A stretch of 64,000 nucleotides of DNA from Dehalococcoidia bacterium (lineage in GTDB: Bacteria; Chloroflexota; Dehalococcoidia; Plut-88900). The translations under genes were made by a program, and so were the position numbers. Where the stretch lies: the NCBI GenBank assembly GCA_965207225.1, contig CBDBLV010000005.1, positions 1,024,001 through 1,088,000 on the forward strand. The letters are read 5' to 3'. Shown here piece by piece: positions 1 through 64,000 of the stretch. Below the pieces are notes generated by a model. It was not told the DNA's origin, did not search any database, and saw nothing but the letters and a program-made list of their open reading frames with translations. Each line of letters starts with the position of its first letter. Position 1 is the first letter of the stretch.

Positions 1-10
1 CCCGTGGCAA
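1..10 (-). CDS. rplT: 50S ribosomal protein L20, first codons only (runs off window)
   Basis: Minus strand reads GGAGAG (SD) then TTG CCA CGG G.. = M-P-R-(V), directly downstream of rpmI; infC-rpmI-rplT order is conserved. Confidence 0.65.
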
Positions 11-65
11 TGTATCTCTCCGGAGTTCAAATTGTAGGGTCGCTCTCCAAGCGCTCGGACCGCTG

Positions 66-269
66 CTACGGCAGGCCGTAGGGCAGTGTCTTTGATATCT
101 TACGCTTGTCGCTGGGGGACACGGCGTGCATTTCTGAATAGAGCCTCTTCACCCGCTTGGGCTTTTTCCTGCGCAGGTGGCTCTTCCCGCCCTTGGCCCT
201 GAGGATTTTCCCTGTTCCGGTAATGTGGAACCGTCTCTTGGCACCCTTATGCGTTTTCAGTTTTGGCAT
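66..269 (-). CDS. rpmI: 50S ribosomal protein L35
   Basis: [14 protein letters not shown]...GKSHL signature; follows infC. Confidence 0.97.
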
Positions 270-813
270 CTGCTTCCTCTGGAGCCGATATCTGGGCCCC
301 GTCTCTGCGGCCCGGAACTAGCACCATGCTCATCATACGTCGTTCCATGACGGGTGGGGTCTCCACGCGTGCGCTGTCCATCAGGGACCTGGCTACCTTG
401 CCCAGCAGCTGGTTCCCGATCTCCGGGTGAGTCATTTCCCTCCCCCGGAACTGGACCGACACCTTCACCTTGTCGCCTTCAGCAAGAAACTCGCGAATCT
501 TACCGGTCTTGCGCTGCATGTCGTGGTCGCCTATCCGCGTTCTCATCCTCACCTCACGCATGGCTGAGGACTTCTGGGCCTTCTTGGCTTCTCGCTCCTT
601 CTTTGCCTGCTCGTAACGGAATTTTCCGTAGTCCATCAGGCGGCAAACAGGAGGATCAGTGTTGGGAGCCACCTCCACCACGTCGACGCCGTTTTCCCGA
701 GCGACTCTGATCGCCTCCGGAACCGGCATCACCCCCAACTGCTCGTTCTCCAACCCGATCACCAGGACCTCGCGCGCTCGTATTCTTCCGTTGGTTCTGT
801 AGTCTCGGACTAT
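247..813 (-). CDS. infC: Translation initiation factor IF-3 (non-canonical ATA start)
   Basis: [21 protein letters not shown] and QFRGRE motifs. SD GAGAGGT lies 7 nt before the in-frame ATA at 813-811; the ORF-track start at 870 has no SD. Confidence 0.95.
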
Positions 814-1028
814 GCGTGTTACCTCTCTACAATATGTGCTGAGACCGCGAAAGTGGCGGGAATATAGCACAAGGCTATTTAGGCGTCAATTTCCCACCTC
901 CGGACGCCCGGCAGTATTATATAACAACTCTAGCCTCCGCCCTAATTTGCGTGACCGGTCATTCTATACTTGCGCCATAGATGGCTATAGTTTGGAATGC
1001 CCGTCGTCTGTTTGCTACCATTGGCATC

Positions 1029-1721
1029 GTGAGAGCCAGCAGATTACATCCTTGGGACATATCTCCGTCCGAAGCCGTCGGTATACAACGCCGACTAGCG
1101 GACCGGGTAATCGTCAGCTCCCTCGAGCAGGAGCCAAAGCTGGTGGCTGGTTTGGATATATCGGGTGTGGGTTCGGAAGGCCGGGCCGCGGTGGCCGTGG
1201 TAGTCCTGACCTACCCTGAATTGGAAACAGTCGAGTGCCGCGTTGCTCACTCTGAAGTGACATTCCCATATGTCCCGGGACTGCTCTCCTTCAGAGAGAC
1301 CCCCGTCCTCTCCCCTGTGCTTGAGTCCCTTGACACCACGCCTGACATGCTGCTTATCGACGGCCAAGGCATTGCCCACCCGAGGCGCTTTGGCATAGCG
1401 TGTCACCTTGGCCTGCTTTTCGACATACCTGCTATCGGATGTGCAAAATCAAGACTAACCGGTTCTTTCAATGAACCTGCACTGGTCAAGGGGTCTTATT
1501 CGGTGCTCAAGGACGGCGACGAGACGATAGGCGCTGCGCTGAGGAGCCGTGATGGGACGAGACCCATTTTCGTGTCCGTGGGACACAAGGTAGATCTTGC
1601 CTCGGCCATTCGTATAGTCCTGAAATGTGCCCCAAAATACCGCATTCCGGAACCCACGCGTCGGGCCCACCTGGCGGCGGCGGGAAAGATCGCTCCATGC
1701 AGCCTTGGGAAAGGATGTTAA
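1029..1721 (+). CDS. nfi: Endonuclease V (deoxyinosine 3' endonuclease)
   Basis: FPYVPGLLSFRE, DGQGIAHPRRFGIACHLG, IGCAKS and PEPTR motifs; start GTG 1029 (alternative ATG 981). Confidence 0.95.
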   Translation: MRASRLHPWDISPSEAVGIQRRLADRVIVSSLEQEPKLVAGLDISGVGSEGRAAVAVVVLTYPELETVECRVAHSEVTFPYVPGLLSFRETPVLSPVLESLDTTPDMLLIDGQGIAHPRRFGIACHLGLLFDIPAIGCAKSRLTGSFNEPALVKGSYSVLKDGDETIGAALRSRDGTRPIFVSVGHKVDLASAIRIVLKCAPKYRIPEPTRRAHLAAAGKIAPCSLGKGC

Positions 1722-1781
1722 AATCATTCATCAGCATTAGTTGCATATCACATTGGGGCTACGCCCGACAAAGAGAGCGTT

Positions 1782-2892
1782 ATGGAAGAGCAGAAGCGTG
1801 AAATAGAAGAACTGCGCACCCGCACCACCTATCTCCTCGACCGTCTTTGACATCGCCGGCAAGAAATTGCAGGTCGAGTCGTTGGAGAAGGAAGCCTCCG
1901 GCCCCGATCTGTGGAATGACCCCAATTATGCCCAGGCCACCATGCGCCGCCTCTCTCGGCTCAATGAAGAGGTCGCTCTCTGGAGCGATCTGGAGAGCAG
2001 CGTAGGCGCCCTCTCCGATCTCATTGACCTCTCTGTGGAGACGGGAGACCTTTCCCTGGAAGGCCAGATAGTCAGTGAGATTTCCGAGATTCGATCGCGA
2101 CTGGACAGGCTGGAGTTCAACCTCGCCCTAAACGGCAAGTACGACCGGGACTCGGCTCTAGTGGCCATACACTCGGGGGCCGGGGGTACCGAGTCCCAGG
2201 ACTGGGCCGAGACCCTGATGCGAATGTATCTCCGCTGGGGTGACGCCAAGGGACGAGAGACACGGGTCTTGGACTTGTCCCCGGGCGAAGAGGCTGGCAT
2301 AAAGAGCGTCACCCTGGAGATAGACGGGGCATGGGCCTACGGTTATCTGAAGTCGGAGCGGGGTGTCCACCGGCTGGTCAGACTGTCGCCCTTTGATGCC
2401 GACCACCTTCGCCATACATCTTTCGCCTTGGTCGAGGTGCTTCCCCAAGCGGAAGATGACATAGATATCACCGTAGACCCGGAGGACGTCAAAATCGACT
2501 ATTTCAAGTCCAGCGGCGCGGGCGGGCAGCACGTACAAAAGAACCTCACGGCGGTAAGGCTTACCCACGCTCCCACAGGCATAGTGGTCACCTGTCAAAA
2601 TGAGCGGTCCCAACTCCAGAACCGGGAAACCGCCATGAAGGTCCTGCGCTCCAGGCTTTTGGAAATCGAACTGAACAAGAAGGCCGAGGAGCAGGCCAAG
2701 CTCAAGGGAGAACACGTAGAAGCAGGCTGGGGGAACCAGATCCGCTCCTACGTCCTGCACCCCTACAAGCTCGTGAAGGACCACCGCTCGGGGTTTGAGT
2801 CGACCAGCCCGGAGGCAGTGCTGGAGGGGGAGATCGACCCGTTGCTCGACGCCTACCTCAAAGCGATGATCGGGACCGGCACGGCAGTTTAA
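1782..2892 (+). CDS. prfB: Peptide chain release factor 2, programmed +1 frameshift at CTT TGA C (1845-1851)
   Basis: ATG 1782 is in frame with CTT-TGA at 1845-1850; the +1 frame continues into the ORF with SPF and GGQ motifs. Confidence 0.96.
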
Positions 2893-3527
2893 GAGCTTGC
2901 GGTATCGCCTTCGGTAGCCTTCTTCACCTGCCAGAGCCTTTGGGCGGCGGTGACATAAGAGAAGAAGGTCAGGATCAGTAATACGGGCGGCACCTGGTTG
3001 ATCAGCAGCCCGAGACCCATCAGCACCACCCGCTCCCCTCGAGACAGCAGCCCCACGTTGCAGTCTATTCCCTCGCCCTCGGCTCGCGCCTTGATATAGC
3101 TCACCAGCACCGACCCGAACATGGCCGCGAATACCAGGAGCACGTTGGGCAACTGGCCGAGGCCGCTATAAAGGGCCAGCAGCCCGAAGAGTAGTGCTGC
3201 CTCGCCAAGCCTGTCGAAGGTTGAGTCCAACACCGCCCCGAACTTGCTCTGCTGGCCCGTCAGCCTGGCCATAGCCCCATCCACCAAGTCCAACGCGCCT
3301 GCAGCCAAGACCAGGGCTCCCGCCTCGGGTAGCCTTCCATTTGCTGCAACGGCGCCCGCCGCTGCGGCAATTACGCCGCCCGCCACGGTAATCTTGTTCG
3401 GTGTAAACCCCATACCCGACAGCACCCGAGCGGTCGGATTGGAGAACCGCTCCGTGAGCAGGTCCTTCGCCTTGTCTCGCAGGTGAGCGGTGTCCAGGAA
3501 GACTGTTCGTTTACTATCCTTCTTCAT
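2889..3527 (-). CDS. CDP-alcohol phosphatidyltransferase (phosphatidylinositol-phosphate synthase-like)
   Basis: DLVDGAMAR...G..LDSTFDR CDP-alcohol motif and TPN motif; clustered with PimA- and PatA-like genes. Confidence 0.88.
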   Translation of the reverse strand: MKKDSKRTVFLDTAHLRDKAKDLLTERFSNPTARVLSGMGFTPNKITVAGGVIAAAAGAVAANGRLPEAGALVLAAGALDLVDGAMARLTGQQSKFGAVLDSTFDRLGEAALLFGLLALYSGLGQLPNVLLVFAAMFGSVLVSYIKARAEGEGIDCNVGLLSRGERVVLMGLGLLINQVPPVLLILTFFSYVTAAQRLWQVKKATEGDTASS

Positions 3528-3573
3528 GGGGACGCACCAATGCAAAGGGTTGCATTATAGCGGGGCATCGGCG

Positions 3574-4746
3574 TTAGTTTAACTCGGCTGCCATCCTGGC
3601 TTCGTGGTTGGCCTGGGCCTCTTCATAGACACGCATGACCCGCGCCGCCACCTTGTCCCAGCTAAACTCCTGTACGTGGGCAAGTCCGCGATTGGCCATT
3701 GCTACCCTCAGGGTCTCATCCTCGATGAGTCGGGCAAGTTTCGAGGCCAGGGCGTCGTCATCTTTTGGCGGCACGAGGAACCCCTGCACTCCTTCGCTCA
3801 TTACCCCAGCATACCCAATGATATTGGAAGCTACAACGGCAGACCTGGTGGCCATCCCTTCAAGGAGCACTATGCCGAAGCTCTCCTTGCCCGTTGCCGG
3901 GGAGCAGTAGATGTCAGCGGTGCGGTAGTAGCGGGGCAGTTCCTCGTGGTGAACGTTGCCCACAACGACTACATCCGAGGGGTTGCGTTCGCCGAGGAGC
4001 CGCGCGGAGTCGGCGTCCATGTTCCCGGGCCCGACTATCAACAGCCTGATCTTCGGATAGTCCCACTTCAGCTTGGAATAGGCGCTAATTAGATATTTCA
4101 GTCCCTTGCGCTTCTCCATTCTCCCAACGAAAAGAATATTGACATAACCATCGTTATACTGTTCCAGGGGTTTTACGGATGGATTGAAAGTCTGGAGGTC
4201 AATGCCATTGGGGATGATGTTGTATTCGCTGGGAAAGTGCTTCGATATGAATTCCAGCGCCGCCTGGGACACGGCGATTTTGGCGTCCAGCCGACTCAGC
4301 CAGCGCTTCCTCACGTACCTGTTGAAAATGGTATATAGCCTGTCTGCACTGGATACGCCTATGACCCGGCGGTTGCCGTGAAAGGCGTGGAAAGTTGCCA
4401 CGTTGACGGCTTTGGAGTTTCTCAGAATGGTGGTGGGGAGGGTAGGGCAGAACGGCTCGTGGAAATGAAGGACGTCGAAATTCTCCCGCTCGAGGATGGG
4501 GATTACTTTGCTCGTGAGTCGAGGGGAAATGACAATGCGGGCCGTGGTGCCCGCAGTGTGAAGGGGGATGGACCACCCGAGGGGTATCAATTTGTCGGCT
4601 CCGAACTGGTCGGTCTCCCGGGAGCAGGGAGCGATTATGCGGACGCGGTGGCCTTCCTTGGCGAACTGCTCCGCGAGGTTTGCCACGTGAAGGTTAACGC
4701 CCCCCGGGTATCCGAAGTCATATATCGAAACGAAGCCTATATTCAA
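3574..4746 (-). CDS. GT4 glycosyltransferase, PimA-like phosphatidylinositol mannosyltransferase
   Basis: YDFGYPGGV, LHFHEP, ATFH, RKG and ESFGIVLLEGM motifs; TTG start overlaps the upstream TGA (TTGA, 4743-4746). Confidence 0.88.
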   Translation of the reverse strand: MNIGFVSIYDFGYPGGVNLHVANLAEQFAKEGHRVRIIAPCSRETDQFGADKLIPLGWSIPLHTAGTTARIVISPRLTSKVIPILERENFDVLHFHEPFCPTLPTTILRNSKAVNVATFHAFHGNRRVIGVSSADRLYTIFNRYVRKRWLSRLDAKIAVSQAALEFISKHFPSEYNIIPNGIDLQTFNPSVKPLEQYNDGYVNILFVGRMEKRKGLKYLISAYSKLKWDYPKIRLLIVGPGNMDADSARLLGERNPSDVVVVGNVHHEELPRYYRTADIYCSPATGKESFGIVLLEGMATRSAVVASNIIGYAGVMSEGVQGFLVPPKDDDALASKLARLIEDETLRVAMANRGLAHVQEFSWDKVAARVMRVYEEAQANHEARMAAELN

Positions 4747-5744
4747 TGCTCTGTGGATGTAGTCGAGGCCTTTGATACCCCGGCCCGACTCCCGTTTGAG
4801 CCTATTGATCTGTGTCCCACTCCGTTCAATGCTCTCCTGCCACTGGTCAACGATGCGGTCTTCAGTGGGACGGATGACTCTTCGCGCCATATCGGTTCGA
4901 AGACCATCCATTGCTCGGGGTGACGGCTAATGTACTCCTCCATCAGGTTAACGATTCTTGAAAGCCCGGATTCTATGCACTCTTCACGCCCCGCTTCACG
5001 GTCCAATATGATCGGGGGTTCGAAGTGCATGGAGAACTTGTAGCCTTTTTCCCTGAAGGTGAATGCGGGCAATATGGCCGCTCCGGTGCGGTAGGCCATC
5101 TCCACTCCGCCAATCGGCAGCAACGCTTCATGTCCGAAGAACGGCCGGTGTTGACCGCTGCCCTGCAAGGCCCGGTCGCAGGCGATGGCCACAAGCTCAC
5201 CCTTCTGCAACTTCTTCATGGCGACTTTAATGCCGGAATATGTCACGGGGAGTATGGAAATGCCGTTAAAGCTCCGGAGGCTGCTGGTCTTACGGTACAG
5301 CTGCTCGGGCTCTTCGACCTCGGCCAGGATGGTCACATTGACGCCCCGGGCCCTAATTACCTGGATGGACATGTCCATATTCCCCATGTGGATGGATGCC
5401 AGCACCACCCCCTTTCCACGAGCTATCGCACTATCCATGTGCTCCCACCCGTGTACCGTGACTGGCCTTTCCAGTGTAGAGGGGTCCCTTCGGGGGATGT
5501 TGATCAGGTCGAAAGTGTTCCGGGACGCGTTCCGAAATGCTTCGAGAGCGAGGCGATTAAGCTCATTATCATGGGCATCCGGGCCGAGGACGTGCCGCAG
5601 GTTTTCGGTTATCCCGGCCTTGGCGCTTCGAGAAGTGAGGAAGATAAGGTCCGCTACGATGCGAGCGATGAAATATCCAACCCTCCTGGGCAGGGGAGCA
5701 ACAAGGGCTACGGCGGTAAGCAGTGCGAAGTACTTCCAAATCAT
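4743..5744 (-). CDS. Lysophospholipid/lipid A-type acyltransferase (PatA-like)
   Basis: HMGNMD (HxGNxD), DR and HPEQW motifs; N-terminal hydrophobic segment. Confidence 0.85.
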   Translation of the reverse strand: MIWKYFALLTAVALVAPLPRRVGYFIARIVADLIFLTSRSAKAGITENLRHVLGPDAHDNELNRLALEAFRNASRNTFDLINIPRRDPSTLERPVTVHGWEHMDSAIARGKGVVLASIHMGNMDMSIQVIRARGVNVTILAEVEEPEQLYRKTSSLRSFNGISILPVTYSGIKVAMKKLQKGELVAIACDRALQGSGQHRPFFGHEALLPIGGVEMAYRTGAAILPAFTFREKGYKFSMHFEPPIILDREAGREECIESGLSRIVNLMEEYISRHPEQWMVFEPIWREESSVPLKTASLTSGRRALNGVGHRSIGSNGSRAGVSKASTTSTEH

Positions 5745-6104
5745 CAGGCGATTGGGGGCGTTTGTAATCCTTGTTGCCGTGCGAGCCAAGGCAGCGAAGA
5801 AGGATGAGAGGAGGCGAGGATTGCGTCGAGTAGAGGAGTTCGGGAAAGGGTCTCGGGGGTCTGACGTACTGGGGATTTGCTCACTGCGCCCTGTTCGAGC
5901 CCTGATGAAGTTCGCTGGTTTATCCGGCTGTCCCTGTGGCGACGCCTCGACCGGTGACCATCCGCAGGTGTGCAGACAGCCACCCCACCCCCTCCTGATT
6001 TCTCCGTGACTTTAGCAATCGTGCCTGTGACTGTCAAGTTTGGCGGCTTCGAGCGCTGGTCCGTGGCGGCCTTGCCGTTCCACTTCGGAACAGAGGCACA
6101 GGCA

Positions 6105-7058
6105 TCATTCATTCCGAGATGCGAAAACCCGCTTGGGACTCCACGGGCCCCGGGGGGTGGGGGCGGAAATGACTGCCAGGAATCGCCCTTCCTGGGAGTA
6201 GGCCCTGCAAAATATCAACTCTCCGGGCTCTCTGTAGGCATTGGATATCTGGGCGGCAGCCGTGGAGATCTTGTCGTAGTCCAGGTAGGACACTGGGATG
6301 GGCTGGCCGTTCGTCGTGGCCCTTTCCGCTCTCTTATCCAGGATGGCAGCCGGCATATTACCGAGAGCGAAGTCCATGGGGAAAAGCAAGTCCTGCCAGG
6401 TTCCACCTTGCACGGCCTCCTCAAATTGTTCGGGCGTTACCGATTCAGATATGTCGAAGGGCCCCGTGCGAAGCCTGACAAGCTCCGTGAGATGGGCCCC
6501 GACCCCCAACTCTTGACCTATATCATGGGCCAATGACCTGACGTACGTACCCCTACCGCAGTCGACATAGATGGCTGCGCAGGGAGGGTCCCAGGAAACG
6601 ATTTGCAGTTTGTGGACCATAGTCTCCCGCTTAGGCCGCTCGATGGTGATGCCCTCTCGGGCCAGCTCGTAGAGCCGCTTGCCCTCGTGTTTCAAGGCGC
6701 TGTACATGGGTGGTTCCTGGAGTATTATTCCGCGAAACGAACCCATGGACTCCTCAACTTCCCTCAGGGTCAGATTGGAGGCGTCCTTTTCTTCGGTGAC
6801 AGTCCCTTCGGCGTCATAGGTGTCCGTAGACACCCCGAACTTCATCACGGCGCGGTAGCTCTTGCTCGAATCAGCCAGGAATTCGCTTACCCTAGTCGCC
6901 CGCCCCAAGCATATAGGCAACACCCCAACAGCTAGGGGGTCCAGCGTTCCCCCATGTCCCACCTTCTTTTCGCCCGACAGCCTCCTGATTCGCTTCACCA
7001 TATCGAAGGAAGTGCAGTCTACAGGCTTACAGAGGTTCAATATTCCCGAAACGGTCAA
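6105..7058 (-). CDS. truB: tRNA pseudouridine(55) synthase
   Basis: GHGGTLDPLAVGVL, PPMYSALK and GTYVRSLAHD motifs. Confidence 0.97.
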   Translation of the reverse strand: MTVSGILNLCKPVDCTSFDMVKRIRRLSGEKKVGHGGTLDPLAVGVLPICLGRATRVSEFLADSSKSYRAVMKFGVSTDTYDAEGTVTEEKDASNLTLREVEESMGSFRGIILQEPPMYSALKHEGKRLYELAREGITIERPKRETMVHKLQIVSWDPPCAAIYVDCGRGTYVRSLAHDIGQELGVGAHLTELVRLRTGPFDISESVTPEQFEEAVQGGTWQDLLFPMDFALGNMPAAILDKRAERATTNGQPIPVSYLDYDKISTAAAQISNAYREPGELIFCRAYSQEGRFLAVISAPTPRGPWSPKRVFASRNE

Positions 7059-7429
7059 TTCCCCCCCGTTGTCTCGGCGCCTTCGTCGGCAAATTCGAAG
7101 CTGTTGATAATGCTGTTAAGTTTGGCCCCGCGCTCAATCGAGTCGTCCAGATGGAAAGCCAACCGAGGTATGTAACGCAGCGAGAGTCGTTCTCCCAGAC
7201 TTCTCCGCAAGTAGCTTCCCGCCGCCTCCAAACCCTTCTCCACCTCTGACTTTTCCTCTTCTGTCCCCATCGCGCTCACAAAGACCGTAGCCTGTTTGAG
7301 GTCGTTGGATACGGAAACAGAGGTGATTGAAAGCATCCGGTTGAGCCTCGGGTCCCGGACGCTCCTCTGGAGGAGCACGCTGAGCTCCTCGCGTAGCAAT
7401 TCACTGACTCTTAAGGTGCGTCTGCTCAT
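7055..7429 (-). CDS. rbfA: Ribosome-binding factor A
   Basis: DPRL...LRYIPRLAFHLDDS; lies between infB and truB. Confidence 0.96.
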   Translation of the reverse strand: MSRRTLRVSELLREELSVLLQRSVRDPRLNRMLSITSVSVSNDLKQATVFVSAMGTEEEKSEVEKGLEAAGSYLRRSLGERLSLRYIPRLAFHLDDSIERGAKLNSIINSFEFADEGAETTGGN

Positions 7430-7487
7430 GGTGGAGTTCCGGTAGGAGATTGAAGGCCGGAGGGAAGGATGCTTTGGGTCCGGGGGG

Positions 7488-9314
7488 TTAGTTGGATGGT
7501 GCGGTGACCAGGTCTTTCCTGAAGGCTACCAACTCGTCGCCAGCCTCGAAATTGTCAAAAGCTTCAAGCCCGAGTCCACCCTCGGACCCCGAGGCGATCT
7601 CCCTCACGTTGTCCTTGAAGTGGCGCAGGCTCTTGATCTTGCCCTCGTAGACCGGGCTGCCGTTCCTAATCACCCGTATAATTGCGTTCCGGTTCAACCT
7701 CCCTTCCCCAACCCCAATGCCTGCCACCTTTCCGCCCTTCACGTCGAACACTTCCTTGACGACCGCCCGGGCCTCGACTGTTTCCCGGTAGACGGGCTCG
7801 AGCATGCCTGATACGGCAGCGGTGACGTAGTCCAGCATGTCGTAGATGATGTCGTAGTGCCGGATGTCGACGCCTTCAATGTCGGCGAGACGTCGAGCGC
7901 CGGCCTCATCTCTAGTGTTGAAGGCCAGTATGACCGCGTCCGAGGCGGAGGCAAGCAGCACGTCAGTCTCCGTCACAATGCCGCTGCTGGTACGGATCAC
8001 CTTGACTGCAACCTCGTCGGTGGAGATATCCTCAAGGGCGCTTCTCAGGGCTTCTCCGCTGCCCTCCACATCCGTTTTGAGGATTACGTTCAATTCCTTG
8101 CTGTATCCCACCCGAACCTGGGCTAGCAGGGCCTCTGCATCACCGTGTCCCTCGTCTCGGCCCGCCATTTGGCGCTCCCTGCGCTCGGCGGCTGAGGTCG
8201 CTTTTCGTCCGGTCTCCGCAGCCACGAGTATGTCGCCGGTTCTGGGAACGCTGTCGAATCCCAGCACCTCTACGGGCACAGCGGGGCCGGCCTCTCCCAT
8301 CTTCTGTCCCTGGTAGTCAAACAGGGCGCGGACCTTGCCTTTAATGTCACCGGCGAAGAACCTGTCCCCCGACTTCAGTGTCCCCGACTGGACCAAAACT
8401 GTGGCGATCGGGCCCCGGGCTGTGTCCAGCTTGGCCTCCACTACCACCCCCCGGGCCTTCCCCTCCGGGTTGCTCTTCAGCTCTGCAACCTCGGCAACGA
8501 GCACGATATTCTCAAGAAGGTCCTGTACGCCTTCCTGGGTCTTGGCTGAAAGGGGTACGACTATGGTGTCGCCGCCCCATTCCTCGGCAATGAGCCCGAC
8601 CTCGGATAGTTGCTGCTTTACCCGGTCCGGGTTGGCGCCGGGCACATCCATCTTGTTGAGCGCCACAATAATCGGCACTTCGGCTGCCTTTGCGTGGTCG
8701 ATGGCTTCCCGGGTTTGAGGCATGACGCCGTCGTCCGCGGCCACTACCAGCACGGCAATGTCGGTGACCTGCGCTCCTCGGGCCCGCATCGCCGTGAAGG
8801 CCTCGTGGCCGGGGGTGTCGAGGAACGTTACCGGTTGCCCGTCGACACCGACCTGGTATGCACCGATGTGCTGGGTGATGCCACCCTTCTCGGAAGCGGT
8901 GACGGAGGTGTTCCTTATGACGTCCAGCAGGGATGTCTTGCCGTGGTCTACGTGGCCCAGAATTGTGACTATCGGCGCCCTCGGCTCCAGGTCATCTTCC
9001 AGATCGACGTCTGACTCCTTGGCATCCTTGACGCCAGTGTCCCGAGACTCCTCCTGCTGGGGAGAGAACCCGAAGTCCGATGCAATGATCGAGGCAGTCT
9101 CGTAATCGATGACCTGGTTGATGTTGGCCATCACGCCGCGGCGCATGAGCTGCTTGATAACCTCGATGCCGCTGGCCCGCATCAGTTCCGACAGGCCCTG
9201 GACAGCGATGGCGCTGGGGATCTCCAGAGGGGGGCCTGACACTGGTCTCGTCTCGACGTTTACGCCCTGACGGACCCTTCTGCCTCTTGTGGTGTTTGAT
9301 TGACCTGAAACCAT
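7488..9314 (-). CDS. infB: Translation initiation factor IF-2 (short N-terminus)
   Basis: [26 protein letters not shown] and NKMD GTPase motifs. Confidence 0.98.
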
Positions 9315-9355
9315 CTGTATTCTGAGCTAACTCTTCAATATCTGTGTGCTGTTTC

Positions 9356-9673
9356 CTAAACTGACGCGGATTCCACAGCCTCTTCCTTCAACGATTCGGC
9401 CTTCTCCTTTACAAGGGCTAAGGCCTGAGCGGGAACCCGATAGTTCAGGGCTTTTTCCAGTCTTTGCGACTTTATCGCCCTCGTCCAGCATTCAGGGTTG
9501 CTGCAAAGATATGCCCCCCTCCCCGACATCTTGCCGCCAGGGTCCAGGGTGACTTCCCCGTTCGGGGTACGGACGACCCGGTTTAGCTGGCGCTTGTCGA
9601 ACACCCCGCGACAGGAGACGCAGGTGCGCTGTGGTGGCATGCGTCTCTGTTTGACAGCGATGTTCCTGGCCAA
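9356..9673 (-). CDS. ylxR: YlxR/DUF448 family RNA-binding protein
   Basis: PQRTCVSC...GRGAYLC...C motif; lies between nusA and infB. Confidence 0.92.
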   Translation of the reverse strand: MARNIAVKQRRMPPQRTCVSCRGVFDKRQLNRVVRTPNGEVTLDPGGKMSGRGAYLCSNPECWTRAIKSQRLEKALNYRVPAQALALVKEKAESLKEEAVESASV

Positions 9674-9724
9674 CCTTTTTTACCATTTCTGACCCGGCGC
9701 CTGCATCCTGGTCTCTGACCCAGA

Positions 9725-11344
9725 CTAGCGCCGGGACCGTGACGGGTTAGGGAACGCTCCAAAATTGCTCGGCCCCCCACCGGTTCCCTGACCTCTTCCT
9801 TTCTTTCCACCCTTCCGTTTCTTGCCCTTGGACTTGCCTCCACCGCGGCCCGGAATGAAGATGTCCAGGTCCTCGGCGAACCTCAACTCCGTTGCCGGAC
9901 GGTAGATTTCCTGCTCCGTGCTTGGCCAAATGTCCTCTATTGCCTGGGGAACGGCCTCGGGGAATTCGGGTTCCGAGAAGCCATCCAGGTCCGGCTCGAT
10001 GTCGTCGATGGCGGTCATCTCGGCTACCGGGACCAGTTCCTCGGGCACGGCAACTTCTTCGACCGCCACCGGTTCCGGCGCCTCTGCCTCGACGGGTTCA
10101 TCAGCGAGGGCGGCAGCGGCCTCTTCGGCGACTGCAACAGCCTCTTCAATTACTTCGGCTGCGGCTGGGACGGCTTCCACCGGTTCGGGAGTCTCAGCCT
10201 CAATTGCGGTGGCCTCTGCTTCTACGGCTACCGGCTCGGGGGTGGGCTCCTCCACCTTGGGCGCCGGCTGAGTCAGGGCTGCTATGGCGGCCGCCCGGAT
10301 CTTGCTTTCTCCGGCATCGCTCACACCCTTGATGTCAATTCTCCATCCTGTGAGCTTGGCCGCTAGCCTGGCATTTTGCCCTTCCTTGCCTATGGCCAGG
10401 GAGAGGTGTCGGTCTGCCACCACCACTACGGCCGATTCCTCTTCCTCTTCAATCTCCACCCGAGCAACCTGTGCGGGACTCAGAGAGTTTGCGATGAAAA
10501 TCGAGGGGTCTCTGTCCCATTGCACTACGTCGATTTTCTCGCCGTGGAGCTCGTTGACTATGTTCTGTATGCGGATGCCCCGCAGTCCCACGCAGGAGCC
10601 CACCGGGTCTATGCCTTCCTGCCTCGCCGAGACGGCGACCTTGGTCCGGTATCCCGCCTCCCGGGCTATGGACCGTATCTCGACGGTGCCGTTGTAGACC
10701 TCCGGGACTTCAAGCTCGAAGAGGCGTTTCACGAGGTCTTTGTGGGTACGGGAGACGATGACCTGGGGGCCCTTCACACTGCGGCTGACCTCCAGAACCA
10801 GCACCTTCATCCTCTGTCCCGGGCGGCAACGCTCGGTGGGGGGAATCTCGGGTGCGGGCATGACCGCTTCCGTCTTGTCTATGTCGACGATCACCTGCCT
10901 GGGCTCGAGGCGCTGCACTATGGAGCTGGCGATCTCGCCTTCCCGCTCGGAGAACTCCTGGTAGACGAGCTCCCGCTCCGCCTCCCTGAGCCGCTGCATG
11001 ACGACCTGCTTGGCAGTCTGCGCTGCGATGCGGCCCGCAAACTGGCCAGTCGCCTCAATCTCTATGACATCCCCAACGGCGGCGCCCTTCTGGTATTTGC
11101 CTGCTTCCTTCGGGGTGATTTCGAGCTCGGAGTCGGCCACTTCTTCGACGACCGTCTTCAGGGTGGCGACCTTCACCTCGCCGCTGTTGGGGAGGATCTT
11201 GACCGACAGGTTCTGACCGGAAGTCTCGCCTTCTCTCTTGTACACGGAAACGAGGGCTGCTTCGATGGCGGAGATCACCACTTCGCGCGGCAGGTTTCTC
11301 TCAGAGGCAAGCTGAGTTACCGCGATTAGAAAATCGCTCTTCAT
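9725..11344 (-). CDS. nusA: Transcription termination factor NusA with long acidic low-complexity tail
   Basis: GRIAAQTAKQV, REAGYRTK, GEKIDVV and AIGKEGQNARLA motifs; SD GGAGGG before ATG 11344. Confidence 0.97.
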   Translation of the reverse strand: MKSDFLIAVTQLASERNLPREVVISAIEAALVSVYKREGETSGQNLSVKILPNSGEVKVATLKTVVEEVADSELEITPKEAGKYQKGAAVGDVIEIEATGQFAGRIAAQTAKQVVMQRLREAERELVYQEFSEREGEIASSIVQRLEPRQVIVDIDKTEAVMPAPEIPPTERCRPGQRMKVLVLEVSRSVKGPQVIVSRTHKDLVKRLFELEVPEVYNGTVEIRSIAREAGYRTKVAVSARQEGIDPVGSCVGLRGIRIQNIVNELHGEKIDVVQWDRDPSIFIANSLSPAQVARVEIEEEEESAVVVVADRHLSLAIGKEGQNARLAAKLTGWRIDIKGVSDAGESKIRAAAIAALTQPAPKVEEPTPEPVAVEAEATAIEAETPEPVEAVPAAAEVIEEAVAVAEEAAAALADEPVEAEAPEPVAVEEVAVPEELVPVAEMTAIDDIEPDLDGFSEPEFPEAVPQAIEDIWPSTEQEIYRPATELRFAEDLDIFIPGRGGGKSKGKKRKGGKKGRGQGTGGGPSNFGAFPNPSRSRR

Positions 11345-11383
11345 ACCGGCCGTACCCTCCAATCCCGACTTCTGGCCGCTATT

Positions 11384-11407
11384 AAAAAAAGTGGGTTGCG
11401 CCCACTT
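11384..11407 (-). terminator. nusA-operon leader attenuator hairpin (rimP-leader-like)
   Basis: Minus strand AAGTGGG-CGCAA-CCCACTT followed by a T run, about 40 nt upstream of nusA. Confidence 0.7.
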
Positions 11408-12141
11408 CCTGCTACGGACCTTAAGTTGGTGGGATTATATCAGAGCCATAAGACTCCTTGCAAGGCCGTGCACCCGTTCGGCGGGGTTGGTTACGGGCCG
11501 GTTTTTTCTTCAGTTGTGGGGTTTTCATTTTCGTTTTGTCCGTTTTGGAGGGGGTCGGCGATGGAAGGTCCGGGACTCGGTTTCAGGGGGCGGGAGGCCA
11601 GCCTGGTTCAGCCCCGTGTTCCTGTGTCACATGGCAGACAAGCGAGGGGTTCTCGCCAGAGGGCATCTCTACCACCAGTTTTTCAGTTTGGCTCGACCCA
11701 CTCGGAGGGGTGGGGAACACGTTTTCTCGCTGCCGTCGCTGGGTTAAGGGGAATCTCCGAGGGGAACGACGGGGGAGATTTTTCCAAGGGCCATAAGGCC
11801 CGAGGTTTTTCGGCAGGGCTCCTATATGAGGAGCGTGCCGTTTAATGTTGTGGACCTTCCATCGCCTGGAAGGTCAGGGAAGGGGCACGGGACCCGTGGT
11901 GAGGAGACAACGCCGTTGGCTTGGGCCGCGGGCCTGCGCGAGGGCCTTTGGGCTGGGTCGGGGCGTTGAGTCCTCGGGGTCGGGTCTCGGGGGCTTCCCT
12001 GGGTTTTTGGATCCTCCTTAAGGTTGGTGTCGGGTCTAGACTTAGAACAAATATAAAGCTCAAATGTTTACATGTCAAGGGGCATGTCACAATTTTGTGG
12101 GAATATCCCCCCGGCCCCCAAGGGAACCCTCACCCCCTGTA

Positions 12142-12226
12142 TCCCCCTCTCCCTTATAGGCCCTAAGGGAGAGGGGGAAAGAAGAACAGAGGCAGGCGTG
12201 GGTGCAACGCACCCACGCCTGCCTCT
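12142..12226. repeat. Two adjacent perfect palindromes (REP-like)
   Basis: 15-bp stem TCCCCCTCTCCCTTA/TAAGGGAGAGGGGGA (12142-12178) and 18-bp stem AGAGGCAGGCGTGGGTGC/GCACCCACGCCTGCCTCT (12188-12226). Confidence 0.75.
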
Positions 12227-12371
12227 AGTTCAATACTGGGGAGAAGGGAGGGGAAGAGTGAAAAACAGGGGATATACCTGCCCCAACATCTGCCTTTAGT
12301 TTTGTACTAGGGAAGATGGGGGTGGTTCAGTCCTGAAAAAGCGATCCAAGTCTTAGCGTGGGTGGCGTCCA

Positions 12372-12396
12372 GGGTACCCACAAGGGGCACCCCTAC
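12372..12396 (-). repeat. GTAG-type REP element
   Basis: Minus strand GTAG-GGGTGCCC-CTTGT-GGGTACCC: GTAG tetranucleotide followed by an imperfect hairpin. Confidence 0.6.
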
Positions 12397-12464
12397 AGGG
12401 GAGGGGTATGCACCCGGAGCCACGGAGGAGGCCTCATGGCCAAACTCCTGGATTTCAGGCTTTG

Positions 12465-12493
12465 TTGACTGCCCAAAACCCCTTTGCTAGACT
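12465..12493 (+). promoter_or_regulatory. sigma70-type promoter of tRNA-Val
   Basis: TTGACT-17 bp-TAGACT with TGn extension, ending 10 nt before the tRNA. Confidence 0.75.
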
Positions 12494-14157
12494 CAATTCG
12501 CCCGGGCGGTTAGCTCAGTTGGTGAGAGCGCTGCGTTGACATCGCAGAGGTCACTGGTTCGAGTCCAGTATCGCCCACCAGACTTGACGGTAGACAGAAC
12601 CGGGGCGTGGAGAGCCACCTCCTCGGCGTCCCTTCCCCCTATGGGAGCATCCTCCGGCATGGGTATGGAATAGCGCAGCAAAGCGTTGCCGGGCATCACC
12701 ACGATCTCCTTGACGAAGGACTCGATGAAGGCTCTACGCTCGGTCAGTTCGCTCTCGTTGAGGAACCTGCTCATGTCCAGGGCGTAGGCCGTGATGGTCT
12801 CCACGTCGTCCAGCACCTCCCTGCGCTGGGAGAGGATGGCCCTAGCCTCCTGTGCTGAAGTCTCCAGCTTCTCCTGGCGCTCCCGGTGGTCTCTGATGCG
12901 GGGCTTGAAGTCCTCGATGTCCAGGTCCGTGGTCTCCGCCAGGTCGTAGAGCCGTCCCAGCCTGCGCTTCACGTCCTCAAGTGCCGCCTCGATGGTCTGA
13001 AGCTTCTGGCGCTGCTCCCTGGCGATGCCGTCCATCTCCTCGTCCACCAGCTTCACCAACTCCCGGATGTTGGACTCGGTGAGCACGTTCTCCCGTATCT
13101 TGCCCATCACCATCTCCTCGAAGCGACGGGCGTTGAGCCTGGGGGTCTCGCAGGCGTCCCTGCCCCGCTTCATGATGGACTGGCAGACGTAGTAGGCGTA
13201 CTTCCCGCTCTTGGCGTCCTGGCCGCTGAGTGCTCCGTCGCACGCCTTACACTTGACCATCCCGCTGAGCAAGTAGGTGCTCCCCACACGGCGGGGATGG
13301 GTCCGCTTGGGAGCCCTTCTGCGCATCCGACTGTTCACCCTCTTGAACTGGGCCTTGGAGATGATTCCGGGGAACGCCTTGTCCACCCGTACCGGCTCGG
13401 CCTTGTCCTTCCCGCCGACGCCCCAGAGGAGGGTTCCCGTATAGGCTTCGTTGCGGAGGATGATGTGGACGCCGTTCTTGGACCAGAGCCTCCCCGTGGG
13501 GTTGGCGATGCCCTCGGCGTTGAGGGTCTGGGCGATGTCCAGGATGCCCCTTCCCGACTCGGCCATGGAGAAGATGCGCTGCACCACGGGAGCGGTGGCG
13601 GGATCGGGTTCCAGCGTAGGGCGCTTCTTGGCCCCGTCCTGCACCATGCGCTTCTGGTAGCCGTAGGGCACCCTGCTGGCAACCCAGAAGCCGCGGGAGG
13701 CGGCCTCCCGCATTCCCCGTCGAACCTCCTCGGCCAAATTCTCCGAGTAAAACTCGTCCACGGACTCGATGATGGCCTCCATGAGCCTGCCGGTGGCGGA
13801 GTCGTCGGCGTGCTCGGTGATGGAGACGACGCGGACGCCCTTCCTTCTCAGCATGGACTTGAAGGCGACGGCGTGCTCCCGCTTGCGGGTGAACCTCGAA
13901 AACTTCCAGACCAAAATCTCCGCAAACGGGGCCTCCGGCTTGCTGGCCTCGTCCAGCATCTTGCGGAACTCCGGCCTGTCGGCGATGCGTCCGCTCTCAG
14001 CCTCGTCGATGTACTCCCGTGCCACGACGTAGCCGTTCTTGTCGGCGTAGTCGCGCAATGCCCGCAGCTGGGCGGCGACGGACAGGTCCACGTCCTGGCG
14101 GTCGCTGGAGACCCTGGCGTACAGGGCCACGGGAGTCGGGGTTGTTTCGTTAATCAT
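12493..14157 (-). CDS. Large serine recombinase; integrated-state tail is read antisense through tRNA-Val
   Basis: YARVSS catalytic motif, SRFTR, PYGY, YLLSGMVKC..C zinc ribbon and coiled coil; SD GGAGGA before ATG 14157. Confidence 0.95.
   Translation of the reverse strand: MINETTPTPVALYARVSSDRQDVDLSVAAQLRALRDYADKNGYVVAREYIDEAESGRIADRPEFRKMLDEASKPEAPFAEILVWKFSRFTRKREHAVAFKSMLRRKGVRVVSITEHADDSATGRLMEAIIESVDEFYSENLAEEVRRGMREAASRGFWVASRVPYGYQKRMVQDGAKKRPTLEPDPATAPVVQRIFSMAESGRGILDIAQTLNAEGIANPTGRLWSKNGVHIILRNEAYTGTLLWGVGGKDKAEPVRVDKAFPGIISKAQFKRVNSRMRRRAPKRTHPRRVGSTYLLSGMVKCKACDGALSGQDAKSGKYAYYVCQSIMKRGRDACETPRLNARRFEEMVMGKIRENVLTESNIRELVKLVDEEMDGIAREQRQKLQTIEAALEDVKRRLGRLYDLAETTDLDIEDFKPRIRDHRERQEKLETSAQEARAILSQRREVLDDVETITAYALDMSRFLNESELTERRAFIESFVKEIVVMPGNALLRYSIPMPEDAPIGGRDAEEVALHAPVLSTVKSGGRYWTRTSDLCDVNAALSPTELTARAN
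12504..12580 (+). tRNA. tRNA-Val(GAC); integration target
   Basis: Full cloverleaf; anticodon arm CTGCG-TT GAC AT-CGCAG; GTTCGAGTC T-loop; encoded CCA. Confidence 0.97.
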
Positions 14158-14384
14158 GCCTGTCCTCCTTCGTCTTGGTCGGTCTTTGCAACCGTGCGGG
14201 AGCGCAGTCTCTCCAATCGCTCCCGTCTGCGCCACTCCCGCTCCTCCATGAACAGGCGTATACCCTGCCGGAGGAGCTCGCTCACGGAGAGGTCGTCCTC
14301 ACGCATCACCCTCCGCACCTGGGCTTCCATCTCCGGGGGCAGCGAGAAGGTGATGGTCTTGGATCGTCGGGTACTGGTCGGCAT
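14154..14384 (-). CDS. CopG/ribbon-helix-helix protein coupled to recombinase
   Basis: KTITFSLPPEM...SVSELLRQGI; homologous to 44104-44307. Confidence 0.85.
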   Translation of the reverse strand: MPTSTRRSKTITFSLPPEMEAQVRRVMREDDLSVSELLRQGIRLFMEEREWRRRERLERLRSRTVAKTDQDEGGQA

Positions 14385-14477
14385 AGTCTCTCTAGGCTCG
14401 CATCCTATATTGCATTGTCTTACTCTACACTATCGGACGTCCAGCTTCAACTGCAATGGCCGTGGACGAGGCCGAAC

Positions 14478-16145
14478 TCATGGCCTTCCCATGAAGGCAT
14501 GGCTGGGTTCCATCACGTCGGGATTGCGCCAGGCTTTGCCCAGCGGCCCCATCTTCTCCAGTCTCTCCCTATGGGACACCCAAAGGGGCACCCCGACCTT
14601 GGCGCGTTCCATCTCCCTGCGAGCCACACCGAGGAAGTTGGCCTCGGCCAGGGGGTCGTCGAAGACGATCAGCACCATAGGCCGGTGTCCGTGGTCTTCC
14701 AGGGGCCGGTTGGAGGAGTAGTACCGCAGGTAGGGTGCGAGGCGGGAGGACATGGTGGACGGGTTCGCAGCCCGGCGCTCGTACTCAAGGAAGAAGGGGA
14801 AGGTTTTGCTCCCGGTCTGCACCACGCCGAAGCCGTCGGGATGGACGGAGCGGAGGCTGCCGCCGTACCGGAAGTACCGGACGGCGTGATGGGGTGGCGC
14901 AACCTGCACCACTCGGTAGCCCTTTGTCCCCTTCGCCTGCCGCTCCAGCGCAGCCATGAACCGGTGCACCGCCTGAGTGTGGTCGATGGTGCGGGCCAGG
15001 GGACGGCTTCGAGCGCCCGGCAGGTCTCGCCAGGATGATGGACTCTCGTCGTCCATCGGTTCGACGCTCCAGCGGCGTACGGCAGTGCCCACGGAGGCCC
15101 GGTCCCTGCGGGCCAGGACGGCCAGCCCTCCATCGCTGAGGGCATAGCGGCGCTGGCCTGCAAAATTAGCCGGCGCGACCAAATCCAACCTGTTCAGACG
15201 CGCGGCCAGCCTCCACGTACGGGAGTCGGAGAGACCAAGGATGCCCGACAGGTCTTCGACGGTGACCAGGGGCCAATCGGCGAGGCAGTCCAGCATCCGC
15301 TTCTCGGCGGGCTTGAGGGCGGCGGGGAGCAGGTGGTCGGCGACGTTATCGTCAATATCGCGCAGGTCGGCGTCGTCGGGCAGAGAGAGCCTCGAAGTTG
15401 GTCGTCCCCAGGGCAACGTACCGCCTGGCCGTAGGTGAGCGAAGACTTCTCCAAGGGACAACCTCGCAGGAGCGGAGGTGGCGTGCCACACCCTATCTTC
15501 GGCCAACAGCCGAGCAGTATCCCGCTCAAGGGCCAGGTACACCGGGCCGGGATAGGGAACCAACAGCCGCCGCGCCTGGCGCAGCCTCGGCTCGTCGGGC
15601 ATCAGTGCAAGCAGGGCGCGGGGCCTGGACTGCTCCGGGTCCAGGAGGCGGCGCACCCGGTCGGAGAAGGCCGTCCGGTCAACGGTGGGACCCTGCCGCA
15701 GCACGCCGAAGGTCCGTTTGTCGGGGAGCAGCATGGCGGCGTCCAGTGGAGCGGCCCGATACCACCTGAAGCGGGGAGGGCCGACCGCGTCCGCCACCGC
15801 CGATGTCAGCCGGTAGACAACCGCCAAAGCGTCCAGCCGCGCCAGGAGGATGCGCCGCCAGTGGGCCGAGACCGGATGCGTGCGCAGCAGGCGCTCGATG
15901 CCGGTCCCGTTCTCCGAGGCGAGCAATTGCAGTCCCTCTGAGGTAGCGTACCAGCGGCGCGTGGTCGGCGTTAGGGGAGAGGCGTGGCGCACGAAGCTGG
16001 CAAGACCGGCCCGCTCAAGGCTCCTCAGGGCGACGTGGGCGGCCTCTTCGTAGATGCCGGAGACGGAGGCAAGCTCCAGACGGTCCAGGAAGGGCATTGC
16101 CGCCAGGGTTCGCAGAGCCAGCCCCTCCCGCTCCTTCGCCCTCAT
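14478..16145 (-). CDS. Replication-relaxation (Replic_Relax)-like protein, tandem wHTH + PD-(D/E)xK halves
   Basis: H-T...PDGFG...FFLEYER motif in the C-half; homologous to 38489-40225; ATGA overlap with the TraD-like gene. Confidence 0.7.
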   Translation of the reverse strand: MRAKEREGLALRTLAAMPFLDRLELASVSGIYEEAAHVALRSLERAGLASFVRHASPLTPTTRRWYATSEGLQLLASENGTGIERLLRTHPVSAHWRRILLARLDALAVVYRLTSAVADAVGPPRFRWYRAAPLDAAMLLPDKRTFGVLRQGPTVDRTAFSDRVRRLLDPEQSRPRALLALMPDEPRLRQARRLLVPYPGPVYLALERDTARLLAEDRVWHATSAPARLSLGEVFAHLRPGGTLPWGRPTSRLSLPDDADLRDIDDNVADHLLPAALKPAEKRMLDCLADWPLVTVEDLSGILGLSDSRTWRLAARLNRLDLVAPANFAGQRRYALSDGGLAVLARRDRASVGTAVRRWSVEPMDDESPSSWRDLPGARSRPLARTIDHTQAVHRFMAALERQAKGTKGYRVVQVAPPHHAVRYFRYGGSLRSVHPDGFGVVQTGSKTFPFFLEYERRAANPSTMSSRLAPYLRYYSSNRPLEDHGHRPMVLIVFDDPLAEANFLGVARREMERAKVGVPLWVSHRERLEKMGPLGKAWRNPDVMEPSHAFMGRP

Positions 16146-18796
16146 TCATCCCTTGCCGTGCCGACGTAAGCGCCGGGAACGTCCTGGTTGCCGCCCCCGC
16201 GCCGCTTGCGCGGCCTCTTCTTCTTGGGATTGGGCTGGGTTCCTGGACCGGGCTGGCTTGCCGTCCCGTTGACAGCGCTGGGAGGCGGCGAGGCTCCACC
16301 CACCCGCTGCTGTTGCTGTTGTTCCTCCTCCTCACGCTCCAGTTCATCCCGGTACGCCTGCGCCATCTTATCGACCTCTGGGTCCTGGGAGGCGATGACC
16401 TCCGCCGTGGTCGTGTACGTCTCGGCCCGCGCCTTCACCCGCTCCTCGGCCGCCGGACTCCCCGCCTCGGGCTCACGCACCCCCAAGGAGTAGGTGGGCT
16501 GTCTCAGCCCGTCCACCGTGGCTCTGACGTAGCAGTGGTGCGTCGGCAGCGACACCAGGTCCTCCTCGTCCAACCTGTCCCGGTCAAGCTCGCCTATCAG
16601 CTGCCGGGCGTCGGACGCCGCCACCTGGAACACCGCGAGACATCCCACGTTGGCAAGCAGGGTGTCCTGCATGGTGTCCGACAGCTCCTTCAGCCTCGCC
16701 AGGCTCTGGGTGGCCAGGATGAAGCTGGCCCCGAACTTGCCAAGCTCCGAGAGCATCGACTCGTAGTCCACGCCGGGCATGGCCTGCATCTCGTCCACCA
16801 CCACCAGAGCCCCGCGCCTCTCCCCAGGCGGCAGGCTGCCCTGCTCCCTTATCACCGCGTCCGTCAGGTTGAGCAAAGAGCCTCCCACCAGGCCGGACAC
16901 GTCCTGCCCCGCAGCCGACTGGGAGGTGGCGACCAAGAGCACGCCGCCCTCGGCTATGACCTTCCGCAGGTCCAGGGTGGAGCGGCGCTGCCCCAGGATG
17001 GCCCTGGCCTTCTTCGAAGTGGCGTAGTAGGCCAGGCGGGTCTGCACCGGGGCGACGGCGTCGGCCTTCAGGGTGCGGGTCCAGTTGCGGAAGTCCCTGG
17101 CCCACCAACCGATGACGTAGGGGTCGTCCACCCTCCTCAGCACCCGGTTGCGGTACGCCAGGTCCGACAGCATCCGCAGCCCGTCCAGGATGGTGCACTG
17201 CTCATCCACTCTCGTGTCCGGGTGGGTGTTGTACTCGTGCAGGCTCTTGACCGTGTGCTCCAGGATGGACTGCATCCTCGGCCCCCAGACCTGGTCCCAC
17301 AGCCCCCTGGCGATGCGCACCACAGAGTCGGCCGTGCGGTCCCGGTCGGGGAAGATGCGGGCGTCCAGCAGGTTGATGCCCGGCGAGCGCTCTTCGTTCT
17401 TCAGGTCGATGAGGTACGTCCTGTCCACGATCTCCTCGGGCACGTGCCTGAGCAGGGAGTTCACCAGGTCGTCGTGGGGATCGACCACCACGATGGCGTC
17501 TTCGTTGCGCCCCGCCGCCTTCTCCCGCATCTTGTGAACGACCAGGTGGTGCATCAGCGTGGACTTGCCCATGCGGGTGCGGGCCACGTAGAGGTGGTGA
17601 CGGCCCATGGCGTCGGCGGGGAAGTGCACCTTCCTCGGTTTGCCTACCACCGTGTCTCCCACGTAGGCCCCGCCCGAGCCGTTCCGCGATGAGGGAAACA
17701 GCGCCTTCGCCCCGGTGCGGGCCACCATGGGCAGCTGGTCTCCCGCCCCCAGGGGGTGCCACAGGGAGGCAAGCTCCCGCACTCCCAGCACGTTTCGCCC
17801 CGCCAGCAAGCTCCGCGCCGGCGGTAGCGGCTCGGTCACGGGTACCGCCGGGCGTGCCTTGATCGCCCGGAAGCTGGCCCCGGCGGGGTTGTTGTAGTGG
17901 CTGTAGGCCGCAGCCACGTTGCGCAATAGCTCCCTGGCCCTGTTCTCGGTGCCGTGCTCAGACAGCACGGCGGTCACCTCCAGCTGGGCCTCGTAGGCGA
18001 GTTTGGAGACCTTCTCCTTGATCATCACCGGGTCCTGGTACTTGCCGCCGGAGCGCCACTTCTTGAACCGCCATAACGCCCAGCCCGCCAGCGCCGCCAA
18101 TGACACCACTCCCAATCCCAACAACACCGCCTTCCACGTCTCGCCACGCTGCACCCACAGGTAGCCCTGGAGGGCGGGCAGGGCCAGCAACGCCAGGATG
18201 GTTATGGTGACCGCGTTGGTGCGGTCGATCCTGGGCTGGGCGGAGGAGGCGGACGTGTTGGGGTCGTAGGCGGGCCTGGGGTTCGTCTTCTCCTGGTGGG
18301 CGGCGGACCAGTCCGAGCCCAGCGACGACAGCCGCAGCCGGGCCACCAGCCTCTCCCCCTCCTCCAGGTCGGACAACGAGCCGATGACGGAGATGAGCGG
18401 GTCTGAGCCGGGGTCCAGCAGGTCGTCGTCACGGTAGGGGCGCAGGGGCAGGTACTCCGGCCCCCTGAGCCGCAGGTCCATCGACCACGCCTGCTCCCCT
18501 TCTCTCAGCCTGAGCGGGTCGTCCTCCGGCAAGACCTCGTTCACCCTGGCCTGGGGGTAGTGGACGCCCACCTGCTGGCGGACGAAGGAGCCCTCTCTAC
18601 AACGGGCCAGCAGCGTGACGCCGTCCGGGTCCCCGGCGATCTCCAGCGAGAAGGGCTCGGGGACGGCGATGGACTCCACCAGGTTCTGCACGCCCAGCAT
18701 GGTGCGCTCCCCGGACCGGGGCGGCGTTACGGCCATCAGCTTGACGGCGGGCTTCTCCCCGCCCTTGAACAACTTGGCTATCGGATTGAGTTTCAT
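16142..18796 (-). CDS. TraD/VirD4-like coupling ATPase with N-terminal TM segments
   Basis: HLYVARTRMGKST (atypical Walker A), VVDPH, VVVDEMQ (Walker B) and KFG..ILATQS motifs; two TM helices. Confidence 0.8.
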   Translation of the reverse strand: MKLNPIAKLFKGGEKPAVKLMAVTPPRSGERTMLGVQNLVESIAVPEPFSLEIAGDPDGVTLLARCREGSFVRQQVGVHYPQARVNEVLPEDDPLRLREGEQAWSMDLRLRGPEYLPLRPYRDDDLLDPGSDPLISVIGSLSDLEEGERLVARLRLSSLGSDWSAAHQEKTNPRPAYDPNTSASSAQPRIDRTNAVTITILALLALPALQGYLWVQRGETWKAVLLGLGVVSLAALAGWALWRFKKWRSGGKYQDPVMIKEKVSKLAYEAQLEVTAVLSEHGTENRARELLRNVAAAYSHYNNPAGASFRAIKARPAVPVTEPLPPARSLLAGRNVLGVRELASLWHPLGAGDQLPMVARTGAKALFPSSRNGSGGAYVGDTVVGKPRKVHFPADAMGRHHLYVARTRMGKSTLMHHLVVHKMREKAAGRNEDAIVVVDPHDDLVNSLLRHVPEEIVDRTYLIDLKNEERSPGINLLDARIFPDRDRTADSVVRIARGLWDQVWGPRMQSILEHTVKSLHEYNTHPDTRVDEQCTILDGLRMLSDLAYRNRVLRRVDDPYVIGWWARDFRNWTRTLKADAVAPVQTRLAYYATSKKARAILGQRRSTLDLRKVIAEGGVLLVATSQSAAGQDVSGLVGGSLLNLTDAVIREQGSLPPGERRGALVVVDEMQAMPGVDYESMLSELGKFGASFILATQSLARLKELSDTMQDTLLANVGCLAVFQVAASDARQLIGELDRDRLDEEDLVSLPTHHCYVRATVDGLRQPTYSLGVREPEAGSPAAEERVKARAETYTTTAEVIASQDPEVDKMAQAYRDELEREEEEQQQQQRVGGASPPPSAVNGTASQPGPGTQPNPKKKRPRKRRGGGNQDVPGAYVGTARDE

Positions 18797-19178
18797 GGTG
18801 CATATTCTCCTTATTGTCTAGCGTCACAGCGAAAAGAACGCATGAGCTATTATCGGCCATCCGACACGGGGAAAGCAAGGACCAGATGGCCGCAGAGGAC
18901 GCTCACGACGCACCGACTCGGCCCGCCGCCTGAGCGCGGGCCGAGGAGCCTGACGTGTCGGACTACAATCGCTCAGGGGCGGCTATCGCCCTGGGAGGGC
19001 AGTAAGGAGATTAGGAGCACATTGTAGAATACAATCTCGGTGATATCGGTAGCTGTTTGAAGGGGAATCCGGGATGCCTGTAGACAATCCGGCGAGCAGT
19101 TTTACTGCGGGTCAGTGCTAAGTCTATTGTACTGATTGTATTGTAGTCTGTTGTAGTTTCTGACGCAAGGAGAAGCCA

Positions 19179-20048
19179 ATGGTAGGCCATGATGAGCCCG
19201 GCATGGACGGGTCGAAGGGTGCTGGCGACGGCATGAGCATCCCTCTATCGGATGCCCCCCTATCGGACGAGCCTCTACTGGACCTGCTGGACGCTCTGGT
19301 GAATGACCGGGGCAAGGTGGCTGCGGCCGAGGCCCTGGGGGTGAACTACCGCACTATGGTGACCTGCTATGAGTCTCGTCACGTGTCACGGCGGATGCGA
19401 AGGGCGTTGGCGGAGTTCAGGGACAAGCACGTTGACGGCGGGGATGAGCAGGACGATGAGGCCGGGGACATTGTAGCGAGGGTAACGGCACTGGAAGAAC
19501 GGGTGGCGGCGATGGAGGAAGCGCATGGAGCACTGGTGGAGACCGTCGAGGCCCAGGCGAAGCAGCTGACGGAGTTGCAACGCAATGTTGGAGGATCGGA
19601 GGACGGGGCGGAGGAAGAGAAACGGGAGCCGAGCAAGCCTGATCCGGTCGGTGATGGCGATGGTCGGCGCAGGGAGTGGTGGCCTCCCAGACGGGAGCAC
19701 GGACTACCCGACGCCGGTGTGGTCACGTCGGAGGAACAGCCGGACGAAGGGCACGCCTTCGGCCCGGCTGCCCAGTTGGTGAAGGAGTGGAGGGAGCTTC
19801 GAACCGGGGGTGAAGTTTCAGGAGGTCGGGTTGACCGGGCGAAGGCTGCGGTGCGCCGGTGGGAGTTGGAGATAGCCATGCTCGGCGACTACGGCCTGAC
19901 GCTGCCGCCGGAGACCGAACCCCTGGACGCTTCGCGCAGGGAAGATCACCTGAGGTGGCGGAAAAAGGCGCTGGCAGCGGCCTTGGCGAGAGCAAGGCGG
20001 CTGCGCTGGCTGAGGCGAGCACTCACCCTGGGTCTGCGATGGGGGTAG
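19179..20048 (+). CDS. HTH + coiled-coil hypothetical protein
   Basis: AAAEALGVNYRTM HTH then heptad region; N-terminus similar to 40756-41181; SD AGGAG. Confidence 0.7.
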   Translation: MVGHDEPGMDGSKGAGDGMSIPLSDAPLSDEPLLDLLDALVNDRGKVAAAEALGVNYRTMVTCYESRHVSRRMRRALAEFRDKHVDGGDEQDDEAGDIVARVTALEERVAAMEEAHGALVETVEAQAKQLTELQRNVGGSEDGAEEEKREPSKPDPVGDGDGRRREWWPPRREHGLPDAGVVTSEEQPDEGHAFGPAAQLVKEWRELRTGGEVSGGRVDRAKAAVRRWELEIAMLGDYGLTLPPETEPLDASRREDHLRWRKKALAAALARARRLRWLRRALTLGLRWG

Positions 20049-20259
20049 CCGACTGAAGTAGCTCAAGGCGCCCTTCGCCGTCGGCCAGCGGATCGGACAG
20101 TCCGCGGACAGTCCGCGGTGGACTCGGCTCTTTCCAAGCGATGGACGGAGGTGGTAGAATGCAACTCGTAGAAGAACGCTCTGTTGGAGGAGCCTCGGAG
20201 TGGATGCGCCGGTGTCGGTTGGAGATGGCGCAGGCTCCGGGCCGATTGTCGGGTGAGAT

Positions 20260-20976
20260 ATGACGACGCCAGACACATTCACCAAAACCGCAGAAGTGCA
20301 AGGCGGCTTCCGGCTGCCCGACCCGCCGCAGCGGGAACCGGATGAGATGACGCAGTACGACCAGCTCTTCAAGTACGGCTACTCCCACGCCCTGGCAGTG
20401 CATCTGGGCAACCCGGAGACCACCCTGGTGGAGGCGGACCGCTGGATAGTCGCCAGGCCGGAGTACAACAAGGCCCGCGCCCGGCGCCCCGACCTCTTGG
20501 TGGCCTTTGGTGTTGATCCCGAGGTGTATCGCCGGAGCAACGGGTACATCGTCTCGGAGCAGGGGAAGGCGCCGGACTTCGTGCTTGAGGTGGCGTCGGA
20601 GAGCACCGGAGCAATGGACGTGGGGGCCAAACGGGTGGACTATGCCCGTTTGGGCATACCCGAGTACTGGCGCTTCGACGAGACGGGAGAGTATCACGGG
20701 GCGAGGTTGGCCGGTGACCGGCTGGTGGATGGCCGGTACGAACCCATACCGATAGAGACCGTGTCCGATGGAGTCCTCCAAGGATACAGTGCCGTGTTGG
20801 GCCTGAATCTGCGATGGTCGGATGGTGAGCTGCTGTTCTACGATCCTACCACGGGACGTCCCATCGCCAGCCTGGAAGACGAGCGGCAGGCGCGAGCGGC
20901 CGCCGAGTCCCGCGCCGAGGCCGCCGAAGCCCGTATACGGGAGTTGGAGGAGCGGCTTCGCGGCCAGGGAGGGTAA
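20260..20976 (+). CDS. Uma2/DUF820 family endonuclease
   Basis: PDLLV...PDFVLEVAS..T...D...K...YARLGIPEYW motif plus C-terminal coiled coil. Confidence 0.9.
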   Translation: MTTPDTFTKTAEVQGGFRLPDPPQREPDEMTQYDQLFKYGYSHALAVHLGNPETTLVEADRWIVARPEYNKARARRPDLLVAFGVDPEVYRRSNGYIVSEQGKAPDFVLEVASESTGAMDVGAKRVDYARLGIPEYWRFDETGEYHGARLAGDRLVDGRYEPIPIETVSDGVLQGYSAVLGLNLRWSDGELLFYDPTTGRPIASLEDERQARAAAESRAEAAEARIRELEERLRGQGG

Positions 20977-21140
20977 ACCTCCGGCTGGCCTGACGATTGA
21001 GAAAATACAGTAAAACCAGGGGGGCACAGAGATGACTAAGGACAGGGAGAATATATCACCGTTGAGAGGTGCGACCTCACCAGGTCGCATCGTAAACGCC
21101 TTCTACCCCCCCCCCCCGCATTTCGTGGGGGTTCTCCCTC

Positions 21141-24100
21141 ATGAGGCGCCCTGGGATTGCGCTTCTCGCCCTCGCGCTGCTGGCGGTGGTGTTCGCGGCG
21201 ACGCCGGCGGAGCAGGCTAACGCGCAGACACCGCAGACCTTCGTCGCCAACACCGGCCAGTTAGACGGAGCCAGTGTATCTCTGGGCAATGATTACGCCC
21301 AGGCGTTCACGACCGGCAGCAGCAGCGCGGGCTACAGCCTGACCAGCGTCGGCGTGGAATTCGCCGCTATCGCCAGCGGCTTCAGCTCTTCGTCCCTCAC
21401 CGCCAGCATCCACGCCGACTCCGGCGGGTCTCCGGGCAACTCGCTGGGGACCCTGACCAACCCCGCCAGCTTTCCCGTCTCCAGTTCGGACCAGACGCTG
21501 ACCTTCACCAGCAGCGCGGGCATCGACCTTGCGGCGAAGACCACGTACTTCCTGGTGATCGATCTAAGCAGTGCCGAGTCTGCTTCGTTGATGCGCCTAA
21601 CGGGTTCGGACAGCGAGGACGGCGGAGGCCAGGCCGGCTGGAGCATCGGCGACGGTTTCTCGAGACGAGCGTGGAACACAACGGGCGCGTGGAGCACCTT
21701 CGCCTCGTCAATGAAACTCAGCCTCGGCGGCGTCAGCAAGCCTTTCCTGGTTTCGAACTTCGGGCAGGCGAACGGCGGCACCGGCAACTTCGTACAGCAC
21801 GACCACGCGCAGGCGTTCACGACGGGCGCCAACGCCGGCGGGTACACCCTGACGGGCGTCGACTTCTCGTTTCCGCAAATCAACGACGGCGCGCTGGCGG
21901 GGAAGCTGACTGCCGAGATCAGAAGCGACAGCAGCGGAGCGCCGGGCGCGGTGGTCGCCACCCTGACCAAGCCCGGCACGATCGCCGCGGGCACGAACAG
22001 CTTCACGCACTCGGGCGTGGCGCTCGCGGCGAACACCACGTACTGGGCGGTGCTGGACGTCACGCTGGTCCTGTTGCCCGGCGCCAACACCATCCAGAAC
22101 ACCGCGTCGGACGCCGAGGACGCCGGCGGCGCGGACGGCTGGACCATCGCCGACGACGGCCACTACCGGACCTGGAACACCTCGGGCGCCTGGACCTCGT
22201 TCAGCCAGTCCCGCAAGATGACCATCCACGGCACGGCCGTCGAGACGGTCGAGACGGAGACCTTCGTCGCCAACACCGGCCAGGCGGACGGAGGCACCTC
22301 ATTTCTGGGCAATGACTTCCACCAGGCGTTCACCAGCGGCTCCAACAGCTTCGGCTACACCCTGCACAGCGTCGACGTGGAGTTCTCCACCATCGACAGC
22401 GCCTTCAGCTCCTCGGCGCTGACCGCCAGCATCCACGCCGCCTCCGGCGGGTCTCCGGGCAGCTCGCTGGGGACCCTGACCAACCCCGCCAGCTTCCCCG
22501 CCTCCACCTCGGACCAGACGCTGACCTTCACCAGCAGCGCGGGCATCGACCTTGAGGGGAGCGCCACCTACTTCCTCGTGATCGACATGGACGCTGGCCA
22601 GAGTTCTTCGAGGGTACGCCTGACGGGTTCGGACGCCGAGGACGGCGGGGGCCTGGCCGGCTGGAGCATCGCCGACGGCGCTGGGACGAGAACGGCTTCC
22701 TCGACGGGCGCGTGGACCCCCAACGTATCGTCACTGAAGATCAGCCTCGACGGCGTCAGCAAGCCGCGGCCGTCGAGGGTGAGCATCCTTGGCGGCGGCG
22801 CCGTCACCGAGGGCGTCAGCGCCAGCTTCACGCTGACGGCGGTCCCGGCGCCCACGGCGGACCTGCCGGTGAGCGTGACGGTGGCCACGACCGGGGACTT
22901 CGGGTACGGGACCCTGCCCACCAGCGTCACCATCCCGGACTCGGGCACCGCGACGCTGGAGATCCCCACCACCGGCGACGACGTGGACGAAGCCCACGGC
23001 TCGGTCACGGTGACGCTGGTGGACGGGTCGGACTACGACCTGGCCACGTCGCTGGGGACGGCGACGGTCCGGGTGCGGGACGACGACCCGGCGCTGGTGA
23101 AGAACACCGGCCAGTCGAGCGGCCTGGTGCAGGGCCTGCACGTGGACCTGGCGCAGGGTTTCGACACCGGCGGCAACCCCTCGGGGTACACCCTGACCAG
23201 CGTGGACGTGGCCTTCAACCGGTCCACCGAGGACTTCGGCTCCAAGCTGACGGTCACCGTCCACAAAGGTGCCAACGGGGCTCCCGGCACGGTCGTGGGG
23301 ACCCTGGCCAATCCCGCCTTCGTGAACCGGCAGGCCGGCACGTACAGCTTCACGCACCCGGGCGTCGCGCTCGAGGCGGACACCCGCTACTGGGTCGTGC
23401 TGGACGCAGCCGGACTCACGGAAGGCAACAGCCAGGTGAAGTTCACGCAGAGCAACTCCGAGGACGAGGGCGCGGCGCCCGGCTGGAGCATCAACAACGA
23501 CGCTCGCATCCGCGCGCAGGGGGGCGGCAACTGGATCACCCTGGTCGGCGGCTCCACTCTGTCGATGGGAGTCAACGGCCGGCTGCTGCCCCACGCGGAC
23601 GGTTCCTACACCGTGCCCTTCGACTGGCCGCTGAAGCCGCTCGGTCTGGGCGCGGGCGAGACGTTCCGGCTGCTGTTCATGACCGAAGACCACCGCGACG
23701 CCACCGCCGCCGACATCGGCGTCTACGACGCCCACGTGCGGGAGGCGGCCCGCGACGGGCACGCCGCCGTCCGGCGCTACGCCGACCACTTCCGGGTGGT
23801 GGGCTCCACCGCCGCGGTGGACGCCCGGGACCACACCCGGACCAACCCCAACAACGCCGGGCACACGGACGCGGAGGTCTGGTGGCTGAACGGCGAGCGC
23901 GTCGCGGCGAACAACGCCGGCTTCTGGTCCGACACCTGGGAGAACTGGGCGATGGCGGACCGGCGCTTCGAGAGCGGCGAGAGGAGCACCTCGAACGACT
24001 GGCCGTGGACGGGCACCAGGACCGACGGTGCGAAGGAGGCGAACCCTCTGGGCGCCAGCAACGCCCGGCGGGGACGGTTCTCGACCACCGACGCGGACAC

Positions 24101-27100
24101 CGGCCCCATCAGCTACAACACCATCGCGAGCACCCAGGACCACGCGTTCTACGGCATCTCGCCCCTGTTCCGGGTGGAGCCCACGCCGGTGAACGCGCCG
24201 CCCGGTGAGCCGGCGGTGATGAGCAACCTGGGCCAGGCGGACGGCGCGGCGTTGACCGTGACGACTGCCAGTACCGTACGTGACCGCGCGCAGTCGTTCA
24301 CGACGGGCAAGAACGGCGGCCACTACCGCCTCAACAGCGTCGACGTCGAGTTTGCCGAGATCGGCGACTCCAACGCCGCCCGTGATCTGAGGGTACAGAT
24401 CTGGGCCGGCTCCGGCGGCTCGCCGGGCAGTACCGCCGCCGACGTCCTGGCCGACCTGGCGCGCCCCTCCATGCCGGTGGGCAGCGCCGATCGGACCTTC
24501 ACCTTCACCTACCAGGGCGACGACGGTTCGGGGCTGCGGCTGGAGCCGAACACCACCTACTGGGTGTACGTATACGACGCGTCCGTGCAGCCCAACAGCA
24601 CGTACACCCTTCGCGCCACCGCGTCGAACTCCGAGCGCCTGCGGGGCCTGCGCCTGCCCGAGGGCTGGAGCATCGGCGACGGCCACAGTTCCTGGTCGCT
24701 CTACCCCAACCCCGCCGTCTCCTGGAGCACCCACTCCGAGGCGCTCAAGATCGGCCTGAACCTGGGGGCCGCCGACGCCTTCGTGCAGTTCCGCACCTGC
24801 GCGGGCACGGTGTCGGGCAACACGTGCTCGACGGGCTGGGTGATCGCCAACTACAACAGGCACGACCCGCCGCCGACGATCACGCTGACCGAGGGCGGCC
24901 CGGCGGTGACCTACCAGTGGCAGGCGGTGGACCCCCACGAGCGCCGGCACTTCTACGTCGCCAGCCAGGTGGGTGAGCCGCTCAGCCACCACGGCGGCTA
25001 CATCGGGCCGGGCAAACCGGACCGGGACCGGCTGATGTGCCACACCGGGAGCCGCAGCCCCTACAACCTGGGCGACCCCATCGTCGAAGGGCTTGGCCGG
25101 GATGGGATTCATTTCGGCTACGGCAGCACCGCCGGCCCGCTGCTGGACCGGCACGACGGCTGCCCCTTCTCGTCGCAGTCCGTCTACGAGAGCGACGCCA
25201 ACAAGTGGCGTCCGGTGAGCCTCGCCGCGGGGCAGGACAGCGACGCCTTCGACCACGGGACGTTCCTGATCCACCGGCCCCACGCCGTCGGCCACAACTT
25301 CTATGAAAATGGCGTGCTGTACCAGGTGGGAGGCTTCGACTACCCCGAGGTGCAGGTGCCGCTCATCATCAGGGACGACGACGAGTGGGAGCAGACCCTG
25401 GAGTTCTCCATCGACGACGGGACCACCTGGACGTCCATCGAGGACGGCGGGCTCAATCTGGCCTTCCCGGCCTCGCTGAACACGGGGCGCAAGGCGCACT
25501 ACTTCTGGGTGCGGACGAAGAACGACCCGCCGGCGGACCAGGACAAGCGCTTCTCCATCAGCGCCGACTTCGCCGAGCCGCTGTTGCGGAGCGGCACGTC
25601 GGAGTACTTCCGGTCCCACCGGGTCTGGTTCACCAGCCCCGCCGCCTCGCACCTGCACACCTTCAGAACTGACTCTGCCGTCAGCGCCGGCTCGGTCACG
25701 GTCAGCCGCACGCCGGTCCAGGTCGACGTCCACGTCGGCGCCAACGTGGTCGGCAACGTGACCTTCCAGGTCGAGGGCTACAAGCTGTACGAGCGCAGCG
25801 ACAACCAGATCTCGACGGAGACGCCGCCGAAGACGGTGCGCACCGACAGCTTCAGCTTCCACCGCACGCTGGGCTCCTGCGTGGGCTGCCAGCGGCTGCT
25901 GGGCGACCTGCCGGACCCGGTGGTGGAGCGCGTGGGCGACCTGAGCTACGCCAACCTGTCCGACACGGGCATCGACCTGAGCTGGCCTCAGGTGGTCGGC
26001 GCCGAGGGCTACGAGGTGCGCTACTGGTCCACCACGTCGCCCTTCCCCGGCGTCCCGGCCGACGAGGCCTGGTTCGGGGCCGAGCCCAACGACCCGGCCT
26101 GGAACATCCGCCACCTGGAGCCGGACACCGAGTACCGGGCGGTGGTCTACTACGCCGACCACGGCGCGACGCAGCTGAGCACCGCCAGCCCGGTGATTCG
26201 CTTCACCACGCTTGCGGCGGGCTCGCCGGTGGAGGCGGAGCCCACGTCGGTCATCGTGGAGCGTGTGCCCGAGGTGTCGATCAGCGCCGCCGGCGGCACC
26301 ATCACCGAGGGCGAGGACGCGGTCTACACGGTCACCGTGAACCCCGCGCCCGACGCGCCGCTGGACGTCAGGGTGGGCGTGGCCGGCCCCGGCTCCGTGG
26401 TCGCCGCCCAGCACCTGGGCGAGCGCACGGTCAACGTGCCCACCGGCGGCAGCGTCTCGTTCACCATCCCCACCGTCGACGACACCGGTTGGGGCTCCAA
26501 CGGGATGCTCGGCGCGACGGTGCAGTTCGGCGAGGGCTACCGGCTGAACAGGTTCAGGAGCTACGCCTCGGTCTATATCGCCAACAACGACCTGCCGCCG
26601 CCGCCGCCGGTGCAGCTCAAGCGCGTCTCCGACACCACGGCGACCGTCGCCTGGAAGCCGCAGGGGGACGGCGCGTCCTACCTGGTCGTCTGGCACGAGA
26701 GCTTCACGGGCGTCCCGGTCCTGACGGAAGTCACGACCACCGCCACCGAGCACCAGCTCACCGGCCTCGACCCGCAGTCGCACTACGTGGTCTCCGTCCT
26801 TCACGGGACGACCCAGCTGGACAAGATCACCGTGCGGACCCTGGCCGCCGGCGCGACGCCGAAGACCTTCACGGTGGACTTCGAGACGCCCGCGCCCAAC
26901 ACGTCCGTGCCGCTGATCAGCGTGACCGCCGACGGCAACGTGACCGAGGGCGGGGACGCGACCTTCACGGTCAGCGCCAACCCGGCCCCGGCTGCGGACC
27001 TGGACGTGAGCGTCACGGTGTCGCAGAGCGACGACTCCGGGATATCCATGGAACATCGGACGGTGACCATCCCGTCGGCGGGCTACGCCGCGCTGACGGT

Positions 27101-30083
27101 GGCCACCACCAACGACGAGGTGGACGAGCCCGACGGATCGGTCACGGTCACCGTCGACGCCAGCGCCAACCTCGACTACCGGGTGTCCTCGTCCCAGGGG
27201 ACGGCCGTCGTGGTCGTGTCCGACGACGACGGCGGCTACACGGTCAACCAGGGAACGATCGCCAGGGTCAAGGAGCTGGCGTCGCAGACGCAGCACGGCG
27301 CGGCCCACGTGAACCGCTGGAACCGGGTGCTGCTGGCCTTCGGCGAGCACGACGGCACCGGCGTCACCGGCGGCCCGATGACGGCGTCCGAGGCCCAGGA
27401 CATGGCCGACAATCACAGCAGCCCCGTCTGGGACCTGGTGGTCGTCGAGCTGACCGCCCTGGAAGCGGCCGCGGCGCAGACGCCGCCGCCGCCGCCCACG
27501 CCCGAGGTGAGTATCACCGCTGGCAGCGGGGTGACCGAGGGCGGCGACGCCGTCTTCACGGTGACGGCCAGCCCGGCCCCGACCGCGAACCTGGACGTGA
27601 GCGTAACGGTGTCCCAGAGCGGCGACTACGGCGCGGCCACGGGCCAGCGCACGGTGACGATACCCACCACGGGCAGCGTCACCCTCACCGTGGGCACCAC
27701 GGACGATAACGCCGACGAGACCGACGGCTCGGTCACCGCGACGGTGAACGCGGGCAGCGGCTACACGGTGTCCTCGTCCCAGGGCGCGGCCACGGTGGCC
27801 GTGTCCGACAACGACGACGCCTCCACGCCGGTGGTGAGCGTCAGCGCGGGCGGCGGCATCACCGAGGGCGGCAGCGCAAGCTTCACCGTCAGCGCAAACC
27901 CCGCCCCCGCCGCCAACCTCGACGTGAGCGTCACGGTCTCCCAGAGCGGCGACTACGGCGCGACCACGGGCCAGCGCACGGTGACGATACCCACCACGGG
28001 CAGCGTCACCATCACCGTCGGCACCACGGACGACAGCGCCGACGAGGCCGACGGGTCGGTCACCGCAACGGTGAACGCGGGCAGCGGCTACACGGTGTCC
28101 TCGTCCCAGGGGGCTGCCACGGCCGGCGTCGCAGACAACGACGACCCGGTCGTTGAGGAGCAGACGGGCTACACGGTGGACCCGGACGTGATCGCGAAGG
28201 TCAGGGAGCTGGCGTCGCAGACGCAGCACGGCACGGCCCACGTGAACCGCTGGAACCGGGTGCTCGTCGCCTTCGGCGAGCACGACGGCACCGGCGTCAC
28301 GGGCGGCCCGATGACGGCGGCCGAGGCCCAGGACATGGCGGACAAACACAGCAGCCCCGTGTGGGACGAGGTGGTGACCGAGCTGACGGCGCTGGAGGCG
28401 GCGTCAGCGCAGACGCCACCGCCGCCCACGCCTGAGGTGAGCGTCACCGCTGGAAGCGGGATAACCGAGGGCGGCGACGCCGTCTTCACGGTGACGGCCA
28501 GCCCGGCGCCTTCGTCCAATCTGGACGTGAGCGTCACGGTCTCGCAGAGCGGCGACTACGGCGCGACCACGGGCCAGCGGACGGTGACGATACCCACCAC
28601 GGGCAGCGTCACCCTCACCGTGGGCACCACGGACGATACTACTGACGAGACCGACGGGTCGGTCACGGCCACGGTGAACGCGGGCAGCGGCTACACGGTG
28701 TCCTCGTCCCAGGGCGCGGCCACGGTGGCGGTGTCCGACAACGACGACGCCCCCACGCCGGTGGTGAGCGTCACTGCTGGCAGCGGGGTGACCGAGGGTG
28801 GGGACGTCGTCTTCACGGTGACGGCCAGCCCGGCCCCGGCGTCCAACCTGGCGGTGAGCGTCACGGTATCGCAGAGCGGCGACTACGGCGCGACCACAGG
28901 CCAGCGCACGGTGACCGTCCCGACTTCGGGCAGCGTCACCCTCACCGTTGGCACCACGGACGATACTACTGACGAGACCGACGGCTCGGTCATCGCGACG
29001 GTGAACGCGGGCAGCGGCTACACGGTGTCCTCGTCCCAGGGCGCGGCCACGGTCGGCGTGTCCGACAACGACGACGCCCCCACGCCGGTGGTGAGCGTCA
29101 CCGCTGGCAGCGGGGTGACCGAGGGCGGGGACGCCGTCTTCACGGTGACGGCCAGCCCGGCCCCGGCGGCCAACCTGGCGGTGAGCGTCACGGTGTCGCA
29201 GAGCGGCGACTACGGCGCGACCACGGGCCAGCGCACGGTGACGATACCCACCACGGGCAGCGTCACCCTCACCGTCGGCACCACGGACGACAGCGCGGAC
29301 GAGACCGACGGGTCGGTGACGGCGACGGTGAACGCGGGCAGCGGCTACACGGTGTCCTCGTCCCAGGGCGCGGCCACGGTCGGCGTGGCCGACAACGACG
29401 ACGCCCCCACGCCGGTGGTGAGCGTCACCGCTGGCAGCGGGGTGACCGAGGGCGGGGACGCCGTCTTCACGGTGACGGCCAGCCCGGCCCCGGCGTCCAA
29501 CCTGGCGGTGAGCGTCACGGTGTCCCAGAGCGGCGACTACGGCGCGACCACGGGCCACCGCACGGTGACGATACCCACCACGGGCAGCGTCACCCTCACC
29601 GTCGGCACCACGGACGATACTACTGACGAGACCGACGGGTCGGTGACGGCCACGGTGAACGCGGGCAGCGGCTACACCGTGTCCTCGACCCAGGGCGCGG
29701 CCACGGTCGGCGTGGCAGACAACGACGACGCGGCCCCTGAGGTGGAGATAACCGTCACCGTCGAGGCCGCGTCGGCGGTGGAGGGCGACGTGCTGGAGTT
29801 CCGGGTGCGGCTGTCCGAGGCGTCCACCGAGGAGATCAGGATCAGATGGAACACCGCGCCTGCGTACCACCTGCTGGACGACCGGGCGCACATGACCGAC
29901 TATCAGTACACGGAGGGTGAGCTGGTGTTCGCGCCGGGGGTGACGGAGCTGACGGCGGAGGTGTGGCTGGAGTACGACGACGATGAGGAGCCGGACGAGT
30001 ACTTCGTGGTGGAGGCGTACCTGCCCGGGACCCTCTACCCGCCCGACGCCGTGGGAACCATGACGATCAAAGACGACGACTAG
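21141..30083 (+). CDS. Giant secreted adhesin-like protein (2980 aa)
   Basis: Signal peptide; five 'V.N.GQ...AQ.FTTG...GWSI' beta-sandwich repeats; lectin-like domain (WPLKP.GL..G..FRLLF); FN3-like domains; nine Calx-beta-like TEG...DDD repeats; two helical repeats. Confidence 0.88.
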   Translation: MRRPGIALLALALLAVVFAATPAEQANAQTPQTFVANTGQLDGASVSLGNDYAQAFTTGSSSAGYSLTSVGVEFAAIASGFSSSSLTASIHADSGGSPGNSLGTLTNPASFPVSSSDQTLTFTSSAGIDLAAKTTYFLVIDLSSAESASLMRLTGSDSEDGGGQAGWSIGDGFSRRAWNTTGAWSTFASSMKLSLGGVSKPFLVSNFGQANGGTGNFVQHDHAQAFTTGANAGGYTLTGVDFSFPQINDGALAGKLTAEIRSDSSGAPGAVVATLTKPGTIAAGTNSFTHSGVALAANTTYWAVLDVTLVLLPGANTIQNTASDAEDAGGADGWTIADDGHYRTWNTSGAWTSFSQSRKMTIHGTAVETVETETFVANTGQADGGTSFLGNDFHQAFTSGSNSFGYTLHSVDVEFSTIDSAFSSSALTASIHAASGGSPGSSLGTLTNPASFPASTSDQTLTFTSSAGIDLEGSATYFLVIDMDAGQSSSRVRLTGSDAEDGGGLAGWSIADGAGTRTASSTGAWTPNVSSLKISLDGVSKPRPSRVSILGGGAVTEGVSASFTLTAVPAPTADLPVSVTVATTGDFGYGTLPTSVTIPDSGTATLEIPTTGDDVDEAHGSVTVTLVDGSDYDLATSLGTATVRVRDDDPALVKNTGQSSGLVQGLHVDLAQGFDTGGNPSGYTLTSVDVAFNRSTEDFGSKLTVTVHKGANGAPGTVVGTLANPAFVNRQAGTYSFTHPGVALEADTRYWVVLDAAGLTEGNSQVKFTQSNSEDEGAAPGWSINNDARIRAQGGGNWITLVGGSTLSMGVNGRLLPHADGSYTVPFDWPLKPLGLGAGETFRLLFMTEDHRDATAADIGVYDAHVREAARDGHAAVRRYADHFRVVGSTAAVDARDHTRTNPNNAGHTDAEVWWLNGERVAANNAGFWSDTWENWAMADRRFESGERSTSNDWPWTGTRTDGAKEANPLGASNARRGRFSTTDADTGPISYNTIASTQDHAFYGISPLFRVEPTPVNAPPGEPAVMSNLGQADGAALTVTTASTVRDRAQSFTTGKNGGHYRLNSVDVEFAEIGDSNAARDLRVQIWAGSGGSPGSTAADVLADLARPSMPVGSADRTFTFTYQGDDGSGLRLEPNTTYWVYVYDASVQPNSTYTLRATASNSERLRGLRLPEGWSIGDGHSSWSLYPNPAVSWSTHSEALKIGLNLGAADAFVQFRTCAGTVSGNTCSTGWVIANYNRHDPPPTITLTEGGPAVTYQWQAVDPHERRHFYVASQVGEPLSHHGGYIGPGKPDRDRLMCHTGSRSPYNLGDPIVEGLGRDGIHFGYGSTAGPLLDRHDGCPFSSQSVYESDANKWRPVSLAAGQDSDAFDHGTFLIHRPHAVGHNFYENGVLYQVGGFDYPEVQVPLIIRDDDEWEQTLEFSIDDGTTWTSIEDGGLNLAFPASLNTGRKAHYFWVRTKNDPPADQDKRFSISADFAEPLLRSGTSEYFRSHRVWFTSPAASHLHTFRTDSAVSAGSVTVSRTPVQVDVHVGANVVGNVTFQVEGYKLYERSDNQISTETPPKTVRTDSFSFHRTLGSCVGCQRLLGDLPDPVVERVGDLSYANLSDTGIDLSWPQVVGAEGYEVRYWSTTSPFPGVPADEAWFGAEPNDPAWNIRHLEPDTEYRAVVYYADHGATQLSTASPVIRFTTLAAGSPVEAEPTSVIVERVPEVSISAAGGTITEGEDAVYTVTVNPAPDAPLDVRVGVAGPGSVVAAQHLGERTVNVPTGGSVSFTIPTVDDTGWGSNGMLGATVQFGEGYRLNRFRSYASVYIANNDLPPPPPVQLKRVSDTTATVAWKPQGDGASYLVVWHESFTGVPVLTEVTTTATEHQLTGLDPQSHYVVSVLHGTTQLDKITVRTLAAGATPKTFTVDFETPAPNTSVPLISVTADGNVTEGGDATFTVSANPAPAADLDVSVTVSQSDDSGISMEHRTVTIPSAGYAALTVATTNDEVDEPDGSVTVTVDASANLDYRVSSSQGTAVVVVSDDDGGYTVNQGTIARVKELASQTQHGAAHVNRWNRVLLAFGEHDGTGVTGGPMTASEAQDMADNHSSPVWDLVVVELTALEAAAAQTPPPPPTPEVSITAGSGVTEGGDAVFTVTASPAPTANLDVSVTVSQSGDYGAATGQRTVTIPTTGSVTLTVGTTDDNADETDGSVTATVNAGSGYTVSSSQGAATVAVSDNDDASTPVVSVSAGGGITEGGSASFTVSANPAPAANLDVSVTVSQSGDYGATTGQRTVTIPTTGSVTITVGTTDDSADEADGSVTATVNAGSGYTVSSSQGAATAGVADNDDPVVEEQTGYTVDPDVIAKVRELASQTQHGTAHVNRWNRVLVAFGEHDGTGVTGGPMTAAEAQDMADKHSSPVWDEVVTELTALEAASAQTPPPPTPEVSVTAGSGITEGGDAVFTVTASPAPSSNLDVSVTVSQSGDYGATTGQRTVTIPTTGSVTLTVGTTDDTTDETDGSVTATVNAGSGYTVSSSQGAATVAVSDNDDAPTPVVSVTAGSGVTEGGDVVFTVTASPAPASNLAVSVTVSQSGDYGATTGQRTVTVPTSGSVTLTVGTTDDTTDETDGSVIATVNAGSGYTVSSSQGAATVGVSDNDDAPTPVVSVTAGSGVTEGGDAVFTVTASPAPAANLAVSVTVSQSGDYGATTGQRTVTIPTTGSVTLTVGTTDDSADETDGSVTATVNAGSGYTVSSSQGAATVGVADNDDAPTPVVSVTAGSGVTEGGDAVFTVTASPAPASNLAVSVTVSQSGDYGATTGHRTVTIPTTGSVTLTVGTTDDTTDETDGSVTATVNAGSGYTVSSTQGAATVGVADNDDAAPEVEITVTVEAASAVEGDVLEFRVRLSEASTEEIRIRWNTAPAYHLLDDRAHMTDYQYTEGELVFAPGVTELTAEVWLEYDDDEEPDEYFVVEAYLPGTLYPPDAVGTMTIKDDD
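27496..29735 (+). repeat. Six near-identical ~327-bp (109-aa) intragenic repeats
   Basis: ACGACGACGCCCCCACGCCG recurs at 28741, 29068 and 29395 (327-bp period); additional copies lie upstream. Confidence 0.9.
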
Positions 30084-30111
30084 TCCGGCCCAGCCGGACC
30101 GGCAAGAGGAT

Positions 30112-30171
30112 GCAAGGGGGGCCTGCGGCAACACCGCCCAGGCCCCCTTGCTCTAGCCGCGGGGCGGCTAG
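30112..30171. terminator. Hairpins downstream of adhesin
   Basis: GCAAGGGGGGCCTG...CAGGCCCCCTTGC and TAGCCGC-GGG-GCGGCTA stems lying between the adhesin stop and the att site. Confidence 0.5.
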
Positions 30172-30240
30172 GTAATATACTAACGTGGGTGTCAGGATCG
30201 CCGGAGTGAAGTTGGATCACCCATCCACAATTCGAAAATG

Positions 30241-30290
30241 GTTCTGCCTATCGTCAACTCAGGCCCACCAGACTTGATAAAATCAAGAAC
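30241..30290. other. att junction between elements 1 and 2 (50 bp)
   Basis: GTTCTGCCTATCGTCAACTCAGGCC|CACCAGACTTGATAAAATCAAGAAC; same register as 12551-12600 and 45859-45908. Confidence 0.88.
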
Positions 30291-30321
30291 CTTCCGCTTG
30301 TGCTTCAAGTTGGAGGTGTAA

Positions 30322-32298
30322 ATGAGGGGGCTAATGATGTCGGTAGGTACACGGTCACGGAATAGAGTCGGCCCCGTGATGTTGGTCGGCCTCGTAGTGG
30401 CCCTTCTTGTCATATCCTTGGCGGCATGTAGTGACGAGTCGTCCACACCGACCGACACCCCTACGCCTTCGCCAACACCCGCGCCGACCAACACCCCTAC
30501 GCCTTCGCCAACACCCGCGCCGACCAACACCCCTACGCCTTCGCCAACACCCGCGCCGACCAACACCCCTACGCCTTCGCCAACACCCGCGCCGACCAAC
30601 ACCCCTACGCCTTCGCCAACACCCACGCCACCTACTTTGCTGTCAACGTATGAAACAACCAACACCAGATGGCTGGTGAGAAACTATCCAGCACTGGCTC
30701 GGCAAATCCAGACGCTCCCCTGGGTCCAGGACGGACTTTCCGACCTAGAACGATCAGCAGTAGACGAGTTGCTTTGGATGGCCGCCGAAGACATTGATAA
30801 TCTGAAGGCGGCTCTACGTCTGTCTTGGGTGCAGGACGAGGTGTCCGAGACCGAGTACGACGTTATACATTGGCTCAGGGCACTGGACTTCGACGCCACA
30901 GATGTGGTCTTCCAACTCCTCTCAATGCCGTTCTTACTTTCCCCAGACACCACTGATGTGCTAGCCATTCGAGGAATGAAGAAACTGGCCTACGAAGGCC
31001 GCCTCGCCCCTCTCACTGACCACGCGATCTTTCAGGACGGCGTTACCGACGAGGAGACCACGCTGATTGCCGCTGTGGGCACCCTTAGCGACGCGGACGA
31101 GATTCGGGGGGTTCTGAACCCCGAAGGCGCTGCCATTGAGACAGTTTCCCTCGGTACAGAACTGACGCCCCATCTCAGGATCAGCATCGTCCGTACCGAC
31201 AGCCAATCCCGGCCGGGCACCATTGAGGCAACTCGGGATTTGATTCAGTTCGTTGAGAATACTACTGGCTTGCCATTGCCGGTGGACCACGTCATCATCA
31301 TGCTCAGCGAGAATGCGGTCACGGACAAGTACGCCGGCACAAATTATGGCTTTGCGTTCAGCTACTTGCCCAAATACGAGGTGACGCAATCTGGTACTTG
31401 GGAGTGGAGGCAAAGTCGATTAGGCTTCGTTCACGAAACCGCTCACTACTTCTGGAGCGGCAATGAGAACTGGATAGACGAGGGCCTAGCCAATCTGTTC
31501 GAGTATCGGTTTGGTCGGCAGATGGGCCTGAGCCATGGGCAGTTGCAAACTAAGCGCAGAGGATGCGAGGCCCACGACCTCGAGATGCTTTCGGAGTGGG
31601 ACCCGGATTCGAGTGAATGGGACCGCTATCAGTGCGCCTACTACCTGGGCCAGTTGCTCTTTCAGAACTTGTTCGCAAGTATGGACGCCGAGACATTTAC
31701 CGCAAGCCTCCAAGAATACTATCGGCTATCCCTGGATGCCCAGGAGGCAGACCGTATCCCCGGCATAGCGGAAGTCCGCAAAGCATTCGCGGGACAGGAC
31801 GCCATCATCGACCGCCACTGGTCAGGAAAGATGAACTCGCCGGAGAACCGCCCGTTCGACGAAGGTTATGAATATACAAGCCATAACCTTATCCAATGGA
31901 TACGGCATCCAACCTATGAAGACGGGGTAGTGGCTTTCGAAGGGGCCTTCTTGAACGGAGCAGAGCCTAGTTTTCGATTGCCACGGTCACGTGGATCACA
32001 TTACGCGAACTTTTCGCTCAGGGCAGCAGATGATGGGAAGTGGTTGGGCAGTATTCTGGTGCCCTTGTCCGGGAACAGAACATGGACTCTGGATGACCCC
32101 GGCGACGTTGTTGCTGACACCTACTTGATGGATGACGAATCTAACACATTCACCGTCACCTTTGATTTCCCGGAAGGACTAGGAGACAACCCCTCCGATT
32201 ACGTAGTCAACGTGATGGGCTTTCAAAACTCTGACCGGGAAGCGACCATCGGCGAGAACATAGACACCCTAGGTTATTCTCGCATCCGAGTACCCTAA
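30322..32298 (+). CDS. Lipoprotein with Pro/Thr linker and gluzincin-like metallopeptidase motif
   Basis: Lipobox LAAC; HETAHYF...WIDEGLA (HEXXH...E) motif. Confidence 0.8.
30448..30627 (+). repeat. 5 x 36-bp tandem repeat encoding [12 protein letters not shown]
   Basis: Unit CCGACCAACACCCCTACGCCTTCGCCAACACCCGCG, contiguous copies with no spacers. Confidence 0.92.
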
Positions 32299-32338
32299 TC
32301 GGCCATGGAAAGCCAGCAAAATCAATCGCCGGACTAGG

Positions 32339-33106
32339 CTACAATTCTCCCCACTCGACCAAAGAGCACCTCAATGGTTCTGAGACTACGGCGCTCAGAA
32401 GCACTCCTACAATAGTTAGGGACACCGCAGACCAGGTTTGGCCAAGCTGAAGCGCCCCTGGAATTGCTACAGCGACCAGGACCACTGGAAGAAACAGGGT
32501 AATCATGGCGGCCGCCTGCGTTGCCGGACCGGTGACTCTCCGGTGCTTGTGTTGTTTGGCCAAATTCAGAACCATGGCAGCCAAGGGTGCCCAAGCGAGG
32601 CCTCCAAATGCGACCACTATTAGGGGCAGCAATACAAGGTCCCATGGGTCGCCAAACTTGACCAAAGCTGCCACCCAGTAAATCATGAATACGGCAAATG
32701 CTAGAACTAGGCCCATCAGTAGCCACCAGTTACGGCGGAGGAGCAGCCAGATAAACCAACACCACGGCAGTACGGCAATTATCAGTGAGAGTTGGACTCC
32801 CAATCCAACGATGCTGAGTTTGTTCACTCCCGCCAATGCCGTTGTAAGCCACAAGAACAGCGCAGTTCCGATATCCTCTCCCCGCCACCTCCATATTCGC
32901 AGGCCATGTCTAGGTTCAGAAAAAAGGCTTGCCACTGGCATTACCGTAACTAGCGCACTCATCCAGAGACGAGCGTACACATCATCAACCAGACCCGAAT
33001 ACCAAACGAAGATGAAGACCGGCACCCAATAGGCAACCGTCACGGCAAGAGTGTCAGGGAGACGACTACCCACCTTAGAGAAGAATTCCCTGACGATGTT
33101 GACCAT
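32339..33106 (-). CDS. Multi-pass membrane protein of unknown family
   Basis: About 8 hydrophobic helices; C-terminus aligns with 43110-44039 (LFLP...WS.V....G......SEPL). Confidence 0.7.
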   Translation of the reverse strand: MVNIVREFFSKVGSRLPDTLAVTVAYWVPVFIFVWYSGLVDDVYARLWMSALVTVMPVASLFSEPRHGLRIWRWRGEDIGTALFLWLTTALAGVNKLSIVGLGVQLSLIIAVLPWCWFIWLLLRRNWWLLMGLVLAFAVFMIYWVAALVKFGDPWDLVLLPLIVVAFGGLAWAPLAAMVLNLAKQHKHRRVTGPATQAAAMITLFLPVVLVAVAIPGALQLGQTWSAVSLTIVGVLLSAVVSEPLRCSLVEWGEL

Positions 33107-34075
33107 TCTTGCTGACTATCCTCTGCTGAGAGATACTGACCCGTGCCAGTCAGCCCATAGCCCGAATTCTGGAATCGAGAATCGGCCTTCCAGCCACTCA
33201 GGAACCTCGCAGTCCCTTCAAATCAGATCAGTCATGCCATCATAGCCCATTCTTCCGCAGCCCGCTGGGGTTTCCATGAACTCAGTGAGGACCAGGCGTC
33301 TTTGGCTAGTGATAGCTAAGGACGTCACAGGTAAGCACACCGGCAGAGGCGTGGCAAGAGGCTCTAGCCATAAGTGTGGCCCGGTATTTCCTGCTGGTGG
33401 ACCTCGGAGGCCCCTGAATACTTCGGTGATCTATCTCGCAGCAACACCGCGAGACGCATCTCCGGCAGGTTCCAGCGGGTTCACGAGCGGAAGGGCCACC
33501 AGCCACGACGCCGTTGGGGTTTGCGCTGTGGCTCCTGATTCTCTGGGCCACTCACAGCGTCGGATCCATGTCCGGCAACTCTGCCGCTCCACGCATCGAC
33601 CGATGTAGGAGGCTTGCCTTTTTCGTCTATCGGAGGTGGAAAGTGGGCGGGACGCTCACCGTCGAACGGTATTCTCCAGCCAATGACGAACTCAGCTTGG
33701 AAGTTCAACCCAGCCAAGTCCGGGTGGTCTTTGACATCGGTTGCGATCCCAATATCCTGCCAGTCTCGGCGCAGCAAGGTCGACCAGTCACTTGTCAATT
33801 GCGTCGCGATGGTGTCGATCATTACCGGCTCGGCAATAGAGGTTCTCCACTGCTCGTTAGACGGTCCGGAAGACTGACTACCGCTAGGGAACCTGGCGTA
33901 GCTACCGCCGTAATGCAACCGCACTCTCCAACCTTCTGTGGCATACCCGTGGTGTCAATACCCAGGAACATTGAGCCACAATACCCACTAACATTGAGCC
34001 AGATAACCAGGGTCTTTGAGCCACCCTGAGCGCCCCAGCTTAGACCATTGCAGCACTTGATAAGGAGGTGCCGCG

Positions 34076-35656
34076 ATGGCCTACAAGGAGGTACTCAGAG
34101 TGGAGATAGAAGAAGTCATCCGGCGCTGGCAGGCTGGAGAGAGCCAGCGCCACATAGCGACTGGGACGGGCCTGTCCCGGAACACGGTGGTCAAATACAT
34201 CTCCTCGGCGGAGAGGTTGGGGCTGTCCCGGGACGGACCGGGTCCCAGCGAGGAGCAGCTGAGCAAGCTGGCGGCCATCGGCCGTGCGGGACCGCGGCAG
34301 ACCAAGATGCCCATAGAGGAGAGGCTGTCCCCCTGGGCCGACCAGATTCAGCAGTGGCTCATCGGGGACCGGCTGCAACTGACCCGCATCCGGGAGTTGC
34401 TCTTGGAGCGGGGCTGCGATGTGCCCTATTCGTCGTTACAGCGCTTCGTGGCCCGCCGCAACTGGCGAGGCCGCAGTCTTCGGACGGTGCGGATGGAGGA
34501 GAGTCCTCCGGGCGAGGTGGCGGAGCTGGACTTCGGTCGGCTGGGGCCGCTGGAGGACCCGGAGACGGGACGCCGCCGGACGGTGTGGGCGCTGATCGTG
34601 GTGCTGGCCTACTCGCGGCACAGCTTCGTCTGGCCCACCCACGGGCAGAAGCTGGAGGACGTGGTCGCCGGACTGGAGGCGGCCTGGGCTTTCTTCGACG
34701 GCATACCCAAGTACCTGGTCATCGACAACTTCCCGGCGGCGGTGGCCGGGGCCGACGCCCTGCACCCCAGGCTGACCAGGGGCTTCCTGGAGTACTCGCA
34801 GCGCCGGGGCTTCATCACCGACCCGGCCCGGGTGCGCCACCCCAGGGATAAGCCCAAGGTGGAGCGGGGAGTCCAGTACGTGAGAGAGCGCTTCTTCAAG
34901 GGAGCCTCCTTCAGGGACCTGCCTCACATGCGGAAGGAAGCGCTCCACTGGTGCCGTGAGGTGGCCGGACAGCGGGTGCACGGCACCACCAGGCGCAAGC
35001 CCGTGGAGGTCTTCGACACAGAGGAGCGCCAGACGTTGCTGCCCTGGGACGGCGATCCCTACGAGGTTACCCGCTGGCGCAACGCCAAGGTGCAGCGCGA
35101 CCACCACGTGACCTGCCAGCACGCCCTCTACTCGGTGCCGTCGGCCCTGTGCCCTCCGGGGCAGCAGGTGGAGATCGCGCTGGACAGCAAGCTGGTGCGC
35201 ATCTACCACCGGGGCAAGCTGATCAAGGTCCATCCCCGTCAGCCCAGGGGCAAACGCTCCACCGACACCGACGACTACCCAAAGGAGTTCATCGCCTACA
35301 CCCTGCGAGGGCCCGACAAGATCAAGCAGAGCGCGGCGGAGCTGGGAGAGGCGGTGGCCGCCTTCGCCGACCGGCTCTTCGAAGGCCCCACGCCTTGGGC
35401 CAAGGTGCGGCAGGGACACAAGCTGCTCCGCCTCGCCCAGCGCTACACCCCCGACCGGCTGAACGACGCCTGCCGCAAGGCCTTGGACGTGGACCTCATC
35501 GACGTGCACCGCGTCGAGCGCATCCTGGTTGAAGCCCTGGAGCAGCAGGATGCGCCGCCCCTTGCCGACCTCATACCGCCGGGGCGCTTCGCCAGGCCCG
35601 GCTCCGTCTTCGCCCTGGTCAACGGCCATCACCCAACCGAAGGAGTTACGCTATGA
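34076..35656 (+). CDS. istA: IS21 transposase
   Basis: N-terminal HTH; DFG, IDN and PRDKPKVER DDE motifs; HGTT motif. Confidence 0.95.
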   Translation: MAYKEVLRVEIEEVIRRWQAGESQRHIATGTGLSRNTVVKYISSAERLGLSRDGPGPSEEQLSKLAAIGRAGPRQTKMPIEERLSPWADQIQQWLIGDRLQLTRIRELLLERGCDVPYSSLQRFVARRNWRGRSLRTVRMEESPPGEVAELDFGRLGPLEDPETGRRRTVWALIVVLAYSRHSFVWPTHGQKLEDVVAGLEAAWAFFDGIPKYLVIDNFPAAVAGADALHPRLTRGFLEYSQRRGFITDPARVRHPRDKPKVERGVQYVRERFFKGASFRDLPHMRKEALHWCREVAGQRVHGTTRRKPVEVFDTEERQTLLPWDGDPYEVTRWRNAKVQRDHHVTCQHALYSVPSALCPPGQQVEIALDSKLVRIYHRGKLIKVHPRQPRGKRSTDTDDYPKEFIAYTLRGPDKIKQSAAELGEAVAAFADRLFEGPTPWAKVRQGHKLLRLAQRYTPDRLNDACRKALDVDLIDVHRVERILVEALEQQDAPPLADLIPPGRFARPGSVFALVNGHHPTEGVTL

Positions 35657-36447
35657 CCCGCAACCGCAACGTCGATCTGGCCCCGCTGCTCAAGACCCTC
35701 AAGCTCAGCGGCATGCTGGACACCCTGCCCGAGCGCATCGCCCTGGCCCGAAGGGACCAGTTGGACTATGCCGCCTTCCTGGAGATCATCCTAGCCGACG
35801 AGGTCAGCCGCAGGGAGAACCGGCGCATCGAGACCCGCCTGAACCGGGCCGGCTTCGAGGAGACCTGCCGCCTGGAGGACTTCGACTGGACGTCCGAAAT
35901 CACCCTGGACCGCCGCCTCCTTGACGCCGCCTTCTCCCTGGACTTCATCCCCAGGCACGAGCACGTCCTGCTCATGGGACCGGCGGGCGTCGGCAAGAGC
36001 TTCCTGGCCCAGGCCCTCGGCTACGCCGCCGTCAGAGCCGGATACTCCGTCCGCTTCATCCACGCATACGACTTCTTCAAAGCCATGTCCCAAGCCAGGG
36101 TGGACAACTCGGTGGACAAAGCCTTCCGCTCCTTCCTCTCCCCCGACCTGCTCATCCTCGACGACCTGGGCCTGCACCGTCTCAACGCACAACAGTCATC
36201 GGACCTCTACCAGCTCATCGTCGGCAAGCATCGGGCCTCCAGCTTCGTCATCACCTCCAACCGCGCCATCGAGGAGTGGCTCGGCCTCTTCAACGATCCC
36301 ATCCTGGGCAACAGCGCCCTGGACCGTCTGGCCAACACCAGCTACCAGATCGTCATCGAGGGCACCAGCTACCGGGAGAGGCTCTCTCCTCACCGCGCCC
36401 TACTGGGCAAAGTGGCCAAAATCCTCGGCAAGAAGGGAGGTGATTGA
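35653..36447 (+). CDS. istB: IS21 helper ATPase
   Basis: GPAGVGKS, LLILDDLG, TSNR and LDRL motifs; ATGA overlap with istA. Confidence 0.95.
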   Translation: MTRNRNVDLAPLLKTLKLSGMLDTLPERIALARRDQLDYAAFLEIILADEVSRRENRRIETRLNRAGFEETCRLEDFDWTSEITLDRRLLDAAFSLDFIPRHEHVLLMGPAGVGKSFLAQALGYAAVRAGYSVRFIHAYDFFKAMSQARVDNSVDKAFRSFLSPDLLILDDLGLHRLNAQQSSDLYQLIVGKHRASSFVITSNRAIEEWLGLFNDPILGNSALDRLANTSYQIVIEGTSYRERLSPHRALLGKVAKILGKKGGD

Positions 36448-37789
36448 ACCGCCGATAGCATCCTGTCATAATCCGTATCATCGGCGTTCAGGGTGGCTCA
36501 ATGTTCGTGGGTAACCTGGCTCAAAGATCTTGGGTAACGACACCCGTGGGCCTGCGCCTCCTCAAACAGGGAATCCCCTGCCACATCTGCGGATGACAAT
36601 GTGATGAACTTGCGAGCCATTCCAAGCAGGGGGGCGGATACCTGTAAAGGATCGGCGCCCATCTCCTCACGCTTCTCGTTAATCCGGTCAACTATCATAC
36701 TGTTGCCGTCCGTCGCGTAGGCGACTACGAGGGCATAACCGAATCTGTCAGCCTGGCCACCGGCGATATCAACCGGATTGCCTGACTGGTCGAGAACGGC
36801 GTGACAACTCCCAACGCCCAGGTAGTCCAAAGCAGGAGTTTGGGCGACCTCGGATAAGCCAACTCTCTCAATCATCTCCGTGGCGATCTCAGATGGCTCC
36901 GCACTAGCTGGCCAAAGGTGTCTGCCGTAAGCTAGGCGCAGGGACCAACTCGATTTGGCATCCCCGGGCCGTTCCGCAAGGCGATGTCTCAGGTAGTCGA
37001 GAATCCTGTCTTCAAAATCCTCCTCGGAAGAGAACCAGACTGCAGTATCGCGGGCGGCGGCCTGCAGCCCGGAACTTGGCCAAGGGATAGGCATACCCAC
37101 CCTCTCCCGCTCGGTCACGATGTGATTGACTATAATTTCCGAGGTCGCGACTTCTTTGTCTGCACCGACCGGATTGGTAACGAACCCATCGTCAAAGACT
37201 TTGTTGCAGGATCGACAACGGTATGGGTTGTGGTGGGGGTAGTGCCTGAGTCTTGTATGGCTGCTGCCGCAGTTAGGGCACGATGGCGTTCGAGGGCTTG
37301 AAGTTAGGCGGGCGTGAGCGGCCTTCATGTCCTGCCAATCTCGGAGGGCGCGGCGGTCCGCAGAGAACGCCAATGGAGGTAGACGCCCATAGTCGAAGAA
37401 TTTGGCGTCGAGACACTCCGGTTTCCGGGCTTTCAGGTGGCCACCTATTACTTTGCCGAAATAGGTCTTGATGAGGTGGTTGCGCCCCTCAAAGATCAGG
37501 GAAACGACTTCAACGCGAAGGCCGGTTTCTTCCCGCGTTTCCCGAGCTGCTGCTCTGTGATAGGCCTCCTTGCCGTCACAATTGCCTCCTGGCAGTGACC
37601 ATTTGTACTTTTCCTTTCCGTACCCCCTCTGGACCAGCAAGACCTGTCCGATATCGTTTTCGACCAAGCAAAATGCCACTCGCTTTGGCATTGGCGTCTC
37701 CTCATACTGGAATTCACAACAGGTCAAACGGTCGTGCTCCCGTTTGCGCTCATCTCCCTTATCTCCACGGGCTGGCACCGCGGTTGATT

Positions 37790-38086
37790 CTACGTAGTAG
37801 GCAGGGGCTGGTAGCGCTCGACCTGTATCCGGTCTTCGGCCTTGCGCGCCTGAGCCAAGTCGTAGGCGGTCTGGCGGCTCAGCCAGAAGTCGGCGCTGGA
37901 CCATCCGGCCTTCTCCAGGCGAATGGCCATGTCGGGCGAGATCCCCGCGTGGCCGTTCAATACCCGTGAGAGGGTGTGACGGGCAACCCCCAAAACGTCC
38001 GCTGCTTCGGTAACGCTCAGACCGAGAGGGGCCAGGCAGTTCTCCCTAACGCCGCGGCCCGGATGGGGCGGACTCTTCATGGGCAT
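37790..38086 (-). CDS. higA: HigA-family antitoxin (XRE HTH)
   Basis: PPHPG...LSVTEAA..LGV...ISPDMAIRL...FW...Q..YDL. Confidence 0.9.
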
Positions 38087-38102
38087 GGTATCTCCCTCCC
38101 TG

Positions 38103-38381
38103 TTAGTGGTAATCGACGAGATCAACGTCGTACACATCGCCGGCTTCAAACCTAAAGGTGATCCGCCAGTTGCCCGAGATCGAAATACTCCATAGTCCTC
38201 TCCGGTCCCCTCTGAGTGGATGCAGCCTGTATCCCGCCAGGTCGAGGTCGCTCGGCTTGCCGGCGGCATCCAGGTCCGCCAGGGCGAGAGTGATTCGATC
38301 CAATTGGTCGGCGGCTATCCTGCTGGGGTCGTCTCGCTCATAGAGCCGCCTCAACCCTCGATGGCGAAACGAACGGATCAT
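38103..38381 (-). CDS. higB: HigB/RelE-like toxin (plasmid maintenance killer)
   Basis: [10 protein letters not shown]...LHPLRG...[15 protein letters not shown]...DYH; upstream of higA. Confidence 0.92.
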
Positions 38382-38488
38382 GAACAGATTATACCGTGTG
38401 CCGGTACGGCTATCAACAGGTTCGTTAGTCCGTCCCGCACTGGCATACCCCAGTTGCTCACTGGCCTGGGCTTCGCTACTCTCGACAC

Positions 38489-40225
38489 ATGGCCCTTTCA
38501 GACGAACATCTGCTCGACGCCCTCAGCCGGATGCCGTTTGTCGAATCGACGGAGCTGGCGCTCATCCTAGGCGAGCCCCACGCCACCATCCACCGCAGAC
38601 TGTCCGAGTTGCTGGCCGACGGCATCGTCGGGAGAGTCACCCAAGGCACCGTCCACCTGCCGTCGAGCGGGAGGTACTGCCTGACGTCCAACGGCATCCG
38701 CGAAACCGCCGAGTTTCTGGACTTCGACACGCCGTCGGACTTCGTGCGGGCCTACCCCATGTCCAGGGAGTGGCTGACGCTGCTCCTGCGCCGCATGGAT
38801 GCCGTGGCCGCCGTCTACCGCCTCGCCGCCACCATGTCCCCCGGCACGGATGGCCTGCGTTCCCGCGTGGAGTTCCGCCGCGAGGGCCGGTTCGACGCCA
38901 CCATCACGCTCCACGACGGCCGAGACTTCGGCGTGGCGCGCCAGGGCCTAGCCCTGCGCAGACGCTCCCTCCATGACAGGCTGAGGGCCTTGGCGCACTA
39001 CGACTCCAGCCGCCGCCCCGACGTCGTGCTCATCCTGGTGCCCAGCGTGTGGGAGCGGAGGCGGACGGGGAGGTTCTGCGAGGGGGTCTACCTGACGGAC
39101 TTCTTCATCGCCGTGGAGTCCAGGACGGCCCTGGAACGCCGGAACCGCCGCGTCTGGCAGGAGACCACGGGGCTGTCCGGGCATTCGTACCTGACGCTGG
39201 AGCGGGTGATCTCCCGGGGCACACCGGGCAGGAGACGAAGACCTCTCAACACGTCGCCGGAGCGGAAGCGAGCTTCACTTCCTCAACCTGAGCGCATGGC
39301 GCAGGCTGCGCCGACCTTCGGCCTCAGCCCCGCTGAGAAGCGCACGCTGGACCTCATCACCGACCACCCGATGATCCCCCGCGAGCACCTGGCCCTCTGG
39401 CTCGGCGTCTCGGAGGGAAGAATCAGCCAGATGATGCGCAGCCTCGTGAAGACTTGGAGCCTCATTGAGCGCCGGGGCAAACGCGAAGAGGTGCGCTACA
39501 CGCTGTCCGACGAGGGGATACGCTACGTGACCCACCGGGACCGGGCGGAGCTGCCCATCACGCGGGGCATCTGGAGCACGGAGCTGACCACGGACAAGGA
39601 GGGACGGCTGCGTCACGTGGGCCACCGCATCGAGACGTGGGCGCGTCAAACGAGGCACGCCGACGGCATCACGTGGTTCCTGTCGAAGCTTGTGGCCGAG
39701 ACCCGTTCCGATCCCGACAGTGAGCTTGTATGGCTTGTCCCCACCGCGAGGTCCGACCGGGCCTACAACTGGGGCCGCTCCGCCATCGCCCCCGACGCCG
39801 TGGGGCAGCTTCTCGCCGGTGGCCATCCCGTGCCCTTCTACCTCGAGCACGAGCTCAGAGCCCGCCACCCGCAGGGAGTCAGTGCCCGCCTGAGACCCTA
39901 TGAGAGATACTACTGGTCACCGGAGCATAAAGAGGACCTGCCGCCGTACCCGGTCACGCTGTTCGTCGTGGACACCGAGGAGGTGGAGGAGACCTACGTG
40001 AATACCGCCGCCCGGATGCACCGGATGTCGCTGCCCGTCCTGGTGTCCTGCATCCCTGTGCTTAGCACCACGGGAATACTGGGGGAGTCCTGGCGTCCCC
40101 TGTGGACGCCGTCCTCCCCCCGGCTGCGGCTGTCCCAGCTGAGTGATTACGTCTACGACCCGCTGTACCACCGGATGCGTCCCACCCGTCCTGTAGAGGC
40201 GTCCTATAGGGGGCGGAATCGATAG
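38489..40225 (+). CDS. Replication-relaxation-like protein (paralog of 14478-16145)
   Basis: MPF....LA, LL.R.DA.A.VYRL, PAEKR.LD, PDAVG...FYLEHE and RL.PY..YY shared with the element-1 copy. Confidence 0.72.
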   Translation: MALSDEHLLDALSRMPFVESTELALILGEPHATIHRRLSELLADGIVGRVTQGTVHLPSSGRYCLTSNGIRETAEFLDFDTPSDFVRAYPMSREWLTLLLRRMDAVAAVYRLAATMSPGTDGLRSRVEFRREGRFDATITLHDGRDFGVARQGLALRRRSLHDRLRALAHYDSSRRPDVVLILVPSVWERRRTGRFCEGVYLTDFFIAVESRTALERRNRRVWQETTGLSGHSYLTLERVISRGTPGRRRRPLNTSPERKRASLPQPERMAQAAPTFGLSPAEKRTLDLITDHPMIPREHLALWLGVSEGRISQMMRSLVKTWSLIERRGKREEVRYTLSDEGIRYVTHRDRAELPITRGIWSTELTTDKEGRLRHVGHRIETWARQTRHADGITWFLSKLVAETRSDPDSELVWLVPTARSDRAYNWGRSAIAPDAVGQLLAGGHPVPFYLEHELRARHPQGVSARLRPYERYYWSPEHKEDLPPYPVTLFVVDTEEVEETYVNTAARMHRMSLPVLVSCIPVLSTTGILGESWRPLWTPSSPRLRLSQLSDYVYDPLYHRMRPTRPVEASYRGRNR

Positions 40226-40755
40226 CGTCGATGCAACGCCGTCTGCCCTCCCTGCCGTCTGGGGGCCGAAAAACGGTACAAGTTGTACATCTGGCGGGCT
40301 CTCGAAACAGCCGAGACCGGTCATATTCCCCTGATTCAGCTACGAAACGGGTTGCAAGGCCCTCGACCGGTCAACGGTCAAAAATGCAAGTCTCGGAGAA
40401 GCTGTGCTAAAGTTAGATCGCTCTCCAGGGACGCCAGAATTGTACTTTTACCACCCTGACCGGTCAGCCGATCATGGGGGATGTAGGTACGGATGCGGGT
40501 CTGAAGCGTCTATGAGGAGCAAAATCGGCACTTCGGCGGCGTCTGCGGCCCATGCTGGCCCATCGGATATTGCAGGAATTGAGGTGGGGGTGCATGACGC
40601 GAAATGGGGTGGTGGGCAGGAACGGACATTTCGGGCCACGCAGGTTTGGATTTATGCAACATTTCGGGGGTTTGGCCGGAAATAGTGACCGGTCGCTGTC
40701 AAGGGCCGGTTCCACCGAAAATTGCAGAAGCGGCCCACCCCAATAGAGGACGAAA

Positions 40756-41181
40756 ATGACTTCTAGGAGACGGAAGGCCGACAACCATCCGCCCGACCAG
40801 AAGTGGGTCGTGGAGTACCTGGTCCAGCGGGAGGGTCAGCGCAGGACGGCGGCCCTCCTGGGGGTGAACCGGAAGACGGTGGCGTTGGCCCTTGGCCGGG
40901 AGCGTCTGACGGGGAAGATGGCCCTGGCCGTACAGCGGTTCATGGCGGGCCAGGACGACCCCTATGGGGAGAGAACAACGCCCCTGGACAGGCTGGAGTC
41001 GAGGATGCGGCGGGCAATCCGAGGAGTGGACGATCTCAGGGAGCTCGTCGAGGGGCTGACGGAGCGCGTGGAGGCCCTGGAGGCGGCGCGGAAGCAGGAC
41101 GCCGCCGAGGGCGGTGGGCTGCGCCTGTTCAGCCGGTGGCGGAGACGCAGGCCGCAGGGCGAGGACGAGAGCGATGGCTGA
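40756..41181 (+). CDS. HTH + coiled-coil hypothetical protein
   Basis: TAALLGVNRKTV HTH; LTERVEALE coiled coil; SD GAGG. Confidence 0.7.
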   Translation: MTSRRRKADNHPPDQKWVVEYLVQREGQRRTAALLGVNRKTVALALGRERLTGKMALAVQRFMAGQDDPYGERTTPLDRLESRMRRAIRGVDDLRELVEGLTERVEALEAARKQDAAEGGGLRLFSRWRRRRPQGEDESDG

Positions 41182-41608
41182 GCGAGTGCGCTGGGTGGCG
41201 AAGGCGGAGGCGGCGCGGGAGATGGAGGTCTCCATCTCGACCCTGGACCGGATGGTACGGCGGGGTGAGGTCGATGTCCGCAGGGAGGGCCGCCGGGTTT
41301 ACGTGCGGCTGGAGGGGCCGGAGCGGGTGAGCGACGAGGAGCTGCTACGCCGTGCTCTCGATAGGGAAGGGAAGCGTGGGAGAAGGCTGTGGGAGTCGGA
41401 CCAGCGAGCGCAGGCGTTGGAGCGGGAGCGGGACGAGGCCGTGTACGCTGCATCCGCCGACCGGCAGGCGCTTGAGGAGATAGAAAAGGAGTACGAGAAG
41501 GAGCGCGACGCCCGAAGAAGGATGCGGCGGTTGGCCGTAAGGCTCGGCTTGGCCGTGGTCGTGCTGCTCGCGGTCGTCGGTCTGCTCATTTGGCGGCTGG
41601 TGGCATAG
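41174..41608 (+). CDS. Excisionase-like HTH + coiled coil + C-terminal TM anchor
   Basis: EAAREMEVSISTLDRMVRRGEV (MerR/HTH_17-like); hydrophobic C-terminus; overlaps the upstream stop. Confidence 0.68.
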   Translation: MAERVRWVAKAEAAREMEVSISTLDRMVRRGEVDVRREGRRVYVRLEGPERVSDEELLRRALDREGKRGRRLWESDQRAQALERERDEAVYAASADRQALEEIEKEYEKERDARRRMRRLAVRLGLAVVVLLAVVGLLIWRLVA

Positions 41609-41886
41609 GAACTGATCAACGAGACTCTCAACACCGTTGCATCGGAGGTCAGTCTCGACTGGAGGGTTTAGTCGTTTCACCTGCAAGCAGGAGCACGGCG
41701 ACACCTTTTGTTCGGAGAATTCCGTTACAGTGGCCAAAACGAGAAAGAGGTGGACACCCACGACCGATCATGTCGTATACTGCCTTCGGTGGTCCATATG
41801 GGAAGCATACTGATTGAGCGCATGGTTCACGATAACCGACAACCCTATACGGGACTCCATAGAAAGAGCTACTAGCACATATAGAA

Positions 41887-42291
41887 ATGTCGATACCTTT
41901 AGAAGTTGTTATCGAACGCACTCCACTATCCCAGCAGGCTGACCGGCGCCGCCTGAGGGCTTGGAGGCGGGTCGTGCAGAATGTCGTGGGAGAAAAGTGG
42001 GACACTGAACCGCCCTTCCCTGGAGAGGTCATGGTGGGCATCACCTATTACTTCAAAGGAGAGTCTCTGGACGTCGACAATATGCCTAAGCCAATCCTGG
42101 ACGCACTGAAGGGGTTGGTGTATGCCGACGACGACCAGATAACCGACCTGGTCTGCCGCAAGCGAGACCGGAACAGAGACTTGGAATTCGAGAACCCGTC
42201 TCCCGTTCTTGTGGAAACGCTCGGACGATCCGAGCAGTTTCTCCACATTGTCGTGACCGAAGCACTGAGCCTGGAGGTGCCATCTTGGTAA
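41887..42291 (+). CDS. RusA-family crossover-junction endonuclease
   Basis: DVDNMPKPILDALKGLVYADDDQI catalytic motif. Confidence 0.85.
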   Translation: MSIPLEVVIERTPLSQQADRRRLRAWRRVVQNVVGEKWDTEPPFPGEVMVGITYYFKGESLDVDNMPKPILDALKGLVYADDDQITDLVCRKRDRNRDLEFENPSPVLVETLGRSEQFLHIVVTEALSLEVPSW

Positions 42292-42968
42292 GAGACGCAA
42301 CCGACTCCGAATATCTCCTAACGTGCAAGACCGCAGAAGATTACCGAAGCAAGGGCTACGAGGTCCTGTTGGAAGCACCCTTAGACTTCATGCCGGGCTT
42401 CAGAGCCGACCTGCTTGTTCGGAAGGGTGATGAGGCCAGGGTCATAGAAGTAAAGTCTAGGCCGTCTCTAGCCGCCGACCCCAAGATAGGCGAGCTGGCA
42501 CGACTCATCGAATCGATGCCAGGATGGACCTTCGAGTTGGTCCTGGTGGGTGAACCGGAAAAGGTGGACACGCCCGAAGGCGCGCGTTCGTTTGAGAGCG
42601 AGAAGATAGTCCAGAGGATCACGGAAGCCGAGAAATCCCGCGAAGCCGGCTTGCCGGAGGCCGCTTTCCTGCTCGCATGGTCGGCCTCTGAAGCCGTTAT
42701 CAGAGTGTTGCTTGCAGCGCAAGGAGTTTCCAGTACCAGCATCACATCGCCCGGATACGTTCTCGACCAAGGGGTCTACCACGGGGTCATCTCAAGAGAC
42801 GACTATGACGCTTTGACCCGCATGCGAAAGTACAGAAACGCTATCGTTCATGGATTCGGCACGGACGACTTCGACGATGAGATGGTGACGGAGCTCATTG
42901 CAACCATAAGGCGCATCATGACGACTCCAGTCATTCGCGACGGCTCCAACGGTCCGACCTCTCCCTAA
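42285..42968 (+). CDS. PD-(D/E)xK nuclease-like + HEPN-like protein
   Basis: Y..KGYEV...ADLLV...VIEVKS nuclease motif; C-terminal AFLLAWSA.E...RNAIVH (RxxxxH). Confidence 0.72.
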   Translation: MVRDATDSEYLLTCKTAEDYRSKGYEVLLEAPLDFMPGFRADLLVRKGDEARVIEVKSRPSLAADPKIGELARLIESMPGWTFELVLVGEPEKVDTPEGARSFESEKIVQRITEAEKSREAGLPEAAFLLAWSASEAVIRVLLAAQGVSSTSITSPGYVLDQGVYHGVISRDDYDALTRMRKYRNAIVHGFGTDDFDDEMVTELIATIRRIMTTPVIRDGSNGPTSP

Positions 42969-43109
42969 ACGGACTTCCTGTCCGCACTGGACAGCTTCAG
43001 TCCGTCAACGGCAGATAGGGTGCACCGCACCGGTGCAACCCTTTGTTGCGGAGCTTTGCGGGTCGAGGATTTGCCACTTGTCCGCCCCCCCACAGGGCAA
43101 GTTTGACCG

Positions 43110-44039
43110 ATGGTGAACGAGGCGATTGGAATTAGGCCCATGCATAAGAGAATCCTAGATGATCTCGCCCGACACGCTGCTGTTTTCTCTGGCATGTGGC
43201 GGCTCCTAGTTTCCCAAGTTCAAGACTTCGTTGCGGAATTTAGGAGGCTATCGTGGGAAGACTTCCGAAGGGGAGTCACTGTCAACTTTGTGATGACCCT
43301 ATTGATTCTGGGAATGCTCACATACTTCATTTGGGGGTTTGACTATATCGACAGGTTGTATGACAGCGTCGTGATGAACCTCCTTCCTGCGGTCCTTCCT
43401 CCTATGGTCTTCTACGAAGGAATGCGCCGAAAGCCCGGAGTCCAGCAATTCCAATGGCTGTATCTCGGGTTTGCAGTTTTTCTCGGGCTCGCGTTGATTC
43501 TGGCTGTTAGCGATACATATGACTTCCATGAGTTGGGATTCAACGTAGTTGTGGCAATGACCTCCTTCCCATGGCTGTTCATATTCGGAATGCTGGTGCG
43601 GGGAAAGAGGATATTGGCGATTGGCATGGCGCCGGCAGCGGCTTTGTTGATGGGATATTGGATCGAGCCCGCGATTTCGGGTGGCGCGGAGTTGCAATAC
43701 CTGTTGATTCCACTTCCTGCCGTGTCGATCCTGCTAGCGGCATGGACTTTCCTAGTGTGGATTCTATTCAAGGGAGTCGACAGGTGGCCGAAGCACAAGA
43801 CGCTCGGTCCACTTATGGAGAGCCTCGCAATGTTGTCCCTTTTCCTTCCCATAATGGTTCTGGCTATATGGGTTCCCAGGAGGATTCCTGGTGGCGAGGA
43901 TTGGTCCGTGGTGCTGGCTGCAATGGTCGGCGTTGTGTTCGGCAGTGTTATCTCAGAGCCACTAGGACGCTTCCTGCGGAGTTACGGGGACCTCCCATCG
44001 GCTCGCAAGGACCAAGACGATCGTCGGGACATCCCTTGA
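43110..44039 (+). CDS. Multi-pass membrane protein (paralog of 32339-33106)
   Basis: Hydrophobic helices; shared C-terminal motif; start uncertain. Confidence 0.7.
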   Translation: MVNEAIGIRPMHKRILDDLARHAAVFSGMWRLLVSQVQDFVAEFRRLSWEDFRRGVTVNFVMTLLILGMLTYFIWGFDYIDRLYDSVVMNLLPAVLPPMVFYEGMRRKPGVQQFQWLYLGFAVFLGLALILAVSDTYDFHELGFNVVVAMTSFPWLFIFGMLVRGKRILAIGMAPAAALLMGYWIEPAISGGAELQYLLIPLPAVSILLAAWTFLVWILFKGVDRWPKHKTLGPLMESLAMLSLFLPIMVLAIWVPRRIPGGEDWSVVLAAMVGVVFGSVISEPLGRFLRSYGDLPSARKDQDDRRDIP

Positions 44040-44103
44040 CATCGGTAGCCCACGTCCTTCATGATGTGGGTATGACCAGATATGACCGATAGGAAAGGGA
44101 AGT

Positions 44104-44307
44104 ATGCCCAGAAACAGAAAGGCCATCACCTTCTCACTACCGCCTGAGATGGACGAGCAAGTCAGGCGGTTTATTGAGGAGGAAGACCGCACCATGAGCG
44201 AGTTCCTGCGAGAGGCGATCCGCCTCTACATGGACGAACAGGAGTGGCTGCGGAGAGAGCGCCTTCAACGGGCCGAAGCCCGCAGGAACCAAAACAACGA
44301 GCAGTAG
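44104..44307 (+). CDS. CopG/ribbon-helix-helix protein
   Basis: KAITFSLPPEM...TMSEFLREAIRLY; upstream of recombinase 2. Confidence 0.87.
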   Translation: MPRNRKAITFSLPPEMDEQVRRFIEEEDRTMSEFLREAIRLYMDEQEWLRRERLQRAEARRNQNNEQ

Positions 44308-44316
44308 GAGGACGAC

Positions 44317-45939
44317 ATGGAGAAGAAGCATCTACAGCCCCTCACGCCAGCAGCCCTTTACGCCAGGGTGTCCAGCGACCGCCAGGACGTGGACCTGTCC
44401 GTGGCCGCCCAGCTCAGGGCGCTCAAGGAGTACGCCAAGGCCAACGGCTACTCCGTGGCAAGGGAGTACGTTGACGAGGCAGAGAGCGGAAGGGTAGCCG
44501 ACCGGCCGCAGTTCAGGGAGATGATCGCCGAGGGCTCCAAGCCCAAGGCTTCTTTTGAGGTCATCTTGGTCTGGAAATTCAGTAGGTTCACCCGCAAGCG
44601 GGAGCACGCCGTGGCCTTCAAAGCCCAGCTGCGGCGCAAGGGCATCCGGGTGGTGTCCATCACCGAGCAGGCCGAGGACAACGCCACCGGCAGGCTGCTG
44701 GAGGGCATCATCGAGAGCGTGGACGAATACTACAGCGAGAATTTAGCGCAGGAGGTCGTCCGGGGTATGAGGGAGGCCGCGTCGAGAGGCTTCTTCCTCG
44801 GCTCCAAGGCCCCCTTCGGCTACCGGAAGATCAAGGTGCAGGACGGGGCGAAGGAGCGCCCCACCCTGGAGGTGGACCCGGCCACGGCCCCCGTGGTGAA
44901 GGAGATATTCGAGAAGTCGCTCCAGGGCCACGGCCTGAAGGAGCTGTGCAGGGAGCTGAACGAGCGGGGCGTCACCAACAGGGGGAAGCGCTGGTACAAG
45001 GGCGGACTCCACTACGTGCTGCGGAACGAGGCGTACACCGGAACGGCCGTGTGGGGAGTCAAGGGCAAGAACGAGAAGTCCCAGGACCCTGTGAGGGTCG
45101 AGGGAGCGTGGCCCGCGCTGGTGTCCAGGGAACTGTTCGACGAGGTCCAGCAGGCGATGAGCGAGCGAGCGCCGAAGGTGCAGAGGCCCGCCAGGGTGGG
45201 CAGCCCGTATCTGCTGAGCGGTCTGCTCAAGTGCGGTGTCTGCGGCAGGCCCTACTCGGCCCAGGGAGCCAAGAGCGGCCAGTTCGCCTACTACATCTGT
45301 GGAACCCTGTTCCGGGAGGGAGCGGGGACGTGCAGTGCCCGCTACCTGAACGCTTCCAGGGTGGAGGAGTTCGTGGTGGAGAAGATCAGGGAGCGCATCC
45401 TCACAGAGGAGACCATCGTGGAGCTGATGCAGCTTGTGGCGGAGGAGATCGACGCGATGGCCGGTGAGCTTGCAGGGAGGCTGGAGTCTGTGGAAGCGGA
45501 GCTGTCCGACGTGCAGAGGCGTCTGGGGAAGCTCTACGAGGCCATCGAGACGAGCGACCTGACGCTGGAGGTGCTGTCGCCCCGCATCATGTCCCTGCGG
45601 CACCGTGAGGAGCAGTTGGAGGCTGCGCGGGAGGACGCAGAGACCCGGCTGGAGCAGCGCAGGGTTGCCCTTCCCGACACCGAGGAGATCGCCCGGTACG
45701 TGGCGGACTTCCGGGAGTTCCTGAAGGAGGGGACGATACCGGAGAAGAAGGCGCTCATCCGCAACTTCGTTGAGGGCGTCGAGGTGGCGGGAGACGAGGC
45801 GACGCTGACGTACACGGTCCCCATGCCGAGCGACGGGGTGACCAGAGAGTCAGCGTCGGTTCTTGATTTCGTCCAGTCCGGCCCACCAACGTGCATGGTA
45901 GACAGAACTGTCTTTGAGCTTTGGCTCGGCGGACTGTGA
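44317..45939 (+). CDS. Large serine recombinase 2
   Basis: YARVSSDRQDVDLSVAAQLRAL identical to recombinase 1; PFGY and YLLSGLLKCGVC motifs; SD AGGAGG. Confidence 0.96.
   Translation: MEKKHLQPLTPAALYARVSSDRQDVDLSVAAQLRALKEYAKANGYSVAREYVDEAESGRVADRPQFREMIAEGSKPKASFEVILVWKFSRFTRKREHAVAFKAQLRRKGIRVVSITEQAEDNATGRLLEGIIESVDEYYSENLAQEVVRGMREAASRGFFLGSKAPFGYRKIKVQDGAKERPTLEVDPATAPVVKEIFEKSLQGHGLKELCRELNERGVTNRGKRWYKGGLHYVLRNEAYTGTAVWGVKGKNEKSQDPVRVEGAWPALVSRELFDEVQQAMSERAPKVQRPARVGSPYLLSGLLKCGVCGRPYSAQGAKSGQFAYYICGTLFREGAGTCSARYLNASRVEEFVVEKIRERILTEETIVELMQLVAEEIDAMAGELAGRLESVEAELSDVQRRLGKLYEAIETSDLTLEVLSPRIMSLRHREEQLEAAREDAETRLEQRRVALPDTEEIARYVADFREFLKEGTIPEKKALIRNFVEGVEVAGDEATLTYTVPMPSDGVTRESASVLDFVQSGPPTCMVDRTVFELWLGGL
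45859..45908. other. att junction between element 2 and remnant element 3 (50 bp)
   Basis: GTTCTTGATTTCGTCCAGTCCGGCC|CACCAACGTGCATGGTAGACAGAAC. Confidence 0.8.
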
Positions 45940-46114
45940 GCCAACCACTGTCAGAGCTTTGTGGGATGTGAAGTCGCCCTCTTTCCGTACCAATACTGAT
46001 GCCAGTTTTGCGGGTTGAGACTCCTTGGCGCAGTCCGCTCGCGACTTCAGATGCACTACTACCGCTGCCTATCAAGCGTCAAACACAAGTCCATTCCGAC
46101 CTGCTGGTCAACAG

Positions 46115-46918
46115 TCATTGCCTGTCGGCGAAAGGTGAGCCAGTGATGAGCCCGTGGCTGCGCCGGGTGGCCCCGTCACCGAAGTGAGCGGTTATCACAT
46201 AGAGGTGCATCTCAACCTCGGAGGCGAGCAGGTTATGGGTGTTGTCGTCCACTTCCTGCTGCGTCAGCCGGTCGGTTGCACTCTGCGGGTTGTCTGAATG
46301 CGCCTCGGTCTTGCTGCCTGGGATCCTTAGAGCCTGGACCTGGACGTTATGTTTGCGTCCGGGCGCCAACAGGGAACCGGTCCAGGACGTAGACATCCAG
46401 TCGTCGTCCAACTGCTCTATCGACGTCGGTGCGCCCGAAGGGTTCTCGCGGACATTGGAGATGCCGTTGCAGAACCAGGCCCATCGGGTCACCACCCCCG
46501 CGCTGTCCCTTTCAACCCCCCAGGGTCTGCAGCTGTTCACATCCGGTGCAGCGTAATCCCAGTCATTCACAGCGGTGCCGTCGGCCTCGAGCTGGAAGTT
46601 GTGGCGGTACATGAACCGGAGCCTCTGGATGGTGTAGCGTTCCACGTTGCTCTGCCGGTTGGCCCACTCACTCCAGTTGATATGGTATGTCCCGTCAGCC
46701 ATGGTGGTGGTGACCGAGAAGGAATTTTTGGTGCAGAGTACCGCCCGCCCGGCGGCCAATTCCTCTTTGCACTCCTCCAAGGTCGCCGGGCTATCGTTGG
46801 CTTGGCCCTGCGCCAACTGTGGCGACAGAGCGAACAGGGCGGCAGCGGCAACTACCGCAGCAATAAGCAATGCCGGGATTGAGCGGGTGTTCCAAATAAG
46901 CAATCCAATGAGATGCAT
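46115..46918 (-). CDS. Secreted Cys-containing hypothetical protein
   Basis: SD AGGAGGT before ATG 46918; signal-peptide-like LLIAAVVAAAALFALSPQLAQG. Confidence 0.65.
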   Translation of the reverse strand: MHLIGLLIWNTRSIPALLIAAVVAAAALFALSPQLAQGQANDSPATLEECKEELAAGRAVLCTKNSFSVTTTMADGTYHINWSEWANRQSNVERYTIQRLRFMYRHNFQLEADGTAVNDWDYAAPDVNSCRPWGVERDSAGVVTRWAWFCNGISNVRENPSGAPTSIEQLDDDWMSTSWTGSLLAPGRKHNVQVQALRIPGSKTEAHSDNPQSATDRLTQQEVDDNTHNLLASEVEMHLYVITAHFGDGATRRSHGLITGSPFADRQ

Positions 46919-47134
46919 GTTGTCGTACCTCCTATACAACAGTTGAATTTGATAACATTTGAATATCGAATGAGCCTTCCCAGTGGCGAGCCACGGTGAT
47001 GCTTGAGGTCCAGAGGAACTGATCCCCTCGCTCATTCCTGGTGACCGCCGCTGCGATAGTAGCTTGTGCACTTAGACAAGTCTGTGCTTTGCAGTCTTTT
47101 TGACACACCAAAGCTGAAATGTGCGTGCTGATCG

Positions 47135-48460
47135 ATGGTGAGTAAGAGCATCCAGCGGGCGAGGGCGGCCCAGGTAGGCCTCTTGATGAGGTATTACCGC
47201 GAGTCTTTTTCATCCAGAGGCGGCCGGCGAGGGTTGACTCAGGAAGCCCTGCTGGAGCGAATGGGGTCGGTGGACAGTGACTACGCTGAGCGGTACAGCC
47301 ACGCCACGGTGTCGCGGTGGGAATCCGGCGACACCCGGCCCACTCTTCAGCGGCTGAGAGTCTTCGGCAAGGCCCTTAATCTGTCGCAGACGGAGATGGC
47401 CGGTCTCGTGTTGCTGGCAGGGCTGGCTGCTGACTTTCAGACAGCGTTGGGCCACGTCACCGGTCGTCGTGCCGGAACTGTGCACCCTGGAGCGGTGCCG
47501 GAGTCGAGACCGGCCCCAGGCGTCGTGCGCGACACCGGAACGTTACCGTCAGGAAACACTCGGTCAACGCTGGAGGACGCAGCTCATTTTGGGCTTCGGA
47601 GGGTTCTTCCGCTGGGGCTGTGCATCGTCGGCGGGTATGCGCTCTTCTTGTTCGGCTGGAACAACAGTTGGATGCCCACAGCCTACATCGCATTCACCAT
47701 GGGGATCGTTCTGGCGCAAGGGTTCTTGTTCAGAGACCGCGAAGCTGGCCTACGGGAGTTCTTCTGGGTTTCGCTGTTTTTCCTGTTGACCACCCCACTG
47801 CTTCAGTTTGCCCGGATACACACAGACCATTACGGCTTCTATGCGATCGGGAGCCTCGCCGGCACACAGGTGCCCTACATGCTGGCCCTGCTCCTTAACC
47901 TTTTGATCGCGTCCACTGCCGGACTGGCGTTTCAGTTACTATGGAAGCGTCAATATTCAGGCGCCAGCGACGGTACCAGCGCCCTCCGCCGAGCGGCCTT
48001 CGTAGTGCTGCCGCCGGTGATTTTCGCGTACGTCACGGTGGTCGTGATCACCAATATTTCGGTATCCGTACACTTGACGGCCCTGCTGCCGGTATTGGGC
48101 GTTGCCTTCGCCGCGCTCTTGGTCCTTCGGGACCCGGCGTTCAACCCCAACGAGCGAGATCGGTTGTTCCTGCTCTCTACAACGTCAGTCCTGGCGATGA
48201 TCTCGGGAGTCTTGGGGATAGGCATCATTCTGGCGATATACCTATCGCCGGACCTGCCCGGCGTTCTGCCGGACCACAATCTACTGTGGTCCTGGGAAAT
48301 CAACCTCGCAGGGCTGGGATTTTCCCGGGAAGAGGCGCTGGACCGCCTGAACGTAGGTTACGTGTGGCACACGATATGCGTCTTCGGCTATATGTTCTTT
48401 CTAGTCTTCGGCAGGCTGATCGTGTCCCTCTATCGCATTGACGGCGGTCGAAGACGATAA
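47135..48460 (+). CDS. XRE-HTH regulator fused to multi-pass membrane domain
   Basis: GLTQE.L...ATVSRWESGDTRP HTH_3 motif followed by about 8-9 TM helices. Confidence 0.75.
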   Translation: MVSKSIQRARAAQVGLLMRYYRESFSSRGGRRGLTQEALLERMGSVDSDYAERYSHATVSRWESGDTRPTLQRLRVFGKALNLSQTEMAGLVLLAGLAADFQTALGHVTGRRAGTVHPGAVPESRPAPGVVRDTGTLPSGNTRSTLEDAAHFGLRRVLPLGLCIVGGYALFLFGWNNSWMPTAYIAFTMGIVLAQGFLFRDREAGLREFFWVSLFFLLTTPLLQFARIHTDHYGFYAIGSLAGTQVPYMLALLLNLLIASTAGLAFQLLWKRQYSGASDGTSALRRAAFVVLPPVIFAYVTVVVITNISVSVHLTALLPVLGVAFAALLVLRDPAFNPNERDRLFLLSTTSVLAMISGVLGIGIILAIYLSPDLPGVLPDHNLLWSWEINLAGLGFSREEALDRLNVGYVWHTICVFGYMFFLVFGRLIVSLYRIDGGRRR

Positions 48461-48584
48461 GGTCCACGACGGTCGGAAAAGGGACCTGACTGCGATATGA
48501 AATAGCTTTGACCCCCACGACTGCCACTCCAACAGTCCCTCGTAAGTTGCTGCCCCCACCGCCGGCGGCAAACGGGGCTCATGC

Positions 48585-48660
48585 GGGTGGTTAGCTCAGC
48601 TGGCTAGAGCATCTGCTTTACACGCAGGGGGTCGGAAGTTAGAGCCCTCTAAGCCCACCA
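48585..48660 (+). tRNA. Degenerate (pseudo) tRNA-Val(TAC)
   Basis: Intact D arm and anticodon arm (TT TAC AC). T-loop is TTAGAGC instead of TTCGA; the acceptor 3' strand is one nt short and mispaired; ends GCCCACCA. Confidence 0.7.
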
Positions 48661-48970
48661 CCTTGGACTCGAAGTAACGAGGGCGCCTTCACACTGTAGG
48701 ATGTCCACCTAGAACCCCACCTCCCAGCGAGAAGTTCGCAGTTCAGTACGGCACGGCTCACCATGAGGGACTTGAACTCACCTGCAGCAATTATGGATTT
48801 GCCACTAAATTGCAAGGGCGAACTCCAATGAAAAGGTTCTGTCTTTTATACGGTCGGGGTCGCCACTTCTTTCATTTACACAACCGCTTTATGTCCGCGG
48901 ACGAGGCAAGGGACAAACCGGGCCTTCAGCGCTTATTCGCAGGTCGTCCTACACCAGGGCCTGTCAACGT

Positions 48971-49906
48971 CTAAATTGCCAGGGCAGTTTCTCTCACCAA
49001 AGGCAGGACCTCACGAGCGAACTGCTCGTACTGCTCCATAGCGCGTTCGGGCGGGACTGCTGCGTTGAGCACGAGGTGCGTGGCGCCTGCATCCAGATAC
49101 TCCCGTATCGCTTCAACGCAGTCTTCCGCGTGGCCCGACACGTTTGCCTGCCCCCGGATGGTGGGCCTATCAGTCTTCCAGCGATTTGACTCCGCTTCAA
49201 GGGTCTTCCATGCCCGCTCCCGGTTGTCGTCCAGGCAGAACCAGAGGATGGCGGCAAACTCGATGGCATCCGGGTCACGGCCTGCTTGCTCGGTGCAGGC
49301 CCGCACTTTCTCCCGCACTTCTGCGTATCGGGAGGCCGGTACGGAGGATGGCATGAATCCGTCGCCCAGCTTTCCCGTTCTCCTGAGCGTCGCTTCCACA
49401 AACCTGTCTTTCCACAGCGGGCCCAGCCATATGGGAGGGTGGGGTCTCTGGATAGATATGGGGCCTACGTTTACGTCTCCCAAGTGATGAAATTCTCCCT
49501 GGTAGGTCACCGATTCGCCTGAAAGCAGTCGACGCAGCAAAGCCAGCTTCTCGTCTGTCATCCTCCCACGTTGGTGGATATCGAGGCCCAAGGCGTCGAA
49601 TTCTCTCTTGTTGCTCCCGACGCCGAGCCCCAAAATCAGTCGCCCTTTCGATAGTGCATCCACGGTAGCTGCCGACTTGGCAAAAAGGACCGGGTGACGG
49701 AAGGGCAATACCATTACCGCAGTGCCGAGGGTAATCCGCTCAGTTTCCTGGGATGCGGCGGCCAGCAGGGCCATCGAGTCGGGATGAGGGCCAAGAACGA
49801 AGTCGGTGTTCCAGAAGGAGTCGTATCCTGCGGCCTCGGCGCTTACGGCGAACTGTACCGCCCTGAGAGGGTCAACGAAGTGGGAGTTCATCACGCCGAA
49901 TTTCAT
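48971..49906 (-). CDS. LLM-class flavin/F420-dependent oxidoreductase
   Basis: AEAAGYDSFW, RITLGTAV..LPFRHP, LSKGRLILGLGVG and QRPHPPIWLG motifs. Confidence 0.92.
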   Translation of the reverse strand: MKFGVMNSHFVDPLRAVQFAVSAEAAGYDSFWNTDFVLGPHPDSMALLAAASQETERITLGTAVMVLPFRHPVLFAKSAATVDALSKGRLILGLGVGSNKREFDALGLDIHQRGRMTDEKLALLRRLLSGESVTYQGEFHHLGDVNVGPISIQRPHPPIWLGPLWKDRFVEATLRRTGKLGDGFMPSSVPASRYAEVREKVRACTEQAGRDPDAIEFAAILWFCLDDNRERAWKTLEAESNRWKTDRPTIRGQANVSGHAEDCVEAIREYLDAGATHLVLNAAVPPERAMEQYEQFAREVLPLVRETALAI

Positions 49907-50035
49907 GTCGTTGGTCCGTTGCCAAGTGTGAGAAGATAGCGCCTGGCAGCAAGGTACGCGGTGCGACGCAATACTATCAAATTGACAGTGCGGCCAAGCC
50001 AGAGCGTCGGGTAGCTGGAGGGAGGAAAGCCATAA

Positions 50036-50377
50036 ATGGGCATTTATCGACTGTATACGGGGGAAGACGGCCAGTCCCATATTGCGTCCATAAGCCTATC
50101 GGAGGCGCCTGCCTGGACCCAGGGTGTAGAGGCTACGAAGATCAGTTTCCAGGTGCAGCCTGCGGGCAACTACCTGGACTGGCATCCTGCGCCAAGACGG
50201 CAGTTCGTGATCATTTTATCCGGGCGGCTGGAGATCGGGTTAGGGGACGGGAGCAAGCACGTCTTTGGACCCGGCGACGCCCGCCTGGTAGAAGACACCA
50301 CGGGCCAAGGGCACACGACGGGGGTGTACGGCGATGAGCCGTGTGTCACGGCGACTATTCCACTCAAGCAGCAATAA
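50036..50377 (+). CDS. Cupin-fold protein
   Basis: DWHPAPRRQF...G...EDTTGQGH motif. Confidence 0.82.
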   Translation: MGIYRLYTGEDGQSHIASISLSEAPAWTQGVEATKISFQVQPAGNYLDWHPAPRRQFVIILSGRLEIGLGDGSKHVFGPGDARLVEDTTGQGHTTGVYGDEPCVTATIPLKQQ

Positions 50378-50536
50378 GGGTGCAGGCCCTGAAGGGGAAG
50401 CGTCTGCAGGAAGTGTTGTATTGACCTCAACACGGAGGGCGGTGGCACCGACTAACCGGCGCCGCCGCCCTCATTTGCTTACCGCTTATCAACAACTGCA
50501 AATCGTTTCAAAGCAGCTTATTCAGCTGGGGTTCCT

Positions 50537-51961
50537 TTACTGGGTTGCTATGATGTACTGCTCTTCAGCCCAGGCCAGGTTCTGTCCGAGGTAGACCTCG
50601 TCGAGGACGATGCCGTAGGGGGCGTTGGCCCCGGAAGTGGGCAGATGGTCCCGTACATCGTCGAATTCGGGGCCGTCCAGTATCGCAATGGACTTCCGGT
50701 TCACCGGCCCGTAGGAGATGTACTTGGACAGCTGCGCGTTGATTTCGGGGAAGGTTACCCAGGCCAGGTACAGGTTGGCCAGTTCGTACCTTTCGGGATA
50801 CAGCTCTTTCATGCCTCTGGGCAGGGCGTGTCCGCTCACGTTGATGATGTGGCCGCATTCCCAGCAGACCCGGATGGGTGCGCCTTCCTTGGCCGCATCG
50901 AAGATGCGTCCGTTATAGGCGCTGCACATTTCCACTTCCCCGCTTATGAGCATCTCGGGGCATTGCGAACCGGAGTTCCAGTAGATGATGTCGCTGCCTG
51001 CGTTGTCGGTCCACTCGTCAAACCAGGCGAAGTCTTCTTCCATCTGCTCACGGCTGGGGGTGTTGGCGGCCTGGCGACCCTCGGCAGTGTGCAGCAGTTC
51101 GGGTTCACGGGCCAGCCTGGTGAACTGGACGTGTCCGCCCCAGGCCACGCCGTGGCGGAGGGCCCGGCGGCCGGGGAACTTCTCCAGGTCGTAGAAGTCG
51201 GCCCAGGACTCGGGGCCTGTGCCCTCGGGGTACTTGTCGGTGTTGTAGGCCATGACGATGGACCAAGTAACGTCTCCGCCGGCCATGTAGGGAGAGAGGT
51301 TCTGAATGATGTCCAGCACGTCCCGGATGTCGATCACGCTCAAGTCCAGCTCGTCCAGGGAATTGGTCTCTATGAGAGCCGTGGCGTCCGCAACGCCGAG
51401 GGTAGTCACGTCCCAACCTATGTTGCCCGTTTCCGCAGCCGCTACCCATTTGGCCAGATTCGGGGTGGGGGTATCCTCGATTATTTCGATGCCAAACTGT
51501 TCCGTGAAAGGCATGGAGTAGGCCTGTCTCACTGCAGCCGTGAAGGCGCCTCCCGGCCCGAGGGCAATGAGGCTCTTGCCCCGGTGCTTCTCCAGCTCCG
51601 CTTCTATTTCGGCCAGCGTTGCCGGGTTTTCCACCGTCCACTGGTCCCTCGGCCTCAACGTCGACTCCGGCTCGGGCATGGCCGTGGGTTCCGGCATGGC
51701 CGTAGGCTCTGGCATAGCCGTGGGCTCCGGTTCAGACGGATCTTCCGTTGCGGTCACCACCTGCCCGGGCACTGCTGTGGCCGTGGGCTGGGGGGTGGCG
51801 GTGGGTTGGGGATCTTCGGTGGTGGTGTCGGGCTCGGGAGTTGCGGTGGCGCCCTCTCCACAAGCTACTACGACAAGCATGGCAATCAAGAGAAGGGGCA
51901 GGATGCCAAAGATAAACCTCTTTGCCGTCCTGTTCCGCTTCAATATATGGGCGTCTATCAT
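50537..51961 (-). CDS. Polyamine-type ABC substrate-binding lipoprotein
   Basis: Lipobox VVAC; PT-rich linker; PESWADFYD..KFPGRRAL, YNGR and YGPVN motifs. Confidence 0.87.
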   Translation of the reverse strand: MIDAHILKRNRTAKRFIFGILPLLLIAMLVVVACGEGATATPEPDTTTEDPQPTATPQPTATAVPGQVVTATEDPSEPEPTAMPEPTAMPEPTAMPEPESTLRPRDQWTVENPATLAEIEAELEKHRGKSLIALGPGGAFTAAVRQAYSMPFTEQFGIEIIEDTPTPNLAKWVAAAETGNIGWDVTTLGVADATALIETNSLDELDLSVIDIRDVLDIIQNLSPYMAGGDVTWSIVMAYNTDKYPEGTGPESWADFYDLEKFPGRRALRHGVAWGGHVQFTRLAREPELLHTAEGRQAANTPSREQMEEDFAWFDEWTDNAGSDIIYWNSGSQCPEMLISGEVEMCSAYNGRIFDAAKEGAPIRVCWECGHIINVSGHALPRGMKELYPERYELANLYLAWVTFPEINAQLSKYISYGPVNRKSIAILDGPEFDDVRDHLPTSGANAPYGIVLDEVYLGQNLAWAEEQYIIATQ

Positions 51962-52135
51962 CTAAATCCTCCGTCCGGTGCAGTTGTTCGTGCTGTCACT
52001 CTTCGCGGCCTGCTTCGAAACTCGCGTTACCGTTGTTTATACGCTATATGGACTCCTCCTTCAGTGGCTTGGGTTATCTTGATAAGGCGGGGTTTTGGTG
52101 GGTTTAAGCACTGTGCCTGAAATCTCCTGTGGAGA

Positions 52136-53854
52136 CTAGCTGACCATATCGTAGCTGCGGAGCAGTTTGCCGGGCAGGGCGCCGGTGCACTCGCTGTCCT
52201 CAAAGGTGACCGTGCCGTTAACGATGGTGTAGCTAAGGCCCGTGGGTTTTTGGATTAGTCGGCGCTCGCCGCCGGGGAAGTCGTTGGAGAAGATAGGCTT
52301 GTCGTAGACGAAGCCGAGCTCGTCCAGGTTGTAGACGATGATGTCGGCCCAGTTGCCTACACGGAGCGTGCCTCGGTCTTTGAAGTCGGTAATCCAGGCC
52401 GGCAGGGCGCTCATCTTGTAGTGGGCCTGCTCCAGGGTCATGAGGTTGCGGTCCCGGATCCAGAAGGTAAGCCAGTAGATGGGCCAAGTGCTGTGGGTGT
52501 TGAATATGGTGTGGGCGCCGCCGTCTGAGACGGAGATATGGGAGATGGGGTTGAGGAGCGCGGGTCTGCGGACTTCCACGTCCTCGGGGGTGTCCTGGGG
52601 AGGAAGGATGAACTCGGTCTCGAGATTTTCATCGAGGGCTAGGTCGAGAAAGGCGTCCAGGGGGTCTTTACCCTGGATGTCGGCCACCTGCTGAACGGTC
52701 ATGCCCTCGTATTGCTCGTTCCGCTCCTTCGAGACCTGCAACACGAGCATGTTTGCCCAGTTAGTCATGCGGAAGGCCGGCGACAGGGCGGTCTCGGAGC
52801 GTTTGGCCTCTTCCACGTCCCGCCTCATCGCGGCTCGGGTAGCGGGGTCCCTCAGCTTGGCGGAGCGCTCCTCGACGGTCCCGACGAGGGGCTGAATCCA
52901 GTTGGGCATGAAGTCGTAGAGGTTGAACTCCGACAGCCTGAACTCCATGGCGGGGGCGGTACTGGTCTGCTGCATGACCAAGGGGAGGCCCTCCCGTCGG
53001 CATTCCTCCATCCAGTCCGCCCCGTCATCGTTGGCGTTGAGCAGGCTGAAGGGCCGGCCGCTCAATCTCATCATCTCGGCGGTCATGTCGAGGACGGAGG
53101 CGCGCTCCTCGGGGCTGAGGCCCAGGCCCATGGTGAGGCCCATGTGGCCCACCCCGAATTCCCCCAACACCTCAGATAGACCGAGGAATTCTTCCGTTGA
53201 AGCGACGTGGCTGGGAAGGGAGCCGCCGTCTTCGGGTCGGTCCTCAAGGTTTTTGTTGAAGGAGAATCCGAAGGCTCCAGCTTTCATCGCTTCGTGAAAG
53301 ATCTCTTTCATACGGTTGAGTTCGGCATCCGTTACGGAGGTCCTTTCCCGGGCCTCCATCATGCCGAGAACGTAGCCGCGCATGGGTGAGAAGGGGAAGA
53401 CGGAACCCACGTTAACGCCCAACCCCTGGCGGTCCAGGCTGTCCATGTATTCCGGGAAGGTCTCCCAGTCCCAACGCAGCCCAAGGCGCATGGACTTCAG
53501 GGGGATGGCCTCGATGCGGTTCATCATGCGCATGTTGAGGTCTCGGTCCTCGGGCTTGGTGGGGGCGAAGCCGAAACCGCATTCGCCGATGGTAAGGGAG
53601 GTGACTCCGAACCAGCCTGAAAGGGAAGCGTAGGGGTCCCAGTTGAGCTGGGCATCGTAGTGGGTGTGCATGTCGATGGCACCGGGGGCGACGATGCAGC
53701 CTTGGGCGTCGATCTCTTTGGCGCTTCCAGGGTTGATCTTGCCACTTATCCTGGCTATGCGGCCGTTTTTGACCGCGAGGTCGGCGCGGTAGCGGGGGAT
53801 GCCCGTGCCATCCACAATGGTGCCACCACGAATAACAAGATCATATTCGGCCAT
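52136..53854 (-). CDS. N-acyl-D-amino-acid deacylase-like amidohydrolase
   Basis: GGTIVDGTG, PGAIDMHTHYDAQ, SDGGAH and DRGTL...ADI motifs. Confidence 0.92.
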   Translation of the reverse strand: MAEYDLVIRGGTIVDGTGIPRYRADLAVKNGRIARISGKINPGSAKEIDAQGCIVAPGAIDMHTHYDAQLNWDPYASLSGWFGVTSLTIGECGFGFAPTKPEDRDLNMRMMNRIEAIPLKSMRLGLRWDWETFPEYMDSLDRQGLGVNVGSVFPFSPMRGYVLGMMEARERTSVTDAELNRMKEIFHEAMKAGAFGFSFNKNLEDRPEDGGSLPSHVASTEEFLGLSEVLGEFGVGHMGLTMGLGLSPEERASVLDMTAEMMRLSGRPFSLLNANDDGADWMEECRREGLPLVMQQTSTAPAMEFRLSEFNLYDFMPNWIQPLVGTVEERSAKLRDPATRAAMRRDVEEAKRSETALSPAFRMTNWANMLVLQVSKERNEQYEGMTVQQVADIQGKDPLDAFLDLALDENLETEFILPPQDTPEDVEVRRPALLNPISHISVSDGGAHTIFNTHSTWPIYWLTFWIRDRNLMTLEQAHYKMSALPAWITDFKDRGTLRVGNWADIIVYNLDELGFVYDKPIFSNDFPGGERRLIQKPTGLSYTIVNGTVTFEDSECTGALPGKLLRSYDMVS

Positions 53855-54028
53855 CACGCCCCCTTTTTCTCATGCATTACTAAGGCTGCCGGCAATTGCT
53901 CGGGGATGAAGGGAGGTTATCATAGGCAGGTTGGCCTTGCAAGAAATCAAGTGTCAGGGGTCATGTTATTCTCATTGGGCAGTTGCGCCCGTTAATGCCA
54001 GCCACTTTGTTTGCTGCAGGAGTACACC

Positions 54029-54832
54029 ATGATTATGCCCAACACGTTCCGCAAGAAGCTTGCTGCCGGGAAACCGACTATCGGGACTCACTACCTATCG
54101 CCCGATCCCGACATCCCCGAAATCATCGGAGACACGGGGCTATTCGACTATGCGGAGTACTGCGCCGAATACTCCACCTTCAACATGCGGGAGCTTTATC
54201 ACATGGCCCGGGCGGGACAGGCGGGCAATCTGCCCCTGATGATCAAACTGGACCAGGAGGCCCAGGGGTTCTGGGCGCAGGCAGCGTGGGGAGCGGGCTT
54301 CAAGGCCATCCTGTTCACCGACATCAGGACGCCAGAAGACGTGGAGACGGTCTGCAGCTACATCAGGCCCGACACCCCGAAAAGCGGTGGCCTAATGGGT
54401 GTGAAGATCCGGCGGCCGGCGCTGTCGGGATTCGAGCCCGAGGCTTACATGGAGGACCTGGAATCAGTGGTGATTGCCATCATGATCGAGAAGAATGTGG
54501 CGGTGGAGAATATCGATGGGATATTGAGCAGGGCGAGGGAGTTGGATGTAGACATGACCCAGTGGGGGCCTGCGGACTTCGGGTTTTCTCGGGCGGAGCC
54601 GGGGCTGATGTATACGGATGAGATACGCCCCTTTGAAGAGCTGGTTATCCGGAAGTCGATCGAGCACGGGGTGCCGCCCCGGATAGAGATCGCGGAGCCG
54701 GAGCAGGCGAAGCGCTACATAGAGATGGGAGTGCGGCACTTCTGCATCGGGTGGGACCGGTTCATCTACCAGTCGGCGCTGGACCGGATCGGCAAGGGCA
54801 TCCGCAAGGTGGTCAATGAAGCCGAACTCTAG
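54029..54832 (+). CDS. HpcH/HpaI aldolase family protein
   Basis: IMIEK..AVENID.IL and WGPAD motifs; SD AGGAG. Confidence 0.85.
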   Translation: MIMPNTFRKKLAAGKPTIGTHYLSPDPDIPEIIGDTGLFDYAEYCAEYSTFNMRELYHMARAGQAGNLPLMIKLDQEAQGFWAQAAWGAGFKAILFTDIRTPEDVETVCSYIRPDTPKSGGLMGVKIRRPALSGFEPEAYMEDLESVVIAIMIEKNVAVENIDGILSRARELDVDMTQWGPADFGFSRAEPGLMYTDEIRPFEELVIRKSIEHGVPPRIEIAEPEQAKRYIEMGVRHFCIGWDRFIYQSALDRIGKGIRKVVNEAEL

Positions 54833-55366
54833 CGCCGGGAGGCTCATCGTCCTTAGGGGATGCCAGGCGGCAACGATCCTGTAACCTGCTGCTCTGCTTG
54901 ATCGCCAGCTTTTCACCCGGCAAACGTGTTCCCTGCCAACACGATACTCGTTCCGGTCTGTAAACCCTCTGGGAGATTTCAACCGGGCGGAGGTGGGAAG
55001 GGTGACGGCCTTGGCGGTCAGTGGAAGCTCTTGCATGCAGGGCTGCCGATATGAATTCACCATACCTCTTTGCGGCGTGTTGCTCTTTCTTTTTGCTTTA
55101 CACGTTTCCCCCTAGTACCCCCATCGCACCGGTCCATTCCCGCTTCTCTATTTAGTTGCTATGGGCATGGCGTACGAGATCACCCATGCCGCAACCCTTT
55201 TCTTTTATGACCTGTTCGAGCGCGGTCACTTCAGGGTGCAGGGAAAAGGTGACGTCCTTTTTGTTCCAAGCAATAGTGGAAACTGAGACAGGCCGACTCC
55301 AACATACCAATCCGCCCCGTCCAACGATTGTAAAGGACAGGTGGGACTGCCGAGAGAAATCGGGGG

Positions 55367-55396
55367 TTGACAAGGGTGACAACTAATTGATATCTT
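55367..55396 (+). promoter_or_regulatory. Putative promoter of the metal-binding protein gene
   Basis: TTGACA-18 bp-TATCTT with TGn extension, in an AT-rich patch. Confidence 0.4.
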
Positions 55397-55473
55397 ATCC
55401 CACTTGTAATCCAGGTTAGGTTATAAGCAATCGAGTTTAGCTATATTGACTCGGAAGGAGAACGACACACATA

Positions 55474-57900
55474 ATGATATTTTCTCTCAATAAACGCCTG
55501 GGGCTTCTAGCTAGGACGGGAGCTTTGGCCCTTGTCCTGTTAGCGGCCGTCTTTCTGGCTGCCTGCGCGGGCGAGGACCCCACACAGCCCGCAGAAAGTC
55601 CACAGCCCACGGAAAGACCACAGCCTACAGCTACTTCTACTAGTGCCCCGGCTACCTCTACCACCGCTCCTGACCCTACCGCGACACCAAGTCCGGATAC
55701 AGATCCGGATACGGCGCCCGACGAGGAGACCGCCACGCCTTCAAGACCGCCGGTCCAGGTGGTTGCCACCTCCAATATAGTTGCCGACTGGGCCGAGGTG
55801 GTAGGCGGGGATAGGGTTGAAGTCTTCAGCCTGCATTCACCGGGCAGCGACCCGCACAATCTCGTGCCGGGAGCCCGCGACGTGGCCAGGGTAGCCGACG
55901 CAGATCTTGTGTTGTCCATCGGTCTTGGCCTCGAGGCCGTCTGGTTTGATGACCTTGTACAAAACGCCAGCGCAGATCCATCTAAGATTGTCGCGCTTGG
56001 CGACGGTGTGGATCCCCTTGAGTTCTCCGAAGATGGCCATCACGACGACCATGATGATCACGACGACCACGATGATGACCATGACGATCACGATGACCAC
56101 GGCAAGATGGCCATGGGGCGTCTGCTCGTTGCGGATGCGGTAGAAGCGCACCTCTCCGTCATCGATCTATCGACCGATGACGTTGACAGCGGAATCTTCG
56201 ACGTCGCCGCACCCGGCGCGAACGTGTACGCCAGCCCAACCCACCGCTATGGCATCGTCCTGGCCCGCGGGCCCGAGGCCGACGATGACCGCATCCACGT
56301 CTTCGACGGCGGAGTCTTCCTCGTCAAACACGGCGATCACTACGACCTTGTCCAGGCGCCGGTGTCCCGGCACTCGCTGGAAATAGCGGAAGAGTTGCCA
56401 ATTCACTACGTCAACAATCACGGCTGGACATCCATCTTCTCCGACGCCCGAGGTCACGTGTTCATGATCAATGAAGAGATGCTGGCTATGGCCCAGGGCG
56501 ACTATCAGCCGATCGTGTTGGACGCCGGACCCCAGCATGGCGCCGCGCTTGCCATCTCGGATGACCTGGTAATCGTTTCTACAAAGAACCCTGATTATCC
56601 CGAGAACTCCAACGACAGCCTTCCGGTGGGCGTGGAGGTGCGCAATCTGGACGACCAGGTCGTAGACGATCGTAGCAACCGCAGCTGCCCCGGCCTGCAC
56701 GGCGAGTCCCACAACGACAAAGGGGCAATGTTCGGCTGCGCCGGCGGTGTGCTTTTCATCGAGCCCCATGGCGATCACTTCGACCACGAGTTCATTGAAA
56801 ACGCGCCCGAGATGCGCGAAGGCTCTCGGGTCATGGTGGTCTACGGTCACCACCATGCCGAGCATTTCTTTGGCCATGTCTTTAACATCGGCAGCCAGGG
56901 CTTCGCCGACGATGGCATTTGGCTGATCGACGTGGAGCACGGCGAAATGCGCCAGGTGTTCAGCGAGCCAAGCGTTGTTCCCGCGAAGTTCTCCAGCGAT
57001 GGCGACCTATTGTTCACGATAGGCGTTGACGGCGTGTTGCACGTGCTCGACGCGCACGATGGCGACCTGATTGAGACTATGGATCTGGTCGAGCCCACCG
57101 ATGCGGGGCCCGGTCAGCCGGGCAACCCCGCCATGGTCGTCGTCGGCGAGTGGCTCTACGTCGCTGACCCGAATAGCGGTCATGTCCTCGGCGTCCATCT
57201 CGAACACATGGAGATCGAGGAGGAATGGCATCTCGGCGGCGCGCCGTCGAGCCTGGCGTTCGTAGGAGTCGCCGACTCGGACGATGACCATGACGACCAC
57301 GACGACCATGATGACCACGACGACCACGATGACCACGATGACCATGACGATCATGCAGGGCACGACCACGGGCCCCTGGACCCCCACTTCTGGTTCGATC
57401 CGAATCGGGTGAAGATCGCAGTCAACGATATAGCAGCCCGGCTTTCGGCCCTGGACCCCGAGGGTGCAGCTTTCTACTTCCAGAACGCAGCCGAATACGG
57501 AGTAGAGCTTGACGAGCTGCACTCCTGGATTGAGGAGCAGGTCAGCGTGGTGCAGCCGGAGCGCAGGCTGCTGGTTACTTCCCATGACACCTTCGCCTAC
57601 TTTGCGGATGTCTACGGGTTTGAGGTAATCGGCGCCATCATTCCTTCCCTGGCCCCTGATGTGGAGCCCTCCGCTGAGCATCTCGCGGGACTGGTCGAGG
57701 TGATCCGGGAGCACAATGCGCCGGCGGTATTCAGCGAAACGACGGTCAGCGGAAAGCTGCCGGAGGCCCTGGCAAATGAGACTGGAGCAGTGTTTGCCCA
57801 GCTCTATGCAGACTCTCTGGGTGAAAAAGGCAGCGCAGCCGGCACATACCTCGGCATGGTGCGAGCGAACGTGGAAACCCTTGTTGCGGCGCTGAGATGA
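55474..57900 (+). CDS. Zn/Mn ABC substrate-binding lipoprotein (ZnuA/AztC-like) with inserted AztD-like domain
   Basis: Lipobox LAAC; VVATS..DPH N-lobe; HD-rich tract; PIH..H, PQHGAA, CPGLHGE and FGC motifs; second HD tract; DPHFWFDP and SHDTFAYF C-lobe. Confidence 0.85.
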   Translation: MIFSLNKRLGLLARTGALALVLLAAVFLAACAGEDPTQPAESPQPTERPQPTATSTSAPATSTTAPDPTATPSPDTDPDTAPDEETATPSRPPVQVVATSNIVADWAEVVGGDRVEVFSLHSPGSDPHNLVPGARDVARVADADLVLSIGLGLEAVWFDDLVQNASADPSKIVALGDGVDPLEFSEDGHHDDHDDHDDHDDDHDDHDDHGKMAMGRLLVADAVEAHLSVIDLSTDDVDSGIFDVAAPGANVYASPTHRYGIVLARGPEADDDRIHVFDGGVFLVKHGDHYDLVQAPVSRHSLEIAEELPIHYVNNHGWTSIFSDARGHVFMINEEMLAMAQGDYQPIVLDAGPQHGAALAISDDLVIVSTKNPDYPENSNDSLPVGVEVRNLDDQVVDDRSNRSCPGLHGESHNDKGAMFGCAGGVLFIEPHGDHFDHEFIENAPEMREGSRVMVVYGHHHAEHFFGHVFNIGSQGFADDGIWLIDVEHGEMRQVFSEPSVVPAKFSSDGDLLFTIGVDGVLHVLDAHDGDLIETMDLVEPTDAGPGQPGNPAMVVVGEWLYVADPNSGHVLGVHLEHMEIEEEWHLGGAPSSLAFVGVADSDDDHDDHDDHDDHDDHDDHDDHDDHAGHDHGPLDPHFWFDPNRVKIAVNDIAARLSALDPEGAAFYFQNAAEYGVELDELHSWIEEQVSVVQPERRLLVTSHDTFAYFADVYGFEVIGAIIPSLAPDVEPSAEHLAGLVEVIREHNAPAVFSETTVSGKLPEALANETGAVFAQLYADSLGEKGSAAGTYLGMVRANVETLVAALR

Positions 57901-58003
57901 ACCGGGGTCCAAACTCACGTAATGGGGATATGCAGGTTCAGGAGATCAGCTGGCGATAAACAACTTGACGGATTCCCGGAAGCCCGGGCCTATGGAGTCC
58001 GCT

Positions 58004-58035
58004 TAGACCGGGGGGCGATCCCCTCCCCCCGGTCT
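58004..58035. terminator. GC-rich hairpin
   Basis: AGACCGGGGGG...CCCCCCGGTCT downstream of the SBP gene; no T-tail. Confidence 0.4.
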
Positions 58036-58403
58036 GTCGCACCCAATTCGTTCATCGCCCTCGTACTTCACGTGCCGCATAGCGATTAGCAAGGTGATAT
58101 CTGGGTGTCGTCACGGTGCACCAAATCCGTTTGCCATGCGGAGGCTTCTACTGTGGCGACCAACGCCGGCGAGATGGTGCTTGACGCCGGGCCCCGACTC
58201 ATCAAAAGAGTCCTGTGTGGCTCATCAGCGATATGCTAAAGTGGCTTTGCCACTTATCCCCTGAAATGGGTGACCTCGCTGCGCTTCGAGATGGTCTGAG
58301 ATTCTGTAGACCACCTTGAGGATTCGTATAGGCTAGAAGCGCCGGTACTGCTCATCCACTGGGGGATGCCAGGCAGTGACAATTGTCTAACCTGCTGTCT
58401 CTC

Positions 58404-59549
58404 ATGCGTCGGCGAATAAGCCGCAAGCGGATGCTGATAATCCTCATCTCGGTCCTGGCCTTCATATTGGCCGCAGTATTCGCCACGGCCTGGTATTACT
58501 CGGGGGTGCTGAACCAGCGAGCGCTGAAGGTGCGGCATGAACCCTTCAAACACAACCTAACGGCATCCGTGGTAGAAGAAGGGCTGGTCAGGCTGGAAGA
58601 TGGCCCGGAAGGGGGCAGGTGGAAGAACGTCGGCAAGTGGGGGCTCGAGTGGGACGGCGGAAGCGGGATGATCGGAGAAATCGTGGAGGAGGGCGGGGAT
58701 TTCGTGGTGCGCCGATTCACGCTGGCCGATGGGCACTCTCCGAATTCCGACTCCGCCCTGGTGTCAGGATACATCTATCCTCAGGACCCCTTCCTGGCCT
58801 TTGGCATCAAGTACGAAGATGTGCGATACGAAACGCCACTAGGCACTCAGGACGCCTGGCAGTTCGAAGGAGAGGGCGACACGTGGGTCATTTTCGTACA
58901 TGGTCATCGCGGGGGCCCGGAAGATGGGCTTGCCCTTGTGCCCATCCTGCACGACCTAGGGATCCCGTCTCTGTTCATCACGTATCGCAATGATGAGGGT
59001 CAGCCTCGGGACCCGGGGGGGATCCACCAGTTCGGCGCGACTGAGTGGGAAGACCTACATTCGGCGACGGAGTACGTGCTCTCCCAGCCGGATGCCCGCA
59101 ACATCGTGCTAATAGGCATCAGCATGGGCGGCGGAGTGATTGCGAAATTCCTCTATGAGTCTCCGCCGGCCAGTCGGGTGACGGGTGTGGTGCTGGACTC
59201 TCCCGTACTGGACTTCAAAGCGACGGTGGACTATGGCGCACGAAAGCTGCACCTGCCCGGCTTTGTAACCGCTCCCATGAAATGGATAAGCTCTTTGCGT
59301 TACGGAGTGGACTGGGAGGCCATGGACTACCTAAAGGATGCGGACAGGCTGAAAGGGCCGATTCTACTTATCCATGGAGAGAACGACGGACAGGTTCCGA
59401 TCGCCACTAGCAACGAACTTGCGGAGCTACGTCGGGACATAGTTACCTACAGCGTCTACCCGGACACCCCTCACGGTGGGTCCTGGAACGTGGACTCCGA
59501 ACGCTACGAACGGGAGCTCAAGGAATTCCTGAATTCGGTAGTCAAGTGA
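58404..59549 (+). CDS. Membrane-anchored alpha/beta hydrolase
   Basis: VHGH, GISMGG nucleophile elbow, HGENDGQVP and terminal His. Confidence 0.88.
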   Translation: MRRRISRKRMLIILISVLAFILAAVFATAWYYSGVLNQRALKVRHEPFKHNLTASVVEEGLVRLEDGPEGGRWKNVGKWGLEWDGGSGMIGEIVEEGGDFVVRRFTLADGHSPNSDSALVSGYIYPQDPFLAFGIKYEDVRYETPLGTQDAWQFEGEGDTWVIFVHGHRGGPEDGLALVPILHDLGIPSLFITYRNDEGQPRDPGGIHQFGATEWEDLHSATEYVLSQPDARNIVLIGISMGGGVIAKFLYESPPASRVTGVVLDSPVLDFKATVDYGARKLHLPGFVTAPMKWISSLRYGVDWEAMDYLKDADRLKGPILLIHGENDGQVPIATSNELAELRRDIVTYSVYPDTPHGGSWNVDSERYERELKEFLNSVVK

Positions 59550-59663
59550 CCACCGGAGGGAACCTGTAAAGGAGTCTTATTGCCGTTCATACCCTATTCG
59601 CTGGTAAACTTGCCTATAGCGCTCCCCTTAGGAAGATCACTCTAGCGAGTAAGCAAAAGTCCC

Positions 59664-60659
59664 ATGCCGCCCCTTCTGCAGATCAAGGACCTAAAGACCT
59701 ACTTCTACACCGAGGACGGTGTGGTCAAGGCTGTGGACGGCATCTCTTATTCGCTGGAGGCGGGGGAGACGATGGGGCTGGTCGGGGAGAGTGGATGCGG
59801 CAAAACCGTAAGTGCGCTTTCGTTGATGCGCCTGGTGCCCGAGCCCCCAGGAAGAATCGTGGAAGGCGTAGTGCTGCTGGAAGGCGAAGACCTGCTGAAG
59901 CTCGGTAAGGACCAGATGAGGAGACGTCGGGGGAAGGACATCGCGATGGTGTTCCAGGAGCCAATGACGTCCCTGAATCCGGTCTTGACCGTCGGGCGTC
60001 AGCTTACCGAGGCCCTGGAGATGCACCTCGGGCTATCCAAGGGCGCCGCGTACACCAGGGCAGGGGAGCTACTTGAAGAGGTCGGGATTCCAGACCCGGG
60101 GCGTCGGCTGGACGATTATCCTCACCGGATGAGCGGAGGCATGAGACAGCGCGTCATGGTGGCCATGGCACTGAGCTGCGAGCCCAAGGTCTTACTTGCG
60201 GACGAACCCACCACCGCTGTAGACGTAACGATACAGGCCCAACTCCTGGACCTGATAAACAGGCTTTCCAAGGAGCGAGGAACTGCGGTGGTTATCATCA
60301 CTCACAACCTGGGGGTCGTGGCCCGGTATGCGGACACGGTCAACGTGATGTACGCCGGACGGATTGTCGAAAGCTCATCGGCGCGAAATGTCTATGGGAC
60401 GCCGCGGCACCCGTACACCCTCGGGCTTCTGGCGTCGGTGCCCCGGCTTGACGAGAACATCAGGGAGCAGCTTGTACCGATCGAAGGCGCTCCCCCCGAC
60501 CTTGCCCACCGCCCGGCGGGCTGCTCCTTCCGACCCCGATGCTCTTTCGCCGTTGACGCCTGTGCAAACACTGACCCACCCCTGGGGCTGAAGGGCCCGG
60601 GTCACTCTGCGGCCTGCCTGGTGGACATGACCGCCCGGGCTCCGGAGCCCGTGGCATGA
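59664..60659 (+). CDS. Oligopeptide/dipeptide ABC ATP-binding protein (OppD/DppD-like)
   Basis: [22 protein letters not shown] and HPYT motifs; C-terminal Cys motif. Confidence 0.95.
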
Positions 60660-61642
60660 CCACTCTCAATCCCAACTTGCTCATAGATGTCCGGGACCTT
60701 CAGATGCACTTCCCGGTCAGCAAAGGGGTGATCTTCCAGTCGAAGGTAGGGGATATCAAAGCGGTGGACGGGGTGTCGTTCCAGATAATGCGGGGAGAGA
60801 CGCTGGGGCTGGTAGGGGAGAGCGGGAGTGGCAAGACGACCCTGGGTCGTTGCATCCTCCAGCTTCTCCGGCCCTCTGGAGGGCAGGTGCGGTTCCGGGG
60901 CCAGGACCTGACGGAGTTGTCAGGCAAGGAGATGCGTTCCCTGCGAAGGGAGCTGCAGGTGATTTTTCAAGATCCATACGGATCGCTGAACCCGCGGATG
61001 ACTGTGGGGTCGATTGTCGAAGAGCCGTTGATCATCCACAAGCAGGGGAACAAGGAAGAGAGAAAGCGAAGGGTGGCCGAGCTATTTGAGGTGGTCGGGC
61101 TCAATCCCGGTATGATGGACCGCTACCCAAACGAGTTCAGCGGCGGGCAGAGGCAGAGGATTGGAATAGCTCGGGCGCTGGCCGTGAACCCGACCTTCAT
61201 AGTGTGCGACGAGCCGGTCTCGGCGCTGGATGTGTCAATACAGGCGCAGGTCATCAACTTGCTCGGCTCCCTGCAGGAGCGATTCGACCTGACCTACCTT
61301 TTCATTGCCCATGACCTGTCAGTGGTGAGGCACATCTCGGACAGGGTTGCGGTAATGTACCTGGGGAAGATAGTGGAGATCACGGGTCGGGATGAGCTGT
61401 ATCAGGACCCGAAACACCCCTACACGCGGGCCTTACTATCCGCCGTGCCCATCCCCGACCCAGTGGTAGAGGCTTCCCGGGAGCGCATCGTCCTGACCGG
61501 AGACGTTCCCAGCCCCATAGATCCTCCCAAGGGGTGCTCTTTCCACCCCCGCTGTCCGTTTGCGATGGACGCGTGTCGGGAGGTGACGCCTGTGCTCAAG
61601 GCGACTTCAGAGGGTCACTCGGTGGCTTGCCACCTTTACTAG
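60656..61642 (+). CDS. Oligopeptide/dipeptide ABC ATP-binding protein (OppF/DppF-like)
   Basis: [24 protein letters not shown] and HPYT motifs. Confidence 0.95.
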
Positions 61643-61652
61643 CACCCCACCT

Positions 61653-62727
61653 CTACAGCTGCAAGTTGTAGATCCCTATGGCGTTCTCCCCCGCCACCTT
61701 CTTCTGGTCTTCCTCGGGTAACACCGACAAGGTCTTCTTGAGGTTAACGACAGGGTCGACTGGTGAGTCTGAGTGGGGGTAGTCGTAGGCCCACATTACC
61801 TTGTCGGCGCCTAGGAGGCCGATGGTCATGGCACCGATTTCGTCGTCGGGGTCCATGTCTATCCACGCCTGACGCTGGAAGTAAAAGCTGGGCTTCTCCT
61901 TCATCGGCGTAGTGAATCCCAGCACCTCGAACCTTTCATCCATCCTGTTTAACATCCAGGGCATCCAGCCGCACCCCGACTCCAGCACCAATACTTTCAT
62001 TTCCGGGAAGCGGTCGAAAGCTGACTCCTGAAAGAAGCTCGTGAATCCCAGGATGACGTCCAGTCCGTTGGTAGAAAAAGTCCACCAGCTGGGCATAGCG
62101 AACTCCGGATACAGAATTCCCGAGACGCCCGTTCCCCCGGAGGCCGGATGCAGGCTCAGAGGGACGCCCTGCTCCTGGAACTCAGCCCAAAGAGGGTGCC
62201 AGTATGTCTTTCCGTATGCAATGTCCTTCGGCGGCGAAGACGGCACCATCACGGCACGAGGGCCCCAGCCCGACGTTCTCTTGAGCTCCTTGACCGACTC
62301 TCCAACGTCGGTCCAAGGGAGCAGTACGCTGGGGTACAGCCTTCCGGGCTGGGCGCTGCAGAAGTCCATAATCCAGTCGTTGTAGACGCGGCAGTAGGCC
62401 GCGGAAAGGCCAGGATCCTTCGTGGTTGCCATCCATGAAAGACCCAGGGACGGGAACAGGAAGGACACGTCGATCCCTTCTTTGTCCATCAGCTTGACCC
62501 GTTCGGCAGGGTCACAGGCCCCGGGGGCCATGGCCCGGCCTTCGTCATAGCTCACATCGTGCTTTTCGAAGATGTGCTCCTTGCGCCACTCGGCGCTTTT
62601 GCCGATGGTGGCGAGGTTAGCGGACGTGGACTTCACCAGCTTGCCGTGCACCTGCCCGTCAATGACCCAGTAGTCCAGACCCTCGTCATCCTTCTTGAAC
62701 TGCATGGCGCGGTCCCGGTACTGGGGC
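61653..62727 (-). pseudogene. Amidohydrolase_2 family gene, 5'-truncated by IS1380
   Basis: MD.EGID...LFPS, YNDW, LESG.GW and DYPHSD present. The N-terminal metal-binding D.H segment is missing and the frame is closed upstream at the IS end. Confidence 0.75.
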
Positions 62728-64000
62728 CCCAAATCCACCGCCTAATTGAATGAGAATACCTCGTTGGAGTCGGCTGCAAAGCTGACTAAGATGGTAAGTG
62801 ACAATCCCAAACCATCACCAACGAGGTGCAGTTATTATGCAACATGGAGTCCTACCGTTCCAGTACAGGGCAGAGAACCGCATCGGGGGCATGACGGCGC
62901 TATCGGGGTTGGCAGTCTACCTGGAGATGGCCGAGGCAATCGGCCTTGGCGAGTCGATCAGACGCCACGTGAGGGTCAGAGAGGGAGGCCAGGGTTGGAC
63001 GGACCGTCAGATGGTCACCTCACTGACGCTGTTGAACCTGGCGGGCGGCGAAGGGGTGGACGACCTTCGCGTGCTGGAGGCGGACGAGGGCCTTGGCCGG
63101 ATGTTGGGAAGGGTGGAGACCCACCGGCAGCGAGCTTCGGAGCGCAGGGCGGTGCGCAACCGGTGGCGGCGTGACCGACACCGCTATGTGCCGTCTCCAT
63201 CGGCGGTGTTCCGGTATCTGAGCCAGTTCCACGACGCATCCCAGGAGGAGGCGAGGCAGCCTCATACGGCGTTCATACCCCAGGCCAACGACGCGCTGGA
63301 CGGACTTGGGAAGGTCAACGCCGAGATGGTGGGCTTTGTCCAGGGCCACGTCGGGCATAGGCAGGCGACACTGGATATGGACGCGACGCTGGTCGAGACT
63401 CACAAGCAGGAGGCGCTCTACTGCTACAAGGGATTCAAAGCCTATCAGCCGCTAACGACATACTGGGCCGAGGCGGACCTGGTCGTCCACTCGGAGTTCA
63501 GAGACGGCAACGTTCCTGCGGGATTTGAGCAGCTACGAGTGTTGCGAGACGCGTTGGAGTGCGTACCCGAGGGAGTGGAGCGGGTGATGCTGCGGTCCGA
63601 CACGGCAGGCTACCAGAACGATCTTCTGGAGTACTGCGCCGAGGGGAGAGACGAACGGTTCGGAGTGATCGAGTTCGCGATTGGGGTACGCGTCACGGAC
63701 GAGTTCAAGCATGAGGCGGCGCTGGTGGAAGAGAGCGAGTGGCGTCAGTTGCCCCGGATGATGGGGGAGTTCGAGGTGGAGACGGGGCAGGAGTGGGCCG
63801 AGGTGGGCTTCATGTCCAGTCGATTAGGTCGCTACAAGGAGGGTCCCGCCTACCGTTTCATAGCCGTCAGAGAACCTCTGAGGCGACCGCCGCTACCGGG
63901 CATGGAGAGTGAGTTTGAGCTGTCGGTTCCGGTCATGCAGATGCCGAACCACGGCTGGTACAAGATCAGCGGGATAGTGACGAACCGGGAGCTTCCGGGA
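62728..64000 (+). mobile_element. IS1380-family element (left part; left end approximate)
   Basis: CCCAAATCCACC resembles an IS1380 terminus; transposase follows. Confidence 0.75.
62837..64000 (+). CDS. IS1380 family transposase (runs off window)
   Basis: Own translation from ATG 62837 (SD GAGGTG): MQHGVLPFQY...TLDMDAT...YQPL...EFRDGNVPA...LRSDTAGY. Confidence 0.9.
   Translation, partial: MQHGVLPFQYRAENRIGGMTALSGLAVYLEMAEAIGLGESIRRHVRVREGGQGWTDRQMVTSLTLLNLAGGEGVDDLRVLEADEGLGRMLGRVETHRQRASERRAVRNRWRRDRHRYVPSPSAVFRYLSQFHDASQEEARQPHTAFIPQANDALDGLGKVNAEMVGFVQGHVGHRQATLDMDATLVETHKQEALYCYKGFKAYQPLTTYWAEADLVVHSEFRDGNVPAGFEQLRVLRDALECVPEGVERVMLRSDTAGYQNDLLEYCAEGRDERFGVIEFAIGVRVTDEFKHEAALVEESEWRQLPRMMGEFEVETGQEWAEVGFMSSRLGRYKEGPAYRFIAVREPLRRPPLPGMESEFELSVPVMQMPNHGWYKISGIVTNRELPG

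Follow-up and report, generated by a model that had tools for sequence, protein, structure and literature searches.

Tandem integrative elements at a tRNA-Val gene of a Dehalococcoidia bacterium carry attachment sites inside the 3' ends of their large serine recombinase genes

Organization of the locus

The window analyzed here, a stretch of 64,000 nucleotides from a sponge-associated Dehalococcoidia metagenome-assembled genome (MAG) of about 4 Mb (GCA_965207225.1, contig CBDBLV010000005.1, positions 1,024,001 to 1,088,000), contains a tRNA-Val(GAC) gene that is followed by two elements in tandem, E1 and E2, each with a gene for a large serine recombinase (LSR), and then by a 2.9-kb remnant lacking an LSR (Table 1). 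In E1, Pfam matches were obtained for Replic_Relax (E = 2.6e-10), TrwB_AAD_bind (2e-6) and TraG-D_C (1e-3, below its own cut-off), and no mating-pore genes were identified in this element by Pfam. E2 has variable cargo, an IS21 insertion and NUDIX, RusA and AHJR-like genes, and in addition a conserved module at 38.5-41.6 kb. Five further copies of the IS21 element, 99.3-100% identical, are present in the genome. The remnant holds a 318-aa ORF, an HTH protein and a degenerate tRNA-like stretch (~48587-48665), and closes at 48763 with a terminal arm and TCACCA. From ~48970 onward the DNA carries housekeeping genes. No second copy of the remnant of at least 400 nt was found in the genome.

Table 1. 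Features of the tRNA-Val(GAC) locus, in coordinates of the window
Feature	Position	Strand	Remarks
tRNA-Val(GAC)	12504-12580	+	ARAGORN; attB and attL both have its 3' end ...GCCCACCA as left half
Site A (attL of E1)	12575-12601		Core CCACCA 12575-12580 and rec1-side arm R1' 12581-12601
Element E1, 17.7 kb	12581-30264		Boundaries from homology to other copies in the genome
rec1 (LSR, 580 aa), in E1	12493-14235	-	
Replic_Relax protein, in E1	14478-16145		Pfam
TraG/TrwB-like coupling protein, in E1	16142-18796		Pfam
fn3 protein, 2980 aa, in E1	21141-30083		Pfam
T1 tail arm, 23 codons and stop	30192-30263	-	Would complete rec1 on the excised circle
Site B	30240-30291		Right end of E1 (T1' arm) joined to left end of E2 (T2 arm); core CCACCA 30265-30270
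T2 tail arm, 17 codons and stop	30268-30321	+	Would complete rec2 on the excised circle
Element E2, 15.6 kb	30271-45882		Pfam and copies elsewhere in the genome; rec2 at right end
IS21-family insertion sequence, in E2	33953-36542	+	Pfam: istA 34076-35656, istB 35653-36447
rec2 (LSR, 540 aa), in E2	44317-45939	+	Last 17 codons from beyond the crossover
Site C	45858-45909		Rec2-side arm R2, core CCACCA 45883-45888, then arm X
LSR-less remnant	45889-48763		Source of the present tail of rec2

The two recombinases are 58% identical to each other, and both contain Resolvase, Recombinase and Zn_ribbon_recom domains: the catalytic domain PF00239 is N-terminal (E = 5e-33 in rec1 and 3e-32 in rec2), PF07508 and PF13408 are matched in both, and the YARVSS motif shows no variation across 56 aligned sequences. 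Long helices are predicted at residues ~358-443 in an AlphaFold2 model, and the best full-length relative of solved structure is the SPbeta integrase (9dxh, E = 1e-10). With a catalytic domain, Recombinase and zinc-ribbon domains and an inserted coiled coil, rec1 and rec2 meet the description of the LSR class.

Attachment sites and exchange of the recombinase tail

The attP of each element is an imperfect palindrome of ~52 bp (GGTTC...GAACC) centred on the CC of GGCCCACCA, the very sequence that the tRNA has at its acceptor-stem/CCA end. It lies within the final ~20 codons of the LSR gene, where one of its arms encodes ...VLSTVKSGG or ...VLDFVQSGP, while the second arm, with 7-10 more codons and a stop, is found at the opposite end of the element. 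Because attP is placed inside the 3' end of the LSR gene, integration exchanges the C-terminal tail: insertion cuts the final 17-23 codons off the gene, which then continues into the DNA across the junction. New tails can be supplied by the tRNA gene read antisense (as for rec1 here), by a convergent LSR gene read antisense, or by the tail arm of a neighbour (as for rec2 here). Integrated rec1 ends ...VLSTVKSGG followed by RYWTRTSDLCDVNAALSPTELTARAN, its last 26 codons running antisense through tRNA-Val, and integrated rec2 ends ...VQSGP followed by PTCMVDRTVFELWLGGL. For the excised forms, the minus-strand frame that begins at 30263 and reaches its stop at 30194-30192 encodes PELTIGRTIFELWMGDPTSLRRS, and the plus frame of the T2 arm encodes PDLIKSRTFRLCFKLEV and a stop that adjoins the ATG of the following gene at 30322. 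An initial annotation of this DNA had placed the crossover core inside the 3' ends of both recombinase ORFs, derived the present tail of rec2 from neighbouring DNA and quoted both integrated tails and the circle tail of rec2; all of this held, with the translations exact, and its circle tail for rec1 (minus strand, 30262-30192) was confirmed to within one base.

GGCCCACCA occurs four times in the window against 1.27 expected, a count reached in 5 of 100 shuffles and weak on its own. The arms, not this count, show the sites to be real. When the left of site B is combined with the right of site A, a 52-bp near-palindrome is obtained, and likewise when the left of site C is combined with the right of site B. 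The palindrome centre falls between 30265 and 30266, as annotated; the exact cut position is taken from symmetry alone. In the attB half, contributed by the tRNA, the outer GTTC motif is 6 bp closer to the centre than in the attP halves. One core serves both families, in opposite orientations of the gene: it is read as TGGTGG in genes of rec1 type and as CCACCA in those of rec2 type. The two families build alternating arrays. Rec2-type elements sit in junctions of which both halves are rec1-type arms, i.e., in attP-like sites between other elements. Arm X at site C is a T1-type tail arm in sense orientation.

The element ends are defined by homology breakpoints. Homology of E1 to other genomic copies begins at 12581 and ends at 30264, and that of 12 rec2 copies breaks off at 45879-45882, in accordance with the annotation of E1 and E2 as discrete units. 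The orthologous tRNA-Val is unoccupied (a tRNA-Val/B' junction) in three genomes of the same genus (G020, G102 and G137), in which similarity stops exactly at 12580. The B' flank is syntenic with contig C4 of G000 from position 664776, and a T1 arm adjoins it there (attR). In this way attB (unoccupied), attL (site A) and attR are all observed. Among loci of other genomes, a T1'/X site is uninterrupted in L097, an R2/X-type junction is present in L098, and an R2 remnant is contiguous with T2 in L103. The joints 45883>30266 and 30265>45889 were not found in contigs of four public runs aligned to positions 28500-47500, contigs that drop rare forms and provide coverage of E2 only.

Distribution of the design

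The placement of attP within the LSR gene is a family trait that is widespread in Dehalococcoidia. About 33 copies occur in the MAG, and the P0002 search of the 4.03-Mb genome yielded 46 matches. The tRNA/R1' junction seen at site A is also present at tRNA-Ile, tRNA-Ala, tRNA-Lys and tRNA-Met of the same genome. This genome has 49 tRNA genes, 11 of them with a terminal CCACCA, and an LSR adjoins six of these 11. Junctions of T1'/T2 type, like site B, number six; a T2 arm lies 11-21 kb upstream for 9 of 13 R2 sites; and of the 15 arms listed as T1, one proved to be an R1-like arm in sense orientation, which leaves 14, with 14 more in five other genomes.

Among the 33 rec1/rec2-like loci examined, the 3' end is readable in 28. 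The 15 rec1-like copies run antisense through a tRNA (6) or through rec2-like genes (7), carry a T2 tail (1) or end otherwise (1), and the 13 rec2-like copies run antisense into a convergent rec1-like gene (7), carry the X tail (1) or have other tails (5). No full-length LSR in this genome is joined to its own palindromic partner arm (0/15 rec1-like, 0/13 rec2-like). A comparable picture emerges from 80 loci in other Dehalococcoidia, with 37 tRNA-antisense tails, 15 tails antisense to a convergent rec2-like gene, seven of T3 type, one of T2 type and 13 others; two ran off the locus and five had no full ORF. Intact integrated ORFs carry arbitrary tails of 2 to >140 residues; since such copies stay intact, the enzyme is evidently maintained without the element-borne tail. 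Moreover, many LSRs within arrays read a neighbour's tail when integrated, and tail identity is therefore no simple report of the free versus the integrated state.

Conservation of the element-borne tails

Three related classes of element-borne tail can be recognized, T1 (RT[IV]FE[LM]W[LM]G..), T2 (RTF.L.[FL].L[ED][VL]) and T3 (RTFRWEV.[IV]), in agreement with the RT-(x)-F-x-L pattern that had been annotated as shared past the palindrome. Judged from sequence comparison, these tails look protein-coding and selected. Over the seven codons of T1 past the arm, seven distinct sequences show 4, 0 and 7 variable sites at codon positions 1, 2 and 3, and pN/pS is 0.17 beyond the arm and 1.04 in the arm itself, ratios that are indicative only because the tail samples are small and related. 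The tail frame has the lowest pN/pS of the six, the next (0.26) being an antisense frame with coinciding wobble positions; it is again the lowest (0.29) when T1 is pooled with copies from five other genomes (29 copies, 17 distinct), where F is found in 17/17 and E in 16/17. For T2, the stop falls at the identical codon in 12/12 arms and no frame other than that of the tail is free of stops in all 12; its pN/pS of 0.56 is not better than that of two other frames, and its last codons overlap the likely ribosome-binding site of the next gene. A 17-residue T2-type tail also ends six rec2-like database proteins. With a T1 pN/pS of 0.17-0.29 and the T2 stop kept in 12/12, the purifying-selection check put forward with the initial annotation thus finds a coding signature beyond the arm, and the tails are not the unconserved sequences that would speak against its idea.

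The tail that rec2 has borrowed from the remnant belongs to a class that a strict pattern detects in 59 of the 120 top-ranked homologues of rec2, a ranking biased by the query's own tail. T1-type sense tails are very common among rec2-like proteins and could be native to part of the rec2 family. Given that its present tail is of a conserved class, rec2 swaps between two conserved tails rather than between a functional tail and junk. The initial claim that the tail distinguishes circular from integrated recombinase therefore stands only in that integration swaps the tail; it is weakened in that the integrated tail of rec2 is also of a conserved class and tails from neighbours are common.

Interpretation and alternative readings

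Integrative elements have probably accumulated in tandem at the 3' end of tRNA-Val, each mobilized by an LSR of its own and each supplying a tail that looks selected. The most serious competitor, though an unlikely one, is that the exchange of tails is a by-product and carries no regulatory meaning: the ~20 C-terminal residues would be a flexible appendage, free and integrated enzymes would act alike, attP would lie in the gene end only through its mimicry of the tRNA end and its place beside the gene, and, as with other LSRs, direction would depend on a separate factor. The protein models are in line with this, in that the LSR domains finish ~40 residues ahead of the crossover and AlphaFold2 pLDDT is <50 for both tail types (residues 515-540 in one model and 521-540 in the other), the models giving no sign of a structural role for the tail. 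So is the survival of integrated genes despite unrelated tails of widely differing length, and a 'trivial explanation' of this kind is listed in the discussion of a related system by McMurdie et al. 2011 (PMC3146451). What it leaves unaccounted for is the coding-type conservation of T1 past the DNA site, with codon position 2 invariant within the genome, the T2 stop position kept in every arm, and the one motif common to three tail classes across genome families.

The preferred reading treats E1 and E2 as separate units. The stretch from A to C might instead be one composite, in which a rec2-type element has inserted at the attP of a rec1-type one and both now move together, with the convergent rec2/rec1 junction as their attachment site. 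The genome does contain seven such convergent junctions alongside the six of T1'/T2 type, most targets of rec2 elements have rec1-type arms as both halves, and similar-sized units are repeated on contig C3. This reading is nevertheless improbable, given that E1-type ends without E2 exist (T1'/B' junctions, including the true tRNA-Val attR on contig C4), that rec2 ends adjoin unrelated DNA in 5 of 13 copies, that the best palindromes are T1'+R1' and R2+T2, not R2+R1', and that the T1'/X site is uninterrupted in another genome (L097).

Still less probable is an effect at the RNA level, in which the message of integrated rec1, with a 77-nt end complementary to an abundant tRNA and transcription head-on to the tRNA gene, would be silenced or destabilized and the protein tail would be secondary. 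Rec1 does overlap the whole tRNA-Val gene antisense, a matter of geometry only, and the same geometry recurs at 37 of the 80 related loci; selection on the element-borne tail frame is left unexplained, however, and neither rec2 nor the LSRs at junctions within arrays would be subject to the effect. Finally, it is very improbable that misassembly of a repeat-rich MAG produced the arrays and hybrid junctions, despite an estimated contamination of 8.33%, the division of the tRNA-Val locus between contigs C5 and C4 and numerous near-identical repeats, as the junction classes recur at 80 loci of other genomes (many recorded as 'chromosome'), junction coordinates are exact to the base, and in-frame conserved tails would not arise from assembly error.

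Possible role of the tail

The tail is probably translated and important in the free element, the stage at which the enzyme must integrate. As a best guess, offered tentatively, it may be a short and flexible motif on which full integration activity, or the correct dosage of the free-form enzyme, depends. Integrated copies adjacent to a tRNA would then yield an enzyme that behaves differently, as with IntP/IntX of Mx8. The tail could activate the enzyme, destabilize it or bias its direction. The built-in directionality or stability switch suggested by the initial annotation is unsupported, considering the low pLDDT of the tail and the lack of a circle junction in the contigs over E2.

Comparison with known systems

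The idea of a tail swap is not new, the same overlap having been described earlier for DsiB in the same bacterial class. According to the account of McMurdie et al. 2011 (PMC3146451), the DsiB gene of the Dehalococcoides ssrA islands always overlaps attL at its 3' end, its stop codon is found beyond the island edge, within either the target gene or an adjacent island, and full function of DsiB is proposed to be limited to the circle or to a place beside an island carrying the 3' fragment. Compared by description, DsiB, a serine recombinase of ~540 residues, resembles rec1/rec2 in its place at an island edge, with a gene that overlaps attL and has its stop outside the island, as well as in tandem arrangement and divergent C-termini. 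Unlike the DsiB islands as described there, which target the tmRNA gene ssrA, the rec1/rec2 elements target tRNA genes, and no rec1/rec2-like LSR is listed beside the tmRNA gene of this genome (contig C1). DsiB is also paired in that description with a small serine recombinase, DsiA, whereas none is adjacent to rec1 or rec2: the neighbour of rec1 is the Replic_Relax protein, and the gene preceding rec2 has no Pfam match. A conserved element-borne tail is found here, and the account of DsiB in PMC3146451 reports none. Across four small Dehalococcoidia genomes, the top 9 matches to rec2, with 43-48% identity, adjoin tRNA genes, and weaker ones are 26-33% identical.

Rec1 and rec2 share a three-domain architecture and a long coiled coil with SPbeta SprA/YokA (9dxh), TP901-1, phiC31 and Bxb1, and, as in canonical LSR systems, attP is a simple ~50-bp site with two inverted half-sites around a central dinucleotide. 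A register shift between attB and attP is known for LSRs, and the GTTC offset between the tRNA half and the attP halves resembles it. In textbook LSR systems, attP lies outside the integrase ORF and a separate directionality factor sets direction; no such factor was identified at E1 or E2.

The integrases of BPs-type mycobacteriophages are of the tyrosine type. In these phages an ORF contains attP, and its product loses a C-terminal peptide upon integration, which alters the behaviour of the protein; the gene is that of the repressor, not the integrase, and the removed peptide was found by experiment to be a degradation tag, as reported in PMC3694055. SSV-type integrases of archaeal viruses and plasmids, as outlined in PMC7253208, have the recombination site in the integrase ORF; they are tyrosine recombinases whose gene is split into two inactive parts, in contrast to the short tail swap seen here. 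The C-terminal part exchanged in the Mx8 integrase is much larger than that of rec1 and rec2. For IntP/IntX of Mx8, it is summarized in PMC6070905 that attP lies inside the integrase coding sequence, that integration gives a new 3' end, and that the altered integrase reportedly remains active with changed properties. On that summary, the likeness to rec1 and rec2 lies in an attP within the integrase ORF and a C-terminus altered by integration, and the difference in Mx8 being a phage whose tyrosine recombinase has another catalytic mechanism, whereas rec1 and rec2 have serine recombinase domains. As far as the summary goes, Mx8 IntP/IntX provides an experimental precedent for an integrase that is changed by integration.

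Recombinase genes and attachment sites

The window belongs to a metagenome-assembled genome (MAG) of 4.03 Mb in 5 contigs, with a completeness of 92.3% and a contamination of 8.33%. Two consecutive elements, E1 and E2, lie 3' of its tRNA-Val(gac) gene, and each carries a large serine recombinase (LSR) gene, rec1 and rec2, whose products share 58% identity. All relatives retrieved in a search with rec1 were titled Dehalococcoidia or Chloroflexota MAGs, a search of viral contigs with rec2 found no relative, and parts of the site-B region were contained in 20 public runs, mostly sponge metagenomes, among which no RNA dataset was listed. The window's own genome contains 46 matches to rec2.

In the following, R1 and R2 denote the arms at the 3' ends of rec1 and rec2; T1, T2 and T3 are element-borne tail arms (T1 would complete rec1, and T2 rec2, on the excised circle); X is a T1-type arm in sense orientation; and a prime marks the reverse complement. 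The tail refers to the last ~20 LSR codons beyond the crossover.

Features of the window and their coordinates
Feature	Coordinates	Strand	Description
Repeat-family member	11485-12255		between left-flank gene and tRNA-Val
rec1	12493-14235	minus	LSR with Resolvase, Recombinase and Zn_ribbon_recom domains
tRNA-Val(gac)	12504-12580		only tRNA in the window (ARAGORN)
Site A	12575-12580		core CCACCA; left, tRNA 3' end; right, R1'
E1	12581-30264		element with rec1
2980-residue ORF	21141-30083		fn3 domain; internal ~330-bp tandem repeats
Site B	30265-30270		core CCACCA; left, T1'; right, T2
E2	30271-45882		element with rec2
IS21-family element	33953-36542		istA/istB
E2 module	38.5-41.6 kb		
rec2	44317-45939	plus	LSR with Resolvase, Recombinase and Zn_ribbon_recom domains
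Site C	45883-45888		core CCACCA; left, R2; right, X
tRNA-like sequence	48587-48665		TAC anticodon loop, degenerate T-arm, end GCCCACCA; not called by ARAGORN

All three cores are given as they read on the plus strand. T1' together with R1', and R2 together with T2, form 52-bp imperfect palindromes (GGTTC...GAACC) centred on the first two C of CCACCA. At site B the centre falls between 30265 and 30266, precisely the crossover position proposed in the initial annotation, and the tail sequences given there were reproduced exactly by translation. In the tRNA half-site, GTTC (the T-loop) lies 6 bp nearer the centre than in the attP halves. The core is read as TGGTGG by rec1-type genes and as CCACCA by rec2-type genes; its polarity is the same in both LSR families, with the genes at opposite ends of their elements. 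A nine-base core gave 4 matches against 1.27 expected and is by itself poor proof, and it is the recurrence of the whole layout across copies that is decisive.

Recurrence of the layout

The LSR family has grown to ~33 copies within a 4-Mb genome. Among the 33 rec1-like and rec2-like loci inspected there, the 3' end was readable in 28, and the proteins are alignable up to ...SGG or ...SGP, past which the sequence varies with the neighbour. Six of the 15 rec1-like tails are antisense readings of tRNA genes (Ile, Ala, Lys, Val, Met and Gln) and seven of rec2-like genes; one is a T2 tail and one stops after two codons. The 13 rec2-like tails comprise seven read antisense through a convergent rec1-like gene, five encoded by unrelated DNA, and that of the window, which is encoded by arm X, bearing out the earlier proposal that rec2 takes its tail from neighbouring DNA. 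At 80 loci in other genomes, tails were antisense to a tRNA (37) or to a convergent rec2-like gene (15), of T3 type (7), of T2 type (1) or of other kinds (13); two ran off the locus and five loci lacked a full ORF. A CCACCA end is present in 11 of the 49 tRNA genes of the window's genome, and an LSR abuts 6 of these 11. The end of tRNA-Gln differs, and the LSR abutting it is divergent, with a core that differs to match.

The same arms also organize the arrays. The left partners of 12 T2 arms were T1' (6), a T3'-like arm (3), a sense rec1-like arm (1) and other DNA (2), and the right partners of 13 R2 arms were R1' (7), X (1) and other DNA (5). Hence, rec2-type elements sit mostly in junctions of which both halves are rec1-type attP arms, and insertion at such junctions accounts for the alternating arrays and for seven convergent, overlapping LSR pairs. 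In these pairs (contig C3:24793-24871 and six similar places), a rec2-like and a rec1-like gene overlap tail to tail over one att site, each reading its partner's 3' end antisense; one such reading stays open for over 140 codons.

Element ends and products of integration

Alignment of E1 with its other copies begins at 12581 for six of them and stops at 30264 for three, and 12 rec2 copies end their similarity at 45879-45882. The orthologous tRNA-Val is unoccupied in three same-genus genomes, where similarity to the window stops at 12580; its native downstream flank, B', is syntenic with contig C4 of the window's genome from 664776 downwards, and T1'|B' is present there. Since attB, attL and attR are all seen, attP can be deduced by subtraction. 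E2-type units are likewise discrete, because, judged from site coordinates, 9 of 13 R2 sites are preceded, 11-21 kb upstream, by a T2 arm of matching orientation. One other genome (locus L097) has an uninterrupted T1'|X site, equivalent to the left of site B joined to the right of site C, and in a further one (L103) an R2 remnant is contiguous with a T2 arm.

Pattern searches for an intact attP in 401 genomes of the class returned remnants or uncertain cases only (L093, L099 and L100 of T1'|R1' type; L103 of R2|T2 type), and two scans of metagenome contigs gave 0 matches. A read-contig comparison spanning 28500-47500, which covers E2, found circle and empty-site joints absent at the predicted places in four public runs, represented by short Logan contigs that are subject to multicopy noise and do not preserve rare forms. 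Run X4 contained one joint, 38838>30267, which ends in the site B core but does not correspond to an E2 circle.

In the three same-genus genomes, the 8 kb past tRNA-Val matches contig C4 rather than the window, and synteny therefore does not place the right-hand end of the array. The DNA following tRNA-Val(gac) in those genomes corresponds to C4:656439-664776, which is joined to a T1 tail arm. Parts of the tRNA-Val locus thus lie on two contigs, C5 and C4, owing either to inter-array recombination or rearrangement or to a wrong assembly join at repeats.

Cargo, remnant and flanking features

E1 looks like an integrative mobilizable element; it encodes a Replic_Relax protein, a TraG/TrwB-like protein (weak matches) and a 2980-residue fn3 protein. 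The ORF for the latter is shared with at least five other E1-type elements at 94-99% identity, and this giant surface-type protein travels as cargo of the mobile elements. E2 contains an IS21 copy together with NUDIX, RusA and AHJR-like genes, and its 38.5-41.6 kb module is also found in nine other places. Five other copies of the IS21-family element are present in the genome at 99.3-100% identity, and this near-identity implies that it was probably active recently.

To the right of site C, a 2.9-kb stretch devoid of an LSR extends from arm X to another arm and TCACCA at 48763, beyond which lie housekeeping genes. A reading of X as the minus-strand 3' end of a lost rec1-like gene was rejected because X matches T1 beyond the arm, in both DNA and tail frame. 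The tRNA-like sequence within this remnant may be what is left of a former target. On the other flank, the repeat-family member next to tRNA-Val has more than 100 matches in the genome (n=117 for a query containing it) and dozens in each same-genus genome.

Tail conservation and selection

T1 is present in the window's genome in 14 copies, 7 of them distinct. The arm proper behaves as a DNA site (pN/pS 1.04; 2, 2 and 2 variable sites by codon position), and the 7 codons past it behave as coding sequence (4, 0 and 7; pN/pS 0.17). This value is the lowest of six frames, the next (0.26) being that of the antisense frame that shares its wobble positions. When arm X and 14 further arms, drawn from five genomes in three families, were added (29 copies, 17 distinct), pN/pS was 0.29, again the lowest, with F conserved in 17/17 and E in 16/17. 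Among 12 distinct T2 arms, the tail frame alone is free of stops, ends at the same codon in 12/12 and encodes alternating hydrophobic residues (F.L.[FLI].L.[VL]); pN/pS (0.56) does not distinguish it, and its last codons overlap the following gene's likely ribosome-binding site. Similar arms of T3 type (LRTFRWEV.[IV]) occur on rec1-like genes in other genomes.

Tails are therefore conserved beyond the att arm (pN/pS 0.17-0.29 for T1; a common stop for T2), in line with the initial annotation's proposal of a tail switch. The evidence that they are translated and selected is good but not conclusive, the tail samples being small and related. At one locus in another family (L122; G208:C1:334832-334861 plus flank), the T1 arm and tail are identical to those of the window over ~69 bases (...GDPTSLRRS-stop), which suggests that an E1-type element has recently passed from one family to another.

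Possible roles of the tail

A protein search with rec2 residues 380-540 against 5.8 billion proteins yielded 897 matches at E 1e-20 or better. Among the best 120 of these, a ranking skewed toward the query's own tail, 59 carry a T1-type sense tail after ...SGP under a strict pattern, with 13 further variants recognized by eye among 43 classed as other; an antisense-of-rec1 tail was found in 11 (12 more by eye) and a 17-residue T2-type tail in 6. Despite that skew, the borrowed tail of rec2 is clearly widespread and conserved among these homologs, and it is seen in another family of genomes as well (L098). It follows that many integrated LSRs possess a neighbour's T-type tail, and arbitrary tails are confined to LSRs adjoining a tRNA or a convergent gene. 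AlphaFold2 was run on a T3-tailed rec1-like LSR (alignment of 56 rows; mean pLDDT 71) and on rec2 carrying its T1-type tail (75 rows; mean pLDDT 63.7); both tail types came out unstructured (pLDDT < 50), with no docking site predicted.

These results confirm the observation and partly support its interpretation. The layout, the tail replacement across the family and the integration products are shown, as is, within the limits given above, selection on the tail frame. The frequency of the borrowed rec2 tail, the lack of predicted tail structure and the absence of circle joints from the contigs compared complicate the idea of a switch distinguishing circular from integrated recombinase. The tail would matter in the free form, the stage at which the LSR must integrate, and the favoured, though tentative, suggestion is that it affects integration activity or dosage. 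A tail without any state-specific role would fit the unstructured models, but selection on the tail frame speaks against it, and we regard it as somewhat less likely; the remaining probability falls to an effect through stability or RNA level. Improbable is a role of the T-type tail as a built-in state sensor needed for integration competence or correct dosage. Copies beside tRNAs that have lost this tail would then be resting or excision-only, and tails would serve as the currency of the arrays, each rec2-type insertion into rec1-type attP-like junctions resetting tail owners and mobility. Direction would be set by the tail with no separate directionality factor, and one element would act as a hyperparasite targeting the attP of another.

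Significance and relation to known systems

The target of these LSRs is very short and universal, the CCACCA end of tRNA genes. The family appears to have divided the tRNA-Val locus over two contigs and, considering this together with its ~33 copies and alternating arrays, is probably among the main forces behind genome plasticity in Dehalococcoidia associated with sponges. If the tail alters activity or stability, directionality or dosage control would be encoded by the position of attP rather than by a separate factor, with a bearing on serine integrase regulation and on genome-engineering use.

A literature search, which was not exhaustive, found no account of tRNA-targeting Dehalococcoidia LSRs with conserved swapped tails, and the location of attP inside the LSR gene is not discussed in the available part of Durrant et al. 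2022 (PMC10083194). Judged from the available portions of the respective articles, Mx8 offers an experimental precedent, but with a tyrosine integrase (PMC6070905), and integration-dependent immunity a precedent for tag removal, but from a repressor (PMC3694055). The closest parallel comes from the same bacterial class. According to the accessible part of McMurdie et al. 2011 (PMC3146451), the 3' end of dsiB always overlaps attL, with its stop codon outside the island, in ssrA or an adjacent island, and dsiB may function fully only on the circle or downstream of an adjacent island with a 3' fragment, a proposal that is the idea put forward in the initial annotation. The present analysis extends the published DsiB observation to a larger, tRNA-targeting clade, adding evidence for selection on the tails and two LSR families that use one core and trade tails in arrays.
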